Sequence record: ON239131 | Source of the DNA: Escherichia phage S164 | Reading direction: 5' to 3' (one strand) | Length of the DNA stretch: 30,272 bases | Shown here: positions 1 through 30,272 of the stretch, one piece after another | How the letters are laid out: each line of letters opens with the position of its first letter | Position numbering within the stretch: position 1 is the first letter of the stretch | Notes under the pieces: generated by a model | Database searches by the model: none | What the model was told of the DNA's origin: nothing | Seen by the model: only the letters and a program-made list of their open reading frames with translations | Program-made: the position numbers and the translations under genes

Positions 1-19
1 GGCGAGGCGGGGAAAGCAC
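1..19. other. cos: cos cohesive-end sequence (left copy)
   Basis: GGCGAGGCGGGGAAAGCAC at 1-19 recurs at 30255-30272 (18 nt, truncated by the window); matches the P2 19-nt cohesive end as I recall it. Confidence 0.8.
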
Positions 20-161
20 TGCGCGCTGGCGGTGGTGCTGATTTTATTTTTTCAGCGTCTGAGCGCGTCGTGATGGCGTTTAGATTGTTCGCCGGGGCGT
101 TGGTGTGTCTGCGGGCTGTTTTGTGCGGTGGTGAGCGTGTGAGGGCGTGATGACGGGGTGT

Positions 162-183
162 AAAAAAGCCGCCCGCAGGCGGC
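162..183 (-). terminator. Rho-independent terminator after Q (minus-strand transcript)
   Basis: Minus-strand reading gives GCCGCC-TGCG-GGCGGC (6-bp stem, 4-nt loop) followed by TTTTTT, just past the Q stop codon at 189-191. Confidence 0.6.
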
Positions 184-188
184 GATGT

Positions 189-1223
189 TCAGCCGTTGTC
201 AGTGTCCAGTGAGTAGTTTTTAAATCGGATGACCTCCTGACCGAGCCAGCCGTTTATCTCGCGGATCCTGTCCTGTAGCGGGATAAGCTCATTGCGGACA
301 AAGACCTTTGCCACTTTCTCAATATCTCCCAGTGACCCGACGTTCTCCGGCTTGCCGCCCATCAACTGAAAGGGGATGCGATGCGCGTCCAGCAGGTCAG
401 CGGCGCTGGCTTTTTTGATATTAAAAAAATCGTCCTTCGTTGCCACTTCACTGAGCGGGATAATTTTAATGCCGTCGGCTTTCCCCTGTGGGGCATAGAG
501 AAACAGATTTTTAAAGTTATTGCGGCCTTTCGACTTAACCATGTTTTCGCGAAGCATTTCGATATCGTTGCGATCCTGCACGGCATCGGTGACGTACATG
601 ATGTATCCGGCATGAGCGCCGTTTTCGTAATACTTGCGGCGGAACAGCGTGGCCGACTCATTCAGCCAGGCAGAGTTAAGGGCGCTGAGATATTCCGGCA
701 GGCCGTACAGCTCCTGATTAATATCCGGCTCCAGCAGGTGAAACACGGAGCCGGGTGCGAAGGCTGTCGGCTCGTTGAAGGACGGCACCCACCAGTAAAC
801 ATCCTCTTCCACACCACGGCGGGTATATTTTGCCGGTGAGGTTTCCAGTCTGATGACCTTACCGGTGGTGCTGTAACGCTTTTCCAGAAACGCATTACCG
901 AACACCAGAAAATCCAGCACAAAGCGGCTGAAATCCTGCTGAGAAAGCCACGGATGCGGAATAAACGTTGAAGCCAGAATATTGCGTTTAACGTAAATCG
1001 GCGAGCTGTGATGCACGGCAGCACGCAGGCTTTTTGCCAGACCGGTAAAGCTGACCGGCGGCTCATACCATCTGCCGTTACTGATGCACTCGACGTAATC
1101 CAGAATGTCACGGCGGTCGAGTACCGGCACCGGCTCGCCAAAGGTGAATGCCTCCATTTTCGGGGCGCTGGCGGTCATTGTTTTTGCCGCAGGTTGCGGT
1201 GTTTTCCCTTTTTTCTTGCTCAT
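189..1223 (-). CDS. Q: Portal protein
   Basis: 344 aa, same length as P2 gpQ; first gene inward from cos; start overlaps the P stop. Confidence 0.9.
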   Translation of the reverse strand: MSKKKGKTPQPAAKTMTASAPKMEAFTFGEPVPVLDRRDILDYVECISNGRWYEPPVSFTGLAKSLRAAVHHSSPIYVKRNILASTFIPHPWLSQQDFSRFVLDFLVFGNAFLEKRYSTTGKVIRLETSPAKYTRRGVEEDVYWWVPSFNEPTAFAPGSVFHLLEPDINQELYGLPEYLSALNSAWLNESATLFRRKYYENGAHAGYIMYVTDAVQDRNDIEMLRENMVKSKGRNNFKNLFLYAPQGKADGIKIIPLSEVATKDDFFNIKKASAADLLDAHRIPFQLMGGKPENVGSLGDIEKVAKVFVRNELIPLQDRIREINGWLGQEVIRFKNYSLDTDNG

Positions 1224-2995
1224 CAGTAAAACTCCAGAATGGTGGATGTCAGCGGAGTGCTGATACCGGCGGTGAGTGGCTCATTTAACAGGGCGTGCAT
1301 GGTCGCCCAGGCGAGGTCGGCGTGGCTGGCTTCCTCGCTGCGGCTGGCCTCATAGGTGGCGCTGCGTCCGCTGCTGGTCATGGTCTTGCGGATAGCCATA
1401 AACGAGCTGGTGATGTCGGTGGCGCTGACGTCATATTCCAGACAGCCACGGCGGATAACGTCTTTTGCCTTGAGCACCATTGCGGTTTTCATTTCCGGCG
1501 TGTAGCGGATATCGCGCGCGGCGGGATAGAACGAGCGCACGAGCTGGAACACACCGACACCGAGGCCGGTGGCATCAATCCCGATGTATTCAACGTTATA
1601 TTTTTCGGTGAGTTTGCGGATGGATTCTGCCTGGGTGGCAAAGTCCATGCCTTTCCACTGGTGACGCTCAAGGATCCTGAATTTGCCACCGGCCACCACC
1701 GGCGGTGCCAGCACCACGCATCCGGCGCTGTCGCCACGGTGTGACGGGTCGTAACCAATCCATACCGGGCGGGAGCCGAACGGATTTGCGGCAAACGGTG
1801 CATAGTCTTCCCATTCTTCCAGCGTATCGACCATGCAGCGTTGCAGCTCCTCGAACGGGAACACCGACGCTTTGTCGTCAACAAATTCACACATGAACAG
1901 GTTTTTAAAATCGTCGGCGCTGTTTTCACGTTTGAGCTGCTCAATGTCGAACAGCGTGCAGCCGCCTTTCAGCGCGTCCTCAATGGTGACAATCTGCCGC
2001 CACTGGCCGTCCGCACAGAGAAGCCCACCGGCAAGGGCGTTATGACTGACGTCGATTTCCACGCGTTCGGCGGCGCTGGCGCGTCCCCGGTTGAACAGTT
2101 CACCCGACCAGAACGGGTAGGCGTCGTGCGCCAGCGTGGACGGGGTGGAGAAATAGGTCGAGCGCAGGTGACTCTGTGAGGCCATACCTGATGCCACCTT
2201 ACGCAGTACCTGAAAATTCGGGATCCAGAAAATCTCGTCGACGTACAGGTCGCCGTTATGGCTCTGTGCGGTGTTGGAGTTGGTGCCGAGAAAAATCAGT
2301 TTTGCACCGTTATTGCCCAGGACAATCGGGTCACCGGTCAGGTCAACGTCAACCAGCCGGGCAAAGGCAATGATGTATTCGCGGAACACATACGCCTGCG
2401 TTTTACTGGCCGACAGAAAAATCTGGTTATGGCCGGTTTTCAGGGCGCGCAGCAGCGCCTCGCGGGAAAAATAAAACGTCGCGCCAATCTGGCGGGATTT
2501 CAGGATATCGCGGATGCGGTGCTCAAGCCCGGCGCGATACCAGTGCAACTGATAGTCGAAAGACTGCTCAAAGAAAATCTGCTCCAGCTTTTCGATGGCC
2601 TCGTCACTGAAAAAATTCTTTTTCGGTTTGCGACGCCCGCCTTTGTTGCGGTTAGCGACGTTCGGATTAAGGTCTGCCTCGTTGCCGGTCTGACTGTAAC
2701 GGTTGACCCGTGCCAGTCGTTCAATCTGGCGTCCGAGCAGGTCAATTTCCTTGAAGTCACCGCCGGTTTTCTGCGGTTTGATGATGAGCTGGGTCAGCCT
2801 CGCTTCCAGACTCATTTCGACACGGCTGATGGGGGCAACGCTGTCCCAGCCGTCGCGCTGTTTCCAGCTCTGCACCGTCGGGCGTTTCATCTGCAACATG
2901 GCGGCAATCTGCGGCACGGAAAATCCCTGCCAGTACAGCAGCGCCGCCTGACGACGCGGGTCGTGTAAAAGAGTGGTGTCTGTGGTGATGGTCAT
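1223..2995 (-). CDS. P: Terminase large subunit (ATPase)
   Basis: ORF 1223-3025; I prefer the internal Met at 2995 (MTITTDTT...), which gives 590 aa as in P2 gpP and has a GAGG-type RBS. Divergent from O. Confidence 0.85.
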   Translation of the reverse strand: MTITTDTTLLHDPRRQAALLYWQGFSVPQIAAMLQMKRPTVQSWKQRDGWDSVAPISRVEMSLEARLTQLIIKPQKTGGDFKEIDLLGRQIERLARVNRYSQTGNEADLNPNVANRNKGGRRKPKKNFFSDEAIEKLEQIFFEQSFDYQLHWYRAGLEHRIRDILKSRQIGATFYFSREALLRALKTGHNQIFLSASKTQAYVFREYIIAFARLVDVDLTGDPIVLGNNGAKLIFLGTNSNTAQSHNGDLYVDEIFWIPNFQVLRKVASGMASQSHLRSTYFSTPSTLAHDAYPFWSGELFNRGRASAAERVEIDVSHNALAGGLLCADGQWRQIVTIEDALKGGCTLFDIEQLKRENSADDFKNLFMCEFVDDKASVFPFEELQRCMVDTLEEWEDYAPFAANPFGSRPVWIGYDPSHRGDSAGCVVLAPPVVAGGKFRILERHQWKGMDFATQAESIRKLTEKYNVEYIGIDATGLGVGVFQLVRSFYPAARDIRYTPEMKTAMVLKAKDVIRRGCLEYDVSATDITSSFMAIRKTMTSSGRSATYEASRSEEASHADLAWATMHALLNEPLTAGISTPLTSTILEFY

Positions 2996-3168
2996 GAATA
3001 CCTCGCCGTGATGAATACACGGCAAGGCTACTGAGTCGCGCCCCGCGATTCGCTAAGGTGCTGTTGTGTCAGTGATAAGCCATCCGGGACTGATGGCGGA
3101 GGATGCGCATCGTCGGGAAACTGATGCCGACATGTGACTCCTCTAATCACTATTCAGGACTCCTGACA

Positions 3169-4023
3169 ATGGCAAAAAAAGTCTCAAAATTCTTTCGTAT
3201 CGGCGTTGAGGGTGACACCTGTGACGGGCGTGTCATCAGTGCGCAGGATATTCAGGAAATGGCCGAAACCTTTGACCCGCGAGTCTATGGTTGCCGCATT
3301 AACCTGGAACATCTGCGCGGCATCCTGCCTGACGGTATTTTTAAGCGTTATGGCGATGTGGCCGAACTGAAGGCCGAAAAGATTGACGATGATTCGGCGC
3401 TGAAAGGCAAATGGGCGCTGTTTGCGAAAATCACCCCGACCGATGACCTTATCGCGATGAACAAGGCCGCGCAGAAGGTCTATACCTCAATGGAAATTCA
3501 GCCGAACTTTGCCAATACCGGCAAATGTTATCTGGTGGGTCTGGCCGTCACCGATGACCCGGCAAGCCTCGGCACGGAATACCTGGAATTCTGCCGCACG
3601 GCAAAACACAACCCCCTGAACCGCTTCAAATTAAGCCCTGAAAACCTGATTTCAGTGGCAACGCCTGTTGAGCTGGAATTTGAAGACCTGCCTGAAACCG
3701 TGTTCACCGCCCTGACCGAAAAGGTGAAATCCATTTTTGGCCGCAAACAGGCCAGCGATGACGCCCGTCTGAATGACGTGCATGAAGCGGTGACCGCTGT
3801 TGCTGAACATGTGCAGGAAAAACTGAGCGCCACTGAGCAGCGCCTCGCTGAGATGGAAACCGCCTTTTCCGCACTTAAGCAGGATGTGACTGACAGGGCG
3901 GATGAAACCAGCCAGGCATTCACCCGCCTGAAAAACAGTCTCGACCACACCGAAAGTCTGACCCAGCAGCGCCGCAGCAAGGCCACCGGTGGTGGCGGTG
4001 ACGCCCTGATGACGAACTGCTGA
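3169..4023 (+). CDS. O: Capsid scaffolding protein
   Basis: ORF 3103-4023; start at MAKKVSKFF gives 284 aa as in P2 gpO; coiled-coil-like C-terminus. Confidence 0.85.
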   Translation: MAKKVSKFFRIGVEGDTCDGRVISAQDIQEMAETFDPRVYGCRINLEHLRGILPDGIFKRYGDVAELKAEKIDDDSALKGKWALFAKITPTDDLIAMNKAAQKVYTSMEIQPNFANTGKCYLVGLAVTDDPASLGTEYLEFCRTAKHNPLNRFKLSPENLISVATPVELEFEDLPETVFTALTEKVKSIFGRKQASDDARLNDVHEAVTAVAEHVQEKLSATEQRLAEMETAFSALKQDVTDRADETSQAFTRLKNSLDHTESLTQQRRSKATGGGGDALMTNC

Positions 4024-4081
4024 CCGGCGTCAGTCAGTCCGGGAAAACCTTCACGATTAACCCTTAATTTCAGGAAAAACT

Positions 4082-5155
4082 ATGCGCCAGGAAACCCGCT
4101 TTAAATTTAATGCCTACCTGTCCCGTGTTGCCGAACTGAACGGCATCGACGCCGGTGATGTGTCGAAAAAATTCACCGTTGAACCGTCGGTCACCCAGAC
4201 CCTGATGAACACCATGCAGGAGTCCTCTGATTTTCTGACCCGCATCAACATTGTGCCGGTCAGCGAAATGAAAGGGGAAAAAATTGGTATTGGTGTCACC
4301 GGCTCCATCGCCAGCACCACCGACACCGCCGGTGGCACCGAGCGTCAGCCGAAGGACTTCTCGAAGCTGGCGTCCAGTAAGTACGAATGCGACCAGATTA
4401 ACTTCGATTTTTATATCCGCTACAAAACGCTGGACCTGTGGGCGCGTTATCAGGATTTCCAGCTCCGTGTCCGTAACGCCATTATCAAACGTCAGTCCCT
4501 TGATTTAATCATGGCCGGTTTTAACGGCGTGAAGCGTGCCGAAACCTCTGACCGCAGCAGCAATCCGATGCTGCAGGATGTGGCGGTCGGCTGGCTGCAG
4601 AAATACCGCAATGAAGCCCCGGCGCGCGTGATGAGCAAGGTTACTGACGAGGAAGGTCACACCACCTCTGAGGTCATCCGCGTGGGTAAGGGCGGTGATT
4701 ATGCCAGCCTCGATGCACTGGTGATGGATGCGACCAACAACCTGATTGAGCCGTGGTATCAGGAAGACCCTGACCTTGTGGTGATTGTGGGGCGTCAGTT
4801 ACTGGCGGACAAGTATTTCCCCATCGTTAACAAGGAGCAGGACAACAGCGAAATGCTGGCCGCTGACGTCATCATCAGCCAGAAACGCATCGGTAACCTG
4901 CCGGCGGTACGCGTCCCGTACTTCCCGGCGGATGCGATGCTCATCACGAAGCTGGAAAACCTGTCCATCTACTACATGGATGACAGCCATCGCCGCGTGA
5001 TTGAGGAAAACCCGAAACTCGACCGCGTGGAGAACTACGAGTCAATGAACATTGATTACGTGGTGGAAGACTACGCCGCCGGTTGTCTGGTGGAAAAAAT
5101 TAAGGTCGGTGACTTCTCCACACCGACTAAAGTGACCGCAGAGCCGGGAGCGTAA
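4082..5155 (+). CDS. N: Major capsid protein
   Basis: 357 aa, same length and position as P2 gpN. Confidence 0.9.
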   Translation: MRQETRFKFNAYLSRVAELNGIDAGDVSKKFTVEPSVTQTLMNTMQESSDFLTRINIVPVSEMKGEKIGIGVTGSIASTTDTAGGTERQPKDFSKLASSKYECDQINFDFYIRYKTLDLWARYQDFQLRVRNAIIKRQSLDLIMAGFNGVKRAETSDRSSNPMLQDVAVGWLQKYRNEAPARVMSKVTDEEGHTTSEVIRVGKGGDYASLDALVMDATNNLIEPWYQEDPDLVVIVGRQLLADKYFPIVNKEQDNSEMLAADVIISQKRIGNLPAVRVPYFPADAMLITKLENLSIYYMDDSHRRVIEENPKLDRVENYESMNIDYVVEDYAAGCLVEKIKVGDFSTPTKVTAEPGA

Positions 5156-5158
5156 CCG

Positions 5159-5902
5159 ATGACGAGTCCCGCACAGCGCCACATGATGCGGGTCTCGGCA
5201 GCGATGACCGCGCAGCGGGACGCCGCCCCGCTGCGACATGCAACTGTCTATGAGCAGATGCTGGTCAAGCTGGCCGCAGACCAGCGCACACTGAAAGCGA
5301 TTTATTCAAAAGAGCTGAAGGCCGCGAAAAAACGCGAACTGCTGCCGTTCTGGTTGCCGTGGGTGAACGGCGTGCTGGAGCAGGGCAAAGGTGCACAGGA
5401 TGACATTCTGATGACGGTCATGCTGTGGCGTCTGGATACCGGCGATATTGCCGGTGCGCTGGAGATTGCCCGTTATGCCCTGAAGTACGGTCTGACCATG
5501 CCGGGTAAACACCGCCGCACCCCGCCGTACATGTTCACCGAGGAGGTGGCGCTTGCGGCCATGCGCGCTCACGCTGCCGGTGAGTCTGTGGATCCCCGCC
5601 TGCTGACGGACACCCTCGAACTGACCGCCACGGCTGACATGCCTGATGAAGTGCGCGCAAAGCTGCACAAAATCACCGGTCTGTTTCTGCGTGACGCTGG
5701 TGATGCCGCAGGTGCGCTGGTACACCTGCAACGTGCGACACAGCTCGACTGTCAGGCAGGCGTCAAAAAAGAGATTGAACGACTGGAGCGGGAGCTGAAA
5801 CCGAAGCCGGAGCCGCAGCCCAAAGCGGCCACCCGCACTCCGCGTAAGACCCGGAGCGTGACACCGGCAAAACGTGGACGCCCGAAAAAGAAAACCAGTT
5901 AA
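5159..5902 (+). CDS. M: Terminase small subunit / endonuclease
   Basis: 247 aa, same as P2 gpM; basic Lys/Arg/Pro-rich C-terminal tail. Confidence 0.85.
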   Translation: MTSPAQRHMMRVSAAMTAQRDAAPLRHATVYEQMLVKLAADQRTLKAIYSKELKAAKKRELLPFWLPWVNGVLEQGKGAQDDILMTVMLWRLDTGDIAGALEIARYALKYGLTMPGKHRRTPPYMFTEEVALAAMRAHAAGESVDPRLLTDTLELTATADMPDEVRAKLHKITGLFLRDAGDAAGALVHLQRATQLDCQAGVKKEIERLERELKPKPEPQPKAATRTPRKTRSVTPAKRGRPKKKTS

Positions 5903-6001
5903 CAACCGAATGCGCCCCGCGCCAGGGCGGCACGCCGGTCAGTGAGGGTGAATCACCTGACACTGCACCGGCGTCCACCGCCCGACTTTTCAGAGGTGGT
6001 C

Positions 6002-6511
6002 ATGATGACGCTGATTATTCCGCGAAAGGAGGCTCCCGTGTCCGGTGAGGGTACGGTGGTCATCCCGCAACCGGCAGGCGACGAGCCGGTGATTAAAAAC
6101 ACGTTCTTTTTTCCCGATATCGACCCGAAGCGCGTCCGGGAACGTATGCGCCTTGAGCAGACCGTCGCCCCCGCCCGTCTGCGTGAGGCCATCAAGTCAG
6201 GCATGGCTGAAACAAATGCGGAGCTGTACGAGTACCGCGAACAGAAAATTGCCGCCGGTTTTACGCGTCTGGCGGACGTTCCGGCGGACGACATCGACGG
6301 TGAAAGTATCAAAGTTTTTTACTACGAGCGCGCCGTGTGTGCGATGGCGACCGCGTCGCTTTATGAGCGTTATCGCGGCGTGGATGCCAGTGCGAAAGGC
6401 GACAAGAAGGCTGACAGCATTGACAGCACCATTGATGAACTGTGGCGGGATATGCGCTGGGCGGTGGCGCGTATCCAGGACAAGCCGCGCTGCATCGTGA
6501 GTCAAATCTGA
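6002..6511 (+). CDS. L: Head completion / stabilisation protein
   Basis: ORF 5942-6511; start at MMTLIIPRKE gives 169 aa as in P2 gpL. Confidence 0.8.
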   Translation: MMTLIIPRKEAPVSGEGTVVIPQPAGDEPVIKNTFFFPDIDPKRVRERMRLEQTVAPARLREAIKSGMAETNAELYEYREQKIAAGFTRLADVPADDIDGESIKVFYYERAVCAMATASLYERYRGVDASAKGDKKADSIDSTIDELWRDMRWAVARIQDKPRCIVSQI

Positions 6512-6714
6512 TGAAGACCTTTGCGCTACAGGGCGACACGCTCGACGCCATTTGTGTCCGGTATTACGGGCGCACTGAGGGCGTGGTTGAGACCGTGCTC
6601 GCCGCAAATCCGGGACTGGCTGAACTGGGTGCGGTGCTGCCACACGGCACCGCCGTCGAACTGCCCGACGTTCAGACCGCGCCCGTGGCTGAAACTGTCA
6701 ATCTGTGGGAGTAA
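6511..6714 (+). CDS. X: Tail protein X
   Basis: Internal Met (MKTFALQGDTLDAI...) of ORF 6442-6714 gives 67 aa, the size of P2 gpX; ATGA overlap with the L stop. Confidence 0.75.
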   Translation: MKTFALQGDTLDAICVRYYGRTEGVVETVLAANPGLAELGAVLPHGTAVELPDVQTAPVAETVNLWE

Positions 6715-6717
6715 CGC

Positions 6718-6999
6718 ATGACAGCAGAAGAAAAAAGCGTCCTGTCGCTTTTCATGATTGGGGTGCTGATTGTTGTCGGCAAGGTGCTTGCCGGTGGTGA
6801 ACCCATCACCCCGCGTCTGTTTATCGGGCGCATGTTGCTCGGTGGTTTTGTCTCGATGGTTGCCGGTGTTGTTCTGGTGCAGTTTCCTGACCTGTCACTG
6901 CCTGCAGTGTGCGGCATCGGCTCCATGCTGGGTATCGCCGGTTATCAGGTGATTGAGATTGCCATTCAGCGCCGCTTTAAGGGCAGGGGGAAACCGTAA
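6718..6999 (+). CDS. Y: Holin
   Basis: 93 aa with hydrophobic transmembrane segments and a basic C-terminus; sits immediately before the endolysin. Confidence 0.85.
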   Translation: MTAEEKSVLSLFMIGVLIVVGKVLAGGEPITPRLFIGRMLLGGFVSMVAGVVLVQFPDLSLPAVCGIGSMLGIAGYQVIEIAIQRRFKGRGKP

Positions 7000-7496
7000 T
7001 GCCGGTAATTAACACGCATCAGAATATCGCCGCCTTTCTCGACATGCTGGCGGTATCCGAAGGGACGGCAAATCATCCGCTGACGAAAAACCGTGGCTAT
7101 GACGTGATAGTCACCGGACTGGACGGGAAGCCGGAAATTTTCACCGACTACAGTGACCACCCGTTCGCGCATGGCCGACCGGCGAAGGTGTTTAACCGTC
7201 GCGGTGAAAAATCCACGGCCTCCGGTCGCTATCAGCAGCTTTACCTGTTCTGGCCGCATTACCGCAAACAGCTTGCCCTGCCGGATTTCAGTCCGTTGTC
7301 ACAGGACAGACTCGCCATTCAGTTGATCCGCGAACGCGGTGCGCTGGATGACATCCGGGCGGGACGCATTGAGCGCGCCATTTCACGCTGTCGCAATATC
7401 TGGGCGTCCCTGCCGGGTGCCGGTTACGGTCAGCGTGAGCATTCACTGGAAAAACTGGTCACCGTCTGGCGTACCGCTGGCGGCGTACCGGCTTAA
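6999..7496 (+). CDS. K: Endolysin (lysozyme/transglycosylase type)
   Basis: 165 aa, same as P2 gpK; position in the lysis cassette. Confidence 0.85.
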   Translation: MPVINTHQNIAAFLDMLAVSEGTANHPLTKNRGYDVIVTGLDGKPEIFTDYSDHPFAHGRPAKVFNRRGEKSTASGRYQQLYLFWPHYRKQLALPDFSPLSQDRLAIQLIRERGALDDIRAGRIERAISRCRNIWASLPGAGYGQREHSLEKLVTVWRTAGGVPA

Positions 7497-7510
7497 ACGG
7501 AGTAAACACC

Positions 7511-7936
7511 ATGAAGAAATTATCCCTTTCACTGATGCTGAACGTGTCGCTGGCGCTGATGCTGGCACTGTCCCTGATTTACCCGCAGAGCGTGGCCGTC
7601 AATTTTGTCGCCGCCTGGGCGATTCTGGCGATGGTTATCTGTGTGGTTGTCGGTGGTGTCGGCGTGTATGCCACTGAGTATGTGCTGGAACGCTACGGGC
7701 GGGAGCTGCCGCCGGAATCGCTGGCCGTGAAGATTGTCACGTCGCTGTTTTTGCAGCCGGTGCCGTGGCGCAGACGGGCGGCGGCTCTGGTAGTGATGGT
7801 GGCGACGTTTATCTCGCTGGTTGCCGCCGGGTGGATTTTTACTGCGCTGATTTATCTCGTGGCGTCGCTGTTTTTCCGGCTGATACGTACGGCCTGCCGT
7901 CAGCGTCTTGAGGGGCGGGAACTATGTCAAAGCTGA
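7511..7936 (+). CDS. lysA: LysA-like membrane protein (lysis timing)
   Basis: 141 aa, several hydrophobic helices; P2 lysA position. Confidence 0.75.
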   Translation: MKKLSLSLMLNVSLALMLALSLIYPQSVAVNFVAAWAILAMVICVVVGGVGVYATEYVLERYGRELPPESLAVKIVTSLFLQPVPWRRRAAALVVMVATFISLVAAGWIFTALIYLVASLFFRLIRTACRQRLEGRELCQS

Positions 7937-8349
7937 TGATTGTGCTGGTCGTGTTGTTATCGCTGGCGGTGGCCGGTCTGTTTCTGGTGAAACACAAAAA
8001 TGCCAGCCTGCGCGCCTCGCTGGGCAGGGCGAATAACGTCGCCAGTGAACAGCTGACGACCATCACCATGCTGAAAAATCAGCTTCATGTTGCGCTCACC
8101 AGAGCAGACAAAAACGAGCTGGCGCAGGTGGCACTGCGTCAGGAACTGGAGAACACCGCGAAGCGTGAAGCACAGCGCGAGAAAACCATCACGAGGTTAC
8201 TCAATGAAAACGAAGATTTTCGCCGCTGGTACGGCGCTGGCCTGCCTGATGCTGTGCGCCGGTTGCACCAGCGCCCGGCCTGCACCGACGCCAGTGATTG
8301 TCGCCAACGCCTGCCCGAAAGTGAGCCTTTGCCCGATGCCGGGCAGTGA
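7924..8349 (+). CDS. lysB: LysB, Rz-like inner-membrane spanin
   Basis: 141 aa; N-terminal transmembrane helix then a charged helical region; P2 lysB position. Confidence 0.8.
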   Translation: MSKLMIVLVVLLSLAVAGLFLVKHKNASLRASLGRANNVASEQLTTITMLKNQLHVALTRADKNELAQVALRQELENTAKREAQREKTITRLLNENEDFRRWYGAGLPDAVRRLHQRPACTDASDCRQRLPESEPLPDAGQ

Positions 8350-8494
8350 CCCGGAGACGAACGGCGATTTAAGTGCCGATATCCGACAGCTTGAGAACGC
8401 GCTGGCACGCTGTGCCAGCCAGGTAAAAATGATTAAACACTGTCAGGACGAAAACGATGCTCAAACCCGACAGCCTGCGCAGGGCGCTGACTGA
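8204..8494 (+). CDS. lysC: LysC, Rz1-like outer-membrane lipoprotein spanin, embedded out of frame in the 3' end of lysB
   Basis: Internal Met (MKTKIFAAG...) of ORF 8087-8494 in the +1 frame of lysB; signal peptide with a Cys-containing lipobox-like motif (LCAGC), Pro-rich; extends into the start of R. Confidence 0.7.
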   Translation: MKTKIFAAGTALACLMLCAGCTSARPAPTPVIVANACPKVSLCPMPGSDPETNGDLSADIRQLENALARCASQVKMIKHCQDENDAQTRQPAQGAD

Positions 8495-8924
8495 TGCCGT
8501 CACGGTGCTGAAAACCAGCCCCGAGATGCTGCGGATATTCGTGGATAACGGGAGTATTGCCTCCACACTGGCGGCGTCGTTGTCATTCGAAAAGCGTTAC
8601 ACGCTCAATGTGATTGTGACCGACTTTACCGGTGATTTTGACCTGCTCATCGTGCCGGTGCTGGCGTGGCTGCGGGAAAATCAGCCCGACATCATGACCA
8701 CCGACGAAGGCCAGAAAAAAGGTTTCACGTTTTATGCAGACATCAACAATGACAGCAGCTTTGATATCAGCATCAGCCTGATGCTGACCGAGCGCACGCT
8801 GGTCAGCGAGGTTGACGGTGCGCTGCATGTGAAGAATATCCCGGAACCCCCGCCGCCGGAGCCGGTCACCCGCCCGGTGGAGCTTTATATCAATGGCGAA
8901 CTGGTGAGCAAGTGGGATGAATGA
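8457..8924 (+). CDS. R: Tail completion protein R
   Basis: 155 aa, same as P2 gpR; synteny. Confidence 0.85.
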   Translation: MLKPDSLRRALTDAVTVLKTSPEMLRIFVDNGSIASTLAASLSFEKRYTLNVIVTDFTGDFDLLIVPVLAWLRENQPDIMTTDEGQKKGFTFYADINNDSSFDISISLMLTERTLVSEVDGALHVKNIPEPPPPEPVTRPVELYINGELVSKWDE

Positions 8925-9369
8925 GTTTAAGCGTTTTGAAGACCGGCTGACCGGACTGACTGAATCGCTGTCACCGTCAGGGCGTCGGCGACTGAGCGCC
9001 GAACTGGCGAAACGTCTGCGTCAGAGTCAGCAGCGTCGGGTGATGGCACAGAAAGCCCCGGACGGCACACCCTACGCGCCACGCCAGCAGCAGAGCGCCA
9101 GAAAAAAGACTGGTCGTGTTAAGCGAAAAATGTTTGCGAAACTTATCACCAGTCGTTTTTTGCATATCCGCGCCAGCCCGGAACAGGCATCAATGGAATT
9201 TTACGGCGGGAAGTCGCCGAAAATCGCCAGTGTGCATCAGTTCGGTCTGTCGGAAGAAACCCGGAAAGACGGTAAGAAAATTGATTATCCGGCGCGTCCT
9301 CTGCTCGGCTTTACCGGTGAGGATGTGCAGATGATTGAAGAGATTATCCTGGCTCACCTCGACCGTTAG
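8917..9369 (+). CDS. S: Tail completion protein S
   Basis: 150 aa, same as P2 gpS; overlaps the R stop. Confidence 0.85.
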   Translation: MNEFKRFEDRLTGLTESLSPSGRRRLSAELAKRLRQSQQRRVMAQKAPDGTPYAPRQQQSARKKTGRVKRKMFAKLITSRFLHIRASPEQASMEFYGGKSPKIASVHQFGLSEETRKDGKKIDYPARPLLGFTGEDVQMIEEIILAHLDR

Positions 9370-9435
9370 TTGTGCCATCCCCGACACCTCATCGTCACAT
9401 TGCCGCCGGTATGACCCGGCGGCATCCTTCCCGTT

Positions 9436-10071
9436 ATGAACACTCTCGCAAATATTCAGGAACTCGCGCGCGCACTGCGCAACATGATTCGCACCGGCCT
9501 TGTCGTCGAAACCGACCTTAACGCCGGTCGCTGCCGTGTGCAGACCGGCGGCATGTGCACCGACTGGCTTCAGTGGCTGACCTGTCGTGCCGGGCGTTCG
9601 CGCACATGGTGGGCACCTTCCGTGGGGGAGCAGGTGCTGATTCTGGCCGTGGGCGGTGAACTTGACACGGCGTTCGTTCTGCCGGGGATTTATTCCGGTG
9701 ATAACCCCTCGCCGTCTGTGTCGGCGGATGCCCTGCATATCCGTTTCCCTGACGGGGCGGTGATTGAATATGAACCCGAAACCAGTGCACTCACGGTAAG
9801 CGGAATTAAAACGGCCAGCGTGACGGCTTCTGATTCTGTTACTGCCACGGTGCCTGTGGTCACGGTGAAAGCGTCAACCCGTGTCACCCTGGACACACCG
9901 GAAGTGGTCTGCACTAACAAACTGACTACCGGCACGCTGGAAGTGCAGAAGGGCGGGACGATGCGCGGCAACATTGAACACACCGGCGGTGAACTCTCAT
10001 CAAACGGTAAGGTACTGCATACCCATAAACACCCCGGCGACAGCGGCGGCACAACCGGGGGACCTCTATGA
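9436..10071 (+). CDS. V: Baseplate assembly / spike protein V
   Basis: 211 aa, same as P2 gpV. Confidence 0.85.
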   Translation: MNTLANIQELARALRNMIRTGLVVETDLNAGRCRVQTGGMCTDWLQWLTCRAGRSRTWWAPSVGEQVLILAVGGELDTAFVLPGIYSGDNPSPSVSADALHIRFPDGAVIEYEPETSALTVSGIKTASVTASDSVTATVPVVTVKASTRVTLDTPEVVCTNKLTTGTLEVQKGGTMRGNIEHTGGELSSNGKVLHTHKHPGDSGGTTGGPL

Positions 10072-10415
10072 CTGCGCGTTATCTCGGAATGAATCGCAGT
10101 GATGGCCTGACTGTCACTGACCTTGAGCATATCAGCCAGAGTATCGGCGATATCCTGCGCACACCGGTCGGCTCACGGGTGATGCGTCGTGATTACGGCT
10201 CGTTGCTGGCATCAATGATTGACCAGCCGCAGACCCCGGCGCTTGAGTTGCAGATTAAGGTCGCCTGTTACATGGCGGTGCTGAAATGGGAACCCCGCGT
10301 CACCCTGTCATCTGTCACCACGGCGCGCAGCTTTGACGGGCGAATGACGGTCACGTTAACCGGCCAGCACAACGACACCGGCCAGTCACTTTCGTTAACC
10401 ATCCCTGTGAGTTGA
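10068..10415 (+). CDS. W: Baseplate protein W (gp25/lysozyme-like wedge family)
   Basis: 115 aa, same as P2 gpW; overlaps the V stop. Confidence 0.85.
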   Translation: MTARYLGMNRSDGLTVTDLEHISQSIGDILRTPVGSRVMRRDYGSLLASMIDQPQTPALELQIKVACYMAVLKWEPRVTLSSVTTARSFDGRMTVTLTGQHNDTGQSLSLTIPVS

Positions 10416-10419
10416 AACC

Positions 10420-11328
10420 ATGCCGATTATCGACCTGAACCAGCTACCCGCACCGGATGTGGTCGAAGAGCTGGACTTTGAAACCATTCTTGCCGAACGC
10501 AAGGCGACACTGATTTCCCTTTACCCGGAAGACCAGCAGGAGGCGGTCGCCCGTACCCTGACGCTGGAATCCGAGCCTCTCGTCAAGCTGCTGGAGGAAA
10601 ATGCTTATCGTGAGCTTATCTGGCGTCAGCGTGTGAATGAGGCCGCACGGGCGGTGATGCTGGCCTGTGCCGCCGGTAATGACCTTGATGTGATTGGTGC
10701 CAATTACAACACCACGCGCCTGACTATCACCCCGGCAGACGATTCGACCATCCCGCCGACACCGGCAGTGATGGAATCTGACACCGATTATCGGTTGCGT
10801 ATTCAGCAGGCGTTTGAAGGTTTAAGCGTCGCCGGGTCGGTGGGTGCCTATCAGTATCATGGTCGCAGTGCTGACGGGCGTGTCGCCGATATTTCTGTCA
10901 CCAGTCCGTCTCCGGCCTGCGTTACTATCTCTGTGCTGTCACGTGAAAATAACGGCGTCGCATCCGAAGACCTGCTGGCTGTGGTGCGTAACGCCCTTAA
11001 TGGCGAGGACGTCAGGCCGGTGGCCGACCGCGTGACCGTGCAGTCTGCCGCCATTGTTGAATACCAGATAAACGCCACGCTTTACCTTTACCCTGGTCCC
11101 GAAAGCGAACCCATCCGCGCTGCTGCCGTGAAAAAACTGGAAGCGTACATCACGGCACAGCACCGGCTGGGGCGCGATATCCGTCTGTCTGCCATTTATG
11201 CCGCTTTGCATGTGGAAGGCGTGCAGCGTGTCGAACTGGCTGCACCGCTGGCCGACATCGTGCTCAACAGTACGCAGGCGTCTTTCTGTACCGAATACCG
11301 CGTCGTGACCGGAGGCTCGGATGAGTGA
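10420..11328 (+). CDS. J: Baseplate protein J
   Basis: 302 aa, same as P2 gpJ. Confidence 0.85.
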   Translation: MPIIDLNQLPAPDVVEELDFETILAERKATLISLYPEDQQEAVARTLTLESEPLVKLLEENAYRELIWRQRVNEAARAVMLACAAGNDLDVIGANYNTTRLTITPADDSTIPPTPAVMESDTDYRLRIQQAFEGLSVAGSVGAYQYHGRSADGRVADISVTSPSPACVTISVLSRENNGVASEDLLAVVRNALNGEDVRPVADRVTVQSAAIVEYQINATLYLYPGPESEPIRAAAVKKLEAYITAQHRLGRDIRLSAIYAALHVEGVQRVELAAPLADIVLNSTQASFCTEYRVVTGGSDE

Positions 11329-11932
11329 TTCGCGCCTGCTGCCGACCGGCTCATCACCGCTTGAGGTCGCCGCCGCAAAAGCCTGTGCGGAAATTGAAAA
11401 AACGCCGGTCAGTATTCGTGAGCTGTGGAACCCGGACACCTGCCCGGCAAATCTGCTGCCGTGGCTGGCGTGGTCATTTTCGGTTGACCGCTGGGATGAT
11501 AAGTGGCCGGAAGCGACAAAACGCGCTGTTATCCGCGATGCGTATTTCATTCACTGCCATAAGGGCACTATAGGCGCAATCCGGCGTGTGGTGGAGCCGC
11601 TCGGCTATCTGATTGAGGTGAGGGAGTGGTGGCAACTCAACGAGGAGCCGGGGACGTTCCGCATCGTTGTTGGCGTGCTTGAGCAGGGTATTACCGAGGA
11701 AATGTATCAGGAGCTGGAGCGTCTCGTTGCTGATGCAAAACCTGCAAGCCGCCATCTGACGGGACTGGCTATCAGTTTAAGTACAACCGGCAACATTTTT
11801 GCCGGTGCGGGATGCTATCACGGCGACGCCCTGACGGTTTATCCCTACACCCCGGAGGCCATTATTGTCGGAGGGGATTATTTCCCGGCCTCGGCCATTC
11901 ATTTAATTGATAACCTGAGAGTAAACGCATGA
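11321..11932 (+). CDS. I: Baseplate / tail protein I
   Basis: 203 aa; ATGAGTGA overlap with the J stop; position between J and H. Confidence 0.8.
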   Translation: MSDSRLLPTGSSPLEVAAAKACAEIEKTPVSIRELWNPDTCPANLLPWLAWSFSVDRWDDKWPEATKRAVIRDAYFIHCHKGTIGAIRRVVEPLGYLIEVREWWQLNEEPGTFRIVVGVLEQGITEEMYQELERLVADAKPASRHLTGLAISLSTTGNIFAGAGCYHGDALTVYPYTPEAIIVGGDYFPASAIHLIDNLRVNA

Positions 11933-13344
11933 CAGTGAAATACTACGCCATTCTGACTAATCAGGGCGCGGCACGGCTGGCTAACGCGACGATGCTCGGA
12001 AGTAAGCTGAATCTGACGCAAATGGCCGTTGGTGATGCGAATGGTGTCTTGCCGACACCAGACCCGGCACAGACAAAGCTGATTAATCAGAAACGCATTG
12101 CACCGCTGAATCTTCTGAGTGTTGACCCGAACAACCAGAGCCAGATTATTGCGGAGCAAATCATCCCTGAGAACGAGGGCGGATTCTGGATCCGTGAGAT
12201 TGGGCTTTATGATGATGAAGGCGTACTCATTGCGGTGGCGAACTGCCCGGAAACGTACAAACCGCAGTTGCAGGAAGGCAGTGGTCGTACCCAGACTATC
12301 CGCATGATTCTGGTTGTCACGAACACCGAAGCCATCACGCTGAAAATCGACCCGTCGGTGGTACTGGCGACCCGTAAATACGTGGATGATAAGGTCCTGG
12401 AATTAAAGCTGTATGTGGATGACCAGATGAGAAACCACATTGCCGCACAGGATCCTCATACCCAGTATGCACAGAAACATAATCCGACATTTACCGGAGA
12501 ACCAAAAGCGCCGACGCCTGCCGCAGGAAATAACACCACGCGGATTGCGACTACTGCGTTTGTTCAGGCCGCTATTACCGCTCTGATTAACGGTGCGCCA
12601 GCCACGCTGGACACACTGAAAGAAATTGCCGCAGCCATTAACAATGACCCGAAATTCAGTACCACCATTAACAATGCGCTGGCACTAAAAGCCCCGCTGT
12701 CGAGTCCGGCACTCACCGGAACGCCAACAGCACCTACTGCGGCACAGTCGGTCAACAATACACAGATTGCCACCACGGCTTTTGTGAAATCAGCAATTGC
12801 GGCAATGGTGGGTTCTGCCCCTGCGGCACTGGATACACTGAATGAACTGGCGGCGGCGCTGGGGAATGACCCTAACTTTTCAACAACAGTGCTTAATGCA
12901 CTGGCAGGTAAACAACCGCTGGACAATACGCTGACTAATTTGAGTGGAAAGGATGTAGCTGGTCTTCTCGCATACCTTCAATTGGGAGAAGCGGCAAAAC
13001 GTAATGTCGGCACCGGTGCAAACCAGATACCGGACATGAACAGTTTTACGTCAGGAAGTACGACAACAGCAGACTGGTACAAGTTACCTGGTGGGTTGCT
13101 TATTCAGTCAGGGATTAATGCGGTTGGTTATATTGGTTCGCCGTTTACTATCGGTCTTCCGGTTGCATTTTCGAACGCCAATTACCGCATAGTTGCCAGT
13201 TATGACAACGCGAGAGCTAACGCAACCTACGGTTTTGCAATGTCTGCCCTCCCGTCAACTGCATCAGCATTCACAATTAACTCAAGTTCAAATGCATCAG
13301 TCGGGCCGGTTTACGCTTACTGGATTGCAATCGGTAAATACTAA
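11929..13344 (+). CDS. H: Tail fibre protein (receptor-binding); shorter than P2 gpH, with a divergent C-terminal tip
   Basis: 471 aa; P2-like N-terminus (MTVKYYAILTNQGAARLANA...); internal ~55-aa tandem repeat; LGEAAKRNVGTGANQIPDMNSF motif; C-terminal tip of the LPGGLLIQ...WIAIG type. Confidence 0.85.
   Translation: MTVKYYAILTNQGAARLANATMLGSKLNLTQMAVGDANGVLPTPDPAQTKLINQKRIAPLNLLSVDPNNQSQIIAEQIIPENEGGFWIREIGLYDDEGVLIAVANCPETYKPQLQEGSGRTQTIRMILVVTNTEAITLKIDPSVVLATRKYVDDKVLELKLYVDDQMRNHIAAQDPHTQYAQKHNPTFTGEPKAPTPAAGNNTTRIATTAFVQAAITALINGAPATLDTLKEIAAAINNDPKFSTTINNALALKAPLSSPALTGTPTAPTAAQSVNNTQIATTAFVKSAIAAMVGSAPAALDTLNELAAALGNDPNFSTTVLNALAGKQPLDNTLTNLSGKDVAGLLAYLQLGEAAKRNVGTGANQIPDMNSFTSGSTTTADWYKLPGGLLIQSGINAVGYIGSPFTIGLPVAFSNANYRIVASYDNARANATYGFAMSALPSTASAFTINSSSNASVGPVYAYWIAIGKY
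12529..12921 (+). repeat. Two tandem copies of a ~55-aa repeat inside tail fibre H (about 12529-12699 and 12754-12921)
   Basis: Protein copies NTTRIATTAFVQAAITALINGAPATLDTLKEIAAAINNDPKFSTTINNALALKAP and NNTQIATTAFVKSAIAAMVGSAPAALDTLNELAAALGNDPNFSTTVLNALAGKQP; DNA copies are diverged. Confidence 0.8.
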
Positions 13345-13356
13345 AAGGCAAATATC

Positions 13357-13779
13357 ATGGGTGAAACAGATTATATTTTCAGTGCGTTCCTGAATGGTTT
13401 TTTACCGCTGGCGTGGAAAGAAGAGAAAGAGGCAACAGGTTCGTGGCCTGATGACGCAATTGAAATAAGCTATGAAGATTATTTGAAGTTTACGACCGAT
13501 GCGCCGAAGGGAAAAATATTGGGTTCGGTTGACGGGCGACCGGCATGGGTTGATATCCCACCGCCGACACATGAAGAACTGATTGCCAGTGCAGAAGCAA
13601 CAAGATTAAGACTGAAGGCTAATGCAGATGCTGAAATCGGCTGGCGACAGGATGCCGTTGATGCGGGCATTGCGACGGACGAGGAAACCGCCATACTCGC
13701 CGAGTGGAAAAAATACCGGGTCTTGCTGATGCGCGTCGACACAGCAAAACCCGTATGGCCTACGCTTCCGACTGCATAA
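13357..13779 (+). CDS. G: Tail fibre assembly chaperone
   Basis: 140 aa; C-terminal EWKKYRVLLMRVDTAKPVWPTLP resembles the conserved C-terminal domain of lambda Tfa / Mu U-type chaperones; RBS AAGG 8 nt upstream. Confidence 0.85.
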   Translation: MGETDYIFSAFLNGFLPLAWKEEKEATGSWPDDAIEISYEDYLKFTTDAPKGKILGSVDGRPAWVDIPPPTHEELIASAEATRLRLKANADAEIGWRQDAVDAGIATDEETAILAEWKKYRVLLMRVDTAKPVWPTLPTA

Positions 13780-14023
13780 TATCAATTAATATCGGTTCGC
13801 CGTTCTCATCGACGGCGAGCATTTTCCCAGCCGGTATTTCTGTTGCGGTAAAAAACCAGTTATCATCCGGCAGTTCTACGGCCCCTTCAGTGCTATGAAT
13901 GCCGGGGATAACTTCATTAAGTGTCTCAGGATTAAAAAGGCGCATAGCGAGCACTCCAATAAAAACCGTCAGCGGATGTTGTTCCATCAGATCGTAATAC
14001 AAGAAAAGTAGCTTTTGTTGCAT
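13760..14023 (-). CDS. Alternative tail-fibre assembly chaperone, N-terminal domain only (U'-like fragment)
   Basis: 87-aa minus-strand ORF; ...AGKMLAVDENGEPILIDIMQSEA resembles the N-terminal domain of Tfa/U chaperones but lacks the conserved C-terminal domain; 3' end overlaps the G 3' end; 5' start uncertain because it overlaps the next ORF by 92 nt. Confidence 0.45.
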   Translation of the reverse strand: MQQKLLFLYYDLMEQHPLTVFIGVLAMRLFNPETLNEVIPGIHSTEGAVELPDDNWFFTATEIPAGKMLAVDENGEPILIDIMQSEA

Positions 14024-14369
14024 CAGTTAAATCAGTTATGACCATCGGTACCCTGACCTTATAAGGGGTTGCTGATGACAATAACAGCGGAGTGGTAGTG
14101 ATAACCTGTGCAGGAGCAGGCAGAGAAATCGGATAATAAACCGCAGCATTTCCCGATATGTTAGCCACAGCATTTCCCCACACCTCTATAGTGCCATCGC
14201 TCCAGATTCGGTATTTACCATTCGCATTCGAGCCTGTTTTAGTCACCACGGCACATTTATCTGTATCGGTATTAACGTTACCAATCAGTGCCAATTTTCC
14301 ACTGGTATTTCCCGCTTCTGCTAAACGAACGTTTATGAAAATGCAGAGATAACGGGTAACTGGCATCAT
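13932..14369 (-). CDS. Alternative tail-fibre C-terminal receptor-binding tip (Sv'-like), not fused to H in this orientation
   Basis: 145-aa minus-strand ORF; ...GKYRIWSDGTIEVWG...FYWSARYAPF parallels the C-terminal tip of H; a stop lies 4 codons upstream of its ATG; region is AT-richer than the core genome. Confidence 0.55.
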   Translation of the reverse strand: MMPVTRYLCIFINVRLAEAGNTSGKLALIGNVNTDTDKCAVVTKTGSNANGKYRIWSDGTIEVWGNAVANISGNAAVYYPISLPAPAQVITTTPLLLSSATPYKVRVPMVITDLTDATKATFLVLRSDGTTSADGFYWSARYAPF

Positions 14370-14396
14370 CTCCGGTTTTTATTCAGGGGGATGCTC

Positions 14397-14990
14397 ATGC
14401 TTATTGGCTATGTACGCGTGTCAACAAATGACCAGAACACGGAATTGCAGCGTAACGCGCTGGAGTGCGCGGGATGTGAGCGGATTTTTGAGGACAAAAT
14501 CAGCGGCACGAAGTCCGACCGACCGGGACTGAAAAAACTGCTCAGAACATTATCAGCAGGTGACACTCTGGTAGTCTGGAAGCTGGACAGGCTGGGGCGT
14601 AGTATGCGGCATCTGGTCATTCTGGTTGAGGAACTGCGCGAACGCGGCGTTAATTTTCGCAGCCTGACAGATGCTATTGATACCAGCACGCCGATGGGGC
14701 GTTTTTTCTTTCATGTGATGGGTGCCCTGGCTGAAATGGAGCGAGAACTCATTGTCGAGCGGACACGCGCCGGACTGGAAGCGGCCAGAGCTAAAGGTCG
14801 TATTGGTGGCAGACGTCCGAAACTCACCGCGAGTGAGTGGGAGCAGGCCGGGCGGTTGCTGGCTGCAGGGGAATCACGTCAACGCGTGGCACTGATTTTT
14901 GATATTGGCCTGTCCACGCTCTATAAAAAATTCCCCGCCTCAGTGACAAAAAATAAATTGTGTCATCCCTTAGCCAACCGGGACAAATAG
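14397..14990 (+). CDS. Serine-recombinase DNA invertase (Hin/Gin/Cin/Pin family)
   Basis: N-terminus MLIGYVRVSTNDQNTELQRNAL... with catalytic Ser; GDTLVVWKLDRLGRS; MGRFFFHVMGALAEMERELIVERT; C-terminal HTH (GLSTLYKKF). ORF opens at 14391, but the Met at 14397 has better RBS spacing (AGGGGG). Confidence 0.9.
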   Translation: MLIGYVRVSTNDQNTELQRNALECAGCERIFEDKISGTKSDRPGLKKLLRTLSAGDTLVVWKLDRLGRSMRHLVILVEELRERGVNFRSLTDAIDTSTPMGRFFFHVMGALAEMERELIVERTRAGLEAARAKGRIGGRRPKLTASEWEQAGRLLAAGESRQRVALIFDIGLSTLYKKFPASVTKNKLCHPLANRDK

Positions 14991-15049
14991 CCTGACATCT
15001 CCGGCACAACTGAAAATATCACTCACCCATTAACCACGGAGTTAAACGG

Positions 15050-16240
15050 ATGAGTGACTATCATCACGGCGTGCAGGTGCTGGAGATTAACGACGGCACC
15101 CGCGTCATTTCCACCGTATCCACTGCCATTGTCGGCATGGTCTGCACGGCCAGCGATGCGGATGCGGAAACCTTCCCCCTCAATAAACCGGTGCTGATTA
15201 CCAATGTGCAGAGCGCAATTGCAAAGGCCGGTAAAAAAGGCACGCTGGCGGCATCGTTGCAGGCCATCGCCGACCAGTCAAAACCGGTCACCGTTGTCGT
15301 GCGTGTGGAAGACGGCACCGGCGACGACGAGGAAACGAAACTCGCGCAGACCGTTTCCAATATCATCGGCACCACTGACGAAAACGGTCAGTACACCGGA
15401 CTGAAAGCCCTGCTGGCGGCGGAGTCGGTAACCGGTGTTAAACCGCGTATTCTTGGTGTGCCGGGGCTGGATACCAAAGAGGTGGCTGTTGCACTGGCAT
15501 CAGTCTGTCAGAAGCTGCGCGCTTTCGGATATATCAGCGCATGGGGCTGTAAAACCATTTCCGAGGTGAAAGCCTACCGCCAGAATTTCAGCCAGCGTGA
15601 GCTGATGGTCATCTGGCCGGATTTCCTCGCATGGGATACGGTCACCAGTACCACCGCCACCGCGTATGCCACCGCCCGTGCGCTGGGTCTGCGCGCTAAA
15701 GTCGACCAGGAGCAGGGCTGGCATAAAACGCTGTCCAACGTCGGGGTAAACGGTGTTACCGGCATCAGCGCCTCTGTATTCTGGGATTTGCAGGAGTCCG
15801 GCACCGATGCTGACCTGCTTAACGAGTCAGGCGTCACTACGCTGATTCGCCGCGACGGTTTCCGATTCTGGGGTAACCGTACCTGCTCTGATGACCCGCT
15901 GTTCCTCTTTGAAAACTACACCCGCACCGCGCAGGTGCTGGCCGACACGATGGCTGAGGCGCACATGTGGGCGGTGGACAAGCCCATCACCGCAACGCTG
16001 ATTCGCGACATCGTTGACGGCATCAATGCCAAATTCCGTGAGCTGAAAACAAACGGCTATATCGTGGATGCGACCTGCTGGTTCAGCGAAGAATCCAACG
16101 ATGCGGAAACCCTCAAGGCCGGAAAACTGTATATCGACTACGACTATACCCCGGTGCCTCCTCTCGAAAACCTGACCCTGCGCCAGCGTATTACCGATAA
16201 ATACCTGGCAAATCTGGTCACCTCGGTTAACAGCAATTAA
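15050..16240 (+). CDS. FI: Tail sheath protein
   Basis: 396 aa, same as P2 gpFI. Confidence 0.9.
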   Translation: MSDYHHGVQVLEINDGTRVISTVSTAIVGMVCTASDADAETFPLNKPVLITNVQSAIAKAGKKGTLAASLQAIADQSKPVTVVVRVEDGTGDDEETKLAQTVSNIIGTTDENGQYTGLKALLAAESVTGVKPRILGVPGLDTKEVAVALASVCQKLRAFGYISAWGCKTISEVKAYRQNFSQRELMVIWPDFLAWDTVTSTTATAYATARALGLRAKVDQEQGWHKTLSNVGVNGVTGISASVFWDLQESGTDADLLNESGVTTLIRRDGFRFWGNRTCSDDPLFLFENYTRTAQVLADTMAEAHMWAVDKPITATLIRDIVDGINAKFRELKTNGYIVDATCWFSEESNDAETLKAGKLYIDYDYTPVPPLENLTLRQRITDKYLANLVTSVNSN

Positions 16241-16252
16241 GGAGCCTGACCG

Positions 16253-16771
16253 ATGGCAATGCCGCGCAAACTCAAGTTAATGAACGTCTTTCTGAACGGC
16301 TACAGCTATCAGGGCGTTGCAAAGTCCGTCACGCTGCCAAAACTGACCCGTAAGCTTGAAAACTATCGCGGTGCGGGGATGAACGGCAGCGCACCGGTAG
16401 ACCTCGGCCTTGATGACGATGCGCTGTCAATGGAGTGGTCGCTCGGGGGCTTCCCGGATTCGGTTATTTGGGAGCTTTACGCCGCAACCGGTGTGGATGC
16501 CGTACCGATTCGTTTTGCAGGCTCTTACCAGCGCGACGATACCGGCGAAACGGTGGCCGTCGAGGTGGTCATGCGTGGCCGTCAGAAAGAAATCGACACC
16601 GGCGAGGGTAAACAGGGAGAAGACACCGAGTCGAAAATCTCCGTGGTCTGCACCTATTTCCGGCTGACGATGGACGGTAAGGAGCTGGTCGAAATCGACA
16701 CCATCAACATGATTGAGAAGGTGAACGGCGTCGACCGGCTGGAGCAACACCGCCGCAATATCGGCCTGTGA
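16253..16771 (+). CDS. FII: Tail tube protein
   Basis: 172 aa, same as P2 gpFII. Confidence 0.9.
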   Translation: MAMPRKLKLMNVFLNGYSYQGVAKSVTLPKLTRKLENYRGAGMNGSAPVDLGLDDDALSMEWSLGGFPDSVIWELYAATGVDAVPIRFAGSYQRDDTGETVAVEVVMRGRQKEIDTGEGKQGEDTESKISVVCTYFRLTMDGKELVEIDTINMIEKVNGVDRLEQHRRNIGL

Positions 16772-16827
16772 TTTTCATCCGGTCAGCCAGGCTGACCGGT
16801 TAACCCTGATTCAGAAGTGAGAAAACC

Positions 16828-17103
16828 ATGAACAAAGAAAATGTGATTACCCTGGACAATCCGGTCAAACGTGGTGAGCAGGTTATCGAACAGGTCACGC
16901 TGATGAAACCCAATGCCGGGACGCTACGCGGTGTCAGTCTGGCTGCGGTTGCAAACTCCGAAGTCGATGCACTGATTAAGGTGCTGCCGCGCATGACGGC
17001 ACCGATGCTGACCGAGCAGGAAGTCGCCGCGCTGGAACTGCCTGACCTTGTGGCGCTGGCCGGTAAGGTGGTCGGTTTTTTGTCGCCGAACTCGGTGCAG
17101 TGA
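16828..17103 (+). CDS. E: Tail assembly chaperone E
   Basis: 91 aa, same as P2 gpE; lies immediately before the tape-measure gene. Confidence 0.85.
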   Translation: MNKENVITLDNPVKRGEQVIEQVTLMKPNAGTLRGVSLAAVANSEVDALIKVLPRMTAPMLTEQEVAALELPDLVALAGKVVGFLSPNSVQ

Positions 17104-17255
17104 CGTTTCCGAAAAATCTCTCGGTCGATGACCTGATGGCGGATGTGGCAGTGATATTTCACTGGCCGCCATCAGAACTGTATCCCATGAGCCTGACCGA
17201 ACTCATCACATGGCGCGAAAAGGCGCTCCGGCGAAGCGGAAACACGAATGAGTAA
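16828..17255 (+). CDS. E': E+E' tail assembly chaperone made by programmed -1 frameshift (about 142 aa)
   Basis: Slippery heptamer TTTTTTG at 17076-17082 near the E 3' end; the -1 frame is open from 17082 to a TAA at 17253-17255, overlapping the T start at 17248. Confidence 0.7.
17076..17082 (+). other. Slippery sequence TTTTTTG for the E to E' -1 frameshift
   Basis: T6G run nine codons before the E stop; position and motif as in P2 E/E'. Confidence 0.7.
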
Positions 17256-19695
17256 CAATGTAAAATTACAGGTATTGCTCAGGGCTGTTGACCAGGCATC
17301 CCGCCCGTTTAAATCCATCCGTACAGCGAGCAAGTCGCTGTCGGGGGATATCCGGGAAACACAAAAATCACTGCGCGAGCTGAACGGTCAGGCATCCCGT
17401 ATTGAGGGATTTCGCAAGACCAGTGCACAGCTCGCCGTGACTGGTCATGCACTTGAAAAGGCACGGCAGGAGGCCGAAGCCCTTGCCACACAATTTAAAA
17501 ATACCGAACGTCCGACCCGTGCTCAGGCGAAAGTGCTGGAATCAGCAAAGCGTGCGGCGGAGGACTTACAGGCGAAATATAACCGCCTGACGGATTCCGT
17601 TAAACGCCAGCAGCGGGAGCTGGCCGCTGTGGGAATTAATACCCGCAATCTTGCACATGATGAGCAGGGACTGAAAAACCGTATCAGTGAAACCACCGCA
17701 CAGCTTAACCGTCAGCGCGACGCGCTGGCGCGTGTCAGTGCGCAACAGGCAAAACTTAACGCAGTCAAACAGCGTTATCAGGCCGGAAAGGAACTGGCCG
17801 GAAATATGGCCTCAGTAGGCGCTGCCGGTGTGGGGATTGCGGCGGCGGGAACGATGGCCGGAGTTAAGTTGCTGATGCCCGGTTATGAGTTTGCGCAGAA
17901 AAACTCAGAATTGCAGGCTGTGCTCGGTGTGGCAAAAGACTCCGCCGAAATGGCTGCACTACGCAAGCAGGCGCGCCAGCTCGGCGACAACACCGCCGCC
18001 TCAGCGGATGATGCGGCCGGTGCGCAGATTATCATTGCGAAAGCGGGTGGAGATGCTGCGGCTATTCAGGCGGCAACGCCGGTCACGCTGAATATGGCAC
18101 TGGCGAATCAGCGGTCGATGGAAGAAAACGCGCAACTGTTGCTGGGGACTAAAGCATCTTTTCAACTGTCAAATGATGATGTCAGCCATGTGGGCGATGT
18201 GTTGTCGGCAACGATGAATAAGTCGGCGGCTGATTTTCAGGGACTTAGTGATGCACTGACTTATCTTGGCCCGGTCGCAAGAACGGCAGGTGTAAGTCTT
18301 GAGCAGGCAGCGGCCATGACAGGTGTGCTGCATGACAATAACATCAGGGGGTCAATGGCGGGTACGGGTAGCAGTGCCGTTGTCACCCGATTACAGGCAC
18401 CGACTGGAAAAGCATGGGATGCACTCAAAGAGCTTGGCGTTAAAACCTCGGACAAAAAGGGAAATATGCGTCCGTTGTTCACCATTCTGAAAGAGATTCA
18501 GGCCAGCTTTGATAAACACAAGCTGGGAACGTCTCAGAAGGGGGAATACCTTAAAACCATTTTTGGTGAGGAAGCCCTGAAATCAGCGAACGTTTTACTG
18601 GCAGCGGCAGCAAGCGGAAAACTGGATACGCTGACCGCCACGCTGAAAGCCTCGGACGGTAAAACGGAAGAGCTGGTTAAAATCATGCAGGATAACCTCG
18701 GCGGTGACTTTAAGGAGTTTCAGTCCGCTTATGAGGCGGTGGGGACTGACCTGTTTGACCAGCAGGAAGGCGCACTGCGTAAGCTCACTCAGACGGCCAC
18801 AAAGTATGTGTTAAAACTCGACGGCTGGATCCAGAAAAACAAATCACTGGCGTCAACCATCGGCCTCATTGTCGGTGGCGCGCTGGCGCTTATTGGCATC
18901 ATCGGTGCCATTGGTCTTGTAGCCTGGCCGGTTATCACCGGCATCAATGCCATCATCGCGGCAGCAGGCGCAATGGGGGCAATCTTCACGACGGTTGGTA
19001 GTGCCGTTATGACGGCCATCGGGGCGATTAGCTGGCCGGTTGTGGCCGTGGTGGCCGCCATTGTCGCCGGGGCGTTGCTTATCCGTAAATACTGGGAGCC
19101 TGTCAGCGCATTCTTTGGCGGTGTGGTTGAAGGGCTGAAAGCGGCATTTGCGCCGGTGGGGGAACTGTTCACGCCACTTAAGCCGGTGTTTGACTGGCTG
19201 GGCGAAAAGTTACAGGCCGCGTGGCAGTGGTTTAAAAACCTGATTGCCCCGGTTAAAGCCACCCAGGACACCCTGAACCGTTGCCGTGATACGGGTGTCA
19301 TGTTCGGGCAGGCACTGGCTGACGCGCTGATGCTGCCGCTTAATGCGTTCAACAAACTGCGCAGCGGTATTGACTGGGTACTGGAAAAACTCGGTGTCAT
19401 CAACAAAGAGTCAGACACACTTGACCAGACCGCCGCCAGAACTCATGCCGCCACGTATGGCACCGGTGGTTATATTCCGGCGACCAGCTCTTATGCAGGC
19501 TATCAGGCTTATCAGCCGGTCACGGCACCGGCTGGCCGCTCTTATGTAGACCAGAGTAAAAACGAATATCACATCAGCCTGACGGGTGGTACTGCGCCGG
19601 GGACACAGCTTGACCGCCAGTTACAGGATGCGCTCGAAAAATACGAGCGGGATAAACGTGCGCGCGCCCGTGCCAGCATGATGCATGACGGTTAA
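17248..19695 (+). CDS. T: Tail tape measure protein
   Basis: 815 aa, same as P2 gpT; helical N-terminus, Gly/Ala-rich hydrophobic central segment. Confidence 0.9.
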   Translation: MSNNVKLQVLLRAVDQASRPFKSIRTASKSLSGDIRETQKSLRELNGQASRIEGFRKTSAQLAVTGHALEKARQEAEALATQFKNTERPTRAQAKVLESAKRAAEDLQAKYNRLTDSVKRQQRELAAVGINTRNLAHDEQGLKNRISETTAQLNRQRDALARVSAQQAKLNAVKQRYQAGKELAGNMASVGAAGVGIAAAGTMAGVKLLMPGYEFAQKNSELQAVLGVAKDSAEMAALRKQARQLGDNTAASADDAAGAQIIIAKAGGDAAAIQAATPVTLNMALANQRSMEENAQLLLGTKASFQLSNDDVSHVGDVLSATMNKSAADFQGLSDALTYLGPVARTAGVSLEQAAAMTGVLHDNNIRGSMAGTGSSAVVTRLQAPTGKAWDALKELGVKTSDKKGNMRPLFTILKEIQASFDKHKLGTSQKGEYLKTIFGEEALKSANVLLAAAASGKLDTLTATLKASDGKTEELVKIMQDNLGGDFKEFQSAYEAVGTDLFDQQEGALRKLTQTATKYVLKLDGWIQKNKSLASTIGLIVGGALALIGIIGAIGLVAWPVITGINAIIAAAGAMGAIFTTVGSAVMTAIGAISWPVVAVVAAIVAGALLIRKYWEPVSAFFGGVVEGLKAAFAPVGELFTPLKPVFDWLGEKLQAAWQWFKNLIAPVKATQDTLNRCRDTGVMFGQALADALMLPLNAFNKLRSGIDWVLEKLGVINKESDTLDQTAARTHAATYGTGGYIPATSSYAGYQAYQPVTAPAGRSYVDQSKNEYHISLTGGTAPGTQLDRQLQDALEKYERDKRARARASMMHDG

Positions 19696-19709
19696 GGAGG
19701 TGACGAAAA

Positions 19710-20189
19710 ATGATGCTCGCGTTAGGTATGTTTGTTTTTATGCGCCAGACGCTGCCACACCAGACCATGCAGCGTGAATCAGATTATCGCTGGCCGTCAA
19801 ATTCCCGTATCGGTAAACGGGATGCCTTTCAGTTTCTCGGTGTTGGCGAGGAAAACATCACGCTTGCCGGTGTGCTTTATCCCGAGCTGACCGGCGGAAA
19901 GCTGACGATGACTACGCTCAGGCTGATGGCAGAGGAAGGCCGGGCGTGGCCGTTGCTGGATGGCACCGGCATGATTTACGGCATGTATGTCATCAGCAGG
20001 GTGAGTGAAACAGGGAGTATTTTCTTTGCAGACGGCACACCCAGAAAAATTGATTTTACGCTGTCGCTCACCCGCGTTGATGAATCACTGGCCGCGCTTT
20101 ATGGCGATATCGGTAAACAGGCGGAATCGCTCATCGGTAAGGCTGGCAGTATGGCGACTAAATTCACGGGTATGACGGGGGCGGGATAA
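19710..20189 (+). CDS. U: Tail protein U
   Basis: 159 aa, same as P2 gpU. Confidence 0.85.
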   Translation: MMLALGMFVFMRQTLPHQTMQRESDYRWPSNSRIGKRDAFQFLGVGEENITLAGVLYPELTGGKLTMTTLRLMAEEGRAWPLLDGTGMIYGMYVISRVSETGSIFFADGTPRKIDFTLSLTRVDESLAALYGDIGKQAESLIGKAGSMATKFTGMTGAG

Positions 20190-21352
20190 TGCTGGATGCG
20201 CTGACATTTGATGCAGGCAGTACGCTGACGCCGGATTACATGCTGATGCTCGACAGCAGGGATATTACCGGCAATATCAGCGACCGTCTGATGAGTATGA
20301 CCCTGACGGATAGCCGGGGCTTTGAGGCTGACCAGCTTGATATTGAACTGAACGATGCCGACGGGCAGGTCGGGCTGCCGGTTCGTGGCGCTGTCCTGAC
20401 GGTGTATATCGGCTGGAAAGGTTTTGCCCTGGTATGTAAAGGGAAATTCACCGTTGATGAGGTTGAACACCGGGGCGCACCGGATGTGGTCACCATCCGC
20501 GCCCGGAGTGCAGATTTTCGCGGGACGCTCAATTCCCGCCGTGAAGGCTCCTGGCATGACACCACGCTCGGTGCGATTGTTGAGGCGATTGCCTCCCGTA
20601 ACAGGCTGGAAGCCAGTGTCGCTCCGTCACTGGCCGGAATTAAAATCCCGCACATCGACCAGTCGCAGGAGTCTGATGCTAAATTCCTGACCCGTCTTGC
20701 TGAACGCAACGGCGGTGAGGTGTCGGTAAAAATGGGAAAACTGCTGTTTCTCAAAGCGGGGCAGGGGGTGACGGCCAGCGGTAAAAAAATCCCGCAGGTC
20801 ACCATCACCCGCAGCGACGGTGACCGCCATCATTTTGCGATTGCTGACCGTGGAGCCTACACCGGCGTAACGGCAAAGTGGTTACACACCAAAGACCCGA
20901 AGCCGCAAAAGCAGAAGGTAAAACTGAAACGCAAAAAGAAAGAGAAACACCTGCGCGCACTGGAGCACCCGAAAGCGAAACCGGTCACGCAGAAGAAAGC
21001 GCCAAAAGTACCGGAAGCGCGCGAAGGTGAATACATGGCAGGTGAGGCTGACAATGTTTTTGCCCTGACCACGGTATATGCCACGAAAGCGCAGGCCATG
21101 CGCGCCGCTCAGGCGAAGTGGGATAAACTGCAACGGGGCGTTGTGGAGTTCTCCATCAGCCTGGCTACCGGTCGGGCTGATATTTACACGGAAACACCGG
21201 TTAAAGTGTCAGGCTTTAAGCGCGTCATAGACGAGCAGGACTGGACAATCACTAAGGTGACACATTTTCTGAATAATAGCGGCTTCACGACGTCCTTAGA
21301 GCTTGAGGTCAGGCTTTCTGATGTGGAGTACGAAACAGAAGATGATGAGTGA
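20189..21352 (+). CDS. D: Tail protein D (late tail / baseplate hub)
   Basis: 387 aa, same as P2 gpD; contains a Lys-rich low-complexity stretch (KPQKQKVKLKRKKKEKH). Confidence 0.85.
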   Translation: MLDALTFDAGSTLTPDYMLMLDSRDITGNISDRLMSMTLTDSRGFEADQLDIELNDADGQVGLPVRGAVLTVYIGWKGFALVCKGKFTVDEVEHRGAPDVVTIRARSADFRGTLNSRREGSWHDTTLGAIVEAIASRNRLEASVAPSLAGIKIPHIDQSQESDAKFLTRLAERNGGEVSVKMGKLLFLKAGQGVTASGKKIPQVTITRSDGDRHHFAIADRGAYTGVTAKWLHTKDPKPQKQKVKLKRKKKEKHLRALEHPKAKPVTQKKAPKVPEAREGEYMAGEADNVFALTTVYATKAQAMRAAQAKWDKLQRGVVEFSISLATGRADIYTETPVKVSGFKRVIDEQDWTITKVTHFLNNSGFTTSLELEVRLSDVEYETEDDE

Positions 21353-21433
21353 TGTTTTTATTTTATCTGTTTGTTTTATAAGGATAAATTGACTAAAATG
21401 GCACCATCAACAAAACCGGAAGAGGTGCTCGCG

Positions 21434-21652
21434 ATGTTTCATTGTCCTTTATGCCAGCATGCCGCACATGCGCGTACAAGCCGCTATATCACTGACACGA
21501 CAAAAGAGCGTTATCACCAGTGTCAGAACGTGAATTGCAGCGCCACGTTCATCACTTATGAGTCGGTACAGCGATACATCGTGAAGCCGGGAGAAGTCCA
21601 CGCCGTCAGGCCGCACCCGTTGCCGTCAGGGCAGCAAATTATGTGGATGTAA
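21434..21652 (+). CDS. ogr: Late-gene transcriptional activator, Ogr/Delta zinc-finger family
   Basis: Internal Met (MFHCPLCQHAAHARTSRYITDTTKERYHQCQNVNCSATF...) of ORF 21371-21652 gives 72 aa with a CxxC...CxxxxC zinc-finger pattern; P2 Ogr position after D. Confidence 0.85.
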   Translation: MFHCPLCQHAAHARTSRYITDTTKERYHQCQNVNCSATFITYESVQRYIVKPGEVHAVRPHPLPSGQQIMWM

Positions 21653-21665
21653 TTACAAACAGAAA

Positions 21666-21690
21666 GCCCCTCAGTCGAGGGGCTTTTTTT
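21666..21690 (+). terminator. Rho-independent terminator after ogr
   Basis: GCCCCTC-AGTC-GAGGGGC hairpin followed by TTTTTTT. Confidence 0.8.
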
Positions 21691-21868
21691 GTCGATGTGG
21701 TCAATGTGTGGACGTGACCAGAAATAAATCCTTTTATTTCATGCAATTAGATATCAAAAAATGTCACCAATAACTGACTTGGTAGCCCCCGCCGCAGCGG
21801 TATTTTCTGTTGTATTACAATTAGTTAAATTACTCATATCGCTTCAATTGGCTCTAGTTAACTCTGGT
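21691..21868. other. Candidate attP region between the ogr terminator and the int 3' end
   Basis: AT-rich non-coding stretch with short inverted repeats (for example TGGTCA...TGACCA) where P2 carries attP; I did not see the P2 core sequence, so the core is not located. Confidence 0.4.
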
Positions 21869-22864
21869 TTATGGACGCATTATGGACATTCCTGACACCG
21901 GGTTAAGAGTCACAGCATCTTGTAAGAAATCCGGTGCAAAGTGTGCGTAGGTCATAGTTTGCTGAATGTTAGAATGACCCAGGATGCGCTGCAATGTGAT
22001 TATGTTACCTCCATTCATTATAAAATGTGTGGCAAATGTATGCCTCAAAACATGCACTGCCTGTCCGTCAGGTAAATCGGGTTTTACTTCCCTGAGAGCG
22101 TTGCGCACTTTGTAGTAACTGGCATTAAAAAGCCTGCCTGAATTTTTGGTCTTGATCCGTTTAATCAGGTCCTGCGAAACGGGAATTGTCCTGCGCTTTC
22201 CGTTTTTAGTTTTCATAAACGTAACCATCTGGTTAATGATGTGTTCAGCTTTCAAATTAGACACTTCACTCCAGCGTCCACCAGTAGAAAGGCAGACCAG
22301 AGTTGCATTTAACTCATCACCATCAAGCATGGATAACAGCCGCGTAATCTCTTCACTGGACAAAAAAGCCATTTCCGTAACAGCTTCACGTAACCGCTTA
22401 ACCTCACGGAACGGGTTGTGAGAGTGATATTCACCGGCGTCAATTAACTTGGTGAACATCCCGCTCATTATTGCCAGATGCCGATTTACGCTGGCTGGTT
22501 TTAGGCCATCGTTCATCATTACAACGCGATAATCAGTTATCGTTTTCTTTGTTAGCTGGTCCGCCCTGGACACTCCCATCTCGGCAAATTTGGCGATTAT
22601 TGTCGTCAAACGCCCTCGTTCAATATCTCCACGCTCATGTGATTTTCCGTGATATATCCACCATCTGCCTAACAACTCTGTAAGAGTTCGGCGGTCGGCC
22701 GGCTTCTCCAACCACTCTTTGTTGTGGTAGTTAACCAGGACATGACGTTCGAATGCTTGAGCTTCACCTTTAGTTTTAAATTTCCGCCTGATACGTTTTC
22801 CATCTGCACCCTGCGGTCTGACGTCCACTTCATAACGACCATCATCGAGCTTTTTAATAGACAT
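21869..22864 (-). CDS. int: Tyrosine-recombinase integrase
   Basis: 331 aa; C-terminal catalytic region HVLRHTFATH...LGHSNIQQTMTYAHF (His-x-x-Arg and catalytic Tyr); transcribed toward the attP region. Confidence 0.9.
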   Translation of the reverse strand: MSIKKLDDGRYEVDVRPQGADGKRIRRKFKTKGEAQAFERHVLVNYHNKEWLEKPADRRTLTELLGRWWIYHGKSHERGDIERGRLTTIIAKFAEMGVSRADQLTKKTITDYRVVMMNDGLKPASVNRHLAIMSGMFTKLIDAGEYHSHNPFREVKRLREAVTEMAFLSSEEITRLLSMLDGDELNATLVCLSTGGRWSEVSNLKAEHIINQMVTFMKTKNGKRRTIPVSQDLIKRIKTKNSGRLFNASYYKVRNALREVKPDLPDGQAVHVLRHTFATHFIMNGGNIITLQRILGHSNIQQTMTYAHFAPDFLQDAVTLNPVSGMSIMRP

Positions 22865-22957
22865 AAAGCCCTCCGATGACGCTGTTTACTTCTACTACTT
22901 GAAAATTAATGCAATTTTCTTTCGTACATTTACTGCACACATATGCTGAATAAATCG

Positions 22958-23269
22958 TCAGCCAGTCTTTTGGTCTGAGTGGTGCAAGGTTGTTGAGTCT
23001 TGCCCAATGTGCGCGAGCGCCGGGGCTATTTGTCCGCCAGCGGGATCAGTTTCATCAAACATGAACCAGTCACGGTACTTGCGAAATCTTTCTGGCTTGA
23101 AAAATTTCATACCTGCGTCAAAAGACATCTTTACTTTTCCCTGCTCATATCCAGCATAGGTGTTGTAGTTAATTCCAGTTAATTCAGCAACTTGCTTCCT
23201 TGTCATTCTTTCTGATTCCCGAATAAGTGCGAGTTTCTCTGCTTGAGATGTGATTTGTGTATTTGACAT
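22958..23269 (-). CDS. C: Immunity repressor C
   Basis: 103 aa; HTH (RKQVAELTGINYNTYAGYEQG); C-terminus GGQIAPALAHIGQD...HSDQKTG resembles P2 C as I recall it; divergent from cox. Confidence 0.8.
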   Translation of the reverse strand: MSNTQITSQAEKLALIRESERMTRKQVAELTGINYNTYAGYEQGKVKMSFDAGMKFFKPERFRKYRDWFMFDETDPAGGQIAPALAHIGQDSTTLHHSDQKTG

Positions 23270-23368
23270 GAATTGTCGCGTAATTTATGTTGTATGCGAC
23301 ACGCCAGAACAACGCAGAGCGGCTTCAAATAGCTCTGATTGAATGGCACCAAAGTTGAGGATATCAAA
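23270..23368. promoter_or_regulatory. Candidate lysis-lysogeny switch region with divergent promoters (Pc leftward, Pe rightward)
   Basis: Intergenic region between divergent C and cox; imperfect inverted repeat GTCGCGTA...TATGCGAC is a possible operator. No promoter elements verified. Confidence 0.4.
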
Positions 23369-23725
23369 ATGAGTATTGGATCAGAAATGAATAACGATGT
23401 TGGAGAAAAAGTATCTGATCTCACAAAAAGTAAAAAATGTGACATCAAACTTGCAGCCGCACCGTCGGATTTGCTCTCGAAAGAGGGTTTTGCTCTTTAC
23501 ATCGGTAAGACGCCTCGTGCTGTTGCTGAAATGGCGAAAGCAGGCAAGTTACCAGCCTTTTATATGACGGACCCATTAAAGCCGGGCGGTCATGCTGAGT
23601 TATGGATTAATCGTCGTGAGTGGGACAAGTACGCAGCCCAGCTAGTTGATGAAGCTCCGACAGAATGGCATGACTGGAAAAATCGCATTAGTTACAGCAA
23701 ATCAAGACATGGCCGTGCGGCTTAA
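23369..23725 (+). CDS. cox: Cox-like excisionase / early regulator
   Basis: ORF 23339-23725; start at 23369 has a GAGGA RBS; ALYIGKTPRAVAEMAKAGKLPAFYMTDP resembles the P2 Cox HTH segment as recalled. Longer than P2 Cox, so start and identity are tentative. Confidence 0.55.
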   Translation: MSIGSEMNNDVGEKVSDLTKSKKCDIKLAAAPSDLLSKEGFALYIGKTPRAVAEMAKAGKLPAFYMTDPLKPGGHAELWINRREWDKYAAQLVDEAPTEWHDWKNRISYSKSRHGRAA

Positions 23726-23735
23726 GGTGGAAAGG

Positions 23736-23906
23736 ATGAACGAGCCTCGTTGTATTGCTCAGTTATTGCGTAACGAAAGCCCCAGGGCGATTGACTTCAC
23801 CATCACCCACGGGAAGGGGCGCAAGGGAATCATTATCCGTACCAAAAAACAGAGTCCGTTAAAAAAGGCTCTGACCTTTCTGAAAAGCCGGAGGGTCTGG
23901 AAATGA
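23736..23906 (+). CDS. Small hypothetical protein (P2 orf78 position)
   Basis: Internal Met of ORF 23646-23906 with a strong RBS (AAGGTGGAAAGG); 56 aa, basic. Confidence 0.5.
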   Translation: MNEPRCIAQLLRNESPRAIDFTITHGKGRKGIIIRTKKQSPLKKALTFLKSRRVWK

Positions 23907-24403
23907 CAGTGATGACGCTTAATCTCGTCGAAAAACAGCCAGCAGCTATGCGCCGGATAATTGGTAAGCATCTTGCCGTCCCTCGCTGGCAGGAGACATG
24001 CGATTATTATAATCAGATGATGGAACGCGAACGGCTAACGGTTTGCTTCCATGCGCAGTTAAAACAGCGTCACGCAACGATGCGTTTTGAAGAAATGAAT
24101 GATGTCGAACGTGAACGACTGGTATGTGCAATTGATGAATTGCGTGGGGCATTCTCAAAACGCCGTCAGGTTGGCGCAAGTGAGTATGCATATATTAGTT
24201 TTTTAACAGTCAGTCAGCGTCGTACTTTATTTATGCATGCCGGATTGACTGAAAAAGAATTCAACCAGCCATACTGGCGAATTAATGAAGAATCATGTTA
24301 CTGGCGTGATGCTTTATTCCGTGCATTACGTGAATTATTCAGCCTGTTTGAGTATGCACCGACAATTCTGACGTCGGTAAAACCAGAGCAATATCTGCAT
24401 TAA
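23903..24403 (+). CDS. B: Replication accessory protein B
   Basis: 166 aa, same as P2 gpB; synteny. Confidence 0.8.
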   Translation: MTVMTLNLVEKQPAAMRRIIGKHLAVPRWQETCDYYNQMMERERLTVCFHAQLKQRHATMRFEEMNDVERERLVCAIDELRGAFSKRRQVGASEYAYISFLTVSQRRTLFMHAGLTEKEFNQPYWRINEESCYWRDALFRALRELFSLFEYAPTILTSVKPEQYLH

Positions 24404-24468
24404 GTAATTAACCAGAGTTTTTAACGCACTTAATTGTGCGGGGGGCTTCTTTTTGCCTGGAGAAAGTC

Positions 24469-24693
24469 ATGCATACAGTTTCTGAAAATCAGTGCGGTAA
24501 ATACGCATTACTGCTGCAACAGGCCAGAACCGAAGCACAGGCCGACGCAGCGACGCGCTTTTCTTCTCATCTTGACGCCATGATTCGCCACATCACAAAG
24601 GCGGAGTTATCCCGCGTGGAGATAGTCGAGCTGCTCAGTCAGGAGTCGGAAAAATTTCACAATATCGGATTGTCTCGCGGGGAGGTGCTTTGA
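24469..24693 (+). CDS. Hypothetical protein (P2 orf80 position)
   Basis: Internal Met of ORF 24436-24693 with RBS GGAGAAAG; 74 aa. Confidence 0.55.
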
Positions 24694-24995
24694 TGTCCTG
24701 TTCTCGTTCAGTTGTATTACTGAATAACGCCTTAAAAATCGCCGTTATGAAAAATGGCGATTTATCTCTTATTCAACTTGGTCTTGATAAAGAAAAACGC
24801 GAAATAACTGAGTCTGTTATCGCGATTTATCAGAACGAATTAAATCTCCTGTCTGATGTGGTCAATTTACTTGTTAAACGCGCTGTATTTCACAAGCAAA
24901 TCTCCTCCGTGGATGAACTGACGAAATTAACGACAGAAATTGCCAGCTATTGCGCTGATGAATTTAAAAAACTTAACGACAAAAGGAGCTGGTAA
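24690..24995 (+). CDS. Hypothetical protein (P2 orf81 position)
   Basis: 101 aa; translationally coupled to its neighbours. Confidence 0.55.
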
Positions 24996-25219
24996 TGCCG
25001 GACAACGTAGATTTTATTCAGAAACAACAGGCTGAATTACTGGAGCGCCAGATTAACGCGGCAAGGGTAAAGCATTGCGGTGTTTCTGCGCTGGTTTGCG
25101 AAGAGTGTGACGCGCCAATACCTGCTGCCCGTCGTGCGGCTTATCCGTCAGCCACGCGTTGTGTTTCCTGCCAGTCAGTCTTTGAAGCAAAAAACAAACA
25201 TTACCGGAGAACGTCATGA
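24995..25219 (+). CDS. TraR/DksA-type C4 zinc-finger protein (P2 orf82 position)
   Basis: 74 aa with CEECDAPIP...CVSCQ, a four-Cys zinc-finger pattern typical of phage TraR-like proteins. Confidence 0.65.
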   Translation: MPDNVDFIQKQQAELLERQINAARVKHCGVSALVCEECDAPIPAARRAAYPSATRCVSCQSVFEAKNKHYRRTS

Positions 25220-25491
25220 GTATTCGTATTGAAATTGGCGAACGTTATGTCGTTACCAGTGACAGCTTTCAGTTTATTCTCCACGAGAAAAAGAGAGCTG
25301 AAAGCGGTAAAAACGCCGGTCAGGAATGGCTGGCGGTGGTTGGTTATTACCCGAAATTAAGCCAGCTTGTTTCCGGCCTGATGCATCACGATATTCTGAC
25401 CGGAAGCGCAAAGTCTTTTGCTGATTTAAACGCGCAGGTTGAGCAACTCAGCAAGCGTTGTTCAGAGGCTTTTGGCTCATATGGCCGTTAA
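25216..25491 (+). CDS. Hypothetical protein (P2 orf83 position)
   Basis: 91 aa; overlaps the A start. Confidence 0.55.
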   Translation: MSIRIEIGERYVVTSDSFQFILHEKKRAESGKNAGQEWLAVVGYYPKLSQLVSGLMHHDILTGSAKSFADLNAQVEQLSKRCSEAFGSYGR

Positions 25492-27766
25492 AGCCTCCGG
25501 GCGTTTTGTCCCTCCGTCAGCATTTGCCGCAGGCACCGGTGAGACGTTTACCGGTGCTTATGCATGGAACGCGCCACGCGAGGCCGTCGGGCGCGAAAGA
25601 CCCCTTACACGTGACGAGATGCGTCAGGTGCAAGGTGTTTTATCCACGATTAATCGCCTGCCTTACTTTTTGCGCTCGCTGTTTACTTCACGCTATGACT
25701 ACATCCGGCGCAATAAAAGCCCGGTGCACGGGTTTTATTTCCTCACATCCACTTTTCAGCGCCGTTTATGGCCGCGTATTGAGCGCGTGAATCAGCGCCA
25801 TGAAATGAACACCGACGCGTCGTTGCTGTTTCTGGCAGAGCGTGACCATTATGCGCGTCTGCCGGGGATGAATGACAAGGAGCTGAAAAAGTTTGCCGCC
25901 CGTATCTCATCGCAGCTTTTCATGATGTATGAGGAACTCTGCGATGCATGGGTTGATGCACATGGCGAGAAAGAATCGCTGTTTACAGATGAGGCGCAGG
26001 CGCATCTGTATGGTCATGTTGCTGGCGCTGCACGTGCTTTCAATATTTCCCCTCTCTACTGGAAAAAATACCGTAAAGGACAGATGACCACGAGGCAGGC
26101 ATATTCTGCCATTGCCCGTCTGTTTAACGATGAGTGGTGGACTCATCAGCTTAAAGGCCAGCGTATGCGCTGGCATGAGGCGTTACTGATTGCTGTCGGG
26201 GAGGTCAATAAAGACCGTTCTCCTTATGCCAGTAAACATGCCATTCGTGATGTGCGTGCACGCCGCCAGGCAAATCTGGAATTTCTTAAATCGTGTGACC
26301 TCGAAAACAGGGAAACCGGCGAGCGCATCGATCTTATCAGTAAGGTGATGGGCAGTATTTCTAATCCTGAAATTCGCCGGATGGAGCTGATGAACACCAT
26401 CGCCGGTATTGAGCGTTACGCCGCCGCAGAGGGTGATGTGGGGATGTTTATCACTCTGACCGCGCCGTCAAAGTATCACCCGACACGTCAGGTCGGAAAA
26501 GGCGAAAGTAAAACCGTCCAGCTAAATCACGGCTGGAATGATGAGGCATTTAATCCAAAGGATGCGCAGCGTTATCTCTGCCGCATCTGGAGCCTGATGC
26601 GCACGGCATTCAAGGATAATGATTTACAGGTCTACGGTTTGCGAGTCGTCGAGCCACACCACGACGGAACGCCGCACTGGCATATGATGCTTTTTTGTAA
26701 TCCACGCCAGCGTAACCAGATTATCGAAATCATGCGTCGCTATGCGCTCAAAGAGGATGGTGACGAAAGAGGAGCCGCGCGAAACCGTTTTCAGGCAAAA
26801 CACCTTAACCGGGGCGGTGCTGCGGGATATATCGCGAAATACATCTCAAAAAACATCGATGGCTATGCACTGGATGGTCAGCTCGATAACGATACCGGCA
26901 GGCCGCTGAAAGACACTGCCGCGGCTGTTACCGCATGGGCGTCAACGTGGCGCATTCCGCAATTTAAAACGGTTGGCCTGCCGACAATGGGGGCTTACCG
27001 TGAACTACGCAAATTGCCTCGCGGCGTCAGCATTGCTGATGAGTTTGACGAACGCGTCGAGGCTGCACGCGCTGCCGCAGACAGTGGTGATTTTGCGTTG
27101 TATATCAGCGCGCAGGGTGGGGCAAATGTTCCGCGCGATTGTCAGACTGTCAGGGTTGCCCGTAGTCCGTCGGATGAAGTTAACGAGTACGAGGAAGAAG
27201 TCGAGAGAGTGGTCGGCATTTACGCGCCGCATCTCGGCGCGCGTCATATTCATATCACCAGAACGACGGACTGGCGCATTGTTCCGAAAGTGCCGGTCGT
27301 TGAGCCTTTGACTTTAAAAAGCGGCATCGCCGCGCCTCGGAGTCCTGTCAATAACTGTGGAAAGCTCACCGGTGGTGATACTTCGTTACCGGCTCCCACA
27401 CCTTCTGAGCACGCCGCAGCAGTGCTAAATCTGGTTGATGACGGTGTTATCGAATGGAATGACCCGGAGGTTGTGAGGACGCTCAGGGGTGCATTAAAAC
27501 ACGGCCTGAAAACACCAAATCGTCAGCAAAGAAACGGAAGCCCGTTAAAACCACATGAAATAGCACCGTCGGCCAGACTGACCCGGTCGGAACGATTGCA
27601 AATTACCCGTATCCGCGTTGACCTCGCTCAGAACGGTATCAGGCCGCAACGATGGGAGCTTGAGGCGCTGGCGCGTGGCGCGACAGTAAATTATGACGGG
27701 AAAAAATTCACGTATCCGGTCGCTGATGAGTGGTCGGGATTCTCAACAGTAATGGAGTGGACATGA
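25481..27766 (+). CDS. A: Rolling-circle replication initiation protein
   Basis: ORF 25439-27766; start at MAVKASGRF gives 761 aa, the length of P2 gpA; translationally coupled to orf83. Confidence 0.85.
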   Translation: MAVKASGRFVPPSAFAAGTGETFTGAYAWNAPREAVGRERPLTRDEMRQVQGVLSTINRLPYFLRSLFTSRYDYIRRNKSPVHGFYFLTSTFQRRLWPRIERVNQRHEMNTDASLLFLAERDHYARLPGMNDKELKKFAARISSQLFMMYEELCDAWVDAHGEKESLFTDEAQAHLYGHVAGAARAFNISPLYWKKYRKGQMTTRQAYSAIARLFNDEWWTHQLKGQRMRWHEALLIAVGEVNKDRSPYASKHAIRDVRARRQANLEFLKSCDLENRETGERIDLISKVMGSISNPEIRRMELMNTIAGIERYAAAEGDVGMFITLTAPSKYHPTRQVGKGESKTVQLNHGWNDEAFNPKDAQRYLCRIWSLMRTAFKDNDLQVYGLRVVEPHHDGTPHWHMMLFCNPRQRNQIIEIMRRYALKEDGDERGAARNRFQAKHLNRGGAAGYIAKYISKNIDGYALDGQLDNDTGRPLKDTAAAVTAWASTWRIPQFKTVGLPTMGAYRELRKLPRGVSIADEFDERVEAARAAADSGDFALYISAQGGANVPRDCQTVRVARSPSDEVNEYEEEVERVVGIYAPHLGARHIHITRTTDWRIVPKVPVVEPLTLKSGIAAPRSPVNNCGKLTGGDTSLPAPTPSEHAAAVLNLVDDGVIEWNDPEVVRTLRGALKHGLKTPNRQQRNGSPLKPHEIAPSARLTRSERLQITRIRVDLAQNGIRPQRWELEALARGATVNYDGKKFTYPVADEWSGFSTVMEWT

Positions 27767-28218
27767 TGGCAAAAATTCACGAGGTAAAGCTGCACGCAAA
27801 ATATTTCGACCTTGTGCTGGAAGGAAAGAAACGCGCAGAGTTTCGGAAAAATGACCGTAATTATGAGCGCGGGGACACGTTGATTTTGCATGAATGGGGG
27901 CAGGGTGTGTATACGGGGCGAAAGGTTGAAGCCCGGATAACAGATGTTACTGACCTGTCAGACTGGCTGGAAGATTATGTCTTGCTAAGTATTGAGCTGC
28001 TTAATACAGGCGCATATGAGATTGTGAACAGGAAAGAACTTAGTGAGCGTGGTCTGTTATTCAGAATTAATCATGAAATTATGCATAAGCTCGGCCTTGC
28101 TGTTATGTATGAACCAGAGACGGGAATGTCTGGCGGGGCAATGGTTGCCACGGATGGAGCATGGAACTATTCAGATGAACAGATGGAGCGTGCACAGCAA
28201 AACGGGTGGCTTGGATAA
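27763..28218 (+). CDS. orf91-position protein with a possible ASCH/PUA-like (DUF3850-type) N-terminal domain
   Basis: ATGA overlap with the A stop; N-terminus MMAKIHEVKLHAKYFDLVLEGKKRAEFRKNDRNYERGDTLILHEW resembles DUF3850/ASCH-like domains from memory; C-terminal half unrecognised. Confidence 0.55.
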   Translation: MMAKIHEVKLHAKYFDLVLEGKKRAEFRKNDRNYERGDTLILHEWGQGVYTGRKVEARITDVTDLSDWLEDYVLLSIELLNTGAYEIVNRKELSERGLLFRINHEIMHKLGLAVMYEPETGMSGGAMVATDGAWNYSDEQMERAQQNGWLG

Positions 28219-28424
28219 TGCACAGAATACCAGGCGAGATACCGCACCATAAAACTAAAAATATCAAGCTGATGGCTATTGTTCAGCGTTTACAGCGGAT
28301 TATGGTCAACGAAAATCTGACGCCCGATGAGCTAGTCGGGTGTGCCGAAATAGTCCGGGATAATTACGGGCGGTTTAACTATATCGGTCAGTCCAGAGTT
28401 GCGCCACCACCACGCAGACGATAG
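28218..28424 (+). CDS. Small hypothetical protein
   Basis: 68 aa from the internal Met of ORF 28206-28424; TAATG overlap with the preceding gene; GC content like the core genome; no motif recognised. Confidence 0.4.
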   Translation: MHRIPGEIPHHKTKNIKLMAIVQRLQRIMVNENLTPDELVGCAEIVRDNYGRFNYIGQSRVAPPPRRR

Positions 28425-28427
28425 ATA

Positions 28428-28468
28428 ACGCCGCCAGTCGTGAAACTTGTTTTCAGGGCTGGCGGCGT
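28428..28468 (+). other. Stem-loop (10-bp perfect stem ACGCCGCCAG / CTGGCGGCGT, 21-nt loop) overlapping the start of repeat copy A
   Basis: Perfect inverted repeat just downstream of the stop at 28424; no T-run follows, so a classical terminator is unlikely. Confidence 0.45.
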
Positions 28469-28495
28469 TGAACAACGAGTGAAGCGAGGCGTTAG
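28441..28495 (+). repeat. Copy A of a ~55-bp direct repeat preceding moron gene 1
   Basis: Ungapped 42/55 identity by hand alignment with 29413-29467 (TGAAACTTG...GGCGG.GTTGA.CAA.GAGT...GTTAG). Confidence 0.75.
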
Positions 28496-28653
28496 TTGAC
28501 ATTCATATTTTTACTGCGTTGGTGCTGTTTTTTGACGGTTGAAAGGAGTTATCTCGGAGAGCTAAAGCTAACAACTTACAAATATTCAAAAGTAAGCTTC
28601 CTGTTGCTAACATAAGGTCGATTTTTTATGTGGATGATGCAAAAAGGATAGCT

Positions 28654-29385
28654 ATGGATACTATAATCGCTTTTCTATCACTCGCTTTTTTTGTTGCTTT
28701 TTTCATCGGGTTAATCAAGCCATCACTGGTGCGAATGCCAAGCCGCAAACGTGCAAGTGCGGTTTATCTCGGAGGAGGTTTTGTATTGAGCATAATTGGT
28801 TCAATACTCTATCCAACAGAAAAAAGCCAGCCAGTTGCTAAAACTGAAACATCAACCGTTGTAGAACACCAAGTCCAAAAAACATTCGAATATGGTGAAA
28901 AAACACTCAAGGAATATCGGAGCGAGCCAAAGAAAACTCGACACGATATTGTGAATAGTTACATTGACTTTAAGAAAGTTCCAGTCACCGCATCAGATGC
29001 ATTTTATGCCTGCATGAGTGAGTATACATTTACCAAAGATGATGAGTTGAAACTCGGTGATGTTCTTGGGTGGTGCTTTAATGATTATGAAAATGACCCG
29101 AGTTCACTAAATAATAAAATCAATCTTGATACATTTCAGAGTAATTTTAGTGGTTGGGATGGTTCTTATCGTCCATTGGAAAAACTAATTAAAGATAATA
29201 TGAACGATGATTCATCTTATAAACATGTATCAACGGTATATCATTTAGTTTTGAATAAAGACCCGCACGCCATTGTGAAAACGACGTTTCGCGGCACTAA
29301 TGCTTATGGTGGCATGGTCAAACAGACTGTAGCAGCGCGAGTTGACGTGCGAACGGGTGAGATCGATTCAATACTCGACAATTAA
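28654..29385 (+). CDS. Moron gene 1: predicted membrane protein (two N-terminal transmembrane helices plus a ~180-aa C-terminal domain), unknown function
   Basis: ORF 28630-29385 opens on GTG; the ATG at 28654 has RBS AAAAAGGA. Hydrophobic helices IIAFLSLAFFVAFFIGLI and LGGGFVLSIIGSILY. AT-rich relative to the core genome. Occupies the P2 tin/old position. Confidence 0.7.
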   Translation: MDTIIAFLSLAFFVAFFIGLIKPSLVRMPSRKRASAVYLGGGFVLSIIGSILYPTEKSQPVAKTETSTVVEHQVQKTFEYGEKTLKEYRSEPKKTRHDIVNSYIDFKKVPVTASDAFYACMSEYTFTKDDELKLGDVLGWCFNDYENDPSSLNNKINLDTFQSNFSGWDGSYRPLEKLIKDNMNDDSSYKHVSTVYHLVLNKDPHAIVKTTFRGTNAYGGMVKQTVAARVDVRTGEIDSILDN

Positions 29386-29412
29386 ATAATATAGTGACAG
29401 CTCCGTCAGTGA

Positions 29413-29467
29413 TGAAACTTGCTTTTAGTCTTGGCGGGGTTGAGCAATGAGTCTTGCAAGGTGTTAG
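29413..29467 (+). repeat. Copy B of the ~55-bp direct repeat preceding moron gene 2
   Basis: See copy A; lies 28 bp after the stop of moron gene 1. Confidence 0.75.
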
Positions 29468-29507
29468 CATGCGTAGAATGGAAGCTGCTTGGACGTGGGG
29501 TATTCAT

Positions 29508-30125
29508 ATGAATTTAAAAATTTTCGGCATAATTGTCCTTTCTGCTTTGATGTTCGTTTTAGGTTTTTTTCTCGGTGGTTTTAATTGGGAATGGGCTGAT
29601 AAGAATTATGCAGGTGAGGTGGCGTTGTGGAGTATGTTAGGAGGGTGGTTATCCGCAATTGCAACTCTGTTTGCCGTGTTGGTTTCATTATATATGGCGT
29701 ATCAAGCTACTCAGAATGAGATTGAAAAAATCAGGGTTACTCATGGAGTAAGTATGAGTGTCACTCATGACAATGAGTTAAGTTGTAATCTCATTATTCA
29801 GAACTTGAGAAATATGAAAGTGAATATTACTGGTGTTTTTTTGTCTCTAGGTAAATCATCAGGTAAGTACTCTTTGGATAAAGTAATTGACAATTGTAAT
29901 ATAACGCTTTCATATAAAGGTGAAACAGAAAAGGTACAATTTGTAATCCATTCTGGGTATATTTGGTGGTCAATGTATAAATTATTCGATATGGATAAGA
30001 ACATAGGTTTTGAAAAGGGTAAGATCTTTATAACAACCAACCTCAATACATATGAATTTGATTTGCCAAAAGAATATTTAAGAGCTTTTGAGAAAGCTTA
30101 TTCGGAGTATCAGACAAAAAAATAA
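29508..30125 (+). CDS. Moron gene 2: predicted membrane protein (N-terminal transmembrane hairpin plus a ~140-aa C-terminal domain), unknown function
   Basis: ORF 29454-30125 opens on TTG; first ATG at 29469, but I prefer MNLKIFGIIV at 29508. Helices IFGIIVLSALMFVLGFFLGGF and LGGWLSAIATLFAVLVSLYMAY. Strongly AT-rich with A/T-rich codon usage; last gene before cos. Confidence 0.7.
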   Translation: MNLKIFGIIVLSALMFVLGFFLGGFNWEWADKNYAGEVALWSMLGGWLSAIATLFAVLVSLYMAYQATQNEIEKIRVTHGVSMSVTHDNELSCNLIIQNLRNMKVNITGVFLSLGKSSGKYSLDKVIDNCNITLSYKGETEKVQFVIHSGYIWWSMYKLFDMDKNIGFEKGKIFITTNLNTYEFDLPKEYLRAFEKAYSEYQTKK

Positions 30126-30254
30126 TGAGCTGCATGCAAAAGGTGCATGTTTTTGCATGTGCTAAGTTCACTGGTTTTGTGTATATCGCTTCAGATCTAG
30201 CGTGGTTCCGGGGAGGGCATGCAACTGCATTAAAACCGCTCCATGAAGCGGGCG

Positions 30255-30272
30255 GGCGAGGCGGGGAAAGCA
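30255..30272. other. cos: cos cohesive-end sequence (right copy, 18 of 19 nt)
   Basis: Exact repeat of window positions 1-18. Confidence 0.8.

Follow-up and report, generated by a model that had tools for sequence, protein, structure and literature searches.

The window analysed here is the whole 30,272-nucleotide record of Escherichia phage S164 (ON239131), and its genes run in the order cos-Q-P-O...D-ogr-attP-int-C-cox-B-A-cargo-cos. A tblastn search with P2 proteins finds 38 of 38 genes in the P2 stretch from Q to orf91, each at full length and in P2 virion order; of the P2 genes, only orf30, fun(Z), tin, and old, which are non-essential, are absent. The gene blocks are the following:

189..2995, minus strand: Q (portal, 189-1223) and P (large terminase, 1223-2995), 99.7% and 100% amino acid identity to P2
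3169..9369, plus strand: O-N-M-L-X-Y-K-lysA-lysB-lysC-R-S operon, full length and collinear, 94-100% amino acid identity to P2
5159-5902, plus strand: M, small terminase/endonuclease, 96.8% identity to P2 M
9436..13779, plus strand: V-W-J-I-H-G baseplate/tail-fibre operon; V, W, and J 96-99.7% and I 82% identical to P2
15050..21652, plus strand: FI-FII-E(E')-T-U-D tail operon and ogr (21434-21652), full length, 92-100% amino acid identity to P2
21869..23725, both strands: heteroimmune lysogeny module int-C-cox, with Pfam matches Int_N, Phage_integrase, HTH, and Phage_Cox
21869-22864, minus strand: int, 53% amino acid identity to P2 Int
22958-23269, minus strand: C, 48% amino acid identity to P2 C
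ending at 23725, plus strand: cox, 35% amino acid identity to P2 Cox
23736..28218, plus strand: early replication operon orf78-B-orf80-81-82-83-A, then an orf91-like protein, 96-100% amino acid identity to P2, with Pfam matches
25481-27766, plus strand: A, 98.2% identity to P2 A

B and A are rolling-circle replication genes, the B product is 98.8% identical to that of P2, the orf91-like product is a DUF3850/ASCH protein with a DUF7415 tail according to Pfam, and no counterpart of P2 orf30 lies between S and V. The segments not of P2 type are the tail-fibre tip with its invertase, the heteroimmune int/C/cox module, and the cargo, which also occurs within other P2-like prophages. Scans of the window for tRNA and tmRNA genes found none, and no Rfam family was matched at gathering thresholds. 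Compared with coliphage P2 (NC_001895, 33,593 bp), the window has an identical 19-nt cohesive end, keeps the cos flanks, has cos written at both ends, and shows the same operon layout, with 38 collinear genes that are mostly 92-100% identical in amino acid sequence. It is unlike P2 in that the unit is 3.3 kb shorter, without the four genes named above, and in its divergent Int, C, and Cox, its different tail-fibre tip with an added invertase, its different cargo in the gpA-gpQ slot, and a right cos copy of 18 nt instead of 19.

The two ends of the window carry the same sequence. The prefix equals the suffix for exactly 18 nt (1-18 = 30255-30272, GGCGAGGCGGGGAAAGCA), a match whose chance probability is 4^-18, or about 1.5e-11. 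Exact repeats of 16-17 nt (families D5 and D6) are also present elsewhere in the window, so the weight of this match rests on its location at both termini and not on the length of the repeat. The terminal features are these:

1..19, plus strand: cosL, the full 19-nt P2 cohesive end GGCGAGGCGGGGAAAGCAC, equal to the cosL/cosR features of NC_001895
20..90, plus strand: conserved cos flank right of the nick, the terminase recognition side, with 1-2 differences from P2 in the first ~40 nt
30227..30254, plus strand: conserved cos flank left of the nick, TGCATTAAAACCGCTCCATGAAGCGGGCG, kept in P2, Wphi, HQ103, P24E6b, and prophages
30255..30272, plus strand: cohesive end written again, incomplete at 18 of 19 nt (no final C), an exact repeat of 1-18

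Window bases 1-19 are the published 19-nt cohesive end of P2 (PMC3931495). The right copy is without the 19th base, and the unit genome is therefore 30,254 bp. Conservation around cos extends from about -28 to +70 across P2, Wphi, HQ103, and prophages. The flank right of the nick is common to Wphi, HQ103, and prophages L001 and L007, and the nick is immediately preceded by ...GAAGCGGGCG in every record compared (P2, Wphi, HQ103, P24E6b, and the prophages). Records differ in how they write cos, with 19+19 nt in NC_001895, 19+18 in the window, and a single copy in Wphi, HQ103, and P24E6b. As one strand of real virion DNA carries the cohesive sequence once, the doubled cos is either a convention of the record or a product of end-filling.

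Short terminal direct repeats are also frequent in circular contigs, and the window could in principle be a circular assembly (of a replicative form, an excised circle, or a metagenomic contig) in which the repeat is an assembler overlap unrelated to cos. The 18-nt length, one short of the biological cohesive end, speaks for such an origin, but base 1 of the window coincides exactly with base 1 of the P2 cohesive end, which an arbitrary break would achieve once in 30,254 cases, and the repeat is the cohesive-end sequence exactly. Overlaps left by assemblers are usually k-mer sized. We consider this origin very improbable.

The attachment site lies between ogr and int and consists of the following elements:

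21696..21888, plus strand: intact attP, from a four-way comparison of attP, attB, attL, and attR
21766-21778, plus strand: att core ACCAATAACTGAC, 13 bp, identical to the start of host pflA
21696-21703 and 21707-21714, plus strand: P-arm repeats TGTGGTCA and TGTGGACG, of P2 type
21870-21877 and 21881-21888, plus strand: P'-arm repeats TATGGACG and TATGGACA, of P2 type

The arm repeats agree with the P2-type consensus tgTGGaCa (PMC3448106). All four att sites fit a 13-bp crossover core with zero unexplained bases, and the left flank of attP is identical to the phage half of attR, its right flank to that of attL; attL and attR of E. coli H5 are consistent with the same core. The core is identical at 13 of 13 positions to codons 1-5 of K-12 pflA and maps to the start of that gene, 951066-951078 of NC_000913.3, with attB between pflB and pflA. 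Of 5,426 complete E. coli genomes, 405 have attL and the other 5,021 an empty attB, and the same int type adjoins pflA in E. coli prophages. The attachment site can be assigned exactly, to the core at 21766-21778 and attB at the start of pflA. The sequence-only reading had held that the att site and insertion context could not be read from the window, which proves too strong, as attP is intact and both core and attB are fixed to the base through host genomes. In lysogens, the start codon of pflA is replaced by phage sequence. A stretch in E. coli H5 and H6 that seemed to be an uninterrupted D-ogr-attP-int is in fact a deleted prophage remnant, int-C...D-ogr, between pflA and pflB.

PhiD145 and PhiD160 have been placed at MG1655 position 950293, with PhiECA29 at a site of the same identity (Nilsson et al. 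2011, PMC3448106), and ECA29 has been reported to disrupt pflA (PMC13492144). The attB of the window appears to be this known PhiD145-type site, a link made through the published site coordinates (PMC3448106) and not through the int or attP sequence of PhiD145. To equate 950293 with the core site, we assume a shift of ~777 bp between versions of the MG1655 record. On the integration type of PhiD145 and PhiD160, Nilsson et al. 2011 cite Mandali et al. 2010.

Related E. coli prophages carry the right end of the window joined to its left end. Prophages L001 and L004 connect the final 300 nt of the window ahead of the repeat directly to its initial 300 nt, with one cos at the junction. Prophage L007 (NZ_OZ040091), located between pflA and pflB, is an exact circular permutation of the window, its gene set being the same and opened at att. 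The matching intervals are window 21760-30272 with L007 2995-11504, 1-12681 with 11487-24161, and 14315-21781 with 26046-33512; cos lies at 11487 in L007 and the att cores at 3001 and 33496. Two phage records derived from prophages, pro147 (KR073660) and pro483 (KR073661), begin or end exactly at window 21766 and thus exemplify a record in prophage order. Together with the NZ_OZ040091 prophage they are the closest overall to the window and share its int type, but they differ from it in starting at the att core. Coverage is 92% of the window's first 25 kb at 97.4% identity for pro483, and 92% at 96.9% identity for the NZ_OZ040091 prophage. The latter also shares the cargo pair with the window and has an invertase cassette as well. 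The variable tail-fibre cassette (window 12682-14314) is unrelated in these relatives. No identical genome was found in the phage collection or the complete E. coli genomes searched.

P2-like prophages are very common in E. coli, with the D-to-C region matched in 2,195 of 5,426 complete genomes, and a piece of prophage or chromosome that still has host flanks or a hybrid att would be an everyday origin for such DNA. The window, however, contains no host gene, tRNA, or noncoding RNA, its att is attP with phage arms on both sides of the core, and its gene order is permuted relative to real prophages. The intact attP and the permutation against L007 already refute this origin, to which we give next to no probability. 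The sequence-only reading had taken the window for a whole P2-family genome opened at cos, in the virion order cos-Q-P...A-cargo-cos and not as a prophage with host flanks; the single-cos junction and the L007 permutation support it, and the order equals the P2 virion map. Its terminal identity of 18 or 19 nt was confirmed as 18 exact nt when the ends were compared, and it is shared with the cos site of P2, bases 1-19 being P2 cosL/cosR. It was also right that host genes are absent, the sole host-like stretch of the window being the 13-bp att core, and the joined right-end/left-end sequence that it suggested seeking in host genomes is present there, contiguous with one cos, in E. coli prophages.

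We therefore have high confidence that the window is one complete temperate P2-like (Peduovirus-type) unit in linear virion map order, from cohesive end to cohesive end. The ends are identical to P2 cos, the essential genes are intact and collinear, attP is intact, and the permuted prophage form exists in real genomes; the 18-nt right copy counts against this reading, as an imperfect representation in the P2 style. By analogy with P2, the terminase proteins gpM and gpP would recognize a cos region of ~55 bp on a circular replication product and introduce nicks staggered by 19 nt, and the DNA between them would be packaged in linear form, its 5' overhangs complementary to each other. Cleavage in this phage probably falls at the P2 positions. 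After injection, the ends would anneal, and ligation would restore one cos, at which the cargo side meets the Q side. Lysogeny would open the circle elsewhere, with Int recombining the attP core with the identical 13 bp at the pflA start, and the resulting prophage order would be pflA/int-C-cox-B-A-cargo-cos-Q-P...D-ogr/pflB. The intact genes suggest that the phage is viable.

Two further origins concern the same unit. A prophage or circular assembly could have been rotated in silico to cos by analogy with P2 and cos copied to the right end, and a copy of 18 rather than 19 nt does resemble a slip in editing or slicing. No point in the sequence speaks against such a rotation, as it differs from the preferred reading in provenance only, and termini determined on virion DNA and termini set by P2 analogy look alike at the level of the letters. 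We regard rotation as rather unlikely and the record as probably derived from virion DNA. The other origin is a tandem double lysogen or concatemer from which the stretch between two cos sites was taken, the ends then being separate cos sites of a larger molecule; a P2 dilysogen would indeed hold cos...ogr-attP-like junction-int...cos, but the second cos is cut off after 18 nt, at the boundary of the cohesive end and at no arbitrary point, and no tandem arrangement was seen among the E. coli matches inspected, which makes this origin extremely improbable. With the window as a complete virion-order unit, host flanks need not be sought, positions in it can be placed straight on the P2 map, and three slots that are not of P2 type, at fun(Z), at int/C/cox, and between gpA and gpQ, are now delimited for separate study. 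The phage combines known modules in a new mosaic; as an element it is not of a new kind.

Integration at pflA, whose product is the activating enzyme of pyruvate formate-lyase, would strip the gene of its native promoter, ribosome-binding site, and ATG. The start supplied by the phage would add 19 residues (MSNLTNCNTTENTAAAGATK-SVIG...). It sits 31 nt past the int stop codon, on the strand that also encodes int, and nothing resembling a terminator separates the two. It is possible, and we propose it tentatively, that lysogeny rewires pflA, with PflA made from the prophage C-int transcript in carrier genomes (7.5% of E. coli). If true, formate metabolism would be tied to the state of the immunity switch in lysogens.

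The first of the non-P2 segments replaces the end of the tail-fibre operon, in which Pfam matches to Phage_tail_fib, Gp53-like_C, and Caudo_TAP are found, and comprises the following:

11929-13344, plus strand: H, with the match to P2 H confined to the N-terminal 337 aa (51%)
13357-13779, plus strand: G, 41% identical to P2 G over the C-terminal 68 aa
12965..14341, no strand: putative invertible tail-fibre segment, bounded by candidate 26-bp Din-type sites
12965-12990: candidate crossover site ixL, TTCTCGCATACCTTCAATTGGGAGAA, from the site scan
14316-14341: candidate crossover site ixR, TTCTGCTAAACGAACGTTTATGAAAA, from the site scan
14391..14990, plus strand: serine DNA invertase of the Hin/Gin/Cin/Pin family (Pfam Resolvase 8.4e-53, HTH_7 5.6e-13)

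The invertase occupies the slot of P2 fun(Z). The minus strand of the segment holds a second version of the H C-terminus (13932 to ~14327) and a G' of only 61 aa, and inversion in silico yields an in-frame H' of 481 aa. The candidate sites, from a scan that tolerated 7-8 mismatches to hix and cix, are inverted, have centres TT and AA, and agree in frame, with only 17 of 26 positions alike. Similarity to the phage database ends at 12991, the edge of ixL, and similarity to L007 restarts at 14315. The arrangement resembles those of Mu (G/Gin), P1 (C/Cin), and e14 (P/Pin) in the serine invertase gene directly downstream, in the paired inverted 26-bp candidate sites resembling hix/gix/cix, and in the opposite-strand alternative fibre C-terminus and assembly gene that can be swapped in frame in silico; it is unlike them in the limited agreement of the two sites and the small size of G'. 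An exact 47-mer from the tail-fibre tip has no match in IMG/VR, and protein scans of GTDB representatives and IMG/VR with the tip returned relatives of at most 62% identity and, as the one exception, a 21-residue fragment at 76%. No flipped isoform of the cassette was found in the searched collections, where the variable cassette itself has no close match.

Next to cos, in the tin/old slot, lies the cargo:

28654..30125, plus strand: cargo pair, both proteins with N-terminal membrane helices, GC ~37%
28654-29385, plus strand: cargo protein 1, 243 aa, of the pair phrog_3403 or phrog_16957, function unannotated
29469-30125, plus strand: cargo protein 2, 218 aa, a member of the same phrog pair, function unannotated

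A Pfam search with the cargo proteins gave no match, PADLOC 2.0 gave none for either protein at E <= 0.1, the only PADLOC match when the orf91-like protein was included was noise at 0.027, and sequence searches of the PDB with cargo profiles returned nothing meaningful. The locus from gpA/orf91 to cos/gpQ is a defence hotspot of P2-like phages, where P2 has old and tin (Rousset et al. 2022, PMC9122126). The cargo occupies this same locus and is unlike the known systems in matching nothing in PADLOC or Pfam; from its position, a role in defence may be guessed. The two membrane proteins could be an undescribed superinfection-exclusion or abortive-infection pair, a possibility that is independent of the pflA proposal. 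The same pair is found between gpA and the portal gene in prophages of both E. coli and Klebsiella.

The genome begins and ends with the same 18 nucleotides, GGCGAGGCGGGGAAAGCA (1-18 and 30255-30272), which is the maximum over which prefix and suffix agree. Further exact repeats of 16-17 nt occur inside the window, so the length by itself is unremarkable; the remarkable part is the placement of the repeat at both termini, which has a chance probability of 4^-18. Bases 1-19 of the window match, at every position, both cos features (cosL and cosR) annotated in the P2 reference record (NC_001895) and the published P2 cohesive end, 5'-GGCGAGGCGGGGAAAGCAC-3' (PMC3931495, citing Padmanabhan 1974; Ziermann & Calendar 1990). 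The right-end copy lacks only the final C, and the non-redundant genome is therefore 30,254 bp. The joined ends were compared with two E. coli prophages and the phages P2, Wphi, HQ103, and P24E6b: conservation reaches about 28 nt leftward of the nick and about 70 nt rightward, and the 19-nt overhang is the same in every compared sequence except P24E6b. Judged by sequence, the surroundings of the nick are those of a P2-family cos. The P2 record carries the 19 nt at both ends, while those of Wphi, HQ103, and P24E6b carry them at the left only and end at the right in ...GAAGCGGGCG; the window record follows the P2 convention, minus one base. The sequence is compatible both with termini determined on virion DNA and with termini placed by analogy with P2.

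The gene content is mostly that of P2. Using tblastn, 38 of the 42 P2 proteins were found full length, each in a single alignment and in P2 order, with identities mostly of 92-100% (large terminase P, 100%; small terminase M, 96.8%). Four P2 proteins lack a match in the window, namely those of orf30, fun(Z), tin, and old, all of them accessory and non-essential in P2.

P2 gene homologues in order, and regions without a P2 match at the nucleotide level
Minus strand: Q, P
Plus strand: O to S, V to G, FI to D, ogr
Minus strand: int, C
Plus strand: cox, orf78, B, orf80-83, A, orf91
12.0-15.0 kb: no P2 match, fibre tip and invertase
21.7-23.7 kb: no P2 match, int/C/cox module
Final 2.3 kb of the window: no P2 match

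All three regions without a nucleotide match to P2 are phage-type by Pfam or PHROG and are also found inside other P2-like prophages. Scans of the window for tRNA and tmRNA genes and for Rfam families found none, and no host gene is present. Two smaller differences accompany this content. The S-V intergenic region (9369-9436) is just 66 bp, with orf30 absent, as in Wphi, HQ103, and P24E6b. The orf91 homologue (27763-28218) is about 150-162 aa, compared with 109 aa in P2, and its P2 match is confined to the first 75 residues, which are followed by a DUF7415-type tail.

Integrated relatives show the same genes in permuted order. The 100 nt across the joined window ends are present exactly in two E. 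coli prophages (L001 and L004), each with a single cos copy between cargo and Q. The closest chromosomal relative, a prophage in NZ_OZ040091 (L007; 92% coverage, 96.9% identity), is flanked by pflA and pflB, so that the locus reads pflA, int C cox ... A orf91 cargo cos Q P ... D ogr, pflB. The window maps onto it in three blocks.

Block matches between the window and the NZ_OZ040091 prophage locus (L007)
Window 21760-30272: L007 2995-11504
Window 1-12681: L007 11487-24161
Window 14315-21781: L007 26046-33512

Window and prophage therefore represent one circle, opened at cos in the former and at att in the latter. The sequence-only reading had described a whole P2-family genome opened at cos, with identical termini and no host gene, and in these respects it is borne out. 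The layout is the standard way of writing a P2-family genome and, as a finding, is of little note. The prophage-derived records pro147 and pro483, which start or stop exactly at window 21766, exemplify the prophage-order record for this phage type. The phage itself combines known modules in a new mosaic, with coverage multiplied by identity below 95% to every member of the phage collection. A further matter of record layout concerns the complete E. coli chromosome records H42, H45, H48, H54, and H60, which open at the first base of gene A of a P2-like prophage: the match to window 27700 falls at record position 2220, and gene A starts at window 25481. Apparently gpA was mistaken for the start gene of the chromosome by start-fixing software, and the prophage is in consequence divided across the record origin.

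The same reading had held that the att site and insertion context could not be read from the window, which was too strong. The chromosome match in E. coli breaks off at window ~21760, and a four-way comparison, with attP from the window, attB from K-12, and both junctions (attL, attR) from a prophage remnant of E. coli strain H5, gave a 13-bp common core, ACCAATAACTGAC, at 21766-21778, with all four flanks explained. The attP is intact and spans 21696-21888. Both of its pairs of arm repeats match the P2-type arm consensus tgTGGaCa (PMC3448106).

attP elements in the window
21696-21714: arm repeats TGTGGTCA and TGTGGACG, direct pair, 11 bp apart
21766-21778: common core
21870-21888: arm repeats TATGGACG and TATGGACA, direct pair, 11 bp apart

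In K-12, the core consists of the G of the pflA ATG together with codons 2-5 (951066-951078 of NC_000913.3). Nilsson et al. placed PhiD145 and PhiD160 at MG1655 position 950293, with the same site identity for PhiECA29 (PMC3448106), and disruption of pflA by ECA29 has been reported (PMC13492144). Complete E. coli genomes, 5,426 in number, divide exactly into 405 that carry the attL junction and 5,021 with an empty attB. The gap of ~777 bp between 950293 and the core presumably reflects a shift between versions of the MG1655 record, and on these coordinates and the link between ECA29 and pflA the module is filed as PhiD145-type. The remnant in H5 (L003 20007-23393), also present in strain H6, lies between pflA and pflB and comprises int-C, a small ORF, and D-ogr. 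It could be taken for an uninterrupted chromosomal attP region, a reading that was rejected, as the locus is a deleted prophage that retains both att cores.

Integration has a direct bearing on pflA. The bases that then adjoin the core turn its ATG into AAG, and the native upstream region is displaced by ~30 kb, to attR. An in-frame ATG is supplied from the phage side, on the minus strand (window 21837) and 31 nt past the int stop, giving a PflA of 265 aa with a 19-residue extension, MSNLTNCNTTENTAAAGATK, compared with 246 aa in K-12. RefSeq annotates lysogens with this extended 265-aa protein (e.g., L002 3281-4110). No terminator-like site was found on the minus strand between int and the core (window 21779-21871), and pflA in lysogens may be expressed from the C-int transcript.

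The fun(Z) slot of P2 is taken by a Hin/Gin-family serine invertase with Resolvase and HTH_7 domains, within a cassette at 12965-14990.

Candidate 26-bp crossover sites
12965-12990: within H
14316-14341: just upstream of the invertase

The two candidates draw support from three observations: matches of other phages stop at 12991, similarity to L007 picks up again at 14315, and in-silico inversion of 12977-14329 yields a 481-aa protein in which an alternative tip of 131 residues follows the constant H part in frame. The segment at 12965-14341 appears to be invertible, with an alternative in-frame fibre C-terminus. The case is weakened by the alternative assembly gene, which is just 61 aa, and by the absence of a flipped isoform and of a close cassette relative from the collections searched. 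Neither 50,697 phage records nor the 5,426 complete E. coli genomes contain a close DNA match to the variable receptor-binding cassette at 12992-14315. Protein relatives of the fibre tip among GTDB representatives and IMG/VR are distant (at most 62% identity), save one 21-residue fragment at 76%.

The gpA-gpQ slot adjoining cos, the defence hotspot described by Rousset et al. (PMC9122126), holds two cargo genes with a GC content of ~37%, compared with ~55% in the remaining genome.

Cargo genes in the gpA-gpQ slot
28654-29385: cargo gene 1
29469-30125: cargo gene 2

Pfam and PADLOC searches with both proteins gave no match. In the structure models, membrane helices at the N-terminus precede a soluble domain, and the model of cargo 2 gave nothing specific. 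The location of the pair prompts the guess that it might act in exclusion or abortive infection. The cargo 1 family is widespread across Enterobacterales and the cargo 2 family is small. Just 29 of the 5,426 E. coli genomes match 80% or more of the query 27700-30272, which includes the cargo. The pair is found again in the same slot of Klebsiella P2/186-like prophages, and a solitary cargo 1 homologue lies at the border of a P2-like element in Photorhabdus.

Follow-up and report, generated by a model that had tools for sequence, protein, structure and literature searches.

Results

An invertase cassette lies between G and FI of phage S164

Escherichia phage S164 is a P2-like phage whose complete genome of 30,272 nt makes up the whole of the stretch analysed here (the window). 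Genes follow a P2-like order, with portal, terminase, capsid and lysis genes followed by V-W-J-I-H-G and then FI-FII-E-T-U-D, and the cassette described here occupies the Z/fun slot, between G and FI, of the late operon. A literature search by phage name turned up no paper on S164. The tail-fibre gene H (11929-13344; URP83679.1) encodes a 471-aa protein with a Phage_tail_fib N-terminal domain and a Gp53-like_C tip (Pfam), and is followed by G, a typical member of the two-domain Tfa family of tail-fibre assembly proteins (Mu U/TfaMu, lambda Tfa; Pfam Caudo_TAP). Beyond G lie two minus-strand genes, encoding a small protein that we call G' (URP83681.1) and a second fibre tip, and then the gene for a serine invertase (URP83682.1); the accessions given are those of the exact S164 proteins. 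The coordinates of all features are collected in Table 1.

Table 1 Genes, sites and segment boundaries of the S164 tail-fibre cassette (coordinates in the window)
Feature	Coordinates	Strand	Basis
H, constant part (residues 1-350)	11929..12976	+	Outside the invertible segment; Pfam Phage_tail_fib E=3e-62
Left 26-bp crossover site, TTCTCGCATACC TT CAATTGGGAGAA	12965..12990	+	Core TT at 12977-12978; within H codons LAYLQLGE; PWM score 20.0
Invertible segment, 1353 bp including both cores	12977..14329		Cassette identity and junctions in related loci
Hv, variable C-terminal tip of H, expressed at present	12979..13344	+	Gp53-like_C E=1e-12, residues 385-469 (Pfam)
G, full-length tail-fibre assembly protein for Hv, 140 aa	13357..13779	+	Caudo_TAP E=6e-31; phrog_188 E=2.5e-46
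G', conserved 61-aa partner gene of tip'	13760..13945	-	P0038; 78-cluster family; phrog_5400 E=6e-17; phrog_188 E=4e-4
tip' (H'v), silent alternative C-terminal tip, 131 residues within the segment	13932..14327	-	Matches the C-terminal end of P0002, a Mu-like fibre, at 100% identity
Right 26-bp crossover site, TTCTGCTAAACG AA CGTTTATGAAAA	14316..14341	+	Core AA at 14328-14329; PWM score 22.2
Gin/Pin-type serine DNA invertase, 197 aa	14397..14990	+	PF00239 Resolvase E=8e-53; PF02796 HTH_7 E=6e-13; phrog_125 E=2e-101
Candidate Fis-dependent recombinational enhancer, 5' end of the invertase gene	14418..14481	+	G-N13-C 15-mers at 14418-14432 and 14467-14481; placed by position

An initial annotation, made from the sequence alone, had read the minus-strand ORF at 13932-14369 as a homologue of a tail-fibre tip. 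This was correct: the ORF has a weak match to Gp53-like_C (E=5e-4, Pfam), and over 131 residues it agrees at 100% with the C-terminal end of a fibre from a Mu-like prophage. The same annotation had suggested that the locus is a host-range inversion switch resembling the Mu G or P1 C segment, but it regarded the layout as atypical and found no convincing pair of 26-bp hix/gix-type sites.

Two inverted crossover sites bound a segment that begins within H

Homology between S164 and E. coli P2-like prophages (96-97% identity) ends at ~12991 and restarts at ~14308-14330. Alignment of both of these boundaries with E. coli AH01 (L001) revealed the pair of inverted repeats that had been missed, at 12965-12990 and 14316-14341. 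Both sites have the 12-2-12 form, they are inverted with respect to each other, and their cores are complementary. We scored the genome with a PWM trained solely on half-sites of other loci and on Mu gix (i.e., non-circularly), and across all 30 kb the two sites stood above background at 22.2 and 20.0, while the next best sequence scored 11.5 and the maximum of 50 shuffles was 16.7. No third crossover site above the PWM background was found in the 30-kb genome. The outer half-sites are exactly those of AH01, and each inner half differs from its AH01 counterpart at three positions. Among the four half-sites, the left inner one, TTCTCCCAATTG, fits the family weakly, scoring 6.0 where the others score 10-14. 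Overall, the two S164 sites share 71% of positions over 34 nt. Homology of the cassette to a Mu-like prophage (L002) begins at 12977.

The sequences that had been offered as candidate sites fared differently. A supposedly perfect 14-bp palindrome at 14322-14335 forms the middle of the right site, where, in the manner of hix and gix, 6-bp arms flank an AA core that is itself not palindromic. Two further candidates, GGTTTTTATTCA at 14374-14385 and CCTGAAT/GGTTTTTT at 13389-13403, are ruled out as half-sites, as they score at most 1.3 with the PWM and no junction maps to either. At 14358-14385 there is at most a weak, terminator-like hairpin. A perfect inverted repeat of 14 nt (13395-13408/13845-13858) was also considered as another place of recombination and rejected, because its arms lie in different frames, exchange between them would introduce a premature stop, and every locus compared has a collinear cassette; this repeat is probably due to chance.

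Inversion fuses the silent tip to H in frame

In-silico inversion of 12977-14329 joined H residues 1-350 (…LLAYL) in frame to RLAEAGNTSGK… of tip', yielding an H of 481 aa with the 61-aa G' downstream and the old tip left as a silent 135-aa ORF adjoining the invertase. A natural H of 481 aa is called in a related prophage locus (L018, described below). The initial annotation had argued that the silent tip cannot simply be fused at its 5' end because it has its own ATG with a stop shortly upstream. The stop is real, but because inversion at the 2-bp cores fuses tip' in frame, both the upstream ATG (14369) and the stop are irrelevant, and the first 14 codons of the ORF (14328-14369), which lie outside the segment, are incidental. 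In the Mu RefSeq record, the silent S' CDS likewise starts outside the segment, 29 nt beyond the G boundary. Nor is the layout atypical: the order H constant part, Hv-G, G'-tip', invertase is the canonical Sc, Sv-U, U'-S'v, gin order of Mu, and E. coli P2-like prophages match it as well.

The invertase is of the Gin/Pin type and may be served by a Fis enhancer

As the initial annotation had recognized, the gene at the end of the cassette encodes a canonical serine invertase, with both Resolvase and HTH_7 domains. It bears the marks of the Hin/Gin/Cin/Pin subfamily, whose members are ~190 aa long and have an N-terminal resolvase catalytic domain with the serine motif (YVRVST...Q) and a C-terminal HTH. 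Over 181 aa, it shares 80% identity with Mu Gin, with the catalytic motifs MLIGYVRVSTNDQ and VWKLDRLGRS common to both, and is identical at 194 of 197 residues (98%) to WP_010835463.1, the invertase of the prophage found in E. coli AH01 and SCU-316. A start of the ORF at 14391 is also possible. A scan of 12800-15150 found no sigma-70 promoter for the invertase gene.

Inversion by this subfamily depends on Fis acting at a recombinational enhancer in cis, which in Gin, Hin and Cin is situated towards the 5' end of the invertase gene. The enhancer comprises two Fis sites; in Mu it is contained in gin, and in native Hin its distance from hixL is ~100 bp (PMC3798978). The S164 invertase gene contains G-N13-C 15-mers at +21 and +70, and the candidate Fis sites of Mu gin are at identical within-gene offsets; the first 15-mer lies ~96 bp away from the middle of the right site. 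Judged by position, this placement of the putative enhancer fits a two-Fis-site enhancer.

We propose a model in which invertase dimers would bind the two inverted 26-bp sites, the left of which lies in H, and would presumably be activated by Fis bound at the enhancer in the 5' end of the invertase's own gene. The invertase would then cleave at the 2-bp TT/AA cores and rotate the 1.35-kb segment. In the sequenced orientation, the phage would make H(1-350) with Hv, followed by the full-length chaperone G; in the other orientation, it would make H(1-350) with tip' in frame (i.e., the 481-aa H), followed by G'. A lysogen population would thereby release particles of two receptor specificities. 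The switch would depend on Fis, be active in S164 itself and change host range.

A conserved 61-aa gene accompanies the silent tip

The initial annotation had placed the N-terminal domain of a second chaperone at 13760-14023. A weak likeness of G' to the Tfa N-domain is indeed seen with phrog_188 (Table 1), in BLASTP against G (E=4e-4) and in hhalign against G (E=3e-3), but the gene is the 61-aa one at 13760-13945, and the 87-aa reading is the maximal ORF. It was also correctly described as lacking the conserved C-terminal domain and lying at the 3' end of G. G' had no Pfam match, and specifically none to the C-terminal domain of Caudo_TAP/PF02413 (…EWKKYRxxLxRVD…WP), even at E up to 10; G and G' overlap by 20 nt, the last six codons of each being antisense to the other. 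An AlphaFold (AF2) model of G' is a confident small beta fold (pLDDT 92), and it had no structural match among solved structures. G' thus lacks the conserved, helical C-terminal domain of Tfa proteins, and a relationship to their N-domain is probable.

G' had been taken for a chaperone fragment, but it is a conserved gene instead of debris. Its homologues form 78 clusters at 90% identity, are 56-86 aa long (mostly 57-65) and are all annotated as hypothetical. They occur in more than ten enterobacterial genera, including Escherichia, Salmonella, Citrobacter, Yersinia, Enterobacter, Hafnia, Cronobacter, Kosakonia and Erwinia. Residues 1-55 are conserved across the family, while the short tails differ in sequence and length. 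Pairwise dN/dS values, which rest on small counts, range from 0.04 to 0.56 with a median of ~0.2, and G' is 89-92% identical where the tip that precedes it is ~70% identical. Furthermore, in three loci (L010-L012) and a Cronobacter locus (L029), the tail module ends with a short fibre and a G'-type gene, with no invertase and no other Tfa.

These data bear on an alternative in which inversion occurs but leads to a non-productive state, with G' as a truncated remnant, the H-tip' protein unassembled and the minus-strand genes as decaying cargo. The lack of the conserved Tfa C-terminal domain and of a Caudo_TAP match would suit a remnant, and the 3' end of G', being the antisense of the last G codons, resembles an old deletion junction. 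Decaying cargo is, however, hard to reconcile with a short form that is always 56-86 aa long throughout the family, with the conservation of residues 1-55 at low dN/dS, or with a gene that evolves more slowly than its tip. In addition, a fibre plus the small gene constitutes the sole fibre module of L010-L012 and L029, and the orientation in which tip' is expressed is common. We consider a non-productive alternative state improbable.

In published work on Tfa proteins (PMC9608196, citing North et al. 2019), the variable N-domain is reported to bind the fibre and the conserved C-domain to mediate its trimerisation; by this division of roles, G' looks like a free-standing N-domain-type partner. 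In the proposed switch, G' would be sufficient for the folding or function of tip'. Fibres in the H-tip' orientation might nevertheless be poorly assembled, as G' is without the Tfa C-terminal domain.

Related prophages carry the same cassette in both orientations

A first search for tip' homologues found no ~480-aa fused form, and the exact 481-aa fusion and exact 135-aa silent Hv predicted for S164 are absent from a collection of 15 billion proteins. Together, these results had suggested a locked switch, a reading that was overturned by the contigs encoding exactly G'. The 61-aa protein (P0038) occurs on many contigs, and looking up those that encode it led to ten distinct places. Among the contigs encoding the exact G' (places not displayed included), tip' is silent in nine and expressed in five.

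Two P2-like prophages (L015 and L017) are arranged as in S164, with H of 471 aa, G of 140 aa, G' of 61 aa, a silent tip' of 145 aa and the invertase. Two others (L018 and L020) have the predicted inverted arrangement, in which G' is again 61 aa and Hv is a silent 135-aa ORF adjoining the invertase; the gene upstream of G' is uncalled in L020, hence the count of 481 aa for H comes from L018. Comparison of L018 with L017 revealed flanks that are 98.0-98.6% identical and a cassette that is 99.4% identical and inverted, and a table of the junctions showed that the two are reciprocal recombinants, with the exchange falling exactly at the TT core. The comparison with related prophages proposed in the initial annotation found the same cassette in both orientations.

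The cassette is not confined to P2-like prophages. A Mu-like prophage (L002/L021) carries it, with tip' fused to a 226-aa Mu-type fibre, and the L002 and S164 cassettes are 99.85% identical over 1362 nt but in opposite orientation relative to the constant gene and the invertase. A third tail module (Phage_Wedge1) carries the cassette in one orientation in L013, L014, L016 and L019 and in the other in L022. Across L013-L022, the cassette (12974-14341) is 99.3-100% identical with both orientations represented, and the breakpoint is the crossover core in all cassette-bearing backbones compared. The S164 cassette is comparatively rare: among complete E. coli RefSeq genomes and phage records, none covered at least 80% of it.

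Opposite states are also found in further loci. One and the same prophage is present in E. coli AH01 and SCU-316 (flank identities of 99.7% and 98.9%); between the two, the segment is inverted at the TT core, and the outer half-sites equal those of S164. Likewise, two P2-like contigs of 34,013 nt each (L026 and L027), whose G' homologue is 72% identical, are in opposite states.

The switch could still be a fossil locked in S164 itself, either because the left inner half has drifted (AAACC to AATTG beside the core) or because the enhancer or invertase is impaired, so that fibres always carry Hv. The score of only 6.0 for that half-site, the absence of the exact S164 inverted-state proteins from the collection and the existence of invertase-less locked derivatives in other backbones (L010-L012, L029) would all be in keeping with such a lock. 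Yet the same half-sites are found in both orientations in nature (L015 has all four exactly as in S164, and L017/L018 depart from them by one nucleotide), and the weak inner half itself recurs at the recombined junctions of L020, L021 and L022. The invertase gene is not truncated, and its product shares 98% identity with one tied to both orientations, and Salmonella hixR likewise has one poor half-site. A locked switch is thus unlikely, and less probable still than a non-productive alternative state.

Multi-site inversion is known from the Min system of p15B, and the invertase might in principle pair with a site elsewhere in the host or phage, in a shufflon-like manner, and not with the site in H. 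This is very improbable: although a P2-like locus with three IRs in EPEC is multi-site (PMC4272514), the 30-kb S164 genome has just two sites above background, and all related loci fit simple two-state inversion of a collinear cassette.

Together, these data support the core reading of the initial annotation, a host-range inversion switch resembling Mu G and P1 C. Its fallback proposals of a decayed switch, non-canonical sites or a partner in the host give way to canonical 12-2-12 sites, an in-frame fusion, relatives with the same cassette both ways round and no third site in the window. S164 very likely carries a complete, probably active tail-fibre inversion switch of the Mu-G/P1-C/e14-P type.

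Discussion

Tail-fibre inversion by Gin, Cin and Pin is classical and has been textbook material since Mu, P1 and e14. The S164 switch itself adds nothing conceptually to these systems; the 61-aa G' in place of a full-length fibre chaperone is its only unusual part, and the small G' family is the only item that is modestly novel.

The Mu G segment (Gin; S/U versus S'/U') has the same gene order as S164, 26-bp 12-2-12 sites and an invertase to which that of S164 is 80% identical. It differs in its backbone (Mu versus P2-like), in segment length (3 kb versus 1.35 kb) and in its core (TC/GA versus TT/AA), and its 34-bp IRs are near-perfect, whereas the S164 sites agree at 71% over 34 nt. Mu also has a full-length U' where S164 has a second chaperone of 61 aa that is N-domain only. 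A full-length Tfa for each tip (U, U') is a typical but not strictly defining feature of such switches, and S164 departs from it as the bearer of a variant cassette.

The e14 P segment with Pin (pinE) and the E. coli P2-like prophage loci (EPEC E2348/69, AH01, SCU-316) share with S164 the slot between G and FI, the outer half-sites and a 98% identical invertase. S164 differs from them in its rarer cassette, its diverged inner half-sites and its 61-aa G'. Inversion in the EPEC P2-like prophages has been demonstrated by sequencing and PCR (PMC4272514), and invertases with inverted fibre genes have been reported at the P2 Z/fun hotspot (bioRxiv 10.1101/2024.10.15.618418).

Salmonella Hin/hix and P1 Cin/cix have invertases in the same subfamily as that of S164; their sites are 26 bp long around a 2-bp core, with an enhancer situated ~100 bp away from one of them (PMC3798978). 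Hin flips a promoter, whereas the S164 invertase would flip coding tips. P1 C has long inverted repeats of 0.6 kb, unlike S164.

For the annotation of S164, these results mean that H has two alternative C-termini, that the silent tip corresponds to the 145-aa ORF labelled "hypothetical" and that the 87-aa ORF with the same label should be shortened to a gene of 61 aa. More broadly, a conserved partner of ~60 residues challenges the view that Tfa chaperones require the conserved C-terminal domain. A single receptor-binding cassette that is >99% identical and common to three tail backbones, with breakpoints at a 2-bp core, is relevant to host-range engineering. We regard both the G' family and a cassette that is portable between tail backbones as modest leads.

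These leads point to a broader idea that we put forward tentatively, as plausible but somewhat less probable than its opposite. The G' family may comprise widespread minimal fibre partners, similar to the Tfa N-domain but without the trimerising C-domain and acting as a chaperone or a retained cap, that suffice for one family of Gp53-like_C tips, and the cassette may move between P2-like, Mu-like and "Phage_Wedge1"-type tail modules, which are unrelated myovirus modules, by exchange precisely at the invertase crossover core. If this is true, invertase sites would be portable docking points for receptor-binding modules.

A conserved small gene accompanies the fibre tips

The G' gene beside the silent tip (window 13760-13945, minus strand; related loci L003-L029) belongs to a family of ~60-residue proteins that comprises 78 clusters in >10 enterobacterial genera and carries no annotation. 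In all loci examined among L003-L029, the family member lies directly 3' of a short-fibre or Gp53-like_C tip gene, and in some prophages it is the sole companion of the fibre gene. The S164 GenBank record looks wrong at G', because it deposits an 87-aa maximal ORF (URP83681.1, window 13760-14023) where the conserved gene encodes 61 aa. The silent-tip ORF (13932-14369 in S164) is deposited in relatives as a separate 137-145-aa 'hypothetical protein'.

G and G' also share a perfect 14-nt inverted repeat, TGGTTTTTTACCGC, whose arms (window 13395-13408 and 13845-13858) fall in the 5' part of G and in the conserved NWFF motif of G' and are read in different frames. The chance expectation for such a repeat in a region of that size is ~0.003-0.02, and no rearrangement at the repeat was found in any related locus.

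Between the right crossover site and the invertase gene, the 'GGTTTTTATTCA half-site' of the initial annotation falls within a weak terminator-like hairpin. A scan of positions 12800-15150 revealed no sigma-70-like promoter that could serve the invertase.

Features flanking the invertase and in locked relatives
Feature	Location	Sequence	Description
Weak terminator-like hairpin	window 14358-14385	AACTGGCATCATCTCCGGTT, then TTTATTC	Between right site and invertase start
Locked derivatives	L010-L012 (4680-5000); L029 (3001-3400)		Expressed orientation; fibre and small G'-family gene kept

Remodelling and possible exchange of the cassette

The locked derivatives have lost both the invertase and the segment's remaining half, and in L010 the convergent Tfa (tail-fibre assembly gene) 3' end is reduced to ~20 nt. 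In the P2-like locus L004, two pieces of additional debris lie 3' of the 61-aa gene (4833-5164): what is left, in antisense, of the 3' end of a Tfa gene, and a 69-aa C-terminal fragment of a Caudo_TAP protein, separate from it. These remnants indicate that the cassette has been replaced or deleted repeatedly at this point. The complete genome of E. coli SCU-316 (L024; NZ_CP054371.1 14880-21105) carries many frameshifts across the fibre-switch region, with H, both Tfa genes and the tip flagged as pseudogenes and 48 gaps in its alignment to E. coli AH01. These frameshifts look like assembly errors, not biology.

The 1.35-kb cassette (window 12977-14329) is common to P2-like, Mu-like and Phage_Wedge1-type tail modules at >99% identity (L002, L013-L022), and in these loci its homology breakpoints lie exactly at the 2-bp crossover core. 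This coincidence suggests that the invertase sites may be a route by which the cassette is exchanged between tail modules.

What the first reader, a model, noticed from the sequence alone, without database searches (positions are those of the whole stretch)
16828..17255. Conserved -1 programmed frameshift in the tail chaperone pair E/E'
A TTTTTTG slippery heptamer at 17076-17082 sits nine codons before the E stop. I checked the -1 frame codon by codon: it is open from 17082 to a TAA at 17253-17255, which overlaps the start of the tape-measure gene T. This gives a ~142-aa E+E' product, the classic G/GT-type arrangement of long-tailed phages.
Basis: partly seen in the sequence, partly recalled or inferred. 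Interest (0 to 1): 0.35.

Follow-up and report, generated by a model that had tools for sequence, protein, structure and literature searches.

The report
Known P2 tail-chaperone E/E' frameshift
This is the well-known programmed -1 ribosomal frameshift that lets phage P2 and its relatives make two tail-assembly proteins (E and E+E') from one start codon; the window is a P2-type phage genome whose site is base-for-base identical to P2, so the finding is correct but ordinary.

Summary
E runs 16828-17103 (91 aa). T_TTT_TTG lies at 17076-17082 in the X_XXY_YYZ phase. The -1 frame is open from 17067 to a TAA at 17253-17255, which overlaps the ATG of T (17248). The fusion product is 142 aa.

The window is a complete, cos-to-cos P2-like phage genome. 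Positions 16800-17270 differ from phage P2 (AF063097) at 2 bases, and the stretch from the heptamer to the T start is identical. The P2 record already annotates E, E+E' ("-1 frameshift; essential tail protein") and the shift site. The fusion differs from UniProt O64312 (Tail assembly protein E') only by S29N.

Pfam places Phage_TAC_7 in E and Phage_P2_GpE in the -1 frame. In 18 divergent relatives (77-37% identity) E' always lies in the -1 frame. Fourteen of them, like the window, keep TTTTTTG at the homologous position, even in GC-rich genomes where those codons are rare; the other four have other slippery heptamers.

No downstream RNA structure or E' start codon is conserved.

Verdict: already known; low interest. 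One loose end remains. U_UUU_UUG shifts at only 0.1-0.8% in E. coli reporters, yet P2-type shifting is reported to be more efficient than lambda's.

The parts
16253..16771 (+). FII, tail tube gene (upstream neighbour that sets the synteny)
   Evidence: 172-aa ORF; Pfam Phage_tube PF04985, E=2e-60; aligns to P2 FII.
16828..17103 (+). E, tail assembly chaperone, zero-frame product (91 aa, TGA stop)
   Evidence: ORF. Pfam Phage_TAC_7 PF10109, 47 bits against a cutoff of 25; PHROG 103, 'tail'. Two nucleotide differences from P2 E: one synonymous, one S29N. The exact 91-aa sequence is on at least 1000 public contigs, named 'phage tail assembly protein'.
17064..17066 (+). TAA in the -1 frame, marking the 5' limit of the stretch where a -1 shift is productive
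   Evidence: Translation of the -1 frame shows a stop immediately before GGRFFVAELG; the -1 frame opens 34 nt before the E stop.
17076..17082 (+). Slippery heptamer T_TTT_TTG (P-site Phe UUU, A-site Leu UUG)
   Evidence: Sequence and phase. It is the only in-phase XXXYYYZ in the E/E' overlap. Identical to the P2 site, where a 'site of -1 translational frameshift' feature maps to window position 17083. The window and 14 of 18 divergent relatives carry TTTTTTG at the homologous position.
17082..17255 (+). E' segment, read in the -1 frame after the shift (57 codons plus TAA)
   Evidence: Open frame. Pfam Phage_P2_GpE PF06528, 76 bits against a cutoff of 23, on fusion residues 104-139. PHROGs 1756 and 6416, 'tail'. 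100% identical to P2. No start codon is conserved in this frame among relatives.
16828..17255 (+). E+E' composite coding region (142-aa frameshift product; base 17082 is read twice)
   Evidence: The fusion sequence differs from P2 gpE+E' (AAD03292.1 / NP_046780.1 / O64312) only at residue 29; the P2 version of this junction is an exact database match.
17248..19695 (+). T, tape measure gene; its ATG overlaps the E' stop (ATGAGTAA)
   Evidence: 815-aa ORF; Pfam PhageMin_Tail PF10145, E=2e-44; P2 gpT annotation. The ATGAGT(A/G)A overlap recurs in at least six relatives.

Best explanation
This is the E/E+E' programmed -1 ribosomal frameshift site of a P2-type (Peduovirus) phage.

Most ribosomes translating E read through T_TTT_TTG and stop at the TGA at 17101, giving the 91-aa protein gpE. 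A minority slip back one base on the heptamer. The Phe-tRNA moves from UUU at 17077-79 to UUU at 17076-78, and the Leu-tRNA moves from UUG at 17080-82 to UUU at 17079-81. These ribosomes then continue with GUC (Val) at 17082 in the -1 frame and terminate at the TAA at 17253. The result is the 142-aa protein gpE+E', which shares its first 85 residues with gpE.

By analogy with lambda gpG/gpGT, the shared E part is thought to coat the tape-measure protein T. The E' extension is thought to recruit tail-tube subunits. The fixed frameshift rate would set the E : E+E' ratio needed for tail assembly, and neither protein should end up in the virion.

Shown here: the sequence anatomy, identity to P2, domain content and deep conservation of the arrangement. 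Taken from the literature: that the shift occurs, that E' is essential, and the approximate efficiency. Inferred: the tandem-slippage detail and the chaperone roles.
For: 1. Anatomy is exact.

2. Positions 16800-17270 differ from P2 AF063097 at 2 of 471 bases, and the heptamer-to-T-start stretch is identical. The P2 record annotates E, E+E' ('shares amino terminus with gpE; -1 frameshift; essential tail protein') and the shift site.

3. Literature. PMC3091744 states the P2 shift at TTTTTTG gives 91-aa E and 142-aa E+E'. PMC5009743 cites Christie et al. 2002 for P2-type efficiency 2-3 times lambda's.

4. Pfam finds Phage_TAC_7 in E and Phage_P2_GpE in the -1 frame, both above their gathering scores. 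The gene order is sheath-tube-E-E'-TMP-U-D.

5. tblastn of the fusion against phage genomes finds 417 records. In 400 of them one place covers at least 80% of the query, and in the listed records the match is split into two pieces.

6. In all 18 relatives taken at even steps down that ranking (77-37% identity; Enterobacterales, Burkholderia, Ralstonia, Stenotrophomonas, Pseudomonas, Halomonas, Aeromonas, Vibrio, Acidovorax, Mannheimia), E' is in the -1 frame and an in-phase slippery heptamer lies in the overlap. Counting the window, 15 of 19 carry TTTTTTG. The other four carry TTTTTTT, TTTTTTC, A_AAT_TTT or G_GGA_AAG.

7. Selection acts at the nucleotide level. In seven loci with at least 60% GC, E elsewhere uses TTC over TTT 9:1, TTG for 6 of 87 Leu codons and GGT for 4 of 39 Gly codons. 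The site nevertheless stays (N)NT TTT TT(G/T).

8. The deposited P2 fusion has the GFL|VAELG junction predicted by tandem slippage.
Against: Nothing in the sequence argues against it. The caveats are these.

- No experiment exists on this particular phage; the claim rests on identity with P2.
- I could not read Christie et al. 2002 directly, so the efficiency figure is second-hand.
- U_UUU_UUG is a poor -1 motif in E. coli reporter assays: 0.118% without a stimulator, 0.247% and 0.765% with two stimulators (PMC4066793 supplement).
- I found no conserved stimulatory structure. How the native site reaches the reported level is therefore unexplained.
- The chaperone roles of E and E' are inferred from lambda. 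There is no sequence similarity to lambda G/T, no solved structure, and my single-sequence model was unusable.
Confidence: 0.93

Rival explanations
1. Transcriptional slippage. RNA polymerase adds one extra U in the U6 run, producing a subpopulation of mRNAs in which E and E' are in frame. The protein would then carry GFF|VAELG rather than GFL|VAELG.
For: The site is a homopolymer run. Inserting one U gives the same downstream frame. The measured ribosomal -1 efficiency of U_UUU_UUG in E. coli reporters is very low (0.12-0.77%), which leaves room for another contributor.
Against: The run is only 6 nt. Known bacterial slippage sites use runs of about 8-9 or more (own knowledge). Two relatives have non-homopolymeric heptamers, A_AAT_TTT in Xuanwuvirus P88_4B11 and G_GGA_AAG in Mannheimia PHL101. 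These fit tandem tRNA re-pairing but not polymerase slippage. The curated P2 product has the FLV junction, although that may be a conceptual translation.
Confidence: 0.03
2. E' is a separate small gene, initiated on its own (for example at GTG 17100, giving 51 aa). Many GenBank records of relatives annotate it this way, as a 'GpE family protein'.
For: A GTG at 17100 opens a 51-aa ORF. At least nine of the 18 relatives have E' annotated as a stand-alone CDS.
Against: That GTG is not conserved. It has no counterpart at the same offset in any of the 18 relatives, and three relatives have no ATG/GTG/TTG at all in the first 75 nt of the -1 frame after the heptamer. The recurrent ATG at about +54 is the Met inside the conserved DDLMAD motif, and no Shine-Dalgarno sequence precedes it. 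PHROG 1756 aligns from fusion residue 82, upstream of any such start. The P2 record states that E+E' shares its amino terminus with gpE through a -1 frameshift.
Confidence: 0.02
3. Chance: an incidental T-run and an incidental open -1 frame with no function.
For: TTTTTTG is common in this window (18 copies), and in-phase XXXYYYZ heptamers occur at the random expectation (29 against about 34).
Against: The -1 frame carries a Pfam domain at E=1e-21. The two-frame arrangement is conserved down to 37% identity in other bacterial orders. The heptamer is kept against codon bias.
Confidence: 0.01

Closest known systems
Bacteriophage P2 gpE / gpE+E' (UniProt TAP_BPP2 and TAPFS_BPP2 O64312; GenBank AAD03291/AAD03292; Christie et al. 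2002, J Bacteriol 184:6522)
   Same: Effectively the same locus. Only 2 of 471 nt differ and the heptamer-to-T-start stretch is identical. The lengths match (91 and 142 aa), as do the junction and the FI-FII-E-E'-T-U-D operon order.
   Different: One amino-acid change (S29N in the shared E part) and one synonymous change. The surrounding genome differs from P2 in cargo: no orf30, a different tail fibre plus an invertase in place of fun(Z), and different genes in place of tin/old.
Lambda gpG / gpGT tail assembly chaperones and the conserved long-tailed-phage frameshift (Levin et al. 1993; Xu, Hendrix & Duda 2004, 2013, 2014)
   Same: Same position between the tail-tube/major-tail gene and the tape-measure gene. 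Same logic of a short protein plus a -1 frameshift extension made at a fixed low ratio from a slippery heptamer near the 3' end, with no downstream structure required.
   Different: No detectable sequence similarity: Pfam hits only PF10109 and PF06528. The heptamer is T_TTT_TTG rather than G_GGA_AAG. P2 is a contractile-tailed phage. The reported efficiency is 2-3 times higher than lambda's, although the heptamer is far weaker in reporters. The binding partners of E and E' have not been shown here.
E. coli dnaX and IS911/IS3 -1 frameshift sites (A_AAA_AAG with an upstream Shine-Dalgarno-like element and a downstream hairpin or pseudoknot)
   Same: X_XXY_YYZ tandem-slippage heptamer ending in G, decoded by E. 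coli ribosomes.
   Different: No conserved downstream structure: z=-1.56 and -0.88 in the window, and 0 consensus pairs in 16 relatives. The SD-like AGGTGGTC lies only 2 nt upstream of the heptamer rather than 10-14 nt, and it is missing in several relatives.

Membership tests
P2 gpE / gpE+E' tail assembly protein pair | N-terminal E domain belongs to Pfam Phage_TAC_7 (PF10109) | tested here: met
   47.0 bits against a gathering score of 25, residues 7-85; PHROG 103, E=3e-45.
P2 gpE / gpE+E' tail assembly protein pair | The -1 frame extension belongs to Pfam Phage_P2_GpE (PF06528) | tested here: met
   76.3 bits against a gathering score of 23, fusion residues 104-139; PHROGs 1756 and 6416.
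P2 gpE / gpE+E' tail assembly protein pair | In-phase T_TTT_TTG inside the short E/E' overlap | tested here: met
   17076-17082, in phase with E, and the only XXXYYYZ in the 34-nt overlap. Identical to P2.
P2 gpE / gpE+E' tail assembly protein pair | Gene order sheath (FI) - tube (FII) - E - E' - tape measure (T) - U - D | tested here: met
   Pfam assignments of all seven ORFs; collinear with the P2 annotation.
P2 gpE / gpE+E' tail assembly protein pair | The 142-aa frameshift product is made in vivo and E' is essential | not testable with these tools
   Reported for P2 in the GenBank note 'essential tail protein; -1 frameshift' and in PMC3091744 and PMC5009743, both citing Christie 2002. The primary paper is not held.
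G/GT-type tail assembly chaperone frameshift of long-tailed phages (Xu et al. 2004) | Two overlapping ORFs between the major tail/tube gene and the tape-measure gene, the second in the -1 frame | tested here: met
   The same arrangement holds in 18 of 18 divergent relatives.
G/GT-type tail assembly chaperone frameshift of long-tailed phages (Xu et al. 2004) | The second ORF lacks its own conserved start codon or ribosome-binding site | tested here: met
   No start codon is conserved in position between the heptamer and the E' domain; three relatives have none within 75 nt.
G/GT-type tail assembly chaperone frameshift of long-tailed phages (Xu et al. 2004) | The slippery sequence is conserved among relatives beyond what coding requires | tested here: met
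   15 of 19 carry TTTTTTG and 4 of 19 carry other slippery heptamers. The site is kept against strong GC codon bias.
G/GT-type tail assembly chaperone frameshift of long-tailed phages (Xu et al. 2004) | The short form binds the tape-measure protein, the extension binds tube protein, and both are absent from virions | not testable with these tools
   Shown for lambda (PMC5009743). For P2 this is inferred from synteny only. There is no PDB relative, and the single-sequence AF2 model has pLDDT 40.
Transcriptional-slippage recoding sites | Long homopolymer run (about 8-9 nt or more) that is a homopolymer in all relatives | tested here: not met
   The run is T6. Relatives use A_AAT_TTT and G_GGA_AAG.
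Stimulated -1 PRF sites (dnaX / IS3 type) | Conserved downstream hairpin or pseudoknot 5-9 nt after the heptamer | tested here: not met
   Fold z-scores of -1.56 and -0.88. RNAalifold on 16 heptamer-anchored relatives gives no pairs. This agrees with PMC3091744.

The most novel reading that the evidence does not exclude
The P2-type site may depend on a still-unrecognised stimulator. Candidates are the flanking nucleotides, the SD-like AGGTGGTC 2 nt upstream, the nascent GKVVGFL peptide, or slow decoding of UUG/UCG.

The reasoning is as follows. U_UUU_UUG alone gives only 0.12% shifting in E. coli reporters, and under 0.8% even with a pseudoknot. The native site is nevertheless reported to outperform lambda's G_GGA_AAG. 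The G at position 7 is also conserved in 15 of 19 lineages, although UUC or UUU would be slipperier.

My data do not exclude this, and they do not positively support it either. The conserved flanks are also constrained by coding in two frames.
Probability: 0.2. Interest if true: 0.3.

Novelty: already known. Interest (0 to 1): 0.06.

Why it matters
The practical value is for annotation. In this genome E+E' should be annotated as a joined CDS (16828..17082, 17082..17255), not as a stand-alone 'GpE family' ORF or a hypothetical protein. In the small sample I looked at, at least nine of 18 related GenBank records annotate E' as a separate gene and three omit it.

Biologically it adds nothing new. 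The P2 E/E' frameshift was established in 2002 and its conservation across long-tailed phages in 2004.

The one open point is quantitative: how a heptamer that is weak in reporter assays reaches the reported efficiency without a visible stimulator.

Tried and rejected
- Reading Christie et al. 2002 directly: not held by DOI or PMC id. I relied on two open-access papers that cite it and on the GenBank annotation.

- Downstream stimulatory RNA: folds of 17083-17170 and 17040-17140 are not better than shuffles (z=-1.56 and -0.88). Per-locus MFE folds show small hairpins 1-3 nt after the heptamer in some relatives, but they are not consistent. RNAalifold gives no consensus pair. Rejected.

- Rfam scan of the whole window: nothing at gathering scores.

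- Solved structures: no PDB sequence relative for the fusion protein or for an 18-sequence profile (the best hit has E=0.74 and is meaningless).

- Structure prediction from the single sequence: pLDDT 40, pTM 0.27, unusable, so no fold search was run.

I kept the 18-locus panel drawn evenly from 417 phage records.

- SD-like element as a stimulator: present in enteric relatives but absent in Burkholderia and Stenotrophomonas, and its spacing is wrong for -1 stimulation (spacing rule from own knowledge). Not supported.

- A first automatic frame assignment picked wrong frames in GC-rich loci. It was redone with protein-guided frame choice.

- Full alignment of the window against P2 in Python was not possible because locus L002 was not copied to the script machine. 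I compared ORF maps instead.

Full report
**1. The observation**

The sequence is as described. The ORF called E starts with ATG at 16828 and ends with TGA at 17101-17103, giving 91 aa. TTTTTTG occupies 17076-17082. In the E frame the bases read GG-T TTT TTG (codons 83-85, Gly-Phe-Leu), so the heptamer is in the X_XXY_YYZ phase required for tandem -1 slippage.

The -1 frame has a TAA at 17064-17066. It is then open from 17067 to a TAA at 17253-17255. A -1 shift is therefore productive only within a 34-nt stretch, and the T-run is the only in-phase slippery heptamer in that stretch.

The TAA overlaps the ATG (17248) of an 815-aa ORF whose Pfam match is the tape-measure family PhageMin_Tail. Reading 16828-17082 and then 17082-17252 gives 85 + 57 = 142 residues.

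There is one small inaccuracy. Six sense codons, not nine, follow the heptamer before the E stop.

**2. Is it more than chance?**

The heptamer alone is not special. TTTTTTG occurs 18 times in the window. The 34 ORFs contain 29 in-phase XXXYYYZ heptamers against about 34 expected. Among those 29, the E site gives the longest -1 extension, at 57 codons.

Only one other heptamer has a -1 frame that runs past the zero-frame stop. That is an A7 run at the very end of an ORF at 30116, and its extension simply runs off the end of the window. The E extension, in contrast, ends precisely at the next gene's start. It also carries a Pfam domain, Phage_P2_GpE (76 bits, cutoff 23).

**3. What the window is**

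The window starts with GGCGAGGCGGGGAAAGCAC and ends with GGCGAGGCGGGGAAAGCA. These are the P2 cohesive-end sequences, so it is a complete 30.3-kb P2-like phage genome.

Around the finding the gene order is sheath FI, tube FII, E, E', tape measure T, U, D. This is collinear with the P2 FETUD operon. A 1148-bp query spanning FII to T is 98.7% identical to P2 AF063097.

**4. Identity with the known site**

Positions 16800-17270 differ from P2 at two bases. One change is synonymous and the other changes Ser29 to Asn. Everything from 16914 to 17270, including the heptamer, all of E' and the T start, is identical.

The P2 record annotates three features here:
- gene E;
- a joined CDS E+E' ('shares amino terminus with gpE; -1 frameshift; essential tail protein');
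- a 'site of -1 translational frameshift' that maps to window position 17083.

An exact-sequence look-up shows that the deposited P2 E+E' protein (AAD03292.1 / NP_046780.1 / UniProt O64312, 'Tail assembly protein E'') has the junction ...GFL|VAELG.... This is the reading the first-stage reader proposed. The window's fusion differs from it only at residue 29. The window's 91-aa E sequence is found on at least 1000 public contigs.

**5. Literature**

[quoted passage not shown] It also reports that no downstream hairpin is present, citing Christie et al. 2002 and Xu et al. 2004.

The 2016 recoding review describes the lambda G/GT model: the short form coats the tape measure, the extension binds the major tail protein, the ratio is about 30:1, and neither protein is in virions. 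[quoted passage not shown] The primary P2 paper is not in the held library.

**6. Independent comparative test**

tblastn of the 142-aa fusion against 50,697 phage records finds 417 records. In 400 of them one place covers at least 80% of the query, and in the listed records the match is split into two pieces.

I took 18 records at even steps down the ranking, from 77% to 37% identity. Their hosts range from Klebsiella and Erwinia to Burkholderia, Ralstonia, Stenotrophomonas, Pseudomonas, Halomonas, Aeromonas, Vibrio, Acidovorax and Mannheimia. Frames were assigned by protein alignment.

In all 18, E' lies in the -1 frame relative to E and an in-phase XXXYYYZ lies in the overlap. Counting the window, the 19 sequences split as follows:
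- 15 have T_TTT_TTG at the homologous Gly-Phe-Leu position;
- Smp131 has TTTTTTT;
- Vibrio MAR has TTTTTTC;
- Xuanwuvirus P88_4B11 has A_AAT_TTT at the same position;
- Mannheimia PHL101 has lost the T-run but has G_GGA_AAG, the lambda heptamer, a few codons downstream.

In the seven loci with at least 60% GC, codon use elsewhere in E strongly avoids the site's codons. TTC outnumbers TTT 9:1, TTG accounts for 6 of 87 Leu codons, and GGT for 4 of 39 Gly codons. The site nevertheless remains (N)NT TTT TT(G/T). This shows selection on the nucleotides themselves rather than only on the Gly-Phe-Leu residues.

**7. Rivals**

*Independent initiation of E'.* The GTG at 17100 has no counterpart at the same offset in any of the 18 relatives. 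Three relatives have no possible start in the first 75 nt of the -1 frame. The recurrent ATG at about +54 is the Met inside the conserved DDLMAD motif, and no Shine-Dalgarno sequence precedes it. The PHROG for E' aligns from fusion residue 82, upstream of any such start.

*Transcriptional slippage.* The run is only six T's. The A_AAT_TTT and G_GGA_AAG variants are not homopolymers, yet they fit tRNA re-pairing.

*Chance.* This is excluded by the Pfam domain and by the conservation.

**8. Stimulators**

The 88 nt after the heptamer fold no better than shuffles (z=-1.56). A 101-nt stretch centred on the heptamer gives z=-0.88. RNAalifold on 16 heptamer-anchored relatives predicts no pairs, and Rfam finds nothing.

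An SD-like AGGTGGTC sits at 17066-17073, 2 nt before the heptamer. It recurs in enteric relatives but not in Burkholderia or Stenotrophomonas, and it also encodes the conserved Lys/Glu-Val-Val/Ile residues. By the dnaX spacing rule (own knowledge) it is too close to stimulate a -1 shift.

**9. A loose end**

In the systematic E. coli reporter study (PMC4066793, supplement), U_UUU_UUG gives the following:

| Motif | No stimulator | IS911 elements | IS3 pseudoknot |
|---|---|---|---|
| U_UUU_UUG | 0.118% | 0.247% | 0.765% |
| G_GGA_AAG | 0.277% | 3.80% | 42.99% |

The P2-family heptamer is therefore intrinsically weak. Yet it is reported to shift more often than lambda's, and its final G is conserved. 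I found nothing in the sequence that explains this. It may reflect context effects that reporters miss, or an unrecognised stimulator.

**10. Structure and function**

There is no solved relative by sequence or by profile. A single-sequence AlphaFold2 model was unusable, with pLDDT 40. The chaperone roles (E on the tape measure, E' recruiting tube protein) therefore remain an inference from synteny and from the lambda model.

**11. Verdict**

The feature is the textbook P2 E/E+E' programmed -1 frameshift in a phage whose site is identical to P2. It is already known and of low interest. The only practical consequence is correct annotation of the joined CDS.

Noticed in passing
window 1-19 and 30254-30272: The window begins with the P2 cosL sequence GGCGAGGCGGGGAAAGCAC and ends with GGCGAGGCGGGGAAAGCA. 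It is therefore a whole linear P2-like phage genome of 30.3 kb, not a prophage fragment with host flanks. No record in the phage collection covers it completely; the best is pro483, at 92% of the first 25 kb and 97.4% identity.
   Followed up: partly
window 11929-14990: The tail-fibre region differs from P2.
- H is 471 aa (669 aa in P2), with a Gp53-like C-terminus.
- A tail-fibre assembly gene follows at 13357-13779.
- A minus-strand ORF at 13932-14369 has a weak Gp53-like_C match (E=5e-4, below cutoff).
- A Hin/Gin-type serine invertase (Resolvase + HTH_7) lies at 14391-14990, where P2 has fun(Z).

This looks like an invertible tail-fibre host-range switch. Only short inverted repeats were found: 14 nt perfect at 13395-13408 / 13845-13858, and 22 nt at 77% complementarity at 13320-13341 / 14211-14232. 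Similar invertases are annotated in pro483 and MET_P1_103_31.
   Followed up: partly
window 27730-30125: The cos-proximal region between replication gene A and the genome end is the P2 defence hotspot (old/tin in P2; Rousset et al. 2022, PMC9122126). Here it holds an ASCH/DUF3850+DUF7415 protein (27730-28218) and two ORFs of 251 aa (28630-29385) and 223 aa (29454-30125). Neither of the two has a Pfam or PADLOC match. The last roughly 900 bp have no close match in the phage collection. These are candidate uncharacterised anti-phage genes.
   Followed up: partly
window 9369-9436: P2 orf30 (786 bp, minus strand, between S and V) is absent. V starts at 9436, directly after S ends at 9369.
   Followed up: no
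window 17066-17073: The SD-like sequence AGGTGGTC can pair with the 16S 3' end over 8 positions, including one G-U pair. It lies 2 nt upstream of the slippery heptamer. AGGTGAT(C/T) is at the same place in four enteric relatives, but the element is absent in Burkholderia and Stenotrophomonas. It also encodes the conserved K/E-V-V/I residues. Whether it has any effect on frameshifting is unknown.
   Followed up: partly
Sharma et al. 2014 supplement, compared with window 17076-17082: U_UUU_UUG is one of the weaker heptamers in E. coli reporter assays (0.118 / 0.247 / 0.765%). P2-type shifting is nevertheless reported to be 2-3 times more efficient than lambda's. No stimulator was found.
   Followed up: partly
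public protein QTN08932.1 (E. coli, 4.84-Mb contig): A 142-aa protein identical to P2 E+E' but with the junction GFF|VAELG exists as an ordinary annotated ORF on one contig. This implies a T7 run there, either a real +1T mutation that fuses E to E' permanently or a homopolymer sequencing error.
   Followed up: no
L019 (Mannheimia phage PHL101), L016 (Xuanwuvirus P88_4B11), L009 (Smp131), L017 (Vibrio MAR): The slippery site has been replaced in some lineages. PHL101 lacks the T-run (GAT TTA ATG) and instead has G_GGA_AAG, the lambda G/GT heptamer, five codons before its E stop. P88_4B11 has A_AAT_TTT at the homologous position, Smp131 has TTTTTTT, and MAR has TTTTTTC.
   Followed up: partly
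L006, L007, L011-L013, L015, L016, L018, L020; L014, L017, L019: Annotation is inconsistent in GenBank. Nine of the 18 sampled relatives annotate E' as a separate small CDS ('P2 GpE family protein' or similar). Three do not annotate it at all. Only EtG, Milagro and Smp131 carry the joined frameshift CDS. Three records have no annotation.
   Followed up: yes
window 30116-30122: An A7 run forms the last codons of the 223-aa ORF, just before its TAA. The -1 frame after it stays open for 50 codons to the end of the window, through the cos region. This is probably incidental, and there is no evidence of function.
   Followed up: no
window 17248-17255 and relatives: The E' stop overlaps the T start as ATGAGTAA, and ATGAGT(A/G)A recurs in at least six relatives. 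Only ribosomes that have shifted frame terminate at the T start; zero-frame ribosomes stop 145 nt upstream. Some T translation could therefore be coupled to E+E' synthesis. This was not tested.
   Followed up: no

Follow-up and report, generated by a model that had tools for sequence, protein, structure and literature searches.

The attP region of the P2-like Escherichia phage S164 and its host site at the start of pflA

One of the closely related systems is the attP-int region of phage P2, in which a 27-bp core (AAAAAATAAGCCCGTGTAAGGGAGATT, annotated as attP core at AF063097 24356-24382) is followed by an annotated Cox site located between core and P' arm. The P2 host site locI is a separate chromosomal locus at MG1655 2165238 (PMC3448106 Table 1). 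Another specificity among P2-like phages is represented by PhiD145 and PhiD160, for which MG1655 950293 is given as the integration site (Nilsson et al. 2011, PMC3448106 Table 1), and the same site was assigned to PhiECA29, a prophage of Pectobacterium atrosepticum SCRI1043 (PMC3448106). The dusA-specific integrases have been described to target a conserved coding gene at its 5' end (Farrugia et al. 2015, PMC4482086), where the elements supply a replacement 5' end and the gene can stay functional (PMC4482086).

The window analysed here, a stretch of 30,272 nt from Escherichia phage S164 (ON239131), comprises an entire P2-like genome, from cosL at one end to cosR at the other. In local blastn, the ends of P2 (AF063097) are matched by bases 1-9371 and by the final 47 bases of the window, and the backbone outside a 2-kb cassette is 95-97% identical to P2. 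The attP-int region resembles that of P2 in its order (ogr, terminator, P arm, IHF position, core, Cox position and a P' arm overlapping the int 3' end), in an identical P arm, in repeats with 11-bp spacing on both arms and in the arm-binding end of Int (73% identity). It differs from P2 in the core, in Int's core-binding domain (35-40% identity), in the C and cox genes, and in a host site located inside a coding sequence. Compared to PhiD145, PhiD160 and PhiECA29, the host site is the same and nothing different in kind was found. Taken as a whole, and including the leader sequence described below, the region is very probably the attP of a P2-like phage carrying a PhiD145-type, not a P2-type, integration-immunity cassette (Table 1).

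Table 1. Features of the attP region, the adjoining cassette and the integrase of phage S164 (positions in the window unless given as residues)
Feature	Position	Strand	Basis or remark
ogr, late-gene activator, left neighbour of attP	21434..21652	+	matches annotated ogr/ogrK of P2 and lysogens
Rho-independent terminator of ogr and the F operon, 10-bp stem followed by a T run	21663..21692		inverted repeat
P arm, two direct arm-type Int sites 11 bp apart	21692..21719	+	identical to P2 'Int P arm' protein_bind
Equivalent of the P2 IHF site	21723..21756		only 21723-21741 conserved with P2; mosaic breakpoint 21741/21742
Integration-immunity cassette (core, P' arm, int, C, cox), about 2 kb	21742..23721		local blastn against P2 (AF063097)
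Phage leader ORF MSNLTNCNTTENTAAAGATKSVIGDIF, 27 codons in the free phage	21754..21837	-	translation, RefSeq, open frame across genera
Common core ACCAATAACTGAC	21766..21778		shared unchanged by attP, attB and the two prophage junctions
Repeated motifs between core and P' arm, candidate Cox (excisionase) boxes	21818..21861		direct repeats
P' arm, two direct arm-type sites TTATGGAC, 11 bp apart	21869..21887	+	direct repeat; overlaps the int stop codon
int, P2-type tyrosine integrase, 331 aa, pflA specificity	21869..22864	-	53% identical to P2 Int over the full length; Pfam
Int arm-binding end	residues 1-55		73% identity to P2 Int
Int core-binding domain	residues 56-170		35-40% identity to P2 Int
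Int catalytic part	residues 171-331		51-60% identity to P2 Int
C gene	22958..23269	-	ORF list, lysogen annotation; same strand as int and leader
cox, Phage_Cox family, right end of the non-P2 module	23339..23725	+	Pfam PF10743, E = 2e-29

The attP region and the P2 core

An earlier sequence-only reading described the int-proximal DNA at 21691-21868 as AT-rich and non-coding, with short inverted repeats. The G+C content of 38.2%, compared to 52.7% in the whole window, agrees with this description and places the region among the lowest 4% of all 178-bp windows. Short inverted repeats were found as well: GAAATAAA/TTTATTTC spans 21721-21740, GATATC forms a palindrome near 21750, and the stem of the terminator, a perfect inverted repeat AAAGCCCCTC/GAGGGGCTTT, occupies 21663-21686. 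The term non-coding applies in so far as the region is flanked by the ogr terminator and the stop codon of int (21869-21871), but a minus-strand ORF of 27 codons (21837-21754) lies inside it. The annotated ogr/ogrK gene of P2 and lysogens ends right before the equivalent of window position 21653. The ogr terminator is identical to the annotated P2 terminator and remains on the ogr-side junction after integration.

The P arm is base-for-base equal to the annotated P2 feature and contains the Int sites TGTGGTCA (21696-21703) and TGTGGACG (21707-21714), both of which fit the consensus of P2-type arm sites, tgTGGaCa (PMC3448106). The P' arm agrees in spacing and position with the P2 P' arm, in which TGTGGACA is present twice, and its GTCCA-N6-GTCCA pair is kept in all nine lysogen sequences inspected (eight genera). 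All four arm-type sites are located on one strand and retain the P2 consensus and the 11-bp spacing; only the core is changed. For the IHF consensus WATCAANNNNTTR, no match with one mismatch or less was found in attP, and the count in the whole window is not above chance. The best IHF candidates read from the sequence are TTTCATGCAATTA (21736-21748) and TATCAAAAAATGT (21752-21764), with two mismatches each. Between core and P' arm, the repeats comprise CAATTAGTTA at 21818-21827 and TAGTTAA at 21822-21828 and 21855-21861; they may represent Cox boxes, as their position is equivalent to the P2 Cox footprint. An inverted repeat around the core (ACCAA-N8-TTGGT) was considered as a pair of core-type Int half-sites and dropped, since it is absent at the junctions of Scandinavium, Pectobacterium and Rahnella.

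In the sequence-only reading, the P2 core was not seen in this region. The core sequence given there is the correct one for P2, and its absence was verified: the 27-bp AAAAAATAAGCCCGTGTAAGGGAGATT has no match with up to three mismatches on either strand of the window. In a search for the canonical core by ungapped comparison, the best values were 18/27 in the whole window and 16/27 within 21660-21900, the latter an accidental match on the ogr terminator; P2 locI specificity, as far as it is defined by this core, was thus not found. From 21653 to 21741, through the terminator, the P-arm Int site and the left half of the IHF footprint, identity to P2 is 99%. Similarity ends at this point and, in local blastn against AF063097, does not resume before 23722, at the end of cox. 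The P2 core is therefore missing from a phage otherwise 95-97% identical to P2 because a 2-kb integration-immunity cassette has been swapped. On its left side the cassette begins at 21741/21742, still in attP: this boundary interrupts the P2 IHF footprint and precedes the core by 24 bp; therefore, the P arm is inherited with the late-gene backbone and core and P' arm travel with int.

The 99% identity to P2 over the P arm, the terminator and one half of the IHF region, together with an AAAAAAT run preceding both cores, might also be expected of a diverged P2 attP which still uses the locI site. The probability of this explanation is close to zero, since the aligned core positions agree at only 11 of 27 bases and the Int core-binding domain has only 35-40% identity to that of P2 Int. 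In E. coli genomes, moreover, further chromosomal matches were given only by the P-arm half of the attP query (bases 1-90), among them one near 2.1 Mb in several strains derived from K-12, and these matches are taken to be P2-type elements or remnants. The searches for the P2 core and the four-way junction comparison reported below already refute a persisting locI specificity.

In Int, Pfam assigned Int_N to residues 57-159 and Phage_integrase to residues 167-310, with a weak Arm-DNA-bind match at residues 21-48. A P2-like arm-binding end combined with a diverged core-binding domain fits a DNA site with P2-type arm sites and a changed core. As in a P2-type Int recombination module, a tyrosine integrase with arm-binding, core-binding and catalytic parts adjoins the att site, and a core, here of 13 bp, is common to attP and the bacterial attB. 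The ORF at 22958-23269 (C gene) matched Pfam HTH_3 narrowly above the threshold, and HTH_31 and HTH_19 below theirs. A scan of IMG/VR with Int yielded 80 loci, all of them 99-100% identical and most of them ending at the int stop codon, and is uninformative on attP diversity.

Host site at the start of pflA

For a four-way comparison, the window attP was aligned with the empty attB of K-12 and with the int-side and ogr-side junctions of one lysogen, strain WP7-S18-ESBL-09, which harbors a prophage of about 32.8 kb. The 13-bp core at 21766-21778 corresponds to NC_000913.3 951066-951078, and the flanks switch at the core as in site-specific recombination. An extended similarity of 17 out of 19 bases covers 21760-21778; strand exchange must take place within the 13-bp common core. 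On the pflA strand the core is read as G TCA GTT ATT GGT, i.e. the third base of the start codon plus codons 2 to 5 of the gene for the pyruvate formate-lyase activating enzyme. Int recombines the attP core with its exact 13-bp counterpart in pflA (atG TCA GTT ATT GGT) and thereby places the prophage between pflB and pflA; core and placement are both seen in the junction sequences.

The attP was searched against 5426 complete E. coli genomes, as had been suggested. It has no full-length match in any of them, while its halves match separately: in lysogens, pflA adjoins the int-proximal half, and DNA downstream of pflB adjoins the ogr-proximal half. The earlier proposal that the integrase uses a site different from that of P2 is borne out by these prophages, which are found between pflB and pflA and not at P2 locI, and is in line with the low identity (35-40%) of the Int core-binding domain to P2 Int. 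The further suggestion of a tRNA or small-RNA 3' end as target did not hold, as attB is the 5' end of protein-coding pflA. ARAGORN found no tRNA or tmRNA in the window, and the Rfam scan of the window gave only sub-threshold matches, located on the terminator hairpin. Integration at the 3' end of such an RNA gene, in the manner of 186-type and Fels-2-type relatives, has a precedent in the tRNA/tmRNA genes used by many P2-family phages with 186-type integrases (PMC3448106). For S164 it has a negligible probability: besides the negative ARAGORN and Rfam results, 405 out of 405 interrupted E. coli sites are at pflA, the arms carry P2-type repeats, and the junction sequences already refute it.

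The intact empty site was detected in 5021 of the 5426 complete E. coli genomes with a 251-bp probe across the site. With 200-bp probes, the int-side junction was found intact in 405 and the ogr-side junction in 404 of these genomes. As 405 and 5021 add up to 5426, every interrupted site in the collection has this att type, and a prophage occupies the start of pflA in about 7.5% (1 in 13) of the complete E. coli genomes. For genome annotation, the integration site and core position of the phage are settled. In about 1 of 13 complete E. coli genomes phage sequence stands in place of the start codon of pflA, and a PflA of 265 aa is then called by annotation pipelines. In natural isolates of this kind, when used for work on pflA or anaerobic metabolism, pflA is devoid of its native promoter and start codon. 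In one strain, E. coli TUM11352, the pflA-int junction is located on NZ_CP134387.1 (88 kb, labelled as plasmid) and the ogr-pflB junction on the chromosome NZ_CP134384.1, which suggests a mis-assembly or a replicon split at the prophage. At least one E. coli genome gave 20-21 separate matches to the pflA 5' region, which would mean an amplification of the locus or an assembly duplication.

The complete attP is also present in 14 records of the phage collection, including coliphages and Yersinia pestis phages. Two records named 'Peduovirus P2' (OU784746.1 and NC_070906.1) contain the PhiD145-type attP (98.4% identity) and not the P2 core; therefore, the species label is no predictor of the integration site.

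The coordinate published for PhiD145 and PhiD160 follows the older K-12 numbering; its publication predates the current sequence version. Adding the offset of 777 bp between the older and the current numbering leads from 950293 to 951070, a position inside the 13-bp core. The integrase of the SCRI1043 prophage is 74% identical to the Int of the window and is encoded directly upstream of a 265-aa radical-SAM gene (pflA). The pflA start site is the attB already published for the PhiD145 type, and the specificity is thus known; the basis of this identity is the coordinate, with the offset given above, and the link to PhiECA29 rather than the sequence of the int-attP records AM158280 and AM159077 (PhiD160: AM159075). 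AJ298559, looked up for a PhiD145-type int and attP, contains structural genes only. The integration site of PhiD145, PhiD160 and PhiECA29 was reportedly described by Karlsson et al. in 2006 and Mandali et al. in 2010. The att repeat of the Pectobacterium prophage phiPa2, which is flanked by focA, is ACCGATTACTGAC and covers the same 13 positions (PMC6385640). Two other published sites of P2-like prophages, those of PhiECO1 (rcdA-ybjL) and PhiECO5 (serS-dmsA), were compared, and neither of them is the pflA site. A literature search combining pflA, prophage and P2-like returned no paper, and pflA combined with attB returned unrelated papers only. The att site is not given in the paper on pro147, and PhiD145 is not mentioned among the Int cluster names.

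The pflA specificity has a limit within the integrase family. Relatives with 69-71% identity to Int in Yersinia enterocolitica and Hafnia paralvei have the same layout of cox, C and int and, as in S164, the nearest downstream host gene on the int strand. This gene is not pflA, as it is in S164, but pyrE, which encodes a 213-aa phosphoribosyltransferase, is followed by slmA and begins about 180-230 bp downstream of the integrase gene. Therefore, the target has been switched in these relatives, and the pflA specificity belongs to a bounded clade.

The pflA gene in the lysogen

At the int-side junction the ATG of pflA is changed to AAG, and the native ribosome-binding site and upstream region are lost. 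The first 20 codons of the phage leader ORF (ATG plus 19 codons) are fused in frame to pflA from codon 2 onward, the leader ATG being located at 21837 (minus strand), 31 nt past the int stop codon. The fused product (MSNLTNCNTTENTAAAGAT-K-SVIGRIH...) is otherwise equal to PflA of K-12, and RefSeq annotates pflA of the lysogen as a 265-aa protein starting at the phage ATG. The native promoter and start codon of pflA come to lie at the ogr-side junction, where they now drive a stub of eight codons (MSVIGDIF, followed by a stop codon), reading towards the ogr terminator.

Integration deprives pflA of its native promoter, ribosome-binding site and start codon and joins it to the phage ATG with the 19-codon leader; in the proposed mechanism, lysogens would produce an N-terminally extended PflA. 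The pflA transcript would originate from the prophage, either by read-through from the C-int lysogenic operon or from a weak promoter in the P' arm. In this way, a conserved coding sequence could serve as landing site while pflA function is not lost. No terminator-like site was found on the minus strand between C, int and the core and leader, and C heads the lysogenic operon (PMC1904263); therefore, read-through from Pc would be the simplest source of pflA mRNA. The promoter scan gave a single site matching 9 of 12 positions in the P' arm (21906-21879), which is no better than chance, and a total count below the shuffle mean; in other genera the placement of this promoter-like site is inconsistent. 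Efficient expression of the fusion is made less likely by these promoter results, by the missing Shine-Dalgarno match described below and by the overlap of the leader with the P2 Cox footprint.

In a scan of one genome per species, complemented by look-ups of Int relatives, relatives with 73-100% identity were located just upstream of pflA in the following eight genera (Escherichia, Citrobacter, Scandinavium, Pseudescherichia, Rahnella, Dickeya, Pectobacterium and Serratia). Every relative examined in these genera has an in-frame ATG and a stop-free leader of 17-19 codons, with strongly diverged leader sequences (MSNLTNCNTTENTAAAGATK; MNSVTGCFTNESPAEAGATK; MNNSNTCFSTEKPDIAEAVK; MTNDCIIKETPDAAGAAM). 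The junction codon is ATG in the Rahnella and Serratia phages and AAG in the others. Statistics were calculated for nine aligned leaders from seven genera, and the Serratia leader, which is two codons shorter with the frame open, was read separately. The nine leaders contain no stop codon in the leader frame, compared to two to five in each of the other frames. On shuffling, an open frame is expected by chance at 0.13-0.42 per lineage, and the combined chance is approximately 1 in 1000 for five well-separated lineages if these are treated as independent. Substitutions in the leader are distributed over the three codon positions as 56/86/70 and show no third-position excess; the peptide sequence itself is therefore unconstrained. 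Judged from these alignments, start codon, frame and length seem to be conserved, and not the peptide. The TGT and GAA conserved in the leader could be protein-binding DNA rather than codons. Since the leader stretch coincides with the P2 Cox footprint, some conservation at the DNA level is expected anyway.

Two explanations were weighed for this pattern. Tentatively, the leader may be a dedicated translation-start cassette, an ATG with about 19 unconstrained codons, whose sole role would be to rebuild pflA and to place it under prophage transcription, and which would be kept throughout the integrase clade. Rather unlikely is that integration simply inactivates pflA and that the in-frame ATG and leader are incidental by-products of protein-binding DNA between core and P' arm. 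Such a disruption would be in line with the promoter scan, with the unconstrained leader amino acids, with the constraint expected from the Cox footprint and with the leader ATG, which has no Shine-Dalgarno match in front of it (duplex energies of -2 to -4 kcal/mol, no better than shuffles, compared to -6.4 for native pflA). This is in contrast to the start codon and the complete lack of stops in the leader frame in every lineage of the eight genera, with two to five stops in the other two frames, and to a leader length held at 17-19 codons. Furthermore, an insertion present in 7.5% of complete E. coli genomes would probably be costly for a facultative anaerobe if pyruvate formate-lyase could not be activated.

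If the leader is indeed a translation-start cassette, anaerobic metabolism of the host would be wired to the lysogenic state via Pc read-through of C and int, and would change upon induction. The cassette would then have been kept over the whole history of the integrase clade, in at least eight genera of enterobacteria. An expressed leader fusion would be a clean example of a phage preserving the host gene whose coding sequence is its landing site. The dusA elements are the closest analogy, in mechanism only: their integrase lineage is unrelated, and their target is dusA, whereas S164 combines pflA as target with a P2-type integrase and thus does not belong to the dusA-specific elements. In addition, the dusA elements copy the replaced residues, whereas here a new start codon and a 19-residue extension are provided. 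As far as can be judged from sequence comparison, the conserved in-frame leader appears to rebuild pflA, and it is the one aspect for which no description was found; the literature covered did not include the original papers on the site (Karlsson 2006, Mandali 2010).

Other loci of the S164 genome

The old/tin region of P2 is replaced at 27987-30225 by about 2.2 kb of DNA devoid of similarity to P2. Two ORFs in this slot (28630-29385, 251 aa, and 29454-30125, 223 aa) gave no match to Pfam. The old/tin slot is a known hotspot of anti-phage genes in P2-like phages (PMC13586616).

A second group of genes is located in the slot of P2 Z/fun. It comprises a tail-fibre assembly gene (13357-13779), an ORF on the minus strand (13932-14369) with a weak, sub-threshold match to the tail-fibre C-terminal family Gp53-like_C (20.9 bits compared to a cutoff of 24.9) and, adjoining this ORF, a serine recombinase on the plus strand (14391-14990; Pfam Resolvase and HTH_7, E = 8e-53). 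The whole group (13357-14990) looks like an invertible tail-fibre switch of the Mu G/P1 C type.

Follow-up and report, generated by a model that had tools for sequence, protein, structure and literature searches.

Two overlapping genes located immediately downstream of the replication gene A of Escherichia phage S164 (sequence record ON239131; the window is the whole analyzed stretch of 30,272 nucleotides), here denoted orf151 and orf68, travel as a unit with the 72-nt hairpin element that follows them, and this unit assorts independently of the downstream cargo. In our estimate, there is about an even chance that the unit is a self-contained, dispensable accessory module with a helper role that forms the distal part of the early (replication) operon of P2, in the order gene A, orf151, orf68 and 72-nt hairpin element, the last of which is putatively RNA. 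The module is located between the stop codon of A (27766) and the conserved cos-proximal end (30219-30272), i.e., within the gpA-gpQ interval, which is treated in the literature as a P2 defense hotspot (Rousset et al., 2022, PMC9122126; PMC13586616); neither orf91, the P2 gene in the position of orf151, nor DUF3850, the family of the orf151 N-terminal domain, is discussed in the hotspot papers. The genes of the module are already known, being annotated in Wphi, P22H4, L-413C and other phages.

Table 1. Coordinates of gene ends, domains and RNA-like elements downstream of gene A (positions in the window).
Feature	Position	Strand	Description
Gene A stop	27764-27766		TGA
orf151	27763..28218	+	orf91-position gene; predicted DUF3850/ASCH-DUF7415 two-domain protein, 151 aa from ATG 27763
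DUF3850/ASCH (PUA-like) beta-barrel	27775..27993	+	predicted; orf151 aa 5-77; Pfam, PDB 3IUW
ASCH motif GxKxxExR	27823-27846	+	G21-K22-K23-R24-A25-E26-F27-R28, read from translation
DUF7415	28033..28149	+	Pfam PF24187, orf151 aa 91-129
orf68	28218..28424	+	68 aa, basic (pI 10.5), predicted helical hairpin; stop TAG 28422-28424
72-nt element	28424..28495	+	begins at orf68 stop codon; hairpin, then conserved tail ending GTTAG
GC-rich hairpin of 72-nt element	28427-28469	+	-38.3 kcal/mol, z -5.5 on + strand
Second 72-nt copy	29396..29467	+	74% identical, diverged; after first cargo gene 28630-29385

Gene A, orf151 and orf68 are encoded on the same strand. The start of orf151 overlaps the stop codon of gene A, and the orf151 stop codon (TAA, 28216-28218) overlaps the ATG of orf68 in a TAATG junction that is identical in 34 related loci. 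Both open reading frames are located where the original prediction had placed them, and the overlapping stop and start codons bear out its proposal that the first is translationally coupled to A and the second to the first. A second ATG of orf151, at 27766, is the conserved start among the relatives, where start-codon variants with an ATAATG junction between gene A and orf151 are found in many loci. Given this conservation and the N-terminus of the Enterobacter homologue (MTKIH), the product of orf151 is probably a protein of 150 aa initiated at ATG 27766 rather than one of 151 aa. The GC content of orf151 (0.463) and orf68 (0.483) is close to that of the early operon upstream of A (0.454) and differs from that of the cargo (0.34-0.39), with A itself at 0.533, so that the earlier description of these genes as core-like in composition is fair. 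The orf151 protein matches PHROG 1812 (E = 9.5e-80), and its reading frame is intact in 38 of the 42 full-length relatives. Among the relatives, there are 61 synonymous and 86 non-synonymous variants in orf151 and 50 and 66, respectively, in orf68, whereas the corresponding counts are 19/68 and 20/67 when orf68 is read in its other two frames, and 177/128 for the C-terminus of A; this coding-type variation shows that both are real genes under purifying selection. The two products differ in charge, the orf151 protein being acidic (pI 5.4) and the orf68 protein basic.

The distribution of the pair was assessed in 80 close P2-like loci in which the C-terminus of A is at least 96% identical. The pair is present in 40 of these loci and truncated in 11, and neither gene is found in the other 29; of 1405 E. 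coli genomes in which this A gene occurs, about 343 possess the pair (approximately a quarter of the P2-like prophages). The 40 pair-carrying loci span 20 different cargo clusters, one of which (cluster 7) is present both with and without the pair, and in a single locus (L026), the pair is accompanied by only 218 nt of cargo. The pair therefore tracks neither the backbone nor the cargo, and neither of the two options offered by the original prediction fits these data: for a conserved backbone function, the intact pair is missing from too many loci (40 of the 80, and about three quarters of the E. coli P2-like prophages), and the upstream part of the cargo would not be expected next to so many cargo types or next to almost none. 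The order of the module is kept in a P2-like prophage of Enterobacter, at 55% and 63% protein identity; in three Enterobacter loci (L087-L089), A is followed by a 154-aa DUF3850-DUF7415 gene, a 68-aa homologue of orf68 and the element.

The P2 counterpart of orf151, Orf91 (NP_046796; 109 aa, without an assigned function), also directly follows A with an overlapping start and contains DUF3850, with 96% identity in residues 1-75. However, Orf91 lacks DUF7415, and its similarity to the window ends at 27986, which is the domain boundary and the point where the tin-old cargo begins; P2 also lacks orf68 and the 72-nt element. In Wphi (gp91/gp92) and in P22H4, P24A7b, 9W, P37 and L-413C, which carry equivalents, the module DNA is 93-97% identical, and P22H4 also has the first cargo gene of the window. 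The Wphi record shows a frameshift that divides orf151 between gp91 (DUF3850) and gp92 (DUF7415), and orf68 is frameshifted as well; in L-413C, orf151 is present and orf68 is absent. DUF7415, the conserved closing hairpin element and the existing annotation in these phages were all absent from the original prediction.

The N-terminal region of orf151 had been proposed to be ASCH/PUA-like, of the DUF3850 type, and this assignment holds. The Pfam profiles of DUF3850 (PF12961; aa 5-77, E = 5.5e-18, 65.4 bits, cut-off 22.9) and ASCH (PF04266; E = 5.8e-11, 43.4 bits, cut-off 21.2) both match above their thresholds, and a PDB sequence search retrieves 3IUW (E = 4.6e-13). Structure prediction, which had been suggested as a check, leads to the same fold: the AF2 model of orf151 (mean pLDDT 84) contains strands 5-11, 25-28, 39-46, 49-64 and 72-80 and a helix (12-19) after strand 1, and superposes in Foldseek on 3IUW with a target-normalized TM of 0.89-0.90, an rmsd of 1.5 Å and 40% identity, with weaker matches to YTH, the Lon N-terminal domain and TRIP4 ASCH. 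Profiles and model together show a predicted DUF3850/ASCH PUA-like barrel with the GxKxxExR motif. This octapeptide was reportedly defined by Iyer and colleagues in 2006 and is said to lie at the predicted binding cleft of ASCH domains. In the relatives compared, K23 and R28 are retained, and E26 is replaced by L in two.

The closest structure, 3IUW, is the DUF3850 protein NP_814290 of Enterococcus faecalis, a structural genomics target without an assigned function; it shares the motif KxxExRxNDR with orf151 but comprises the domain by itself, approximately 80 aa in length, and lacks the DUF7415 extension. The characterized ASCH proteins, namely E. coli YqfB (N4-acylcytidine amidohydrolase), Zymomonas ZmASCH (ssRNA ribonuclease) and BapA (which removes glucose from glucosyl-5hmC DNA), resemble orf151 in having a PUA-like barrel with a pocket around GxKxxExR, which in the characterized proteins accepts a base or nucleoside (PMC9599836, where the ASCH 'conservative octapeptide' is mentioned). 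Their match to orf151 is at the superfamily level only, and the DUF3850 barrel of orf151, at about 75 aa, is a minimal version compared to theirs. The catalytic Lys21-Thr24-Glu74 triad of YqfB, whose Thr nucleophile belongs to the octapeptide, was not found in orf151, where Glu26 (GKKRAEFR) takes the Thr24 position, a correspondence given by the motif register and not by structural alignment. No binding data for any DUF3850 protein were found in the searched literature; the fold suggests that orf151 might bind RNA or a modified nucleotide. DUF3850 is also present in phage-enriched ParB-CTPase-DUF3850 prophage proteins without an assigned function (PNAS 2025, PMC12704722; PHROG 986), and aa 1-87 of orf151 match positions 93-181 of this PHROG (E = 6e-43). 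In contrast to these proteins, the fusion partner in orf151 is DUF7415 and DUF3850 begins at residue 5; no ParB or ParA family was detected in the region by Pfam or NCBIfam.

The match of orf151 to DUF7415 (PF24187; E = 3.2e-10, 40.5 bits, cut-off 27) lies within a conserved core of approximately aa 88-146 (consensus ...LSxxGLxxRINxEILHPLGLA...GxSxGA...DGxWxY), in which an alignment of 61 family sequences shows no variation at G97, L98, N103 and G111. The family set comprised 160 representatives at 50% identity; a solved structural relative was not found, and no paper in the literature searched mentions DUF7415 by name. In other proteins, DUF7415 is fused to dATP/dGTP pyrophosphohydrolase (PF04447, confirmed), thymidylate kinase and exoribonuclease, and in KPV15, a DUF7415 gene overlaps the end of nrdD. 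A distant DUF7415 relative, which gives no Pfam hit and is matched by the profile search and PHROG 3954, sits between ribonucleotide reductase genes in a lytic phage and is adjoined by a NADAR gene and a 74-aa Acb2/Tad1-hairpin gene. Database fusions of DUF3850 with spike, GPD and baseplate J and of Cox with DUF7415 were also encountered and are read as prophage deletion remnants rather than genuine architectures.

Other P2-like genomes encode proteins that, like orf151, have DUF7415 at the C-terminus and are located right after the replication initiator gene, but in which the N-terminal domain is swapped (X-DUF7415), DUF3850 being confined to the versions from E. coli, Enterobacter and Citrobacter. 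Such genes are located directly 3' of GPA-family genes in Klebsiella (185 aa, 'MazG-like'), Enterobacter and Yokenella (139 aa), Citrobacter (173 aa) and Pseudoalteromonas, with the preceding GPA-family genes down to 33% identical (L117). In the Klebsiella locus, no orf68 homologue follows; the 'MazG-like' label of the N-terminus is that of NCBI and was not confirmed by Pfam, NCBIfam or PDB sequence searches. An invariable tie of DUF7415 to gene A was rejected because Pseudomonas-type P2-like prophages differ: in at least three of them (Pfam-checked), DUF7415 immediately follows gpL, the head-completion gene, and precedes a muramidase gene. Both domains are widespread in virulent phages, with 1134 matching phage records that include T4-like, T5-like, T7-like and T1-like phages; DUF3850 overlaps the end of the DNA helicase gene and adjoins the primase gene in Klebsiella phage VLCpiS13e, and lies between tail genes in the T7-like phage ST31.

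The orf68 protein is modeled as two helices (10-31 and 36-59), with 30 residues at a pLDDT of at least 90, and has a variable linker and a conserved PPPRRR tail. It matches PHROG 11386 (E = 4.9e-39), and its 179 homologues come from Escherichia, Salmonella, Citrobacter, Klebsiella and Buttiauxella; Pfam, PDB-sequence, PDB-profile and Foldseek searches yielded no credible match. A likeness to the Acb2/Tad1 hairpin was considered and is unsupported, deriving from the analogous neighbor gene in one lytic phage.

The 72-nt element is found 3' of orf68 in every orf68 locus, including those of Enterobacter. Its hairpin is conserved in structure (97% paired, with compensatory changes at 6 of 12 pairs and 0 of 500 shuffles), and this covariation, together with G-U pairs that are possible on the + strand only, suggests that the hairpin acts as RNA, although the element may instead act as single-stranded DNA. 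The stem is strong but is followed by GAACAACGAG instead of the U-tract of a Rho-independent terminator, and the hairpin was not listed in a terminator scan; an Rfam scan of 27300-30272 (E up to 1) gave no match. Similarity between phages with different cargo stops at the 3' end of the element (breakpoints at 28495-28499 in about 15 loci), and the cargo begins right after its final GTTAG. In the second, diverged copy, the hairpin is kept on the + strand only, via G-U pairs, and the sequence that two other loci (L034 and L044) have in common with the window stops precisely at 29467. The possibility that the element is a genome-wide repeat was rejected: 514 of 5426 E. coli genomes contain it, none of them with more than two copies.

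If the module is indeed a dispensable accessory part of the early operon, orf151 and orf68 would be made together with A in lytic growth and not in the lysogen. The ligand of the ASCH pocket would be a base or nucleotide that is free or has been flipped out of a nucleic acid, RNA or DNA; given that orf151 is acidic, a small ligand or a specific site appears likelier than general coating of nucleic acid. DUF7415 would be a portable partner domain that elsewhere is attached to enzymes acting on nucleotides. The orf68 protein, which is basic, may associate with the acidic orf151 protein, a complex suggested by charge and co-occurrence only, and the hairpin would end or stabilize the early transcript and insulate the cargo. 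The most likely role is non-essential and would consist in assisting counter-defense or the DNA or nucleotide metabolism of the phage during infection; most likely, these are not lysogenic-conversion or defense genes. The points that count against this explanation are the location of the module inside the hotspot interval, the sensor role of ASCH domains in some defense nucleases, the lack of a U-tract, the non-universal link between DUF7415 and A and the position of DUF3850 between tail genes in ST31.

A counter-defense locus in the strict sense, in which the ASCH pocket binds or processes a nucleotide signal or a base modification inflicted by defense, with help from DUF7415 and the hairpin protein, is a rather unlikely but tangible possibility. 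The pair is small, putatively early-expressed, patchy and common to unrelated virulent and temperate phages; the distant DUF7415 relative has the NADAR and Acb2/Tad1-hairpin neighbors and DUF7415 is fused to NTP pyrophosphohydrolases; known ASCH enzymes, YqfB (PMC9599836) and BapA, strip groups from bases; and orf68 is a predicted helical hairpin. All of this is associative, however, with searches by sequence and by fold linking orf68 neither to Acb2/Tad1 nor to anything else, and the Thr nucleophile of YqfB absent from orf151. We give a lower chance to a more elaborate version, a counter-defense or DNA-care system of P2-like phages in which the minimal ASCH pocket would reverse or recognize a modification, or capture a signal, during rolling-circle replication, DUF7415 would be an adaptor shared with phage nucleotide enzymes, and the GTTAG element would also serve as a homology anchor for the exchange of defense cassettes.

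It is quite unlikely that the pair is part of the hotspot cargo that serves anti-phage defense or lysogenic conversion, for example, as an ASCH protein that senses modified phage nucleic acid together with downstream genes. The location in the hotspot interval and the presence/absence polymorphism among near-identical phages are compatible with such a role, as is the use of ASCH domains as sensors in some defense nucleases (PMC12191111), of ASCH/PUA domains by type IV restriction enzymes to sense modifications and of an ASCH-like enzyme, BapA, in a defense operon. However, the pair accompanies 20 cargo clusters that are unrelated to one another, has hardly any cargo beside it in one locus, lies on the gene A strand with codons overlapping A, fits the early operon in GC content and consists of domains widespread in strictly virulent phages; it is not swapped as a unit with the neighboring defense genes and matched no known defense family in PADLOC. 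PADLOC and NCBIfam searches with four proteins (orf151, orf68 and the products of two downstream genes) gave nothing significant, and neither these searches nor Pfam detected in them a nuclease domain or, in the pair, any other effector domain, so that a PUA sensor fused or adjacent to a nuclease effector, as in type IV restriction, was not found.

That orf68 is non-functional and its conservation reflects only the adjacent RNA/DNA element or recombination history is improbable. Truncated orf68 forms of 48-51 aa do persist beside the element without orf151 (L057, L059, L061, L064, L079), one locus (L083) has the element without orf68, and the linker and length of orf68 vary; nevertheless, the synonymous excess is in-frame and absent from the other two frames, the core is invariant among homologues from several genera, the PPPRR tail is maintained via different codons, the helical-hairpin model is confident and the TAATG coupling is conserved. 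Finally, an essential or nearly essential backbone function of the pair in gene A-dependent rolling-circle replication is highly improbable: the coupling to A, the X-DUF7415 genes directly after divergent GPA-family genes and a preprint that terms P2 orf91 'an essential protein', without data (PMC12407873), speak for it, but the pair is absent or truncated in half of the close loci and lacking in most E. coli genomes with this A gene, P2 retains the DUF3850 domain only, both genes are frameshift-split in the Wphi record and L-413C has no orf68.

New anti-phage systems are looked for in the gpA-gpQ interval of P2-like phages. Should the 730 bp that directly follow A be a distinct, optional module of the early operon with a conserved hairpin at its end, the cargo of these phages would be delimited more cleanly, from GTTAG at 28495, and two lytic-cycle genes would no longer be counted as defense candidates. 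DUF7415 also stands out as a portable domain found repeatedly beside rolling-circle initiator genes and on nucleotide enzymes, a tractable subject for phage biochemistry.

The window is a P2-like (Peduovirus) genome, which it appears to span from one cos-proximal end to the other. Gene A, in which the last 299 residues are at least 96% identical to those of many P2-like phages and prophages, is followed by the two ORFs that had originally been noticed there, denoted here orf151 (at the orf91 position) and orf68; their coordinates and overlapping stop and start codons were confirmed by reading the sequence. The junction of A and orf151 among the relatives is ACATGATGG or ACATAATGG, many of them reading ATAATG. 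Given that only the second ATG (27766), and not the annotated start at 27763, is conserved among the relatives and that the Enterobacter homologue begins with MTKIH, the actual orf151 product probably consists of 150 aa and starts at 27766. The orf151/orf68 junction, TAATG, is identical in 34 related loci. The GC content of orf151 (0.463) and orf68 (0.483) is core-like, as noted originally, compared with 0.454 in the early operon upstream of A and 0.34-0.39 in the two AT-rich cargo genes downstream; A itself has 0.533.

Features around the 3' end of gene A and points at which the similarity of related loci to the window ends
Feature	Position in the window	Description
Gene A	25439-27766	775 aa
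Stop codon of gene A	27764-27766	TGA
orf151	27763-28218	ATG 27763 to TAA 28216-28218; 151-aa frame
orf68	28218-28424	ATG 28218 overlaps the orf151 stop; 68-aa frame
72-nt element	28424-28495	directly 3' of the orf68 stop codon
Breakpoint, last codons of A	27741-27761	23 loci
Breakpoint within orf151, codon 9 or earlier	about 27781-27783	4 loci
Breakpoint within orf151, about codon 28	27846-27851	6 loci
Breakpoint, orf151 domain boundary (P2 type)	27986-27999	7 loci
Breakpoint, end of the 72-nt element	28476-28514, mostly 28495-28499	17 loci
Breakpoint further downstream	beyond 28514	remaining loci

Synonymous and non-synonymous variant sites, counted across the related loci, number 61 and 86 in orf151 and 50 and 66 in orf68, the other two frames of the orf68 region yielding 19/68 and 20/67; therefore both ORFs are under purifying selection, weaker than that on A (177/128 at its C-terminus). 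Intact copies are found in 38 of 42 full-length relatives for orf151 and in 31 of 35 relatives for orf68. The homologues of orf68 form 179 clusters across Escherichia, Salmonella, Citrobacter, Klebsiella and Buttiauxella; their core is invariant (KLMAxVxRLQxIMxNENLTPxELVGCAxxVRDN), the linker differs in length and the tail, PPPRR, is conserved. Several truncated homologues of 50-51 aa (hits H109, H126 and H129 in E. coli RefSeq, proteins P0118 and P0127) carry the name 'meiotically up-regulated 80 protein', which looks like a spurious, transferred annotation.

The ASCH/PUA-like, DUF3850-type fold guessed for the N-terminus of the orf151 protein is borne out by Pfam matches of residues 5-77 to DUF3850 (E 5.5e-18) and ASCH (E 5.8e-11), and residues 91-129 match DUF7415 (E 3.2e-10). 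The full-length protein belongs to PHROG 1812, and the C-terminal half alone is assigned to PHROG 3954. The solved DUF3850 protein 3IUW shares 40% identity with the N-terminal domain (E 4.6e-13), and the AlphaFold model (pLDDT 84) superposes on it with a target-normalised TM of 0.89-0.90 and an rmsd of 1.5 A; weaker structural matches are to other PUA-like domains (YTH, Lon N-terminal domain, TRIP4 ASCH). The ASCH octapeptide GxKxxExR is present as G21-K23-E26-R28 and does not contain the Thr nucleophile of the YqfB amidohydrolases. Two helices, a short beta hairpin and a third helix make up the modelled C-terminal domain, and a search for a solved relative of DUF7415 found none. In the model of the orf68 protein, two helices (10-31 and 36-59) form a hairpin and the tail is disordered; 30 residues reach a pLDDT of at least 90, and no structural match to the model was found. 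The predicted pI is 5.4 (acidic) for orf151 and 10.5 (basic) for orf68.

The 72-nt element is present 3' of orf68 in every locus bearing this gene, including Enterobacter prophages and loci lacking orf151. It forms a hairpin with 19-bp arms (-38.3 kcal/mol, z -5.5), followed by a conserved tail that ends in GTTAG, and has no U-tract and no Rfam family. Of the cells in 18 varied copies, 97% pair, and compensatory changes are seen at 6 of the 12 pairs, values matched in 0 of 500 shuffles; because a U-G pair is kept in 16 of the 18, the hairpin is possible on the + strand only. A second, diverged copy (29396-29467; direct repeat, 74% identical) lies after the first cargo gene, and both copies are located just 3' of a stop codon, each with a hairpin. 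P2-like phages with different cargo diverge at the first copy, after GTTAG, and in two loci (L034 and L044) similarity to the window ends exactly at the end of the second, so that the repeat may be a cassette boundary or a recombination anchor. The possibility that it is a general repeat was ruled out by its occurrence in 514 of 5426 complete E. coli genomes at no more than two copies per genome.

The original prediction left two readings of the pair, a conserved phage function or the upstream part of the cargo; in the 80 IMG/VR loci retrieved via the C-terminus of A, a sample biased to A alleles near that of the window, it proved to be independent of both backbone and cargo. When every ORF from A to cos was searched with profiles, the fused DUF3850-DUF7415 ORF was identified together with orf68 in 40 loci, DUF3850 alone in 6, a truncated or diverged orf68 alone in 5, and neither gene in 29. 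Among the 40 pair-bearing loci, 20 different cargo clusters are represented; one cluster is shared by L038, which has the pair, and L074-L076, which lack it, and in L026 the pair is present with only 218 nt to the cos-proximal end. Of the complete E. coli genomes, 1682 contain the A segment (1405 of them at 80% coverage or more) and 403 contain the block 27763-28495 (343 at the same coverage). Given these contents, combinations and counts, the module consisting of orf151, orf68 and the element is optional and assorts independently of the cargo. The 5' stubs of orf151 left in loci that lack it suggest that the gene was lost repeatedly upon cargo replacement. At the far end, the last 54 nt of the window (30219-30272) are 87-98% conserved in nearly all related loci, and thus the variable interval is 27767-30218.

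Several additional features of this interval were observed. In L057, L059, L061 and L064, a two-gene insert (6937-7920), encoding a 91-aa DUF2158 protein and one of 226 aa, takes the place of orf151 and of codons 1-17 of orf68, and a second, different cargo is located 3' of the hairpin element; these are two separate insertion points inside one hotspot. In L040, L045, L058, L067 and L069, an extra, 78% identical copy of a 200-nt 3' piece of gene A (window 27435-27641) lies immediately 3' of A, about 7-210 nt past the full-length A match. The downstream genes of the window, 28630-29385 (251 aa) and 29454-30125 (223 aa), are AT-rich, and their products, each with a hydrophobic N-terminal stretch, match PHROG 3403 and PHROG 16957, respectively; searches against PADLOC, Pfam and NCBIfam gave no match. 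The P22H4 record has a shorter gene call for the first under the label 'Orf97'.

Related arrangements occur in more distant phages. In an Enterobacter P2-like prophage, a 154-aa DUF3850-DUF7415 gene (55% identical to orf151) directly follows the GPA gene and is accompanied by a 68-aa orf68 homologue (63% identity) and the 72-nt element. Equivalent positions are occupied by a 173-aa DUF3850-DUF7415 protein in Citrobacter, where the A gene is of the 186 type, a 139-aa X-DUF7415 protein in Enterobacter and Yokenella, and a 185-aa protein with a different N-terminus and DUF7415 in Klebsiella; the NCBI name 'MazG-like' for this N-terminus was not confirmed here. In 10 of the 23 species-level loci with DUF7415, a GPA-family gene lies within 4 kb, preceding the DUF7415 gene in 8 and following it in 2. 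In at least three Pseudomonas-type P2-like prophages (L104, L106, L107; Pfam-checked), a stand-alone 62-70-aa DUF7415 gene is found around 3500-4200, closely following the head-completion gene gpL and with a muramidase gene downstream, a position unlike that in the enterobacterial phages; L103 and L111-L113 (Pseudomonas) have a similar ORF layout. Several proteins in which the DUF3850 N-terminus is joined to spike, GPD or baseplate J fragments, or Cox to DUF7415 (P0014, P0017, P0018, P0034, P0039), probably arose by internal deletion in P2-like prophages undergoing decay.

DUF7415 (160 representatives at 50% identity) mostly occurs in short stand-alone proteins; among the fusions that were confirmed are three to dATP/dGTP pyrophosphohydrolase and others to thymidylate kinase and to an Rv2179c-like exoribonuclease. 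DUF3850 and DUF7415 are both common among virulent phages (1134 phage records). In T4-like KPV15, DUF7415 overlaps the end of nrdD, and in T5-like Stitch it is last in an early operon, ahead of the origin-binding gene; a distant 170-aa relative, without a Pfam hit and matched by alignment profile and PHROG 3954, lies between ribonucleotide reductase genes, with NADAR and Acb2/Tad1-hairpin genes as neighbours. DUF3850 lies beside primase in a T1-like Klebsiella phage, overlapping a DNA helicase gene at its end, and is located between tail genes in a T7-like phage.

Given that all ASCH folds characterised so far accommodate a base or nucleoside in a pocket (YqfB, ZmASCH, BapA, type IV restriction sensors; PMC9599836), it is reasonable to infer that the orf151 ASCH domain binds a base or nucleotide; the acidity of the protein argues against general nucleic-acid coating. 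A role in the lytic cycle, in DNA or nucleotide metabolism or in counter-defence, is favoured by the recurrent replication and nucleotide gene neighbours and by the abundance of the two domains among virulent phages. Two surveys consider the entire gpA-gpQ interval a hotspot, with no discussion of these genes or of the element; a prophage-expressed defence role of the module is argued against by the same gene company and abundance, and a defence-database search gave no hits. An essential role, ascribed to P2 Orf91 in one methods section without supporting evidence there, is excluded because the module is missing from many close relatives. The facts presented here fit a dispensable module placed at the end of the early operon and bounded by the + strand hairpin.

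The pair is not a new entity, since known phages already carry annotated versions of its genes (Wphi gp91/gp92, P22H4, and P37 as 'ASCH domain protein'). In the Wphi record (L001, 3830-4531), orf151 is split into gp91 (DUF3850) and gp92 (DUF7415) and orf68 is in two frames; these breaks reflect either true frameshifts of a viable phage or errors of older sequencing. In the literature, the entry for P2 Orf91 reads 'unknown', DUF3850 is mentioned only as an uncharacterised partner of ParB-CTPase domains in prophages, and we found no paper that mentions DUF7415. To this, the present analysis adds that the orf151 protein has two domains and belongs to a three-part module, that this module is independent of backbone and cargo alike, that the hairpin forms the left edge of the variable region, and that DUF7415 is recurrently placed beside GPA genes.

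Follow-up and report, generated by a model that had tools for sequence, protein, structure and literature searches.

P22 SieA, T4 Imm, and HK97 gp15 are superinfection-exclusion proteins of the inner membrane. Exclusion by SieA acts on DNA injection and is limited to P22 relatives (PMC10461980). In the gpA–gpQ hotspot of P2-like phages, about 40% of the tested cassettes provided defense, and 3 of 8 did so when old–tin is set aside (PMC9122126). The closest described relative of the locus analyzed here is orf97 of phage 186, the last gene ahead of cos in a LexA-repressed p95-tum-orf97 SOS operon. The depositors of the 186 record (U32222; protein AAC34191.1) noted for this gene that "expression from plasmid blocks 186 infection." This phenotype is a one-line GenBank annotation dating from the 1990s and refers to plasmid expression. 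Regarding the function of orf97, the accessible literature yielded nothing beyond citations of Brumby et al. 1996, and searches by accession and PHROG id gave no matches.

We analyzed a window of 30,272 nucleotides from Escherichia phage S164 (record ON239131), the genome of which is P2-like. In the 5' to 3' direction, gpA is followed by an orf91-like DUF3850/ASCH gene, an ORF of 68–72 amino acids, an AT-rich locus (28425–30253), a terminator-like hairpin, and the cos end (Table 1). The locus has the orf91 region on one side and cos on the other, as stated in a preliminary description of this DNA. The short ORF (72 amino acids as listed, 68 in PGAP) is the last conserved P2-type gene ahead of the hotspot and is spanned by a near-identical match to P2/Wphi. 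The window ends in GGCGAGGCGGGGAAAGCA, which we take to be the P2-type cohesive end; the portal gene comes next in prophages, consistent with this assignment. The GC content of 28425–30253 is 38.4% (0.384), compared with 0.536 in the remainder of the window and 0.527 in the whole genome, and is the minimum among all 1829-bp segments of the genome (median, 0.549; 5th percentile, 0.442). The AT-rich cassette of the preliminary description is therefore borne out. Its "otherwise GC-rich" backbone is slightly overstated, as the stretches at about 21–25 kb (0.42–0.49) and 13–14.5 kb (0.45) are also below average.

Table 1. Coordinates of the features at the cos-proximal end of the S164 window
Feature	Position	Strand	Basis or remark
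Small backbone ORF	28206..28424	+	phrog_11386, E 6e-39; annotated in RefSeq prophages
Junction element, copy 1 (72 nt, non-coding; 17–19 bp hairpin at 28427–28469)	28424..28495	+	Direct repeat D1, inverted repeat I2
Candidate weak extended -10 promoter (TTCAAA, 17 nt, TGc TAACAT)	28585..28613	+	By eye only
Gene 1, Orf97 family, 243 amino acids	28654..29385	+	Homology, predicted structure
Junction element, copy 2 (74% identical to copy 1)	29396..29467	+	Direct repeat D1
Gene 2, two-TM protein, 218 or 205 amino acids	29469 or 29508 to 30125	+	PGAP start versus homologue starts
Intrinsic-terminator-like hairpin (30132–30150) and T-run	30132..30155	+	Closes the unit just ahead of cos
Window end, GGCGAGGCGGGGAAAGCA, presumed cos end	30255..30272		Read from the sequence

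The AT-rich locus holds two plus-strand ORFs (28630..29385 and 29454..30125), here called gene 1 and gene 2. In line with the preliminary description, which gave each protein N-terminal transmembrane helices, each product is predicted to begin with a pair of hydrophobic helices, followed by a soluble C-terminal region. Both ORFs are under purifying selection, with dN/dS of 0.06–0.28 (0.06–0.11 for gene 1 and 0.16–0.28 for gene 2, at saturated dS), and are real genes. Decaying foreign DNA without function would fit the strong compositional deviation and the fact that no library assigns a function to either gene. However, this reading is effectively refuted by the selection data, by the presence of both ORFs intact in at least 27 E. 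coli genomes at ≥99% identity, and by the predicted structures, which are confident or moderately confident. An orf91-region query matched 1585 of 5426 complete E. coli genomes, whereas orf97 was present in 88 and gene 2 in 29 of the E. coli genomes; in agreement with the preliminary description, the locus is thus variable cargo, not core, at the cos-proximal site already known as a P2 hotspot. It shares with the P2 tin/old cargo the genomic slot, the AT-rich moron character, and rapid swapping. In contrast to Old and Tin, with which they have no homology, the two S164 proteins are membrane proteins that lack enzymatic domains.

Pfam, NCBIfam, and PADLOC scans gave no matches for either protein, and no family of PADLOC-DB v2 (including the Old, Tin, PD-, HEC-, and retron types) was hit by either at E ≤ 1. 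The PHROG matches of both were to families of "unknown function." Profile sequence searches of the PDB gave nothing usable, the sole match being IL-10R at E 0.59, and structure searches of BFVD matched only about 70 residues, weakly, to small phage proteins (one of them a "lipoprotein" of a Gordonia phage), a result we judged uninformative. Homology of the two proteins to structural or lysis proteins was also looked for, and none was found.

The best start of gene 1 is an ATG preceded by AGGA, and PGAP uses the same codon. The product aligns end to end with Orf97 of phage 186 (190 of 243 residues, 78% identity; BLASTP E 9e-152) and matches phrog_3403 with E 7.8e-144 over 243 of 243 profile positions. 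By homology, gene 1 is a member of the named Orf97 family, and Table S5A of Rousset et al. 2022 already contains the exact arrangement of the locus, with the genes entered as hypotheticals; the term "undescribed" of the preliminary description must accordingly be withdrawn. In the passages of Rousset et al. 2022 available to us, nothing places this arrangement among the tested cassettes.

Because the 78%-identical 186 protein is annotated as blocking 186 infection, a role of gene 1 in exclusion is plausible. To that extent the earlier proposal of an exclusion module stands, whereas for gene 2 it derives from position only. Over-expression of a membrane protein can block infection non-specifically. 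The two Orf97 proteins share their length of 243 residues, the slot between the replication region and cos, and the 72-nt element that follows the gene. The S164 locus differs from that of 186 in having no tum and no LexA box, in its P2-type backbone (orf91 and the small ORF), and in the second gene after orf97. Upstream of gene 1, no tum/DinI gene was found, the orf91-like DUF3850 gene and the small ORF lying there instead; no LexA box was matched in 28425–28653 at up to one mismatch, and the genome-wide count of such matches was that expected by chance. Membership in a tum/LexA operon is a trait of the 186 context, not of the Orf97 protein family. A promoter scan of 28425–28653 found no site and hence no strong promoter. 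The candidate promoter in Table 1 (8 of 12 hexamer matches plus TGn) is below the scan threshold. It is kept in four E. coli prophages, but this conservation carries little information because the four are themselves 96% identical overall.

In the predicted structure of gene 1, TM1 (residues 2–21), a basic cytoplasmic loop, TM2 (31–52), and a disordered linker (56–74) precede an HdeA/B-like helical domain (about 85–165) and an α/β domain (166–243). Among 51 homologues, the inter-TM loop contains on average 4.7 Lys/Arg and 0.02 Asp/Glu residues, and the only two cysteines, Cys120 and Cys141, are invariant (51/51). The protein is predicted, from the model and this charge pattern, to be anchored in the inner membrane with its soluble domains in the periplasm; the basic loop and the invariant cysteine pair fit a location of the soluble part in the oxidizing periplasm. 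Gene 1 resembles SieA, Imm, and gp15 in being small, prophage-encoded, and predicted to reside in the inner membrane, and its homologue, like SieA-type proteins, reportedly blocks the cognate phage type. No sequence relationship to these three proteins was detected, nor homology to the described Sie families in Pfam, NCBIfam, PADLOC, and PHROG. We know of no large structured periplasmic part in SieA, Imm, or gp15 like that predicted for Orf97.

The best structural matches of the helical domain are the acid-stress chaperones HdeB and HdeA, and the domain has a predicted HdeA-type fold. This raises the alternative that Orf97 is not a defense protein but serves phage induction, the lytic cycle, or lysogen physiology, for example as a membrane-tethered HdeA/B-like chaperone or envelope-stress factor expressed in the SOS response, the block of 186 being a side effect of over-expression. 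Consistent with this, orf97 of 186-type phages is co-transcribed with the antirepressor gene tum from a LexA-repressed promoter. Moreover, the unnamed superfamily that includes the soluble region of gene 1 comprises about 2,900 clusters at 50% identity, and the majority of these are presumably not carried by phages. Ten longer relatives from this superfamily, scanned with Pfam, gave only a bPH domain and, at their N-termini, weak zinc-ribbon matches below the cutoff. In Photorhabdus, a homologue of orf97 lies away from the hotspot, its neighbors being host genes and a P2-type tail cluster. On the other hand, Orf97 does not belong to the HdeA family by sequence: gene 1 had no Pfam match to HdeA at E ≤ 1 and no PDB sequence match, identity to HdeA/HdeB is 6–16%, and Orf97 is membrane-tethered, has 243 residues, and carries an extra α/β domain. 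The fold match does not imply a chaperone function. In S164, orf97 is uncoupled from tum and LexA, and the gene is patchily distributed cargo that phages can do without, found in 88 of the 1585 E. coli genomes matching the orf91-region query, at a hotspot enriched for anti-phage genes. We consider this alternative quite unlikely.

Gene 2 is predicted to be an inner-membrane protein with two TM helices, unrelated to gene 1. PGAP starts it at the upstream position in Table 1, whereas most homologues start at the equivalent of the downstream ATG. In the 205-residue numbering, TM1 (3–25), an acidic loop, and TM2 (35 to about 65) precede a predicted β-sandwich (about 75–205). It matches phrog_16957 (E 1.1e-99), with full-length homology including the two-TM hairpin, and a profile search collected 84 clusters. 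The family is restricted to P2/186-like prophages of Enterobacterales. The model has a pLDDT of 75.7 (moderate confidence), and the β-sandwich is probably cytoplasmic, a topology weakly predicted from a weak charge bias. The likeness of gene 2 to ApaG and Ig-like β-sandwiches and to archaeal pilin-like proteins with a TM helix and a β-sandwich is generic (7–12% identity) and, given a moderately confident model, gives no functional inference.

One reading of gene 2 is a self-contained abortive-infection protein, in which the β-sandwich would sense a phage product and the TM hairpin would oligomerize and depolarize the membrane. The TM2 motif MLGGWxSxxATLxAV, with its small-xxx-small spacing, is invariant in 20 of 20 aligned sequences and the TM hairpin stays highly conserved, while the C-terminal domain, a non-catalytic β-sandwich binding fold in structure comparisons, diverges to 25–35% identity. 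Homologues of gene 2 always occupy the cargo slot adjoining cos, and TM proteins are common as suicide effectors in the systems of the hotspot (PMC9122126). Against these points stand the lack of homology to PADLOC models, the weakly predicted topology, and an architecture that fits an injection blocker or a non-defense protein equally well. We consider this specific mechanism unlikely. Our best guess, from position only, is the broader one that gene 2 provides a second exclusion or abortive-infection function.

The preliminary description treated the two genes as one system. They lie on one strand, with a single terminator at the end and no strong promoter between them in the sequence scan, and are probably co-transcribed as far as this terminator. 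In many P2/186-like prophages, orf97 is directly followed by a member of the gene 2 family, even where the latter has only 25–35% identity; this synteny is seen in Klebsiella, Enterobacter, E. coli AR_0081, A15, and 9W, and phages BIS20 and P24A7b, and could still reflect cooperation. An obligate two-component defense system, for example with Orf97 as a periplasmic sensor signaling to gene 2 as a membrane effector, is nevertheless very unlikely. Gene 2 homologues occur without orf97 in Serratia (gpA, genes for 374 and 179 amino acids, gene 2) and Citrobacter (gpA, gene 2). Conversely, orf97 stands alone in phage 186, where the annotation credits the block to this gene alone, and elsewhere among E. 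coli prophages it is followed by one of at least four unrelated genes. The two proteins also diverge in an uncoupled way: when one set of genome pairs is compared, Orf97 identity remains at about 79%, whereas that of gene 2 drops from 64% to 33%. Because each gene occurs without the other, the two are separable and not an obligate pair, and the claim of a two-gene system fails.

A conserved structured element further separates gene 1 from gene 2. On the left, the variable region is bounded by copy 1 of this 72-nt element, with the homology to P2/Wphi stopping at 28497; at copy 2, the homology to phage 186 stops at 29468. The element is conserved in 77 phage records. Its hairpin is 96.8% paired with compensatory changes in 6 of 17 pairs, and the copy 2 type is found directly 3' of orf97 in 186 and in Klebsiella, Enterobacter, and Serratia prophages. 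The element with its covarying 17-bp hairpin is thus a marker of cassette boundaries. Its simple reading as an intrinsic terminator was rejected because neither strand has a U-tract after the hairpin, and a link to cos was rejected because the copies are about 0.8 and 1.8 kb away from it. No Rfam family was found over 27700–30272 at E ≤ 1.

Here, we propose that the locus consists of two independent morons, gene 1 being an excluder of 186/P2-type phages at the envelope and gene 2 a separate function, a reading we moderately favor. The TM hairpin of gene 1 would lie in the inner membrane and display the disulfide-stabilized HdeA/B-like and α/β domains in the periplasm. By homology with 186 Orf97, the protein would most likely exclude superinfecting 186/P2-type phages; by analogy with P22 SieA, it may act at the envelope by hindering genome delivery across the periplasm and the inner membrane. 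We also count in favor of this reading that, of the prophage transcripts in Salmonella BTP5, the one expressed most strongly is that of tum, which there lies immediately upstream of orf97. Gene 2 sits in the variable slot that follows orf97 and probably acts alone. The locus is plausibly a largely ordinary phage-exclusion locus and not a new two-gene system.

A bolder combination, in which gene 2 is a new anti-phage family, the phage-borne members of the Orf97 superfamily are injection blockers, and the 72-nt hairpin is a functional boundary of the hotspot, is unlikely to hold as a whole. If true, the gene 2 family would be a single-protein, membrane-acting one with a TM hairpin effector and a hypervariable cytoplasmic β-sandwich sensor, swapped independently beside cos. 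Orf97 would be the first member with a phenotype in a very large, as yet unnamed superfamily of domains that lie in the periplasm. The hairpin would act as a 3'-end, processing, or attenuation signal, and maybe as a homology patch for cassette exchange.

The gpA–gpQ hotspot is well established as a source of anti-phage genes in P2-like phages, yet in about a fifth of P2-like elements every gene at this site lacks annotation. The AT-rich locus of S164 is a concrete, testable case. The Orf97 family can now be described as a predicted membrane-tethered periplasmic two-domain protein, which points to genome entry, and the gene 2 family is a reasonable candidate for an unrecognized exclusion or abortive-infection protein. 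The separability of the two genes keeps discovery pipelines from mis-filing the pair as a "system." Expression or exchange of cargo at this hotspot may in part be understood from the structured element that is conserved at the borders of the cassette.

The window (30,272 bp) is the whole genome of a P2-like phage (Peduovirus), linearized at cos, and phage pro483 and several P2 variants are ~97% identical to it over most of its length. As the preliminary description had stated, 28425–30253 is AT-rich (38.4% GC versus 53.6% in the remainder, the minimum among all same-size windows of the genome) and lies between the orf91 region and cos. Its two plus-strand ORFs encode proteins of 243 and ~205 aa (218 aa for gene 2 with the PGAP start), each with two hydrophobic N-terminal helices. 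The right-end region also occurs in E. coli chromosomes as prophage, where portal and terminase genes come after it. The hotspot is well known, and this arrangement is already listed as "DUF3850/ASCH + hypothetical x3" (PMC9122126). That the AT-rich region is non-functional DNA is contradicted by dN/dS values of 0.06–0.28 and by confident predicted folds. In the orf91-like protein (27730–28218), DUF3850/ASCH (E 7e-18) is joined to a C-terminal DUF7415 (E 4e-10); the protein belongs to the conserved backbone and does not count as cargo. RefSeq annotates a 53-aa CDS across cos in the prophage form (comparison locus L003, 6044–6205; equivalent to window 30243 onward). The ORF would be split in linear virion DNA; a comparable small CDS is present in phage 9W. 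Elsewhere in the genome, a 199-aa serine recombinase (14391–14990, +; Resolvase and HTH_7, E 8e-53) adjoins a tail-fibre C-terminal fragment on the opposite strand (13932–14369, −), whose match to Gp53-like_C is weak and under the Pfam cut-off (E 5e-4, 20.9 bits versus 24.9). Both lie between the tail-fibre assembly and sheath genes, the Z/fun site in P2, and 13932–14990 resembles a Gin/Cin-type invertible host-range segment.

Features of the right end, element copies in comparison loci from other genomes (L numbers, own coordinates), and residues of the gene 1 protein
Feature	Position	Remarks
gpA, orf91-like DUF3850/ASCH protein, small conserved ORF		Upstream of gene 1
Element copy 1	28424–28495	Precedes gene 1; 72-nt direct repeat
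Element copy 2	29396–29467	Precedes gene 2; 74% identical to copy 1
Terminator-like hairpin	30132–30150	Downstream of gene 2, then cos end
Element elsewhere	L002:3272–3340, L004:4893–4961, L009:4588–4656
Element elsewhere	L014:2272–2342, L026:4226–4302
Gene 1 TM1	2–21	Then short loop; AlphaFold2 model
Gene 1 TM2	31–52	AlphaFold2 model
Gene 1 disordered linker	56–74	AlphaFold2 model
Gene 1 helical domain	About 85–165	AlphaFold2 model
Gene 1 helix and four-stranded sheet	173–241	AlphaFold2 model

The best start of gene 1, also that of PGAP, is ATG 28654, which has AGGA 5 nt before it and yields a 243-aa protein. In a DNA search, the gene was 76% identical to orf97 of phage 186, and the protein is 78% identical to 186 Orf97 across all 243 residues. 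Gene 1, proposed earlier as part of a candidate undescribed system, is thus not undescribed. The 186 GenBank record places orf97 within the LexA-controlled p95-tum-orf97 "SOS operon" and states "expression from plasmid blocks 186 infection"; the primary paper is Brumby et al. 1996, as cited in PMC5322425. The blocking phenotype rests on the depositors' annotation. The family corresponds to phrog_3403 (unknown function), and no model matched the protein in Pfam, NCBIfam, and PADLOC scans. It is widespread, with 158 clusters at 90% identity across Enterobacterales prophages; 32 phage records contain it, that of Vibrio phage VHML among them. Gene 1 belongs closely to a named family with a reported phenotype.

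The AlphaFold2 model of gene 1, built with 51 homologues, has a mean pLDDT of 85.7 (~95 over the soluble part). In the family, the inter-TM loop has on average 4.7 Lys/Arg, and acidic residues are practically absent from it. Because of this basic loop, the positive-inside rule predicts that it is cytoplasmic and that the C-terminal domains are periplasmic. Cys120 and Cys141, the sole cysteines, are located on neighbouring helices; all 51 Orf97 sequences have both, and such a pair makes sense in the periplasm. An exhaustive HMM search (E ≤ 1e-3) placed the soluble region in a very large unnamed superfamily of 2,938 clusters at 50% identity. Many members share just residues 160–242 or 75–242, with different N-termini, and a Pfam scan of ten longer relatives gave no informative domain.

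Gene 2 ends at 30125, and its start is ambiguous. The PGAP start is 29469; the start assumed in the preliminary description, equivalent to 29508 (205 aa), is that of most homologues. The 13-aa N-terminal extension (MRRMEAAWTWGIH-like; window 29469–29507) is kept in E. coli and Salmonella alleles with its own Shine–Dalgarno sequence; in Klebsiella and Citrobacter alleles, the first residue is the MNxK methionine. The family (phrog_16957, unknown function) is uncharacterized: a single-sequence search found 23 clusters and a profile search 84, all from Enterobacterales and all named "hypothetical". TM2 is almost invariant (EVALWSMLGGWLSxxATLxAVxVSLYMAYQ), and the C-terminal part is far more variable. 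In the model (pLDDT 75.7, ~85 in the C-terminal domain), the TM hairpin is followed by a β-sandwich. The N-terminus is basic and the inter-TM loop net acidic; the C-terminal domain is net basic and lacks a conserved Cys pair among the family sequences compared. From these features, both termini (N-in/C-in) and the sandwich are predicted, with moderate confidence, to be cytoplasmic.

The two genes had been proposed as one candidate module. They are often together, yet each is also found without the other, which contradicts an obligate two-gene system. Directly after orf97, a member of the gene 2 family is present in 186-type prophages of Klebsiella and Enterobacter together with E. coli A15, in phages BIS20 and P24A7b, and in P2-type E. 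coli prophages, among them the AR_0081 and 9W variants (confirmed by HMM, E 4e-52 and 2.5e-19). Phage 186 has orf97 without gene 2; in a Serratia prophage, the gene after orf97 is an unrelated one of 322 aa; and cos-adjoining gene 2 homologues without orf97 occur in Serratia (A, 374 aa, 179 aa, gene 2) and Citrobacter (A, gene 2). Among 5426 complete E. coli genomes, 1585 matched the orf91-region query, 88 had orf97, and 29 had the window's gene 2. In others, the post-orf97 gene was an AR_0081-type variant (seven genomes), a 9W-type variant (six), an unrelated 260-aa protein (six), or another unrelated protein (224, 429, or 198 aa); an FRG-domain gene comes after the 198-aa one. Across the same genome pairs, Orf97 stays at ~79% identity while gene 2 falls from 64% to 33%. 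The simplest reading is orf97 plus a variable slot, that is, two independent modules. In E. coli E94 (L035, 2945–4692), an IS5 transposase lies between orf97 and an AR_0081-type variant, whose annotated product lacks the first approximately 15 residues (part of TM1). Enterobacter loci L009–L013 have an extra 85-aa ORF (4720–4977) between the post-orf97 element and the gene 2 homologue; this ORF lacks TM helices and matched no family. In Photorhabdus (L027/L028, 3501–4250), an Orf97 homologue about 53% identical lies away from cos, beside ogr/D at the opposite end of the P2-type tail cluster, with the host genes uvrC and pgsA on its other side; the locus may be a tailocin-like remnant still bearing orf97.

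The element is non-coding and is kept in 77 P2/186-like phage records from Escherichia, Salmonella, Klebsiella, Yersinia, and Erwinia. It follows a small backbone ORF in P2-type genomes, where it forms the left border of the variable region, and directly follows orf97 in 186-type genomes. Homology of the window to P2 and Wphi ends at 28497 (the end of copy 1), that to 186 at 29468 (the end of copy 2), and that to the P2-type orf97 carriers P22H4 and P24A7b inside the orf97 3′ end (29327–29375). Because of these end points, the window looks recombinant: a crossover inside orf97 would have joined a P2-type left part to a 186-type right part (orf97 3′ end, element, gene 2, cos). The 17-bp element hairpin is 96.8% paired over 11 versions, with compensatory changes at 6 of the 17 pairs; 0 to 2 of 500 shuffles reached the observed values, and slid controls were 30–52% paired. 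Several positions are G-U on the plus strand, which favours folding of the sense transcript as RNA. A canonical terminator was rejected, since no U-tract follows the hairpin; Rfam gave no match.

In 186, orf97 belongs to the LexA-controlled tum operon, whereas a search of the window found neither a tum gene nor a LexA box upstream of gene 1. A consensus promoter scan of 28425–28653 found nothing; a candidate extended −10, sub-threshold and picked by eye, lies at 28585–28613. The unit ends at the terminator-like hairpin. In the Salmonella 186-type prophage BTP5, no prophage transcript is more abundant than that of tum, which lies just upstream of orf97. Orf97 may alternatively serve a non-defence role, in SOS/induction physiology or as an envelope chaperone. 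The exclusion role suggested earlier is plausible for gene 1 in view of the annotated block by plasmid-expressed 186 Orf97; an obligate joint module is contradicted by the separability of the genes. We propose that the two genes are independent morons, of which gene 1 would most likely exclude related phages. Since its structured domains are predicted to face the periplasm, it would interfere with genome delivery through the envelope; we infer this block at genome delivery, and likewise the timing of expression. Gene 2 may encode another exclusion protein or a sensor–effector for abortive infection that acts as a single protein, because its conserved TM hairpin and fast-diverging, non-catalytic, putatively cytoplasmic domain fit either role. 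Three points are new: the periplasmic architecture predicted for Orf97, how large its domain superfamily is, and the boundary hairpin with its covariation.

Follow-up and report, generated by a model that had tools for sequence, protein, structure and literature searches.

Gene order and the repeat pair at the right-hand end of the window

The window analysed here is a stretch of 30,272 nucleotides from Escherichia phage S164 (record ON239131). Between the replication origin and the right cohesive end it contains the following features.

27336..27355, + strand: gpA origin motif CTCGGAGTCCTGTCAATAAC, within which the P2 nick site is annotated
28218..28424, + strand: small ORF (phrog_11386, orf92/gp37-like), whose stop adjoins copy A
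28422..28495, + strand: copy A of the repeated element E, near-consensus (nhmmer 79.0 bits, covariance model [CM] 89.0 bits; aligned with 91 unique family members)
28427..28469, + strand: copy A hairpin, arms 28427-28445 and 28451-28469 of 19 nt each, CTTGT loop
28470..28495, + strand: conserved 3' tail of copy A, GAACAACGAGTGAAGCGAGGCGTTAG, in near-invariant alignment columns
28654..29385, + strand: Orf97-like gene (phrog_3403), AT-rich, between copies A and B
29395..29467, + strand: copy B of E, degenerate (nhmmer 66.2 bits, CM 66.1 bits)
29398..29442, + strand: residual hairpin of copy B, with G.U/G.T pairs, on the + strand only
29508..30125, + strand: variable cos-proximal cassette gene (phrog_16957, unknown function), downstream of copy B
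30254..30272, + strand: right cohesive end (cosR, from the P2 cosR annotation), the right boundary of the exchangeable segment

Copy A and the origin motif share a strand, the motif being ca. 1.07 kb further upstream. As the first-pass annotation had noted, the genes downstream of the two repeats are AT-rich (GC of 0.29-0.40, versus 0.51-0.57 in gpA). The phage 186 homologue of the Orf97-like gene is annotated "expression from plasmid blocks 186 infection," and the place of the phrog_16957 gene is taken by other sequence in contig L046 and in phage 9W.

A hand count had given 42 matches over 55 positions between 28441-28495 and 29413-29467, and ungapped realignment returned exactly the same figure (42/55); the similarity is not lower than claimed. 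The repeat in fact extends further on its 5' side, with 53 of 72 nt (74%) identical between 28424-28495 and 29396-29467. When the mononucleotides of 27700-30272 were shuffled 100 times, no ungapped match exceeded 35/55 or 41/72, and by this control the similarity is far above chance. Both repeats are copies of one discrete element of ca. 72 nt, which we call E; neither nhmmer nor the covariance model found a third copy in the 30-kb window. Each repeat had been placed 17 to 28 bp after a stop codon. The repeats do follow stops, and that distance is an artefact of boundaries drawn too narrowly, since conservation across the family starts at the stop codon itself.

Copy A opens with TAG (28422-28424), which is the stop codon of the preceding small ORF, and closes at GTTAG; this 3' pentamer of the tail corresponds to a stop codon (TAA) on the opposite strand. 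The 10-bp perfect stem originally reported for copy A is indeed perfect and is longer; its 19-nt arms have a folding energy of -36 kcal/mol when treated as RNA and of -22.7 kcal/mol when treated as DNA, with z between about -5.5 and -5.9. The helix is perfect where most family members show a G.G mismatch, and pair 16/53 is G-C in only 5 of the 91 unique E copies. Copy B accompanies a 186-type orf97 module; it begins ca. 10 nt past the TAA at 29383-29385 and has an in-frame TGA at the family's stop position. The claim that it lacks the stem was essentially right, the stem being degraded rather than simply absent. Its + strand reaches -22 kcal/mol as RNA, no better than shuffles (z -0.5), and only -6 kcal/mol as DNA, again not better than shuffles, and the - strand centroid is unfolded. 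Copy B is a decaying copy of E with a degraded stem.

Folding, covariation and distribution of E

E opens with a stop codon, continues into a hairpin of 19 bp that has one conserved unpaired G and AAACUYGCUUU as its apex, and then reads GGGGUUGAACAACGAGC...GGCGUUAG. Apex and 3' tail are conserved in sequence, and the stems covary. Of the 19 hairpin pairs, 8 were changed on both sides among the 91 unique copies, and the covariation seen was reached in 0 of 500 shuffles; in the phage-plus-plasmid alignment, 10 of 15 pairs were compensatory. The copies from Buttiauxella, Histophilus and contigs L152 and L153 have stems that are wholly different in sequence and yet paired. These compensatory changes bear out the earlier suggestion of a shared structured element. 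A further helix in the tail was considered and set aside: 61-64/78-81 is paired, although invariant, and for a mini-hairpin of the form C(GA/UC)GC...GCGAG the support is suggestive only. Mean pairwise identity is 0.7-0.9 inside E and ca. 0.3 just outside it on both sides (116 distinct contexts), falling within E to 0.45-0.52 at the first five bases and at the variable loop of the tail. Rfam contains no entry for E; the window gave nothing at the gathering threshold, and region 28300-29600 gave only chance-level matches at an E value of <=10.

E folds on one strand only. The mean minimum free energy of phage copies is -27.4 for the + strand versus -17.5 for the - strand, with the + strand better in 90 of 91; these copies contain 221 G.U cells versus 23 A.C cells, and three G.U/G.T pairs of the phage consensus sit in one cluster. 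Plasmid copies behave alike, the + strand being better in 28 of 29 and G.U pairs numbering 39 versus 0.

E is widespread in the right ends of P2-like elements and marks cassette junctions there. It is present in 77 phage records, in >120 IMG/VR P2-like contigs and in 515 of 5426 E. coli genomes, each of which has E at one place (the median) or at most two; Microviridae gave no BLAST match. Phage loci plus the window yielded 154 copies. Upstream of phage E there is always one of three unrelated genes. In 95 copies the element starts right at a stop codon (offset 0), the genes so ended belonging to two unrelated families, and most remaining copies begin 5-22 nt past a stop, including those after Orf97. 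The phrog_11386 small ORF is the commonest upstream partner (75 copies, with its stop at offset 0 in 68). The 64-aa ORF that precedes the Histophilus E is not similar to the phage small ORF and has only a few relatives, in Pasteurellaceae. E is co-oriented with gpA in 116/116 cases, 0.2-2.1 kb downstream of it, and 119 copies have cos at 0.2-3.4 kb on their downstream side. The mapped p95 transcript of phage 186 includes E, with orf97 before it and terminator t95b 24 nt downstream of it. Because classic P2 lacks E, one copy is at least 8 bits weaker in 20 of 27 two-copy loci, and copy B is degraded, a single copy per replicon seems to be enough.

Homologues of E with covarying stems also occur in >5000 IncF plasmids, in the settings traT-E-traD and yihA-E-copB, adjoining the stop codons of traT, yihA, dsbA and finO. 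Loop and tail sequences are kept between phage and plasmid copies; for the F plasmid tail, a hand count on the alignment gave identity at 30 of 32 positions. Among 130 plasmid copies, E(+) was opposite to every scored marker, including TraI (56/56), TraD (44/44), RepA1 (52/52), CopB (72/72) and others, and a promoter scan found no promoter-like site upstream of E(+) in the IncF and F copies. The whole of F has one copy, in the tra region and far from oriT. This copy shares one strand with the TraI nick-site sequence, for which we used what we take to be the published F nic, and that strand is opposite to the tra genes; the folding strand of E in F is then the transferred strand. The leading-region genes are co-oriented with tra. 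Those analysed in PMC11541004 are encoded on the T-strand.

E as the border of the exchangeable cassettes

Homology between the window and other phages breaks at the 3' ends of both copies, which supports the recombination boundary that had been offered as one explanation of the repeat. With P2-SIAC/Wphi, homology goes no further than 28497, at the 3' end of copy A. That to phage 186, which spans 28604/28622-29468, and that to contig L046 end at 29467-29468, the 3' end of copy B. In the collected loci, conservation ceases 3' of GTTAG, where 28 unrelated sequences (clusters) begin. Most of these diverge at the first base past GTTAG and not at scattered distances; a few cassettes (clusters 5, 19 and 20) are inserted 9-20 nt further downstream. 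What follows E may be genes on either strand. Most commonly, as in phage 186, nothing lies there but a terminator and cos; this "empty-site" flank is the only one with a separate true terminator. The same downstream sequences recur behind different upstream gene families, and vice versa. The flanks therefore pass the four-gamete test, which makes E the crossover point for cassette swapping. Conserved sequence in the phages ends with E, the variable cos-proximal cassettes come next, and upstream and downstream modules reassort at this site. Arrays of the form gene-E-gene-E occur in 27 loci.

How such exchange might proceed follows from the layout. E is the sole homology between otherwise unrelated neighbours, and cos shuts the other side of the segment, so that, where two P2-like genomes are co-resident, one homologous crossover in E would exchange the whole cassette block. 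The window itself may have arisen when a 186-type "orf97 + E" was joined behind a P2/Wphi-type "small ORF + E"; the second copy is now in decay. Exchange by cos plus a homologous crossover has been raised as a speculation in the main texts of Rousset et al. 2022 (PMC9122126) and Moura de Sousa et al. 2026 (PMC13586616), and this route fits the E data. However, simple homologous exchange alone does not explain why many independent cassettes start exactly after GTTAG.

The locus is the same as the P2 "TO region" or defence hotspot between the replication gene and cos (PMC9122126, PMC13586616), of which E forms the left edge. In the main texts of these two papers, term searches found no mention of a border element, hairpin or repeat, and a text search for E sequence strings found none in the literature collection covered. 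According to the same papers, anti-phage systems have a major reservoir in P2-like prophages, where they turn over very fast between the replication gene and cos. The present analysis identifies a concrete 72-nt sequence as the left border and crossover point of this hotspot, which makes the exchange testable; in prophage annotation, it would also be of practical use for marking the limits of cassette hotspots.

Possible functions of E and comparison with known systems

Thousands of clinically important IncF plasmids carry E under a strict strand rule, and its presence in both phages and IncF plasmids points to a shared, undescribed single-strand function; the only obvious feature common to the two is nicking by HUH enzymes. 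Tentatively, we favour the view that E is a strand-specific single-stranded DNA (ssDNA) signal, akin to a complementary-strand initiation site, that doubles as a recombination anchor. A HUH nickase (gpA at ori, ca. 1.07 kb upstream of copy A, or TraI at oriT in the plasmids) would cut, the strand would be peeled off, and E would act as folded ssDNA. Its likeliest role would be that of a host-read signal that starts complementary (lagging) strand synthesis, in the manner of ssi or sso. In P2-like phages, the folding strand of E runs in the direction of gpA and its neighbouring genes, the ori motif is on the + strand, and GC skew at 4-fold sites is ca. +0.08 for genes of both orientations; judged by motif and skew, the strand that gpA nicks, and hence displaces, would be E(+). 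Strand-specific ssi and sso signals, with host enzymes as their readers, are established features of rolling-circle replicons (PMC5714925). If the proposal is true, E would close a gap in the picture of how P2 replicates by rolling circle and of how plasmids become established after conjugation.

Several points count against this ssDNA reading. The G.U/G.T asymmetry fits RNA at least as well, G.T being weak in DNA. There is no doubt that E is transcribed in phages, where it forms the upstream gene's 3' end, and it abuts the stop codon with striking precision. The lone E of F, far from oriT, is not obviously useful for priming. Moreover, classical electron microscopy of P2 and 186 reportedly described replication as right to left, and in that case E(+) would be on the leading-strand template. 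To our knowledge, no ssi or sso sequence resembles E; 11 ssi were reportedly described by Nomura in 1991.

A rival reading is an RNA element, in which E would be a 3'-UTR hairpin at the stop codon that stabilizes or processes the upstream mRNA (as an exonuclease block or an RNase III-type site) or that insulates cassettes from early/SOS-operon transcription. The juxtaposition with stops in unrelated gene families, the G.U pairs on the sense strand, a helix that is continuous only as RNA, and the position of the 186 copy inside the p95 transcript all argue for it, and we take the 20-bp helix with its internal irregularity to resemble RNase III substrates. Nevertheless, the folding strand in IncF is antisense to every marker scored among the 130 copies, which makes the RNA structure proposed by the first-pass annotation doubtful for the flanking genes. 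Plasmid E(+) has no promoter-like site upstream, loop and tail are conserved from phage to plasmid all the same, the + strand has no U-tract and no called terminator, and one of two copies usually decays, which is unexpected if each gene needs its own 3' element. On balance, we regard an RNA function as rather unlikely. Less probable still, in our estimation, is that E serves as an intrinsic terminator of opposite-strand transcription, or acts in both directions; it would then end genes like traT and yihA in plasmids and, in phages, keep leftward cassette transcription from the replication genes. The reverse complement does form a hairpin followed by tracts of the UUUG/UUUC/UUUAUUA type, plasmid copies lie directly past the stops of traT, yihA, dsbA and finO, and a terminator after traT was reportedly described in the 1980s. 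Against this, the scan calls no terminator on either strand. The - strand turns G.U pairs into A.C mismatches (its folds have 0 G.U pairs), is the weaker one in 28 of 29 plasmid and 90 of 91 phage copies, and would have a C.C mismatch near the stem base. A generic terminator would also leave the strong conservation of loop and tail unexplained.

The precision of the cassette starts raises another, equally improbable alternative: that E is a site-specific recombination or insertion site that acts as a folded single strand (attC-like or a HUH target), with cassettes placed precisely 3' of GTTAG. Divergence of most of the 28 clusters at the first base, the gene-E-gene-E arrays, a strand-specific fold with an extrahelical G, and the fact that both host replicon types encode HUH nickases are in keeping with it. 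However, there is no integrase or dedicated recombinase beside E; by inspection, the attC cores RYYYAAC and GTTRRRY are unmatched, and the primary sequence is highly conserved, unlike that of attC. Plasmid E lies between fixed conserved genes (traT-E-traD) rather than at a variable junction, E is unlike the gpA ori or the F nic site, and a few cassettes (clusters 5, 19 and 20) begin 9-20 nt further downstream. A narrower form, to which we assign a very small probability, would make E the recognition site of an undescribed ssDNA-specific recombination or insertion that joins cassettes 3' of GTTAG without an integron integrase, perhaps with a HUH nickase or a host enzyme as the actor; such a joining reaction would explain why most independent cassettes start at one phosphodiester bond. 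Finally, the first-pass annotation had considered a promoter-associated site or operator for the two AT-rich "moron" genes. Both window copies do lie upstream of such a gene, and a TTGACA hexamer (28496-28501) directly follows copy A. This idea now seems scarcely credible. No sigma-70-like site was found in or beside E, and none overlaps either copy; the downstream partner can be anything or nothing, most commonly a terminator and then cos; and the stems covary to unrelated sequences, which would be intolerable for a protein-binding site in duplex DNA.

Other identities were tried and rejected. E is not a dispersed repeat of the REP/BIME or MITE kind, given its one or at most two places per E. 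coli genome and its single occurrence in the whole of F, and no consistent duplication of the type that accompanies a MITE or terminal inverted repeat was seen. The absence of a -35/-10 at the copies and of any constant relation to a downstream gene counts against a sigma-70 promoter or operator. The Chi octamer GCTGGTGG differs from the consensus 3' arm GCTGGCGG by one mismatch, Tus/Ter sites gave only a near miss, and similarity to the gpA origin or a phiX-type nick site amounted to a weak AAYAAC resemblance. Nor does E appear to be coding: the + strand has stops in all three frames across the repeats, and on the minus strand the two ORFs with starts there differ in the frame they use over the shared bases (by inspection). 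When the tail complement was searched as an sRNA seed against the phage genome at <=3 mismatches, two of the three matches were the elements themselves and no convincing target emerged; a loop-tail pseudoknot was unsupported on inspection of the alignment.

Among known systems, intrinsic terminators and REP-type gene-end hairpins (e.g., t95b of 186) share with E a GC-rich hairpin directly past a stop. E differs from them in having no U-tract on the folding strand, in its conserved loop and tail, and in occurring once or twice per replicon; no intrinsic terminator was called on either strand at copies A and B or in F/IncF, and the + strand tail reads UUGAACAAC. The attC sites of integrons are likewise found at the 3' ends of cassette genes, often over the stop, fold on one strand with an extrahelical base, and form gene-site arrays. 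They are, however, conserved in structure and not in sequence, have RYYYAAC/GTTRRRY cores and require IntI, whereas E ends in ..CAAAC/GAGAAC and GTTAG[C/T]N, retains an identity of 0.7-0.9, and has no adjacent integrase in the phage or plasmid loci. Frpo resembles E as a folded structure in strict orientation on the transferred strand of conjugative plasmids, but it mimics a double-stranded promoter with -35 and -10 and lies in the leading region (PMC11541004), while E lies in the tra/rep region and has a 19-bp stem with no such hexamers and no promoter-like site.

The ssi (phiX174-type primosome assembly and G4-type primase sites) and rolling-circle sso are non-coding hairpins of 50-150 nt whose activity is confined to a single strand and orientation; they are exposed after a HUH nick, read by the host and individually dispensable (PMC5714925). 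Unlike these, the single E copy of F sits in the tra region and not near an origin. E is like them in its size, its strand and orientation rule, its position downstream of the nick in phages, and its dispensability. As in ssi and sso, the hairpin of E is selected on one strand only, as judged from the folds (90/91 phage and 28/29 plasmid copies) and the covariation. In plasmids E lies on the exposed strand, presuming the nic sequence we used, and in phages its orientation is fixed throughout (116/116).

The repeat and its family in P2-like phages

The window is a full genome of the P2-like type (Peduovirus), bounded by cosL and cosR. The first-pass annotation had reported a 55-bp repeat at 42/55 identity, a value we obtained again on recount, followed in both cases by AT-rich genes, as is so. 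The repeat is longer on its 5' side: 72 nt align without gaps (28424-28495 versus 29396-29467) with 53/72 identities, and the top scores among 100 shuffles of 27700-30272 were 35/55 and 41/72. We call this hairpin-forming element E; the hairpin of its first copy (A) is as follows.

28427-28469: copy A hairpin, 19-nt arms, -36 kcal/mol as RNA and -22.7 as DNA, z about -5.5

The second copy (B) had been said to lack this stem. It is indeed no more stable than shuffled sequence, but a weakened hairpin remains, on the + strand only, through G.U pairs. The copies score 89 bits (A) and 66 bits (B).

With copy A as query, BLAST found E in 77 phage records, including Wphi, 186, PSP3 and P2-like phages of Salmonella, Klebsiella, Erwinia and Yersinia, and E occupies one or two places in each of 515/5426 complete E. 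coli genomes; a degenerate-pattern search of IMG/VR had more than 120 contigs among the matches listed. From the BLAST and IMG/VR loci, nhmmer recovered 154 copies (97 distinct sequences), with the consensus: stop codon, 2 bases, AACGCCGCCRG UG CUGAAA CUYGY UUUCAG UG CUGGCGGGGUU, GAACAACGAGC, 3 variable bases, GCGAGGCGUUAG. Mean pairwise identity over 116 distinct contexts reaches 0.7-0.9 within E, with dips to 0.45-0.52 in the first five bases and the variable loop of the tail, and falls to about 0.3 a few bases beyond E on either side. Scored against the replication nickase gene gpA, 116 of 116 copies are co-oriented with it; E lies 0.2-2.1 kb past gpA and 0.2-3.4 kb ahead of cos. No Rfam family was matched by E. 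Its sequence strings were absent from the literature searched; older subscription literature lay outside that scope, and an earlier report of the copy between traT and traD of the F plasmid is possible.

In 91 unique phage copies the hairpin is 91.8% paired, with two-sided changes in 8 of 19 pairs, a covariation reached by none of 500 shuffles. At the fourth position of the stem, even highly divergent copies retain a bulged G or G.G mismatch. G.U cells outnumber A.C cells by 221 to 23, and in 90 of the 91 it is the + strand that gives the better fold.

Divergent copies in IncF plasmids and elsewhere

A pattern scan revealed divergent copies in Histophilus somni and in a Buttiauxella contig of IncF-like type. 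Their stems are wholly different in sequence with pairing intact, and they retain the unpaired G together with the apex AAACUYGCUUU and a tail of the form GGGUUGARCAAC...GGCGUYAG. The Buttiauxella copies matched at least 5000 PLSDB records by BLAST; those listed are mainly conjugative plasmids of Klebsiella, Escherichia, Salmonella and Shigella, with an IncF-type replicon on every match inspected. Phage and plasmid E are both detected by the phage HMM and by a joint covariance model, and 30/32 positions of the F tail agree with the commonest tail of P2/Wphi-type phages (hand count in the alignment). E(+), the strand that folds, again folds better in 28/29 unique plasmid hairpins (G.U pairs, 39 versus 0).

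In annotated plasmids and 130 metagenome copies, the arrangements are traT-E-traD, yihA-E-copB, dsbA-E and finO-E, and E is opposite to all marker hits scored (72/72, 59/59, 58/58, 56/56, 52/52, 52/52, 45/45, 44/44 and others). F itself has one copy.

89582-89668 of the F plasmid: E, single copy

In F, the TraI nick-site sequence is carried by the strand of E, with the tra genes on the other strand, and the leading-region genes share the tra orientation. The leading-region genes analysed in PMC11541004 are reported to be encoded by the T strand. Together, these points place E(+) on the transferred strand.

In F (locus L163, 1553-1585), the stretch from the traT stop codon to E holds a further GC-rich hairpin, GGAGGCTGGTCTGACCGGCCTCC, unrelated to that of E. 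The Histophilus somni chromosomal copy (locus L139, 4786-4880, minus strand) has fully covarying stems and follows a 64-aa ORF found only in a few Pasteurellaceae; the two form an antiparallel insertion flanked by a DASS transporter gene and an operon for an ABC transporter, and no obvious gene of phage or plasmid type occurs within some 2 kb.

Flanking genes and exchange of cassettes

Three main gene families precede E in phages: the phrog_11386 small ORF (n=75), a DinI/TumB-like family (n=32) and Orf97 (n=34). The first two are unrelated, yet their stop codons lie at an identical offset to E; the stop of Orf97 precedes that offset by 6 or 12 nt in 30/34 copies and by 11 nt in the remaining four, in frame (by inspection) with a TGA at the offset itself. 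On the 3' side are 28 unrelated sequence clusters, the majority diverging at the first base past GTTAG. Most often the downstream side is "empty": 20 nt separate E from a canonical terminator (t95b in 186), and cos comes next.

The terminal pentamer GTYAG is an opposite-strand stop, TAA for GTTAG in phages (28491-28495 and 29463-29467 in the window) and TGA for GTCAG in plasmids (locus L159, 6070-6075), and E thus bears a stop codon at both ends, one per strand; plasmid yihA and dsbA actually terminate there. The orf91 homologue of the window (27766-28215) fuses a DUF3850/ASCH domain to DUF7415 (PHROG "RNA-binding protein" relatives) and is 150 aa long, its classic P2 counterpart being truncated to 109 aa. 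Such a gene is an unlikely partner of E, since 186 carries E with no orf91-type gene annotated between gpA and cos. The small ORF (28206-28424, from GTG 28206 or ATG 28218) begins before the orf91 homologue (27730-28218) has ended, an overlap that suggests translational coupling. Wphi is annotated otherwise, its gp92 stopping 144 nt short of E, possibly through a frameshift or an annotation difference. Terminator-like hairpins bracket the last 140 nt ahead of cosR (30132-30160, +; 30251-30236, -); one closes the final cassette gene, and the minus-strand hairpin would halt P-Q late transcription across joined cos.

Homology to P2-SIAC and Wphi extends as far as 28497, where copy A ends; that to the orf97 block of 186 begins at about 28604/28622 and stops with copy B, at 29468. 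Contig L046 shares 94% identity as far as 29467 and is unrelated beyond until cos, and in phage 9W, from which copy B is missing, identity is 95.5% as far as 29372. These limits resolve the region into "small ORF + E", a 186-type "orf97 + E" and a further cassette. In 27 two-copy loci the spacing is about 405 or 972 nt; one copy is weaker by at least 8 bits in 20, and the copy behind the small ORF scores higher or equal in 25.

Upstream families and downstream clusters reassort: for example, up0/up2 occur with dn0/dn3/dn4/dn5, and up0/up1 with dn0/dn14. Because the flanks are mutually non-homologous, E is the sole shared sequence, and this four-gamete pattern therefore locates the exchanges in or at E, bearing out the earlier suggestion of a recombination boundary. 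One crossover suffices, since cos closes the segment. The exchange route speculated upon in PMC9122126 agrees with a crossover at E plus cos; term searches in the main texts of that paper and PMC13586616 turned up nothing on an element of this kind. Classic P2 is without E. In it (NC_001895, 30645-30684) the small ORF is likewise missing, and the leftward tin-old cassette begins 38 nt beyond the shortened orf91; cassette replacement thus removed E from the type phage.

The 3' arm of copy A at 28457-28464 (consensus columns 45-52 of the phage alignment) reads GCTGGCGG, one mismatch from Chi, GCTGGTGG; copy B has TCTTGGCGG. RecBCD loading at the right cos end would reach its 3' side first. Chi-like activity would suit cassette swapping, but a chance near-match in 72 nt is only mildly improbable. 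A perfect -35 hexamer, TTGACA (28496-28501), starts at the first base past copy A and is kept in 19 copies having the same downstream cluster; no acceptable -10 was found 16-18 nt past it, and a promoter scan calls nothing there.

A proposed strand-specific signal

Between phages and plasmids the orientation of E to its neighbour genes is opposite, whereas loop, tail and folding strand are conserved, which argues against a role in neighbouring mRNAs and for a function tied to replicon polarity. A sense-strand RNA hairpin in 3' untranslated regions agrees with the phage data and with the adjacent stop codons; being at odds with the plasmid orientation, it seems to us a rather improbable account. 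We think it unlikely that E is an opposite-strand terminator: the U-rich tract and the location after plasmid genes agree, but the strand bias contradicts it and a terminator scan makes no call. A site-specific insertion site acting as a folded strand would account for the recurrent GTTAG junction; it is equally doubtful, as no recombinase accompanies it and plasmid E sits between fixed genes. The promoter or operator proposed at first found no support, and we consider it very improbable indeed.

Both kinds of replicon expose one strand following an HUH nick, and in the window the relevant origin motif lies about 1.07 kb 5' of copy A.

27336-27355, + strand: gpA origin motif

At 4-fold sites the + strand has a GC skew of about +0.08, whichever way the genes are oriented, modest evidence that the + strand is the one exposed. 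The displaced phage strand would then carry E(+), and the active form would presumably be single-stranded DNA rather than RNA. Our leading candidate, put forward tentatively, is that E is a strand-specific single-stranded-DNA signal, most likely for complementary-strand initiation. A signal that is dispensable and required just once per replicon would be consistent with the absence of E from classic P2 and with the decay of spare copies; in this E would resemble the ssi and sso signals for complementary-strand initiation.
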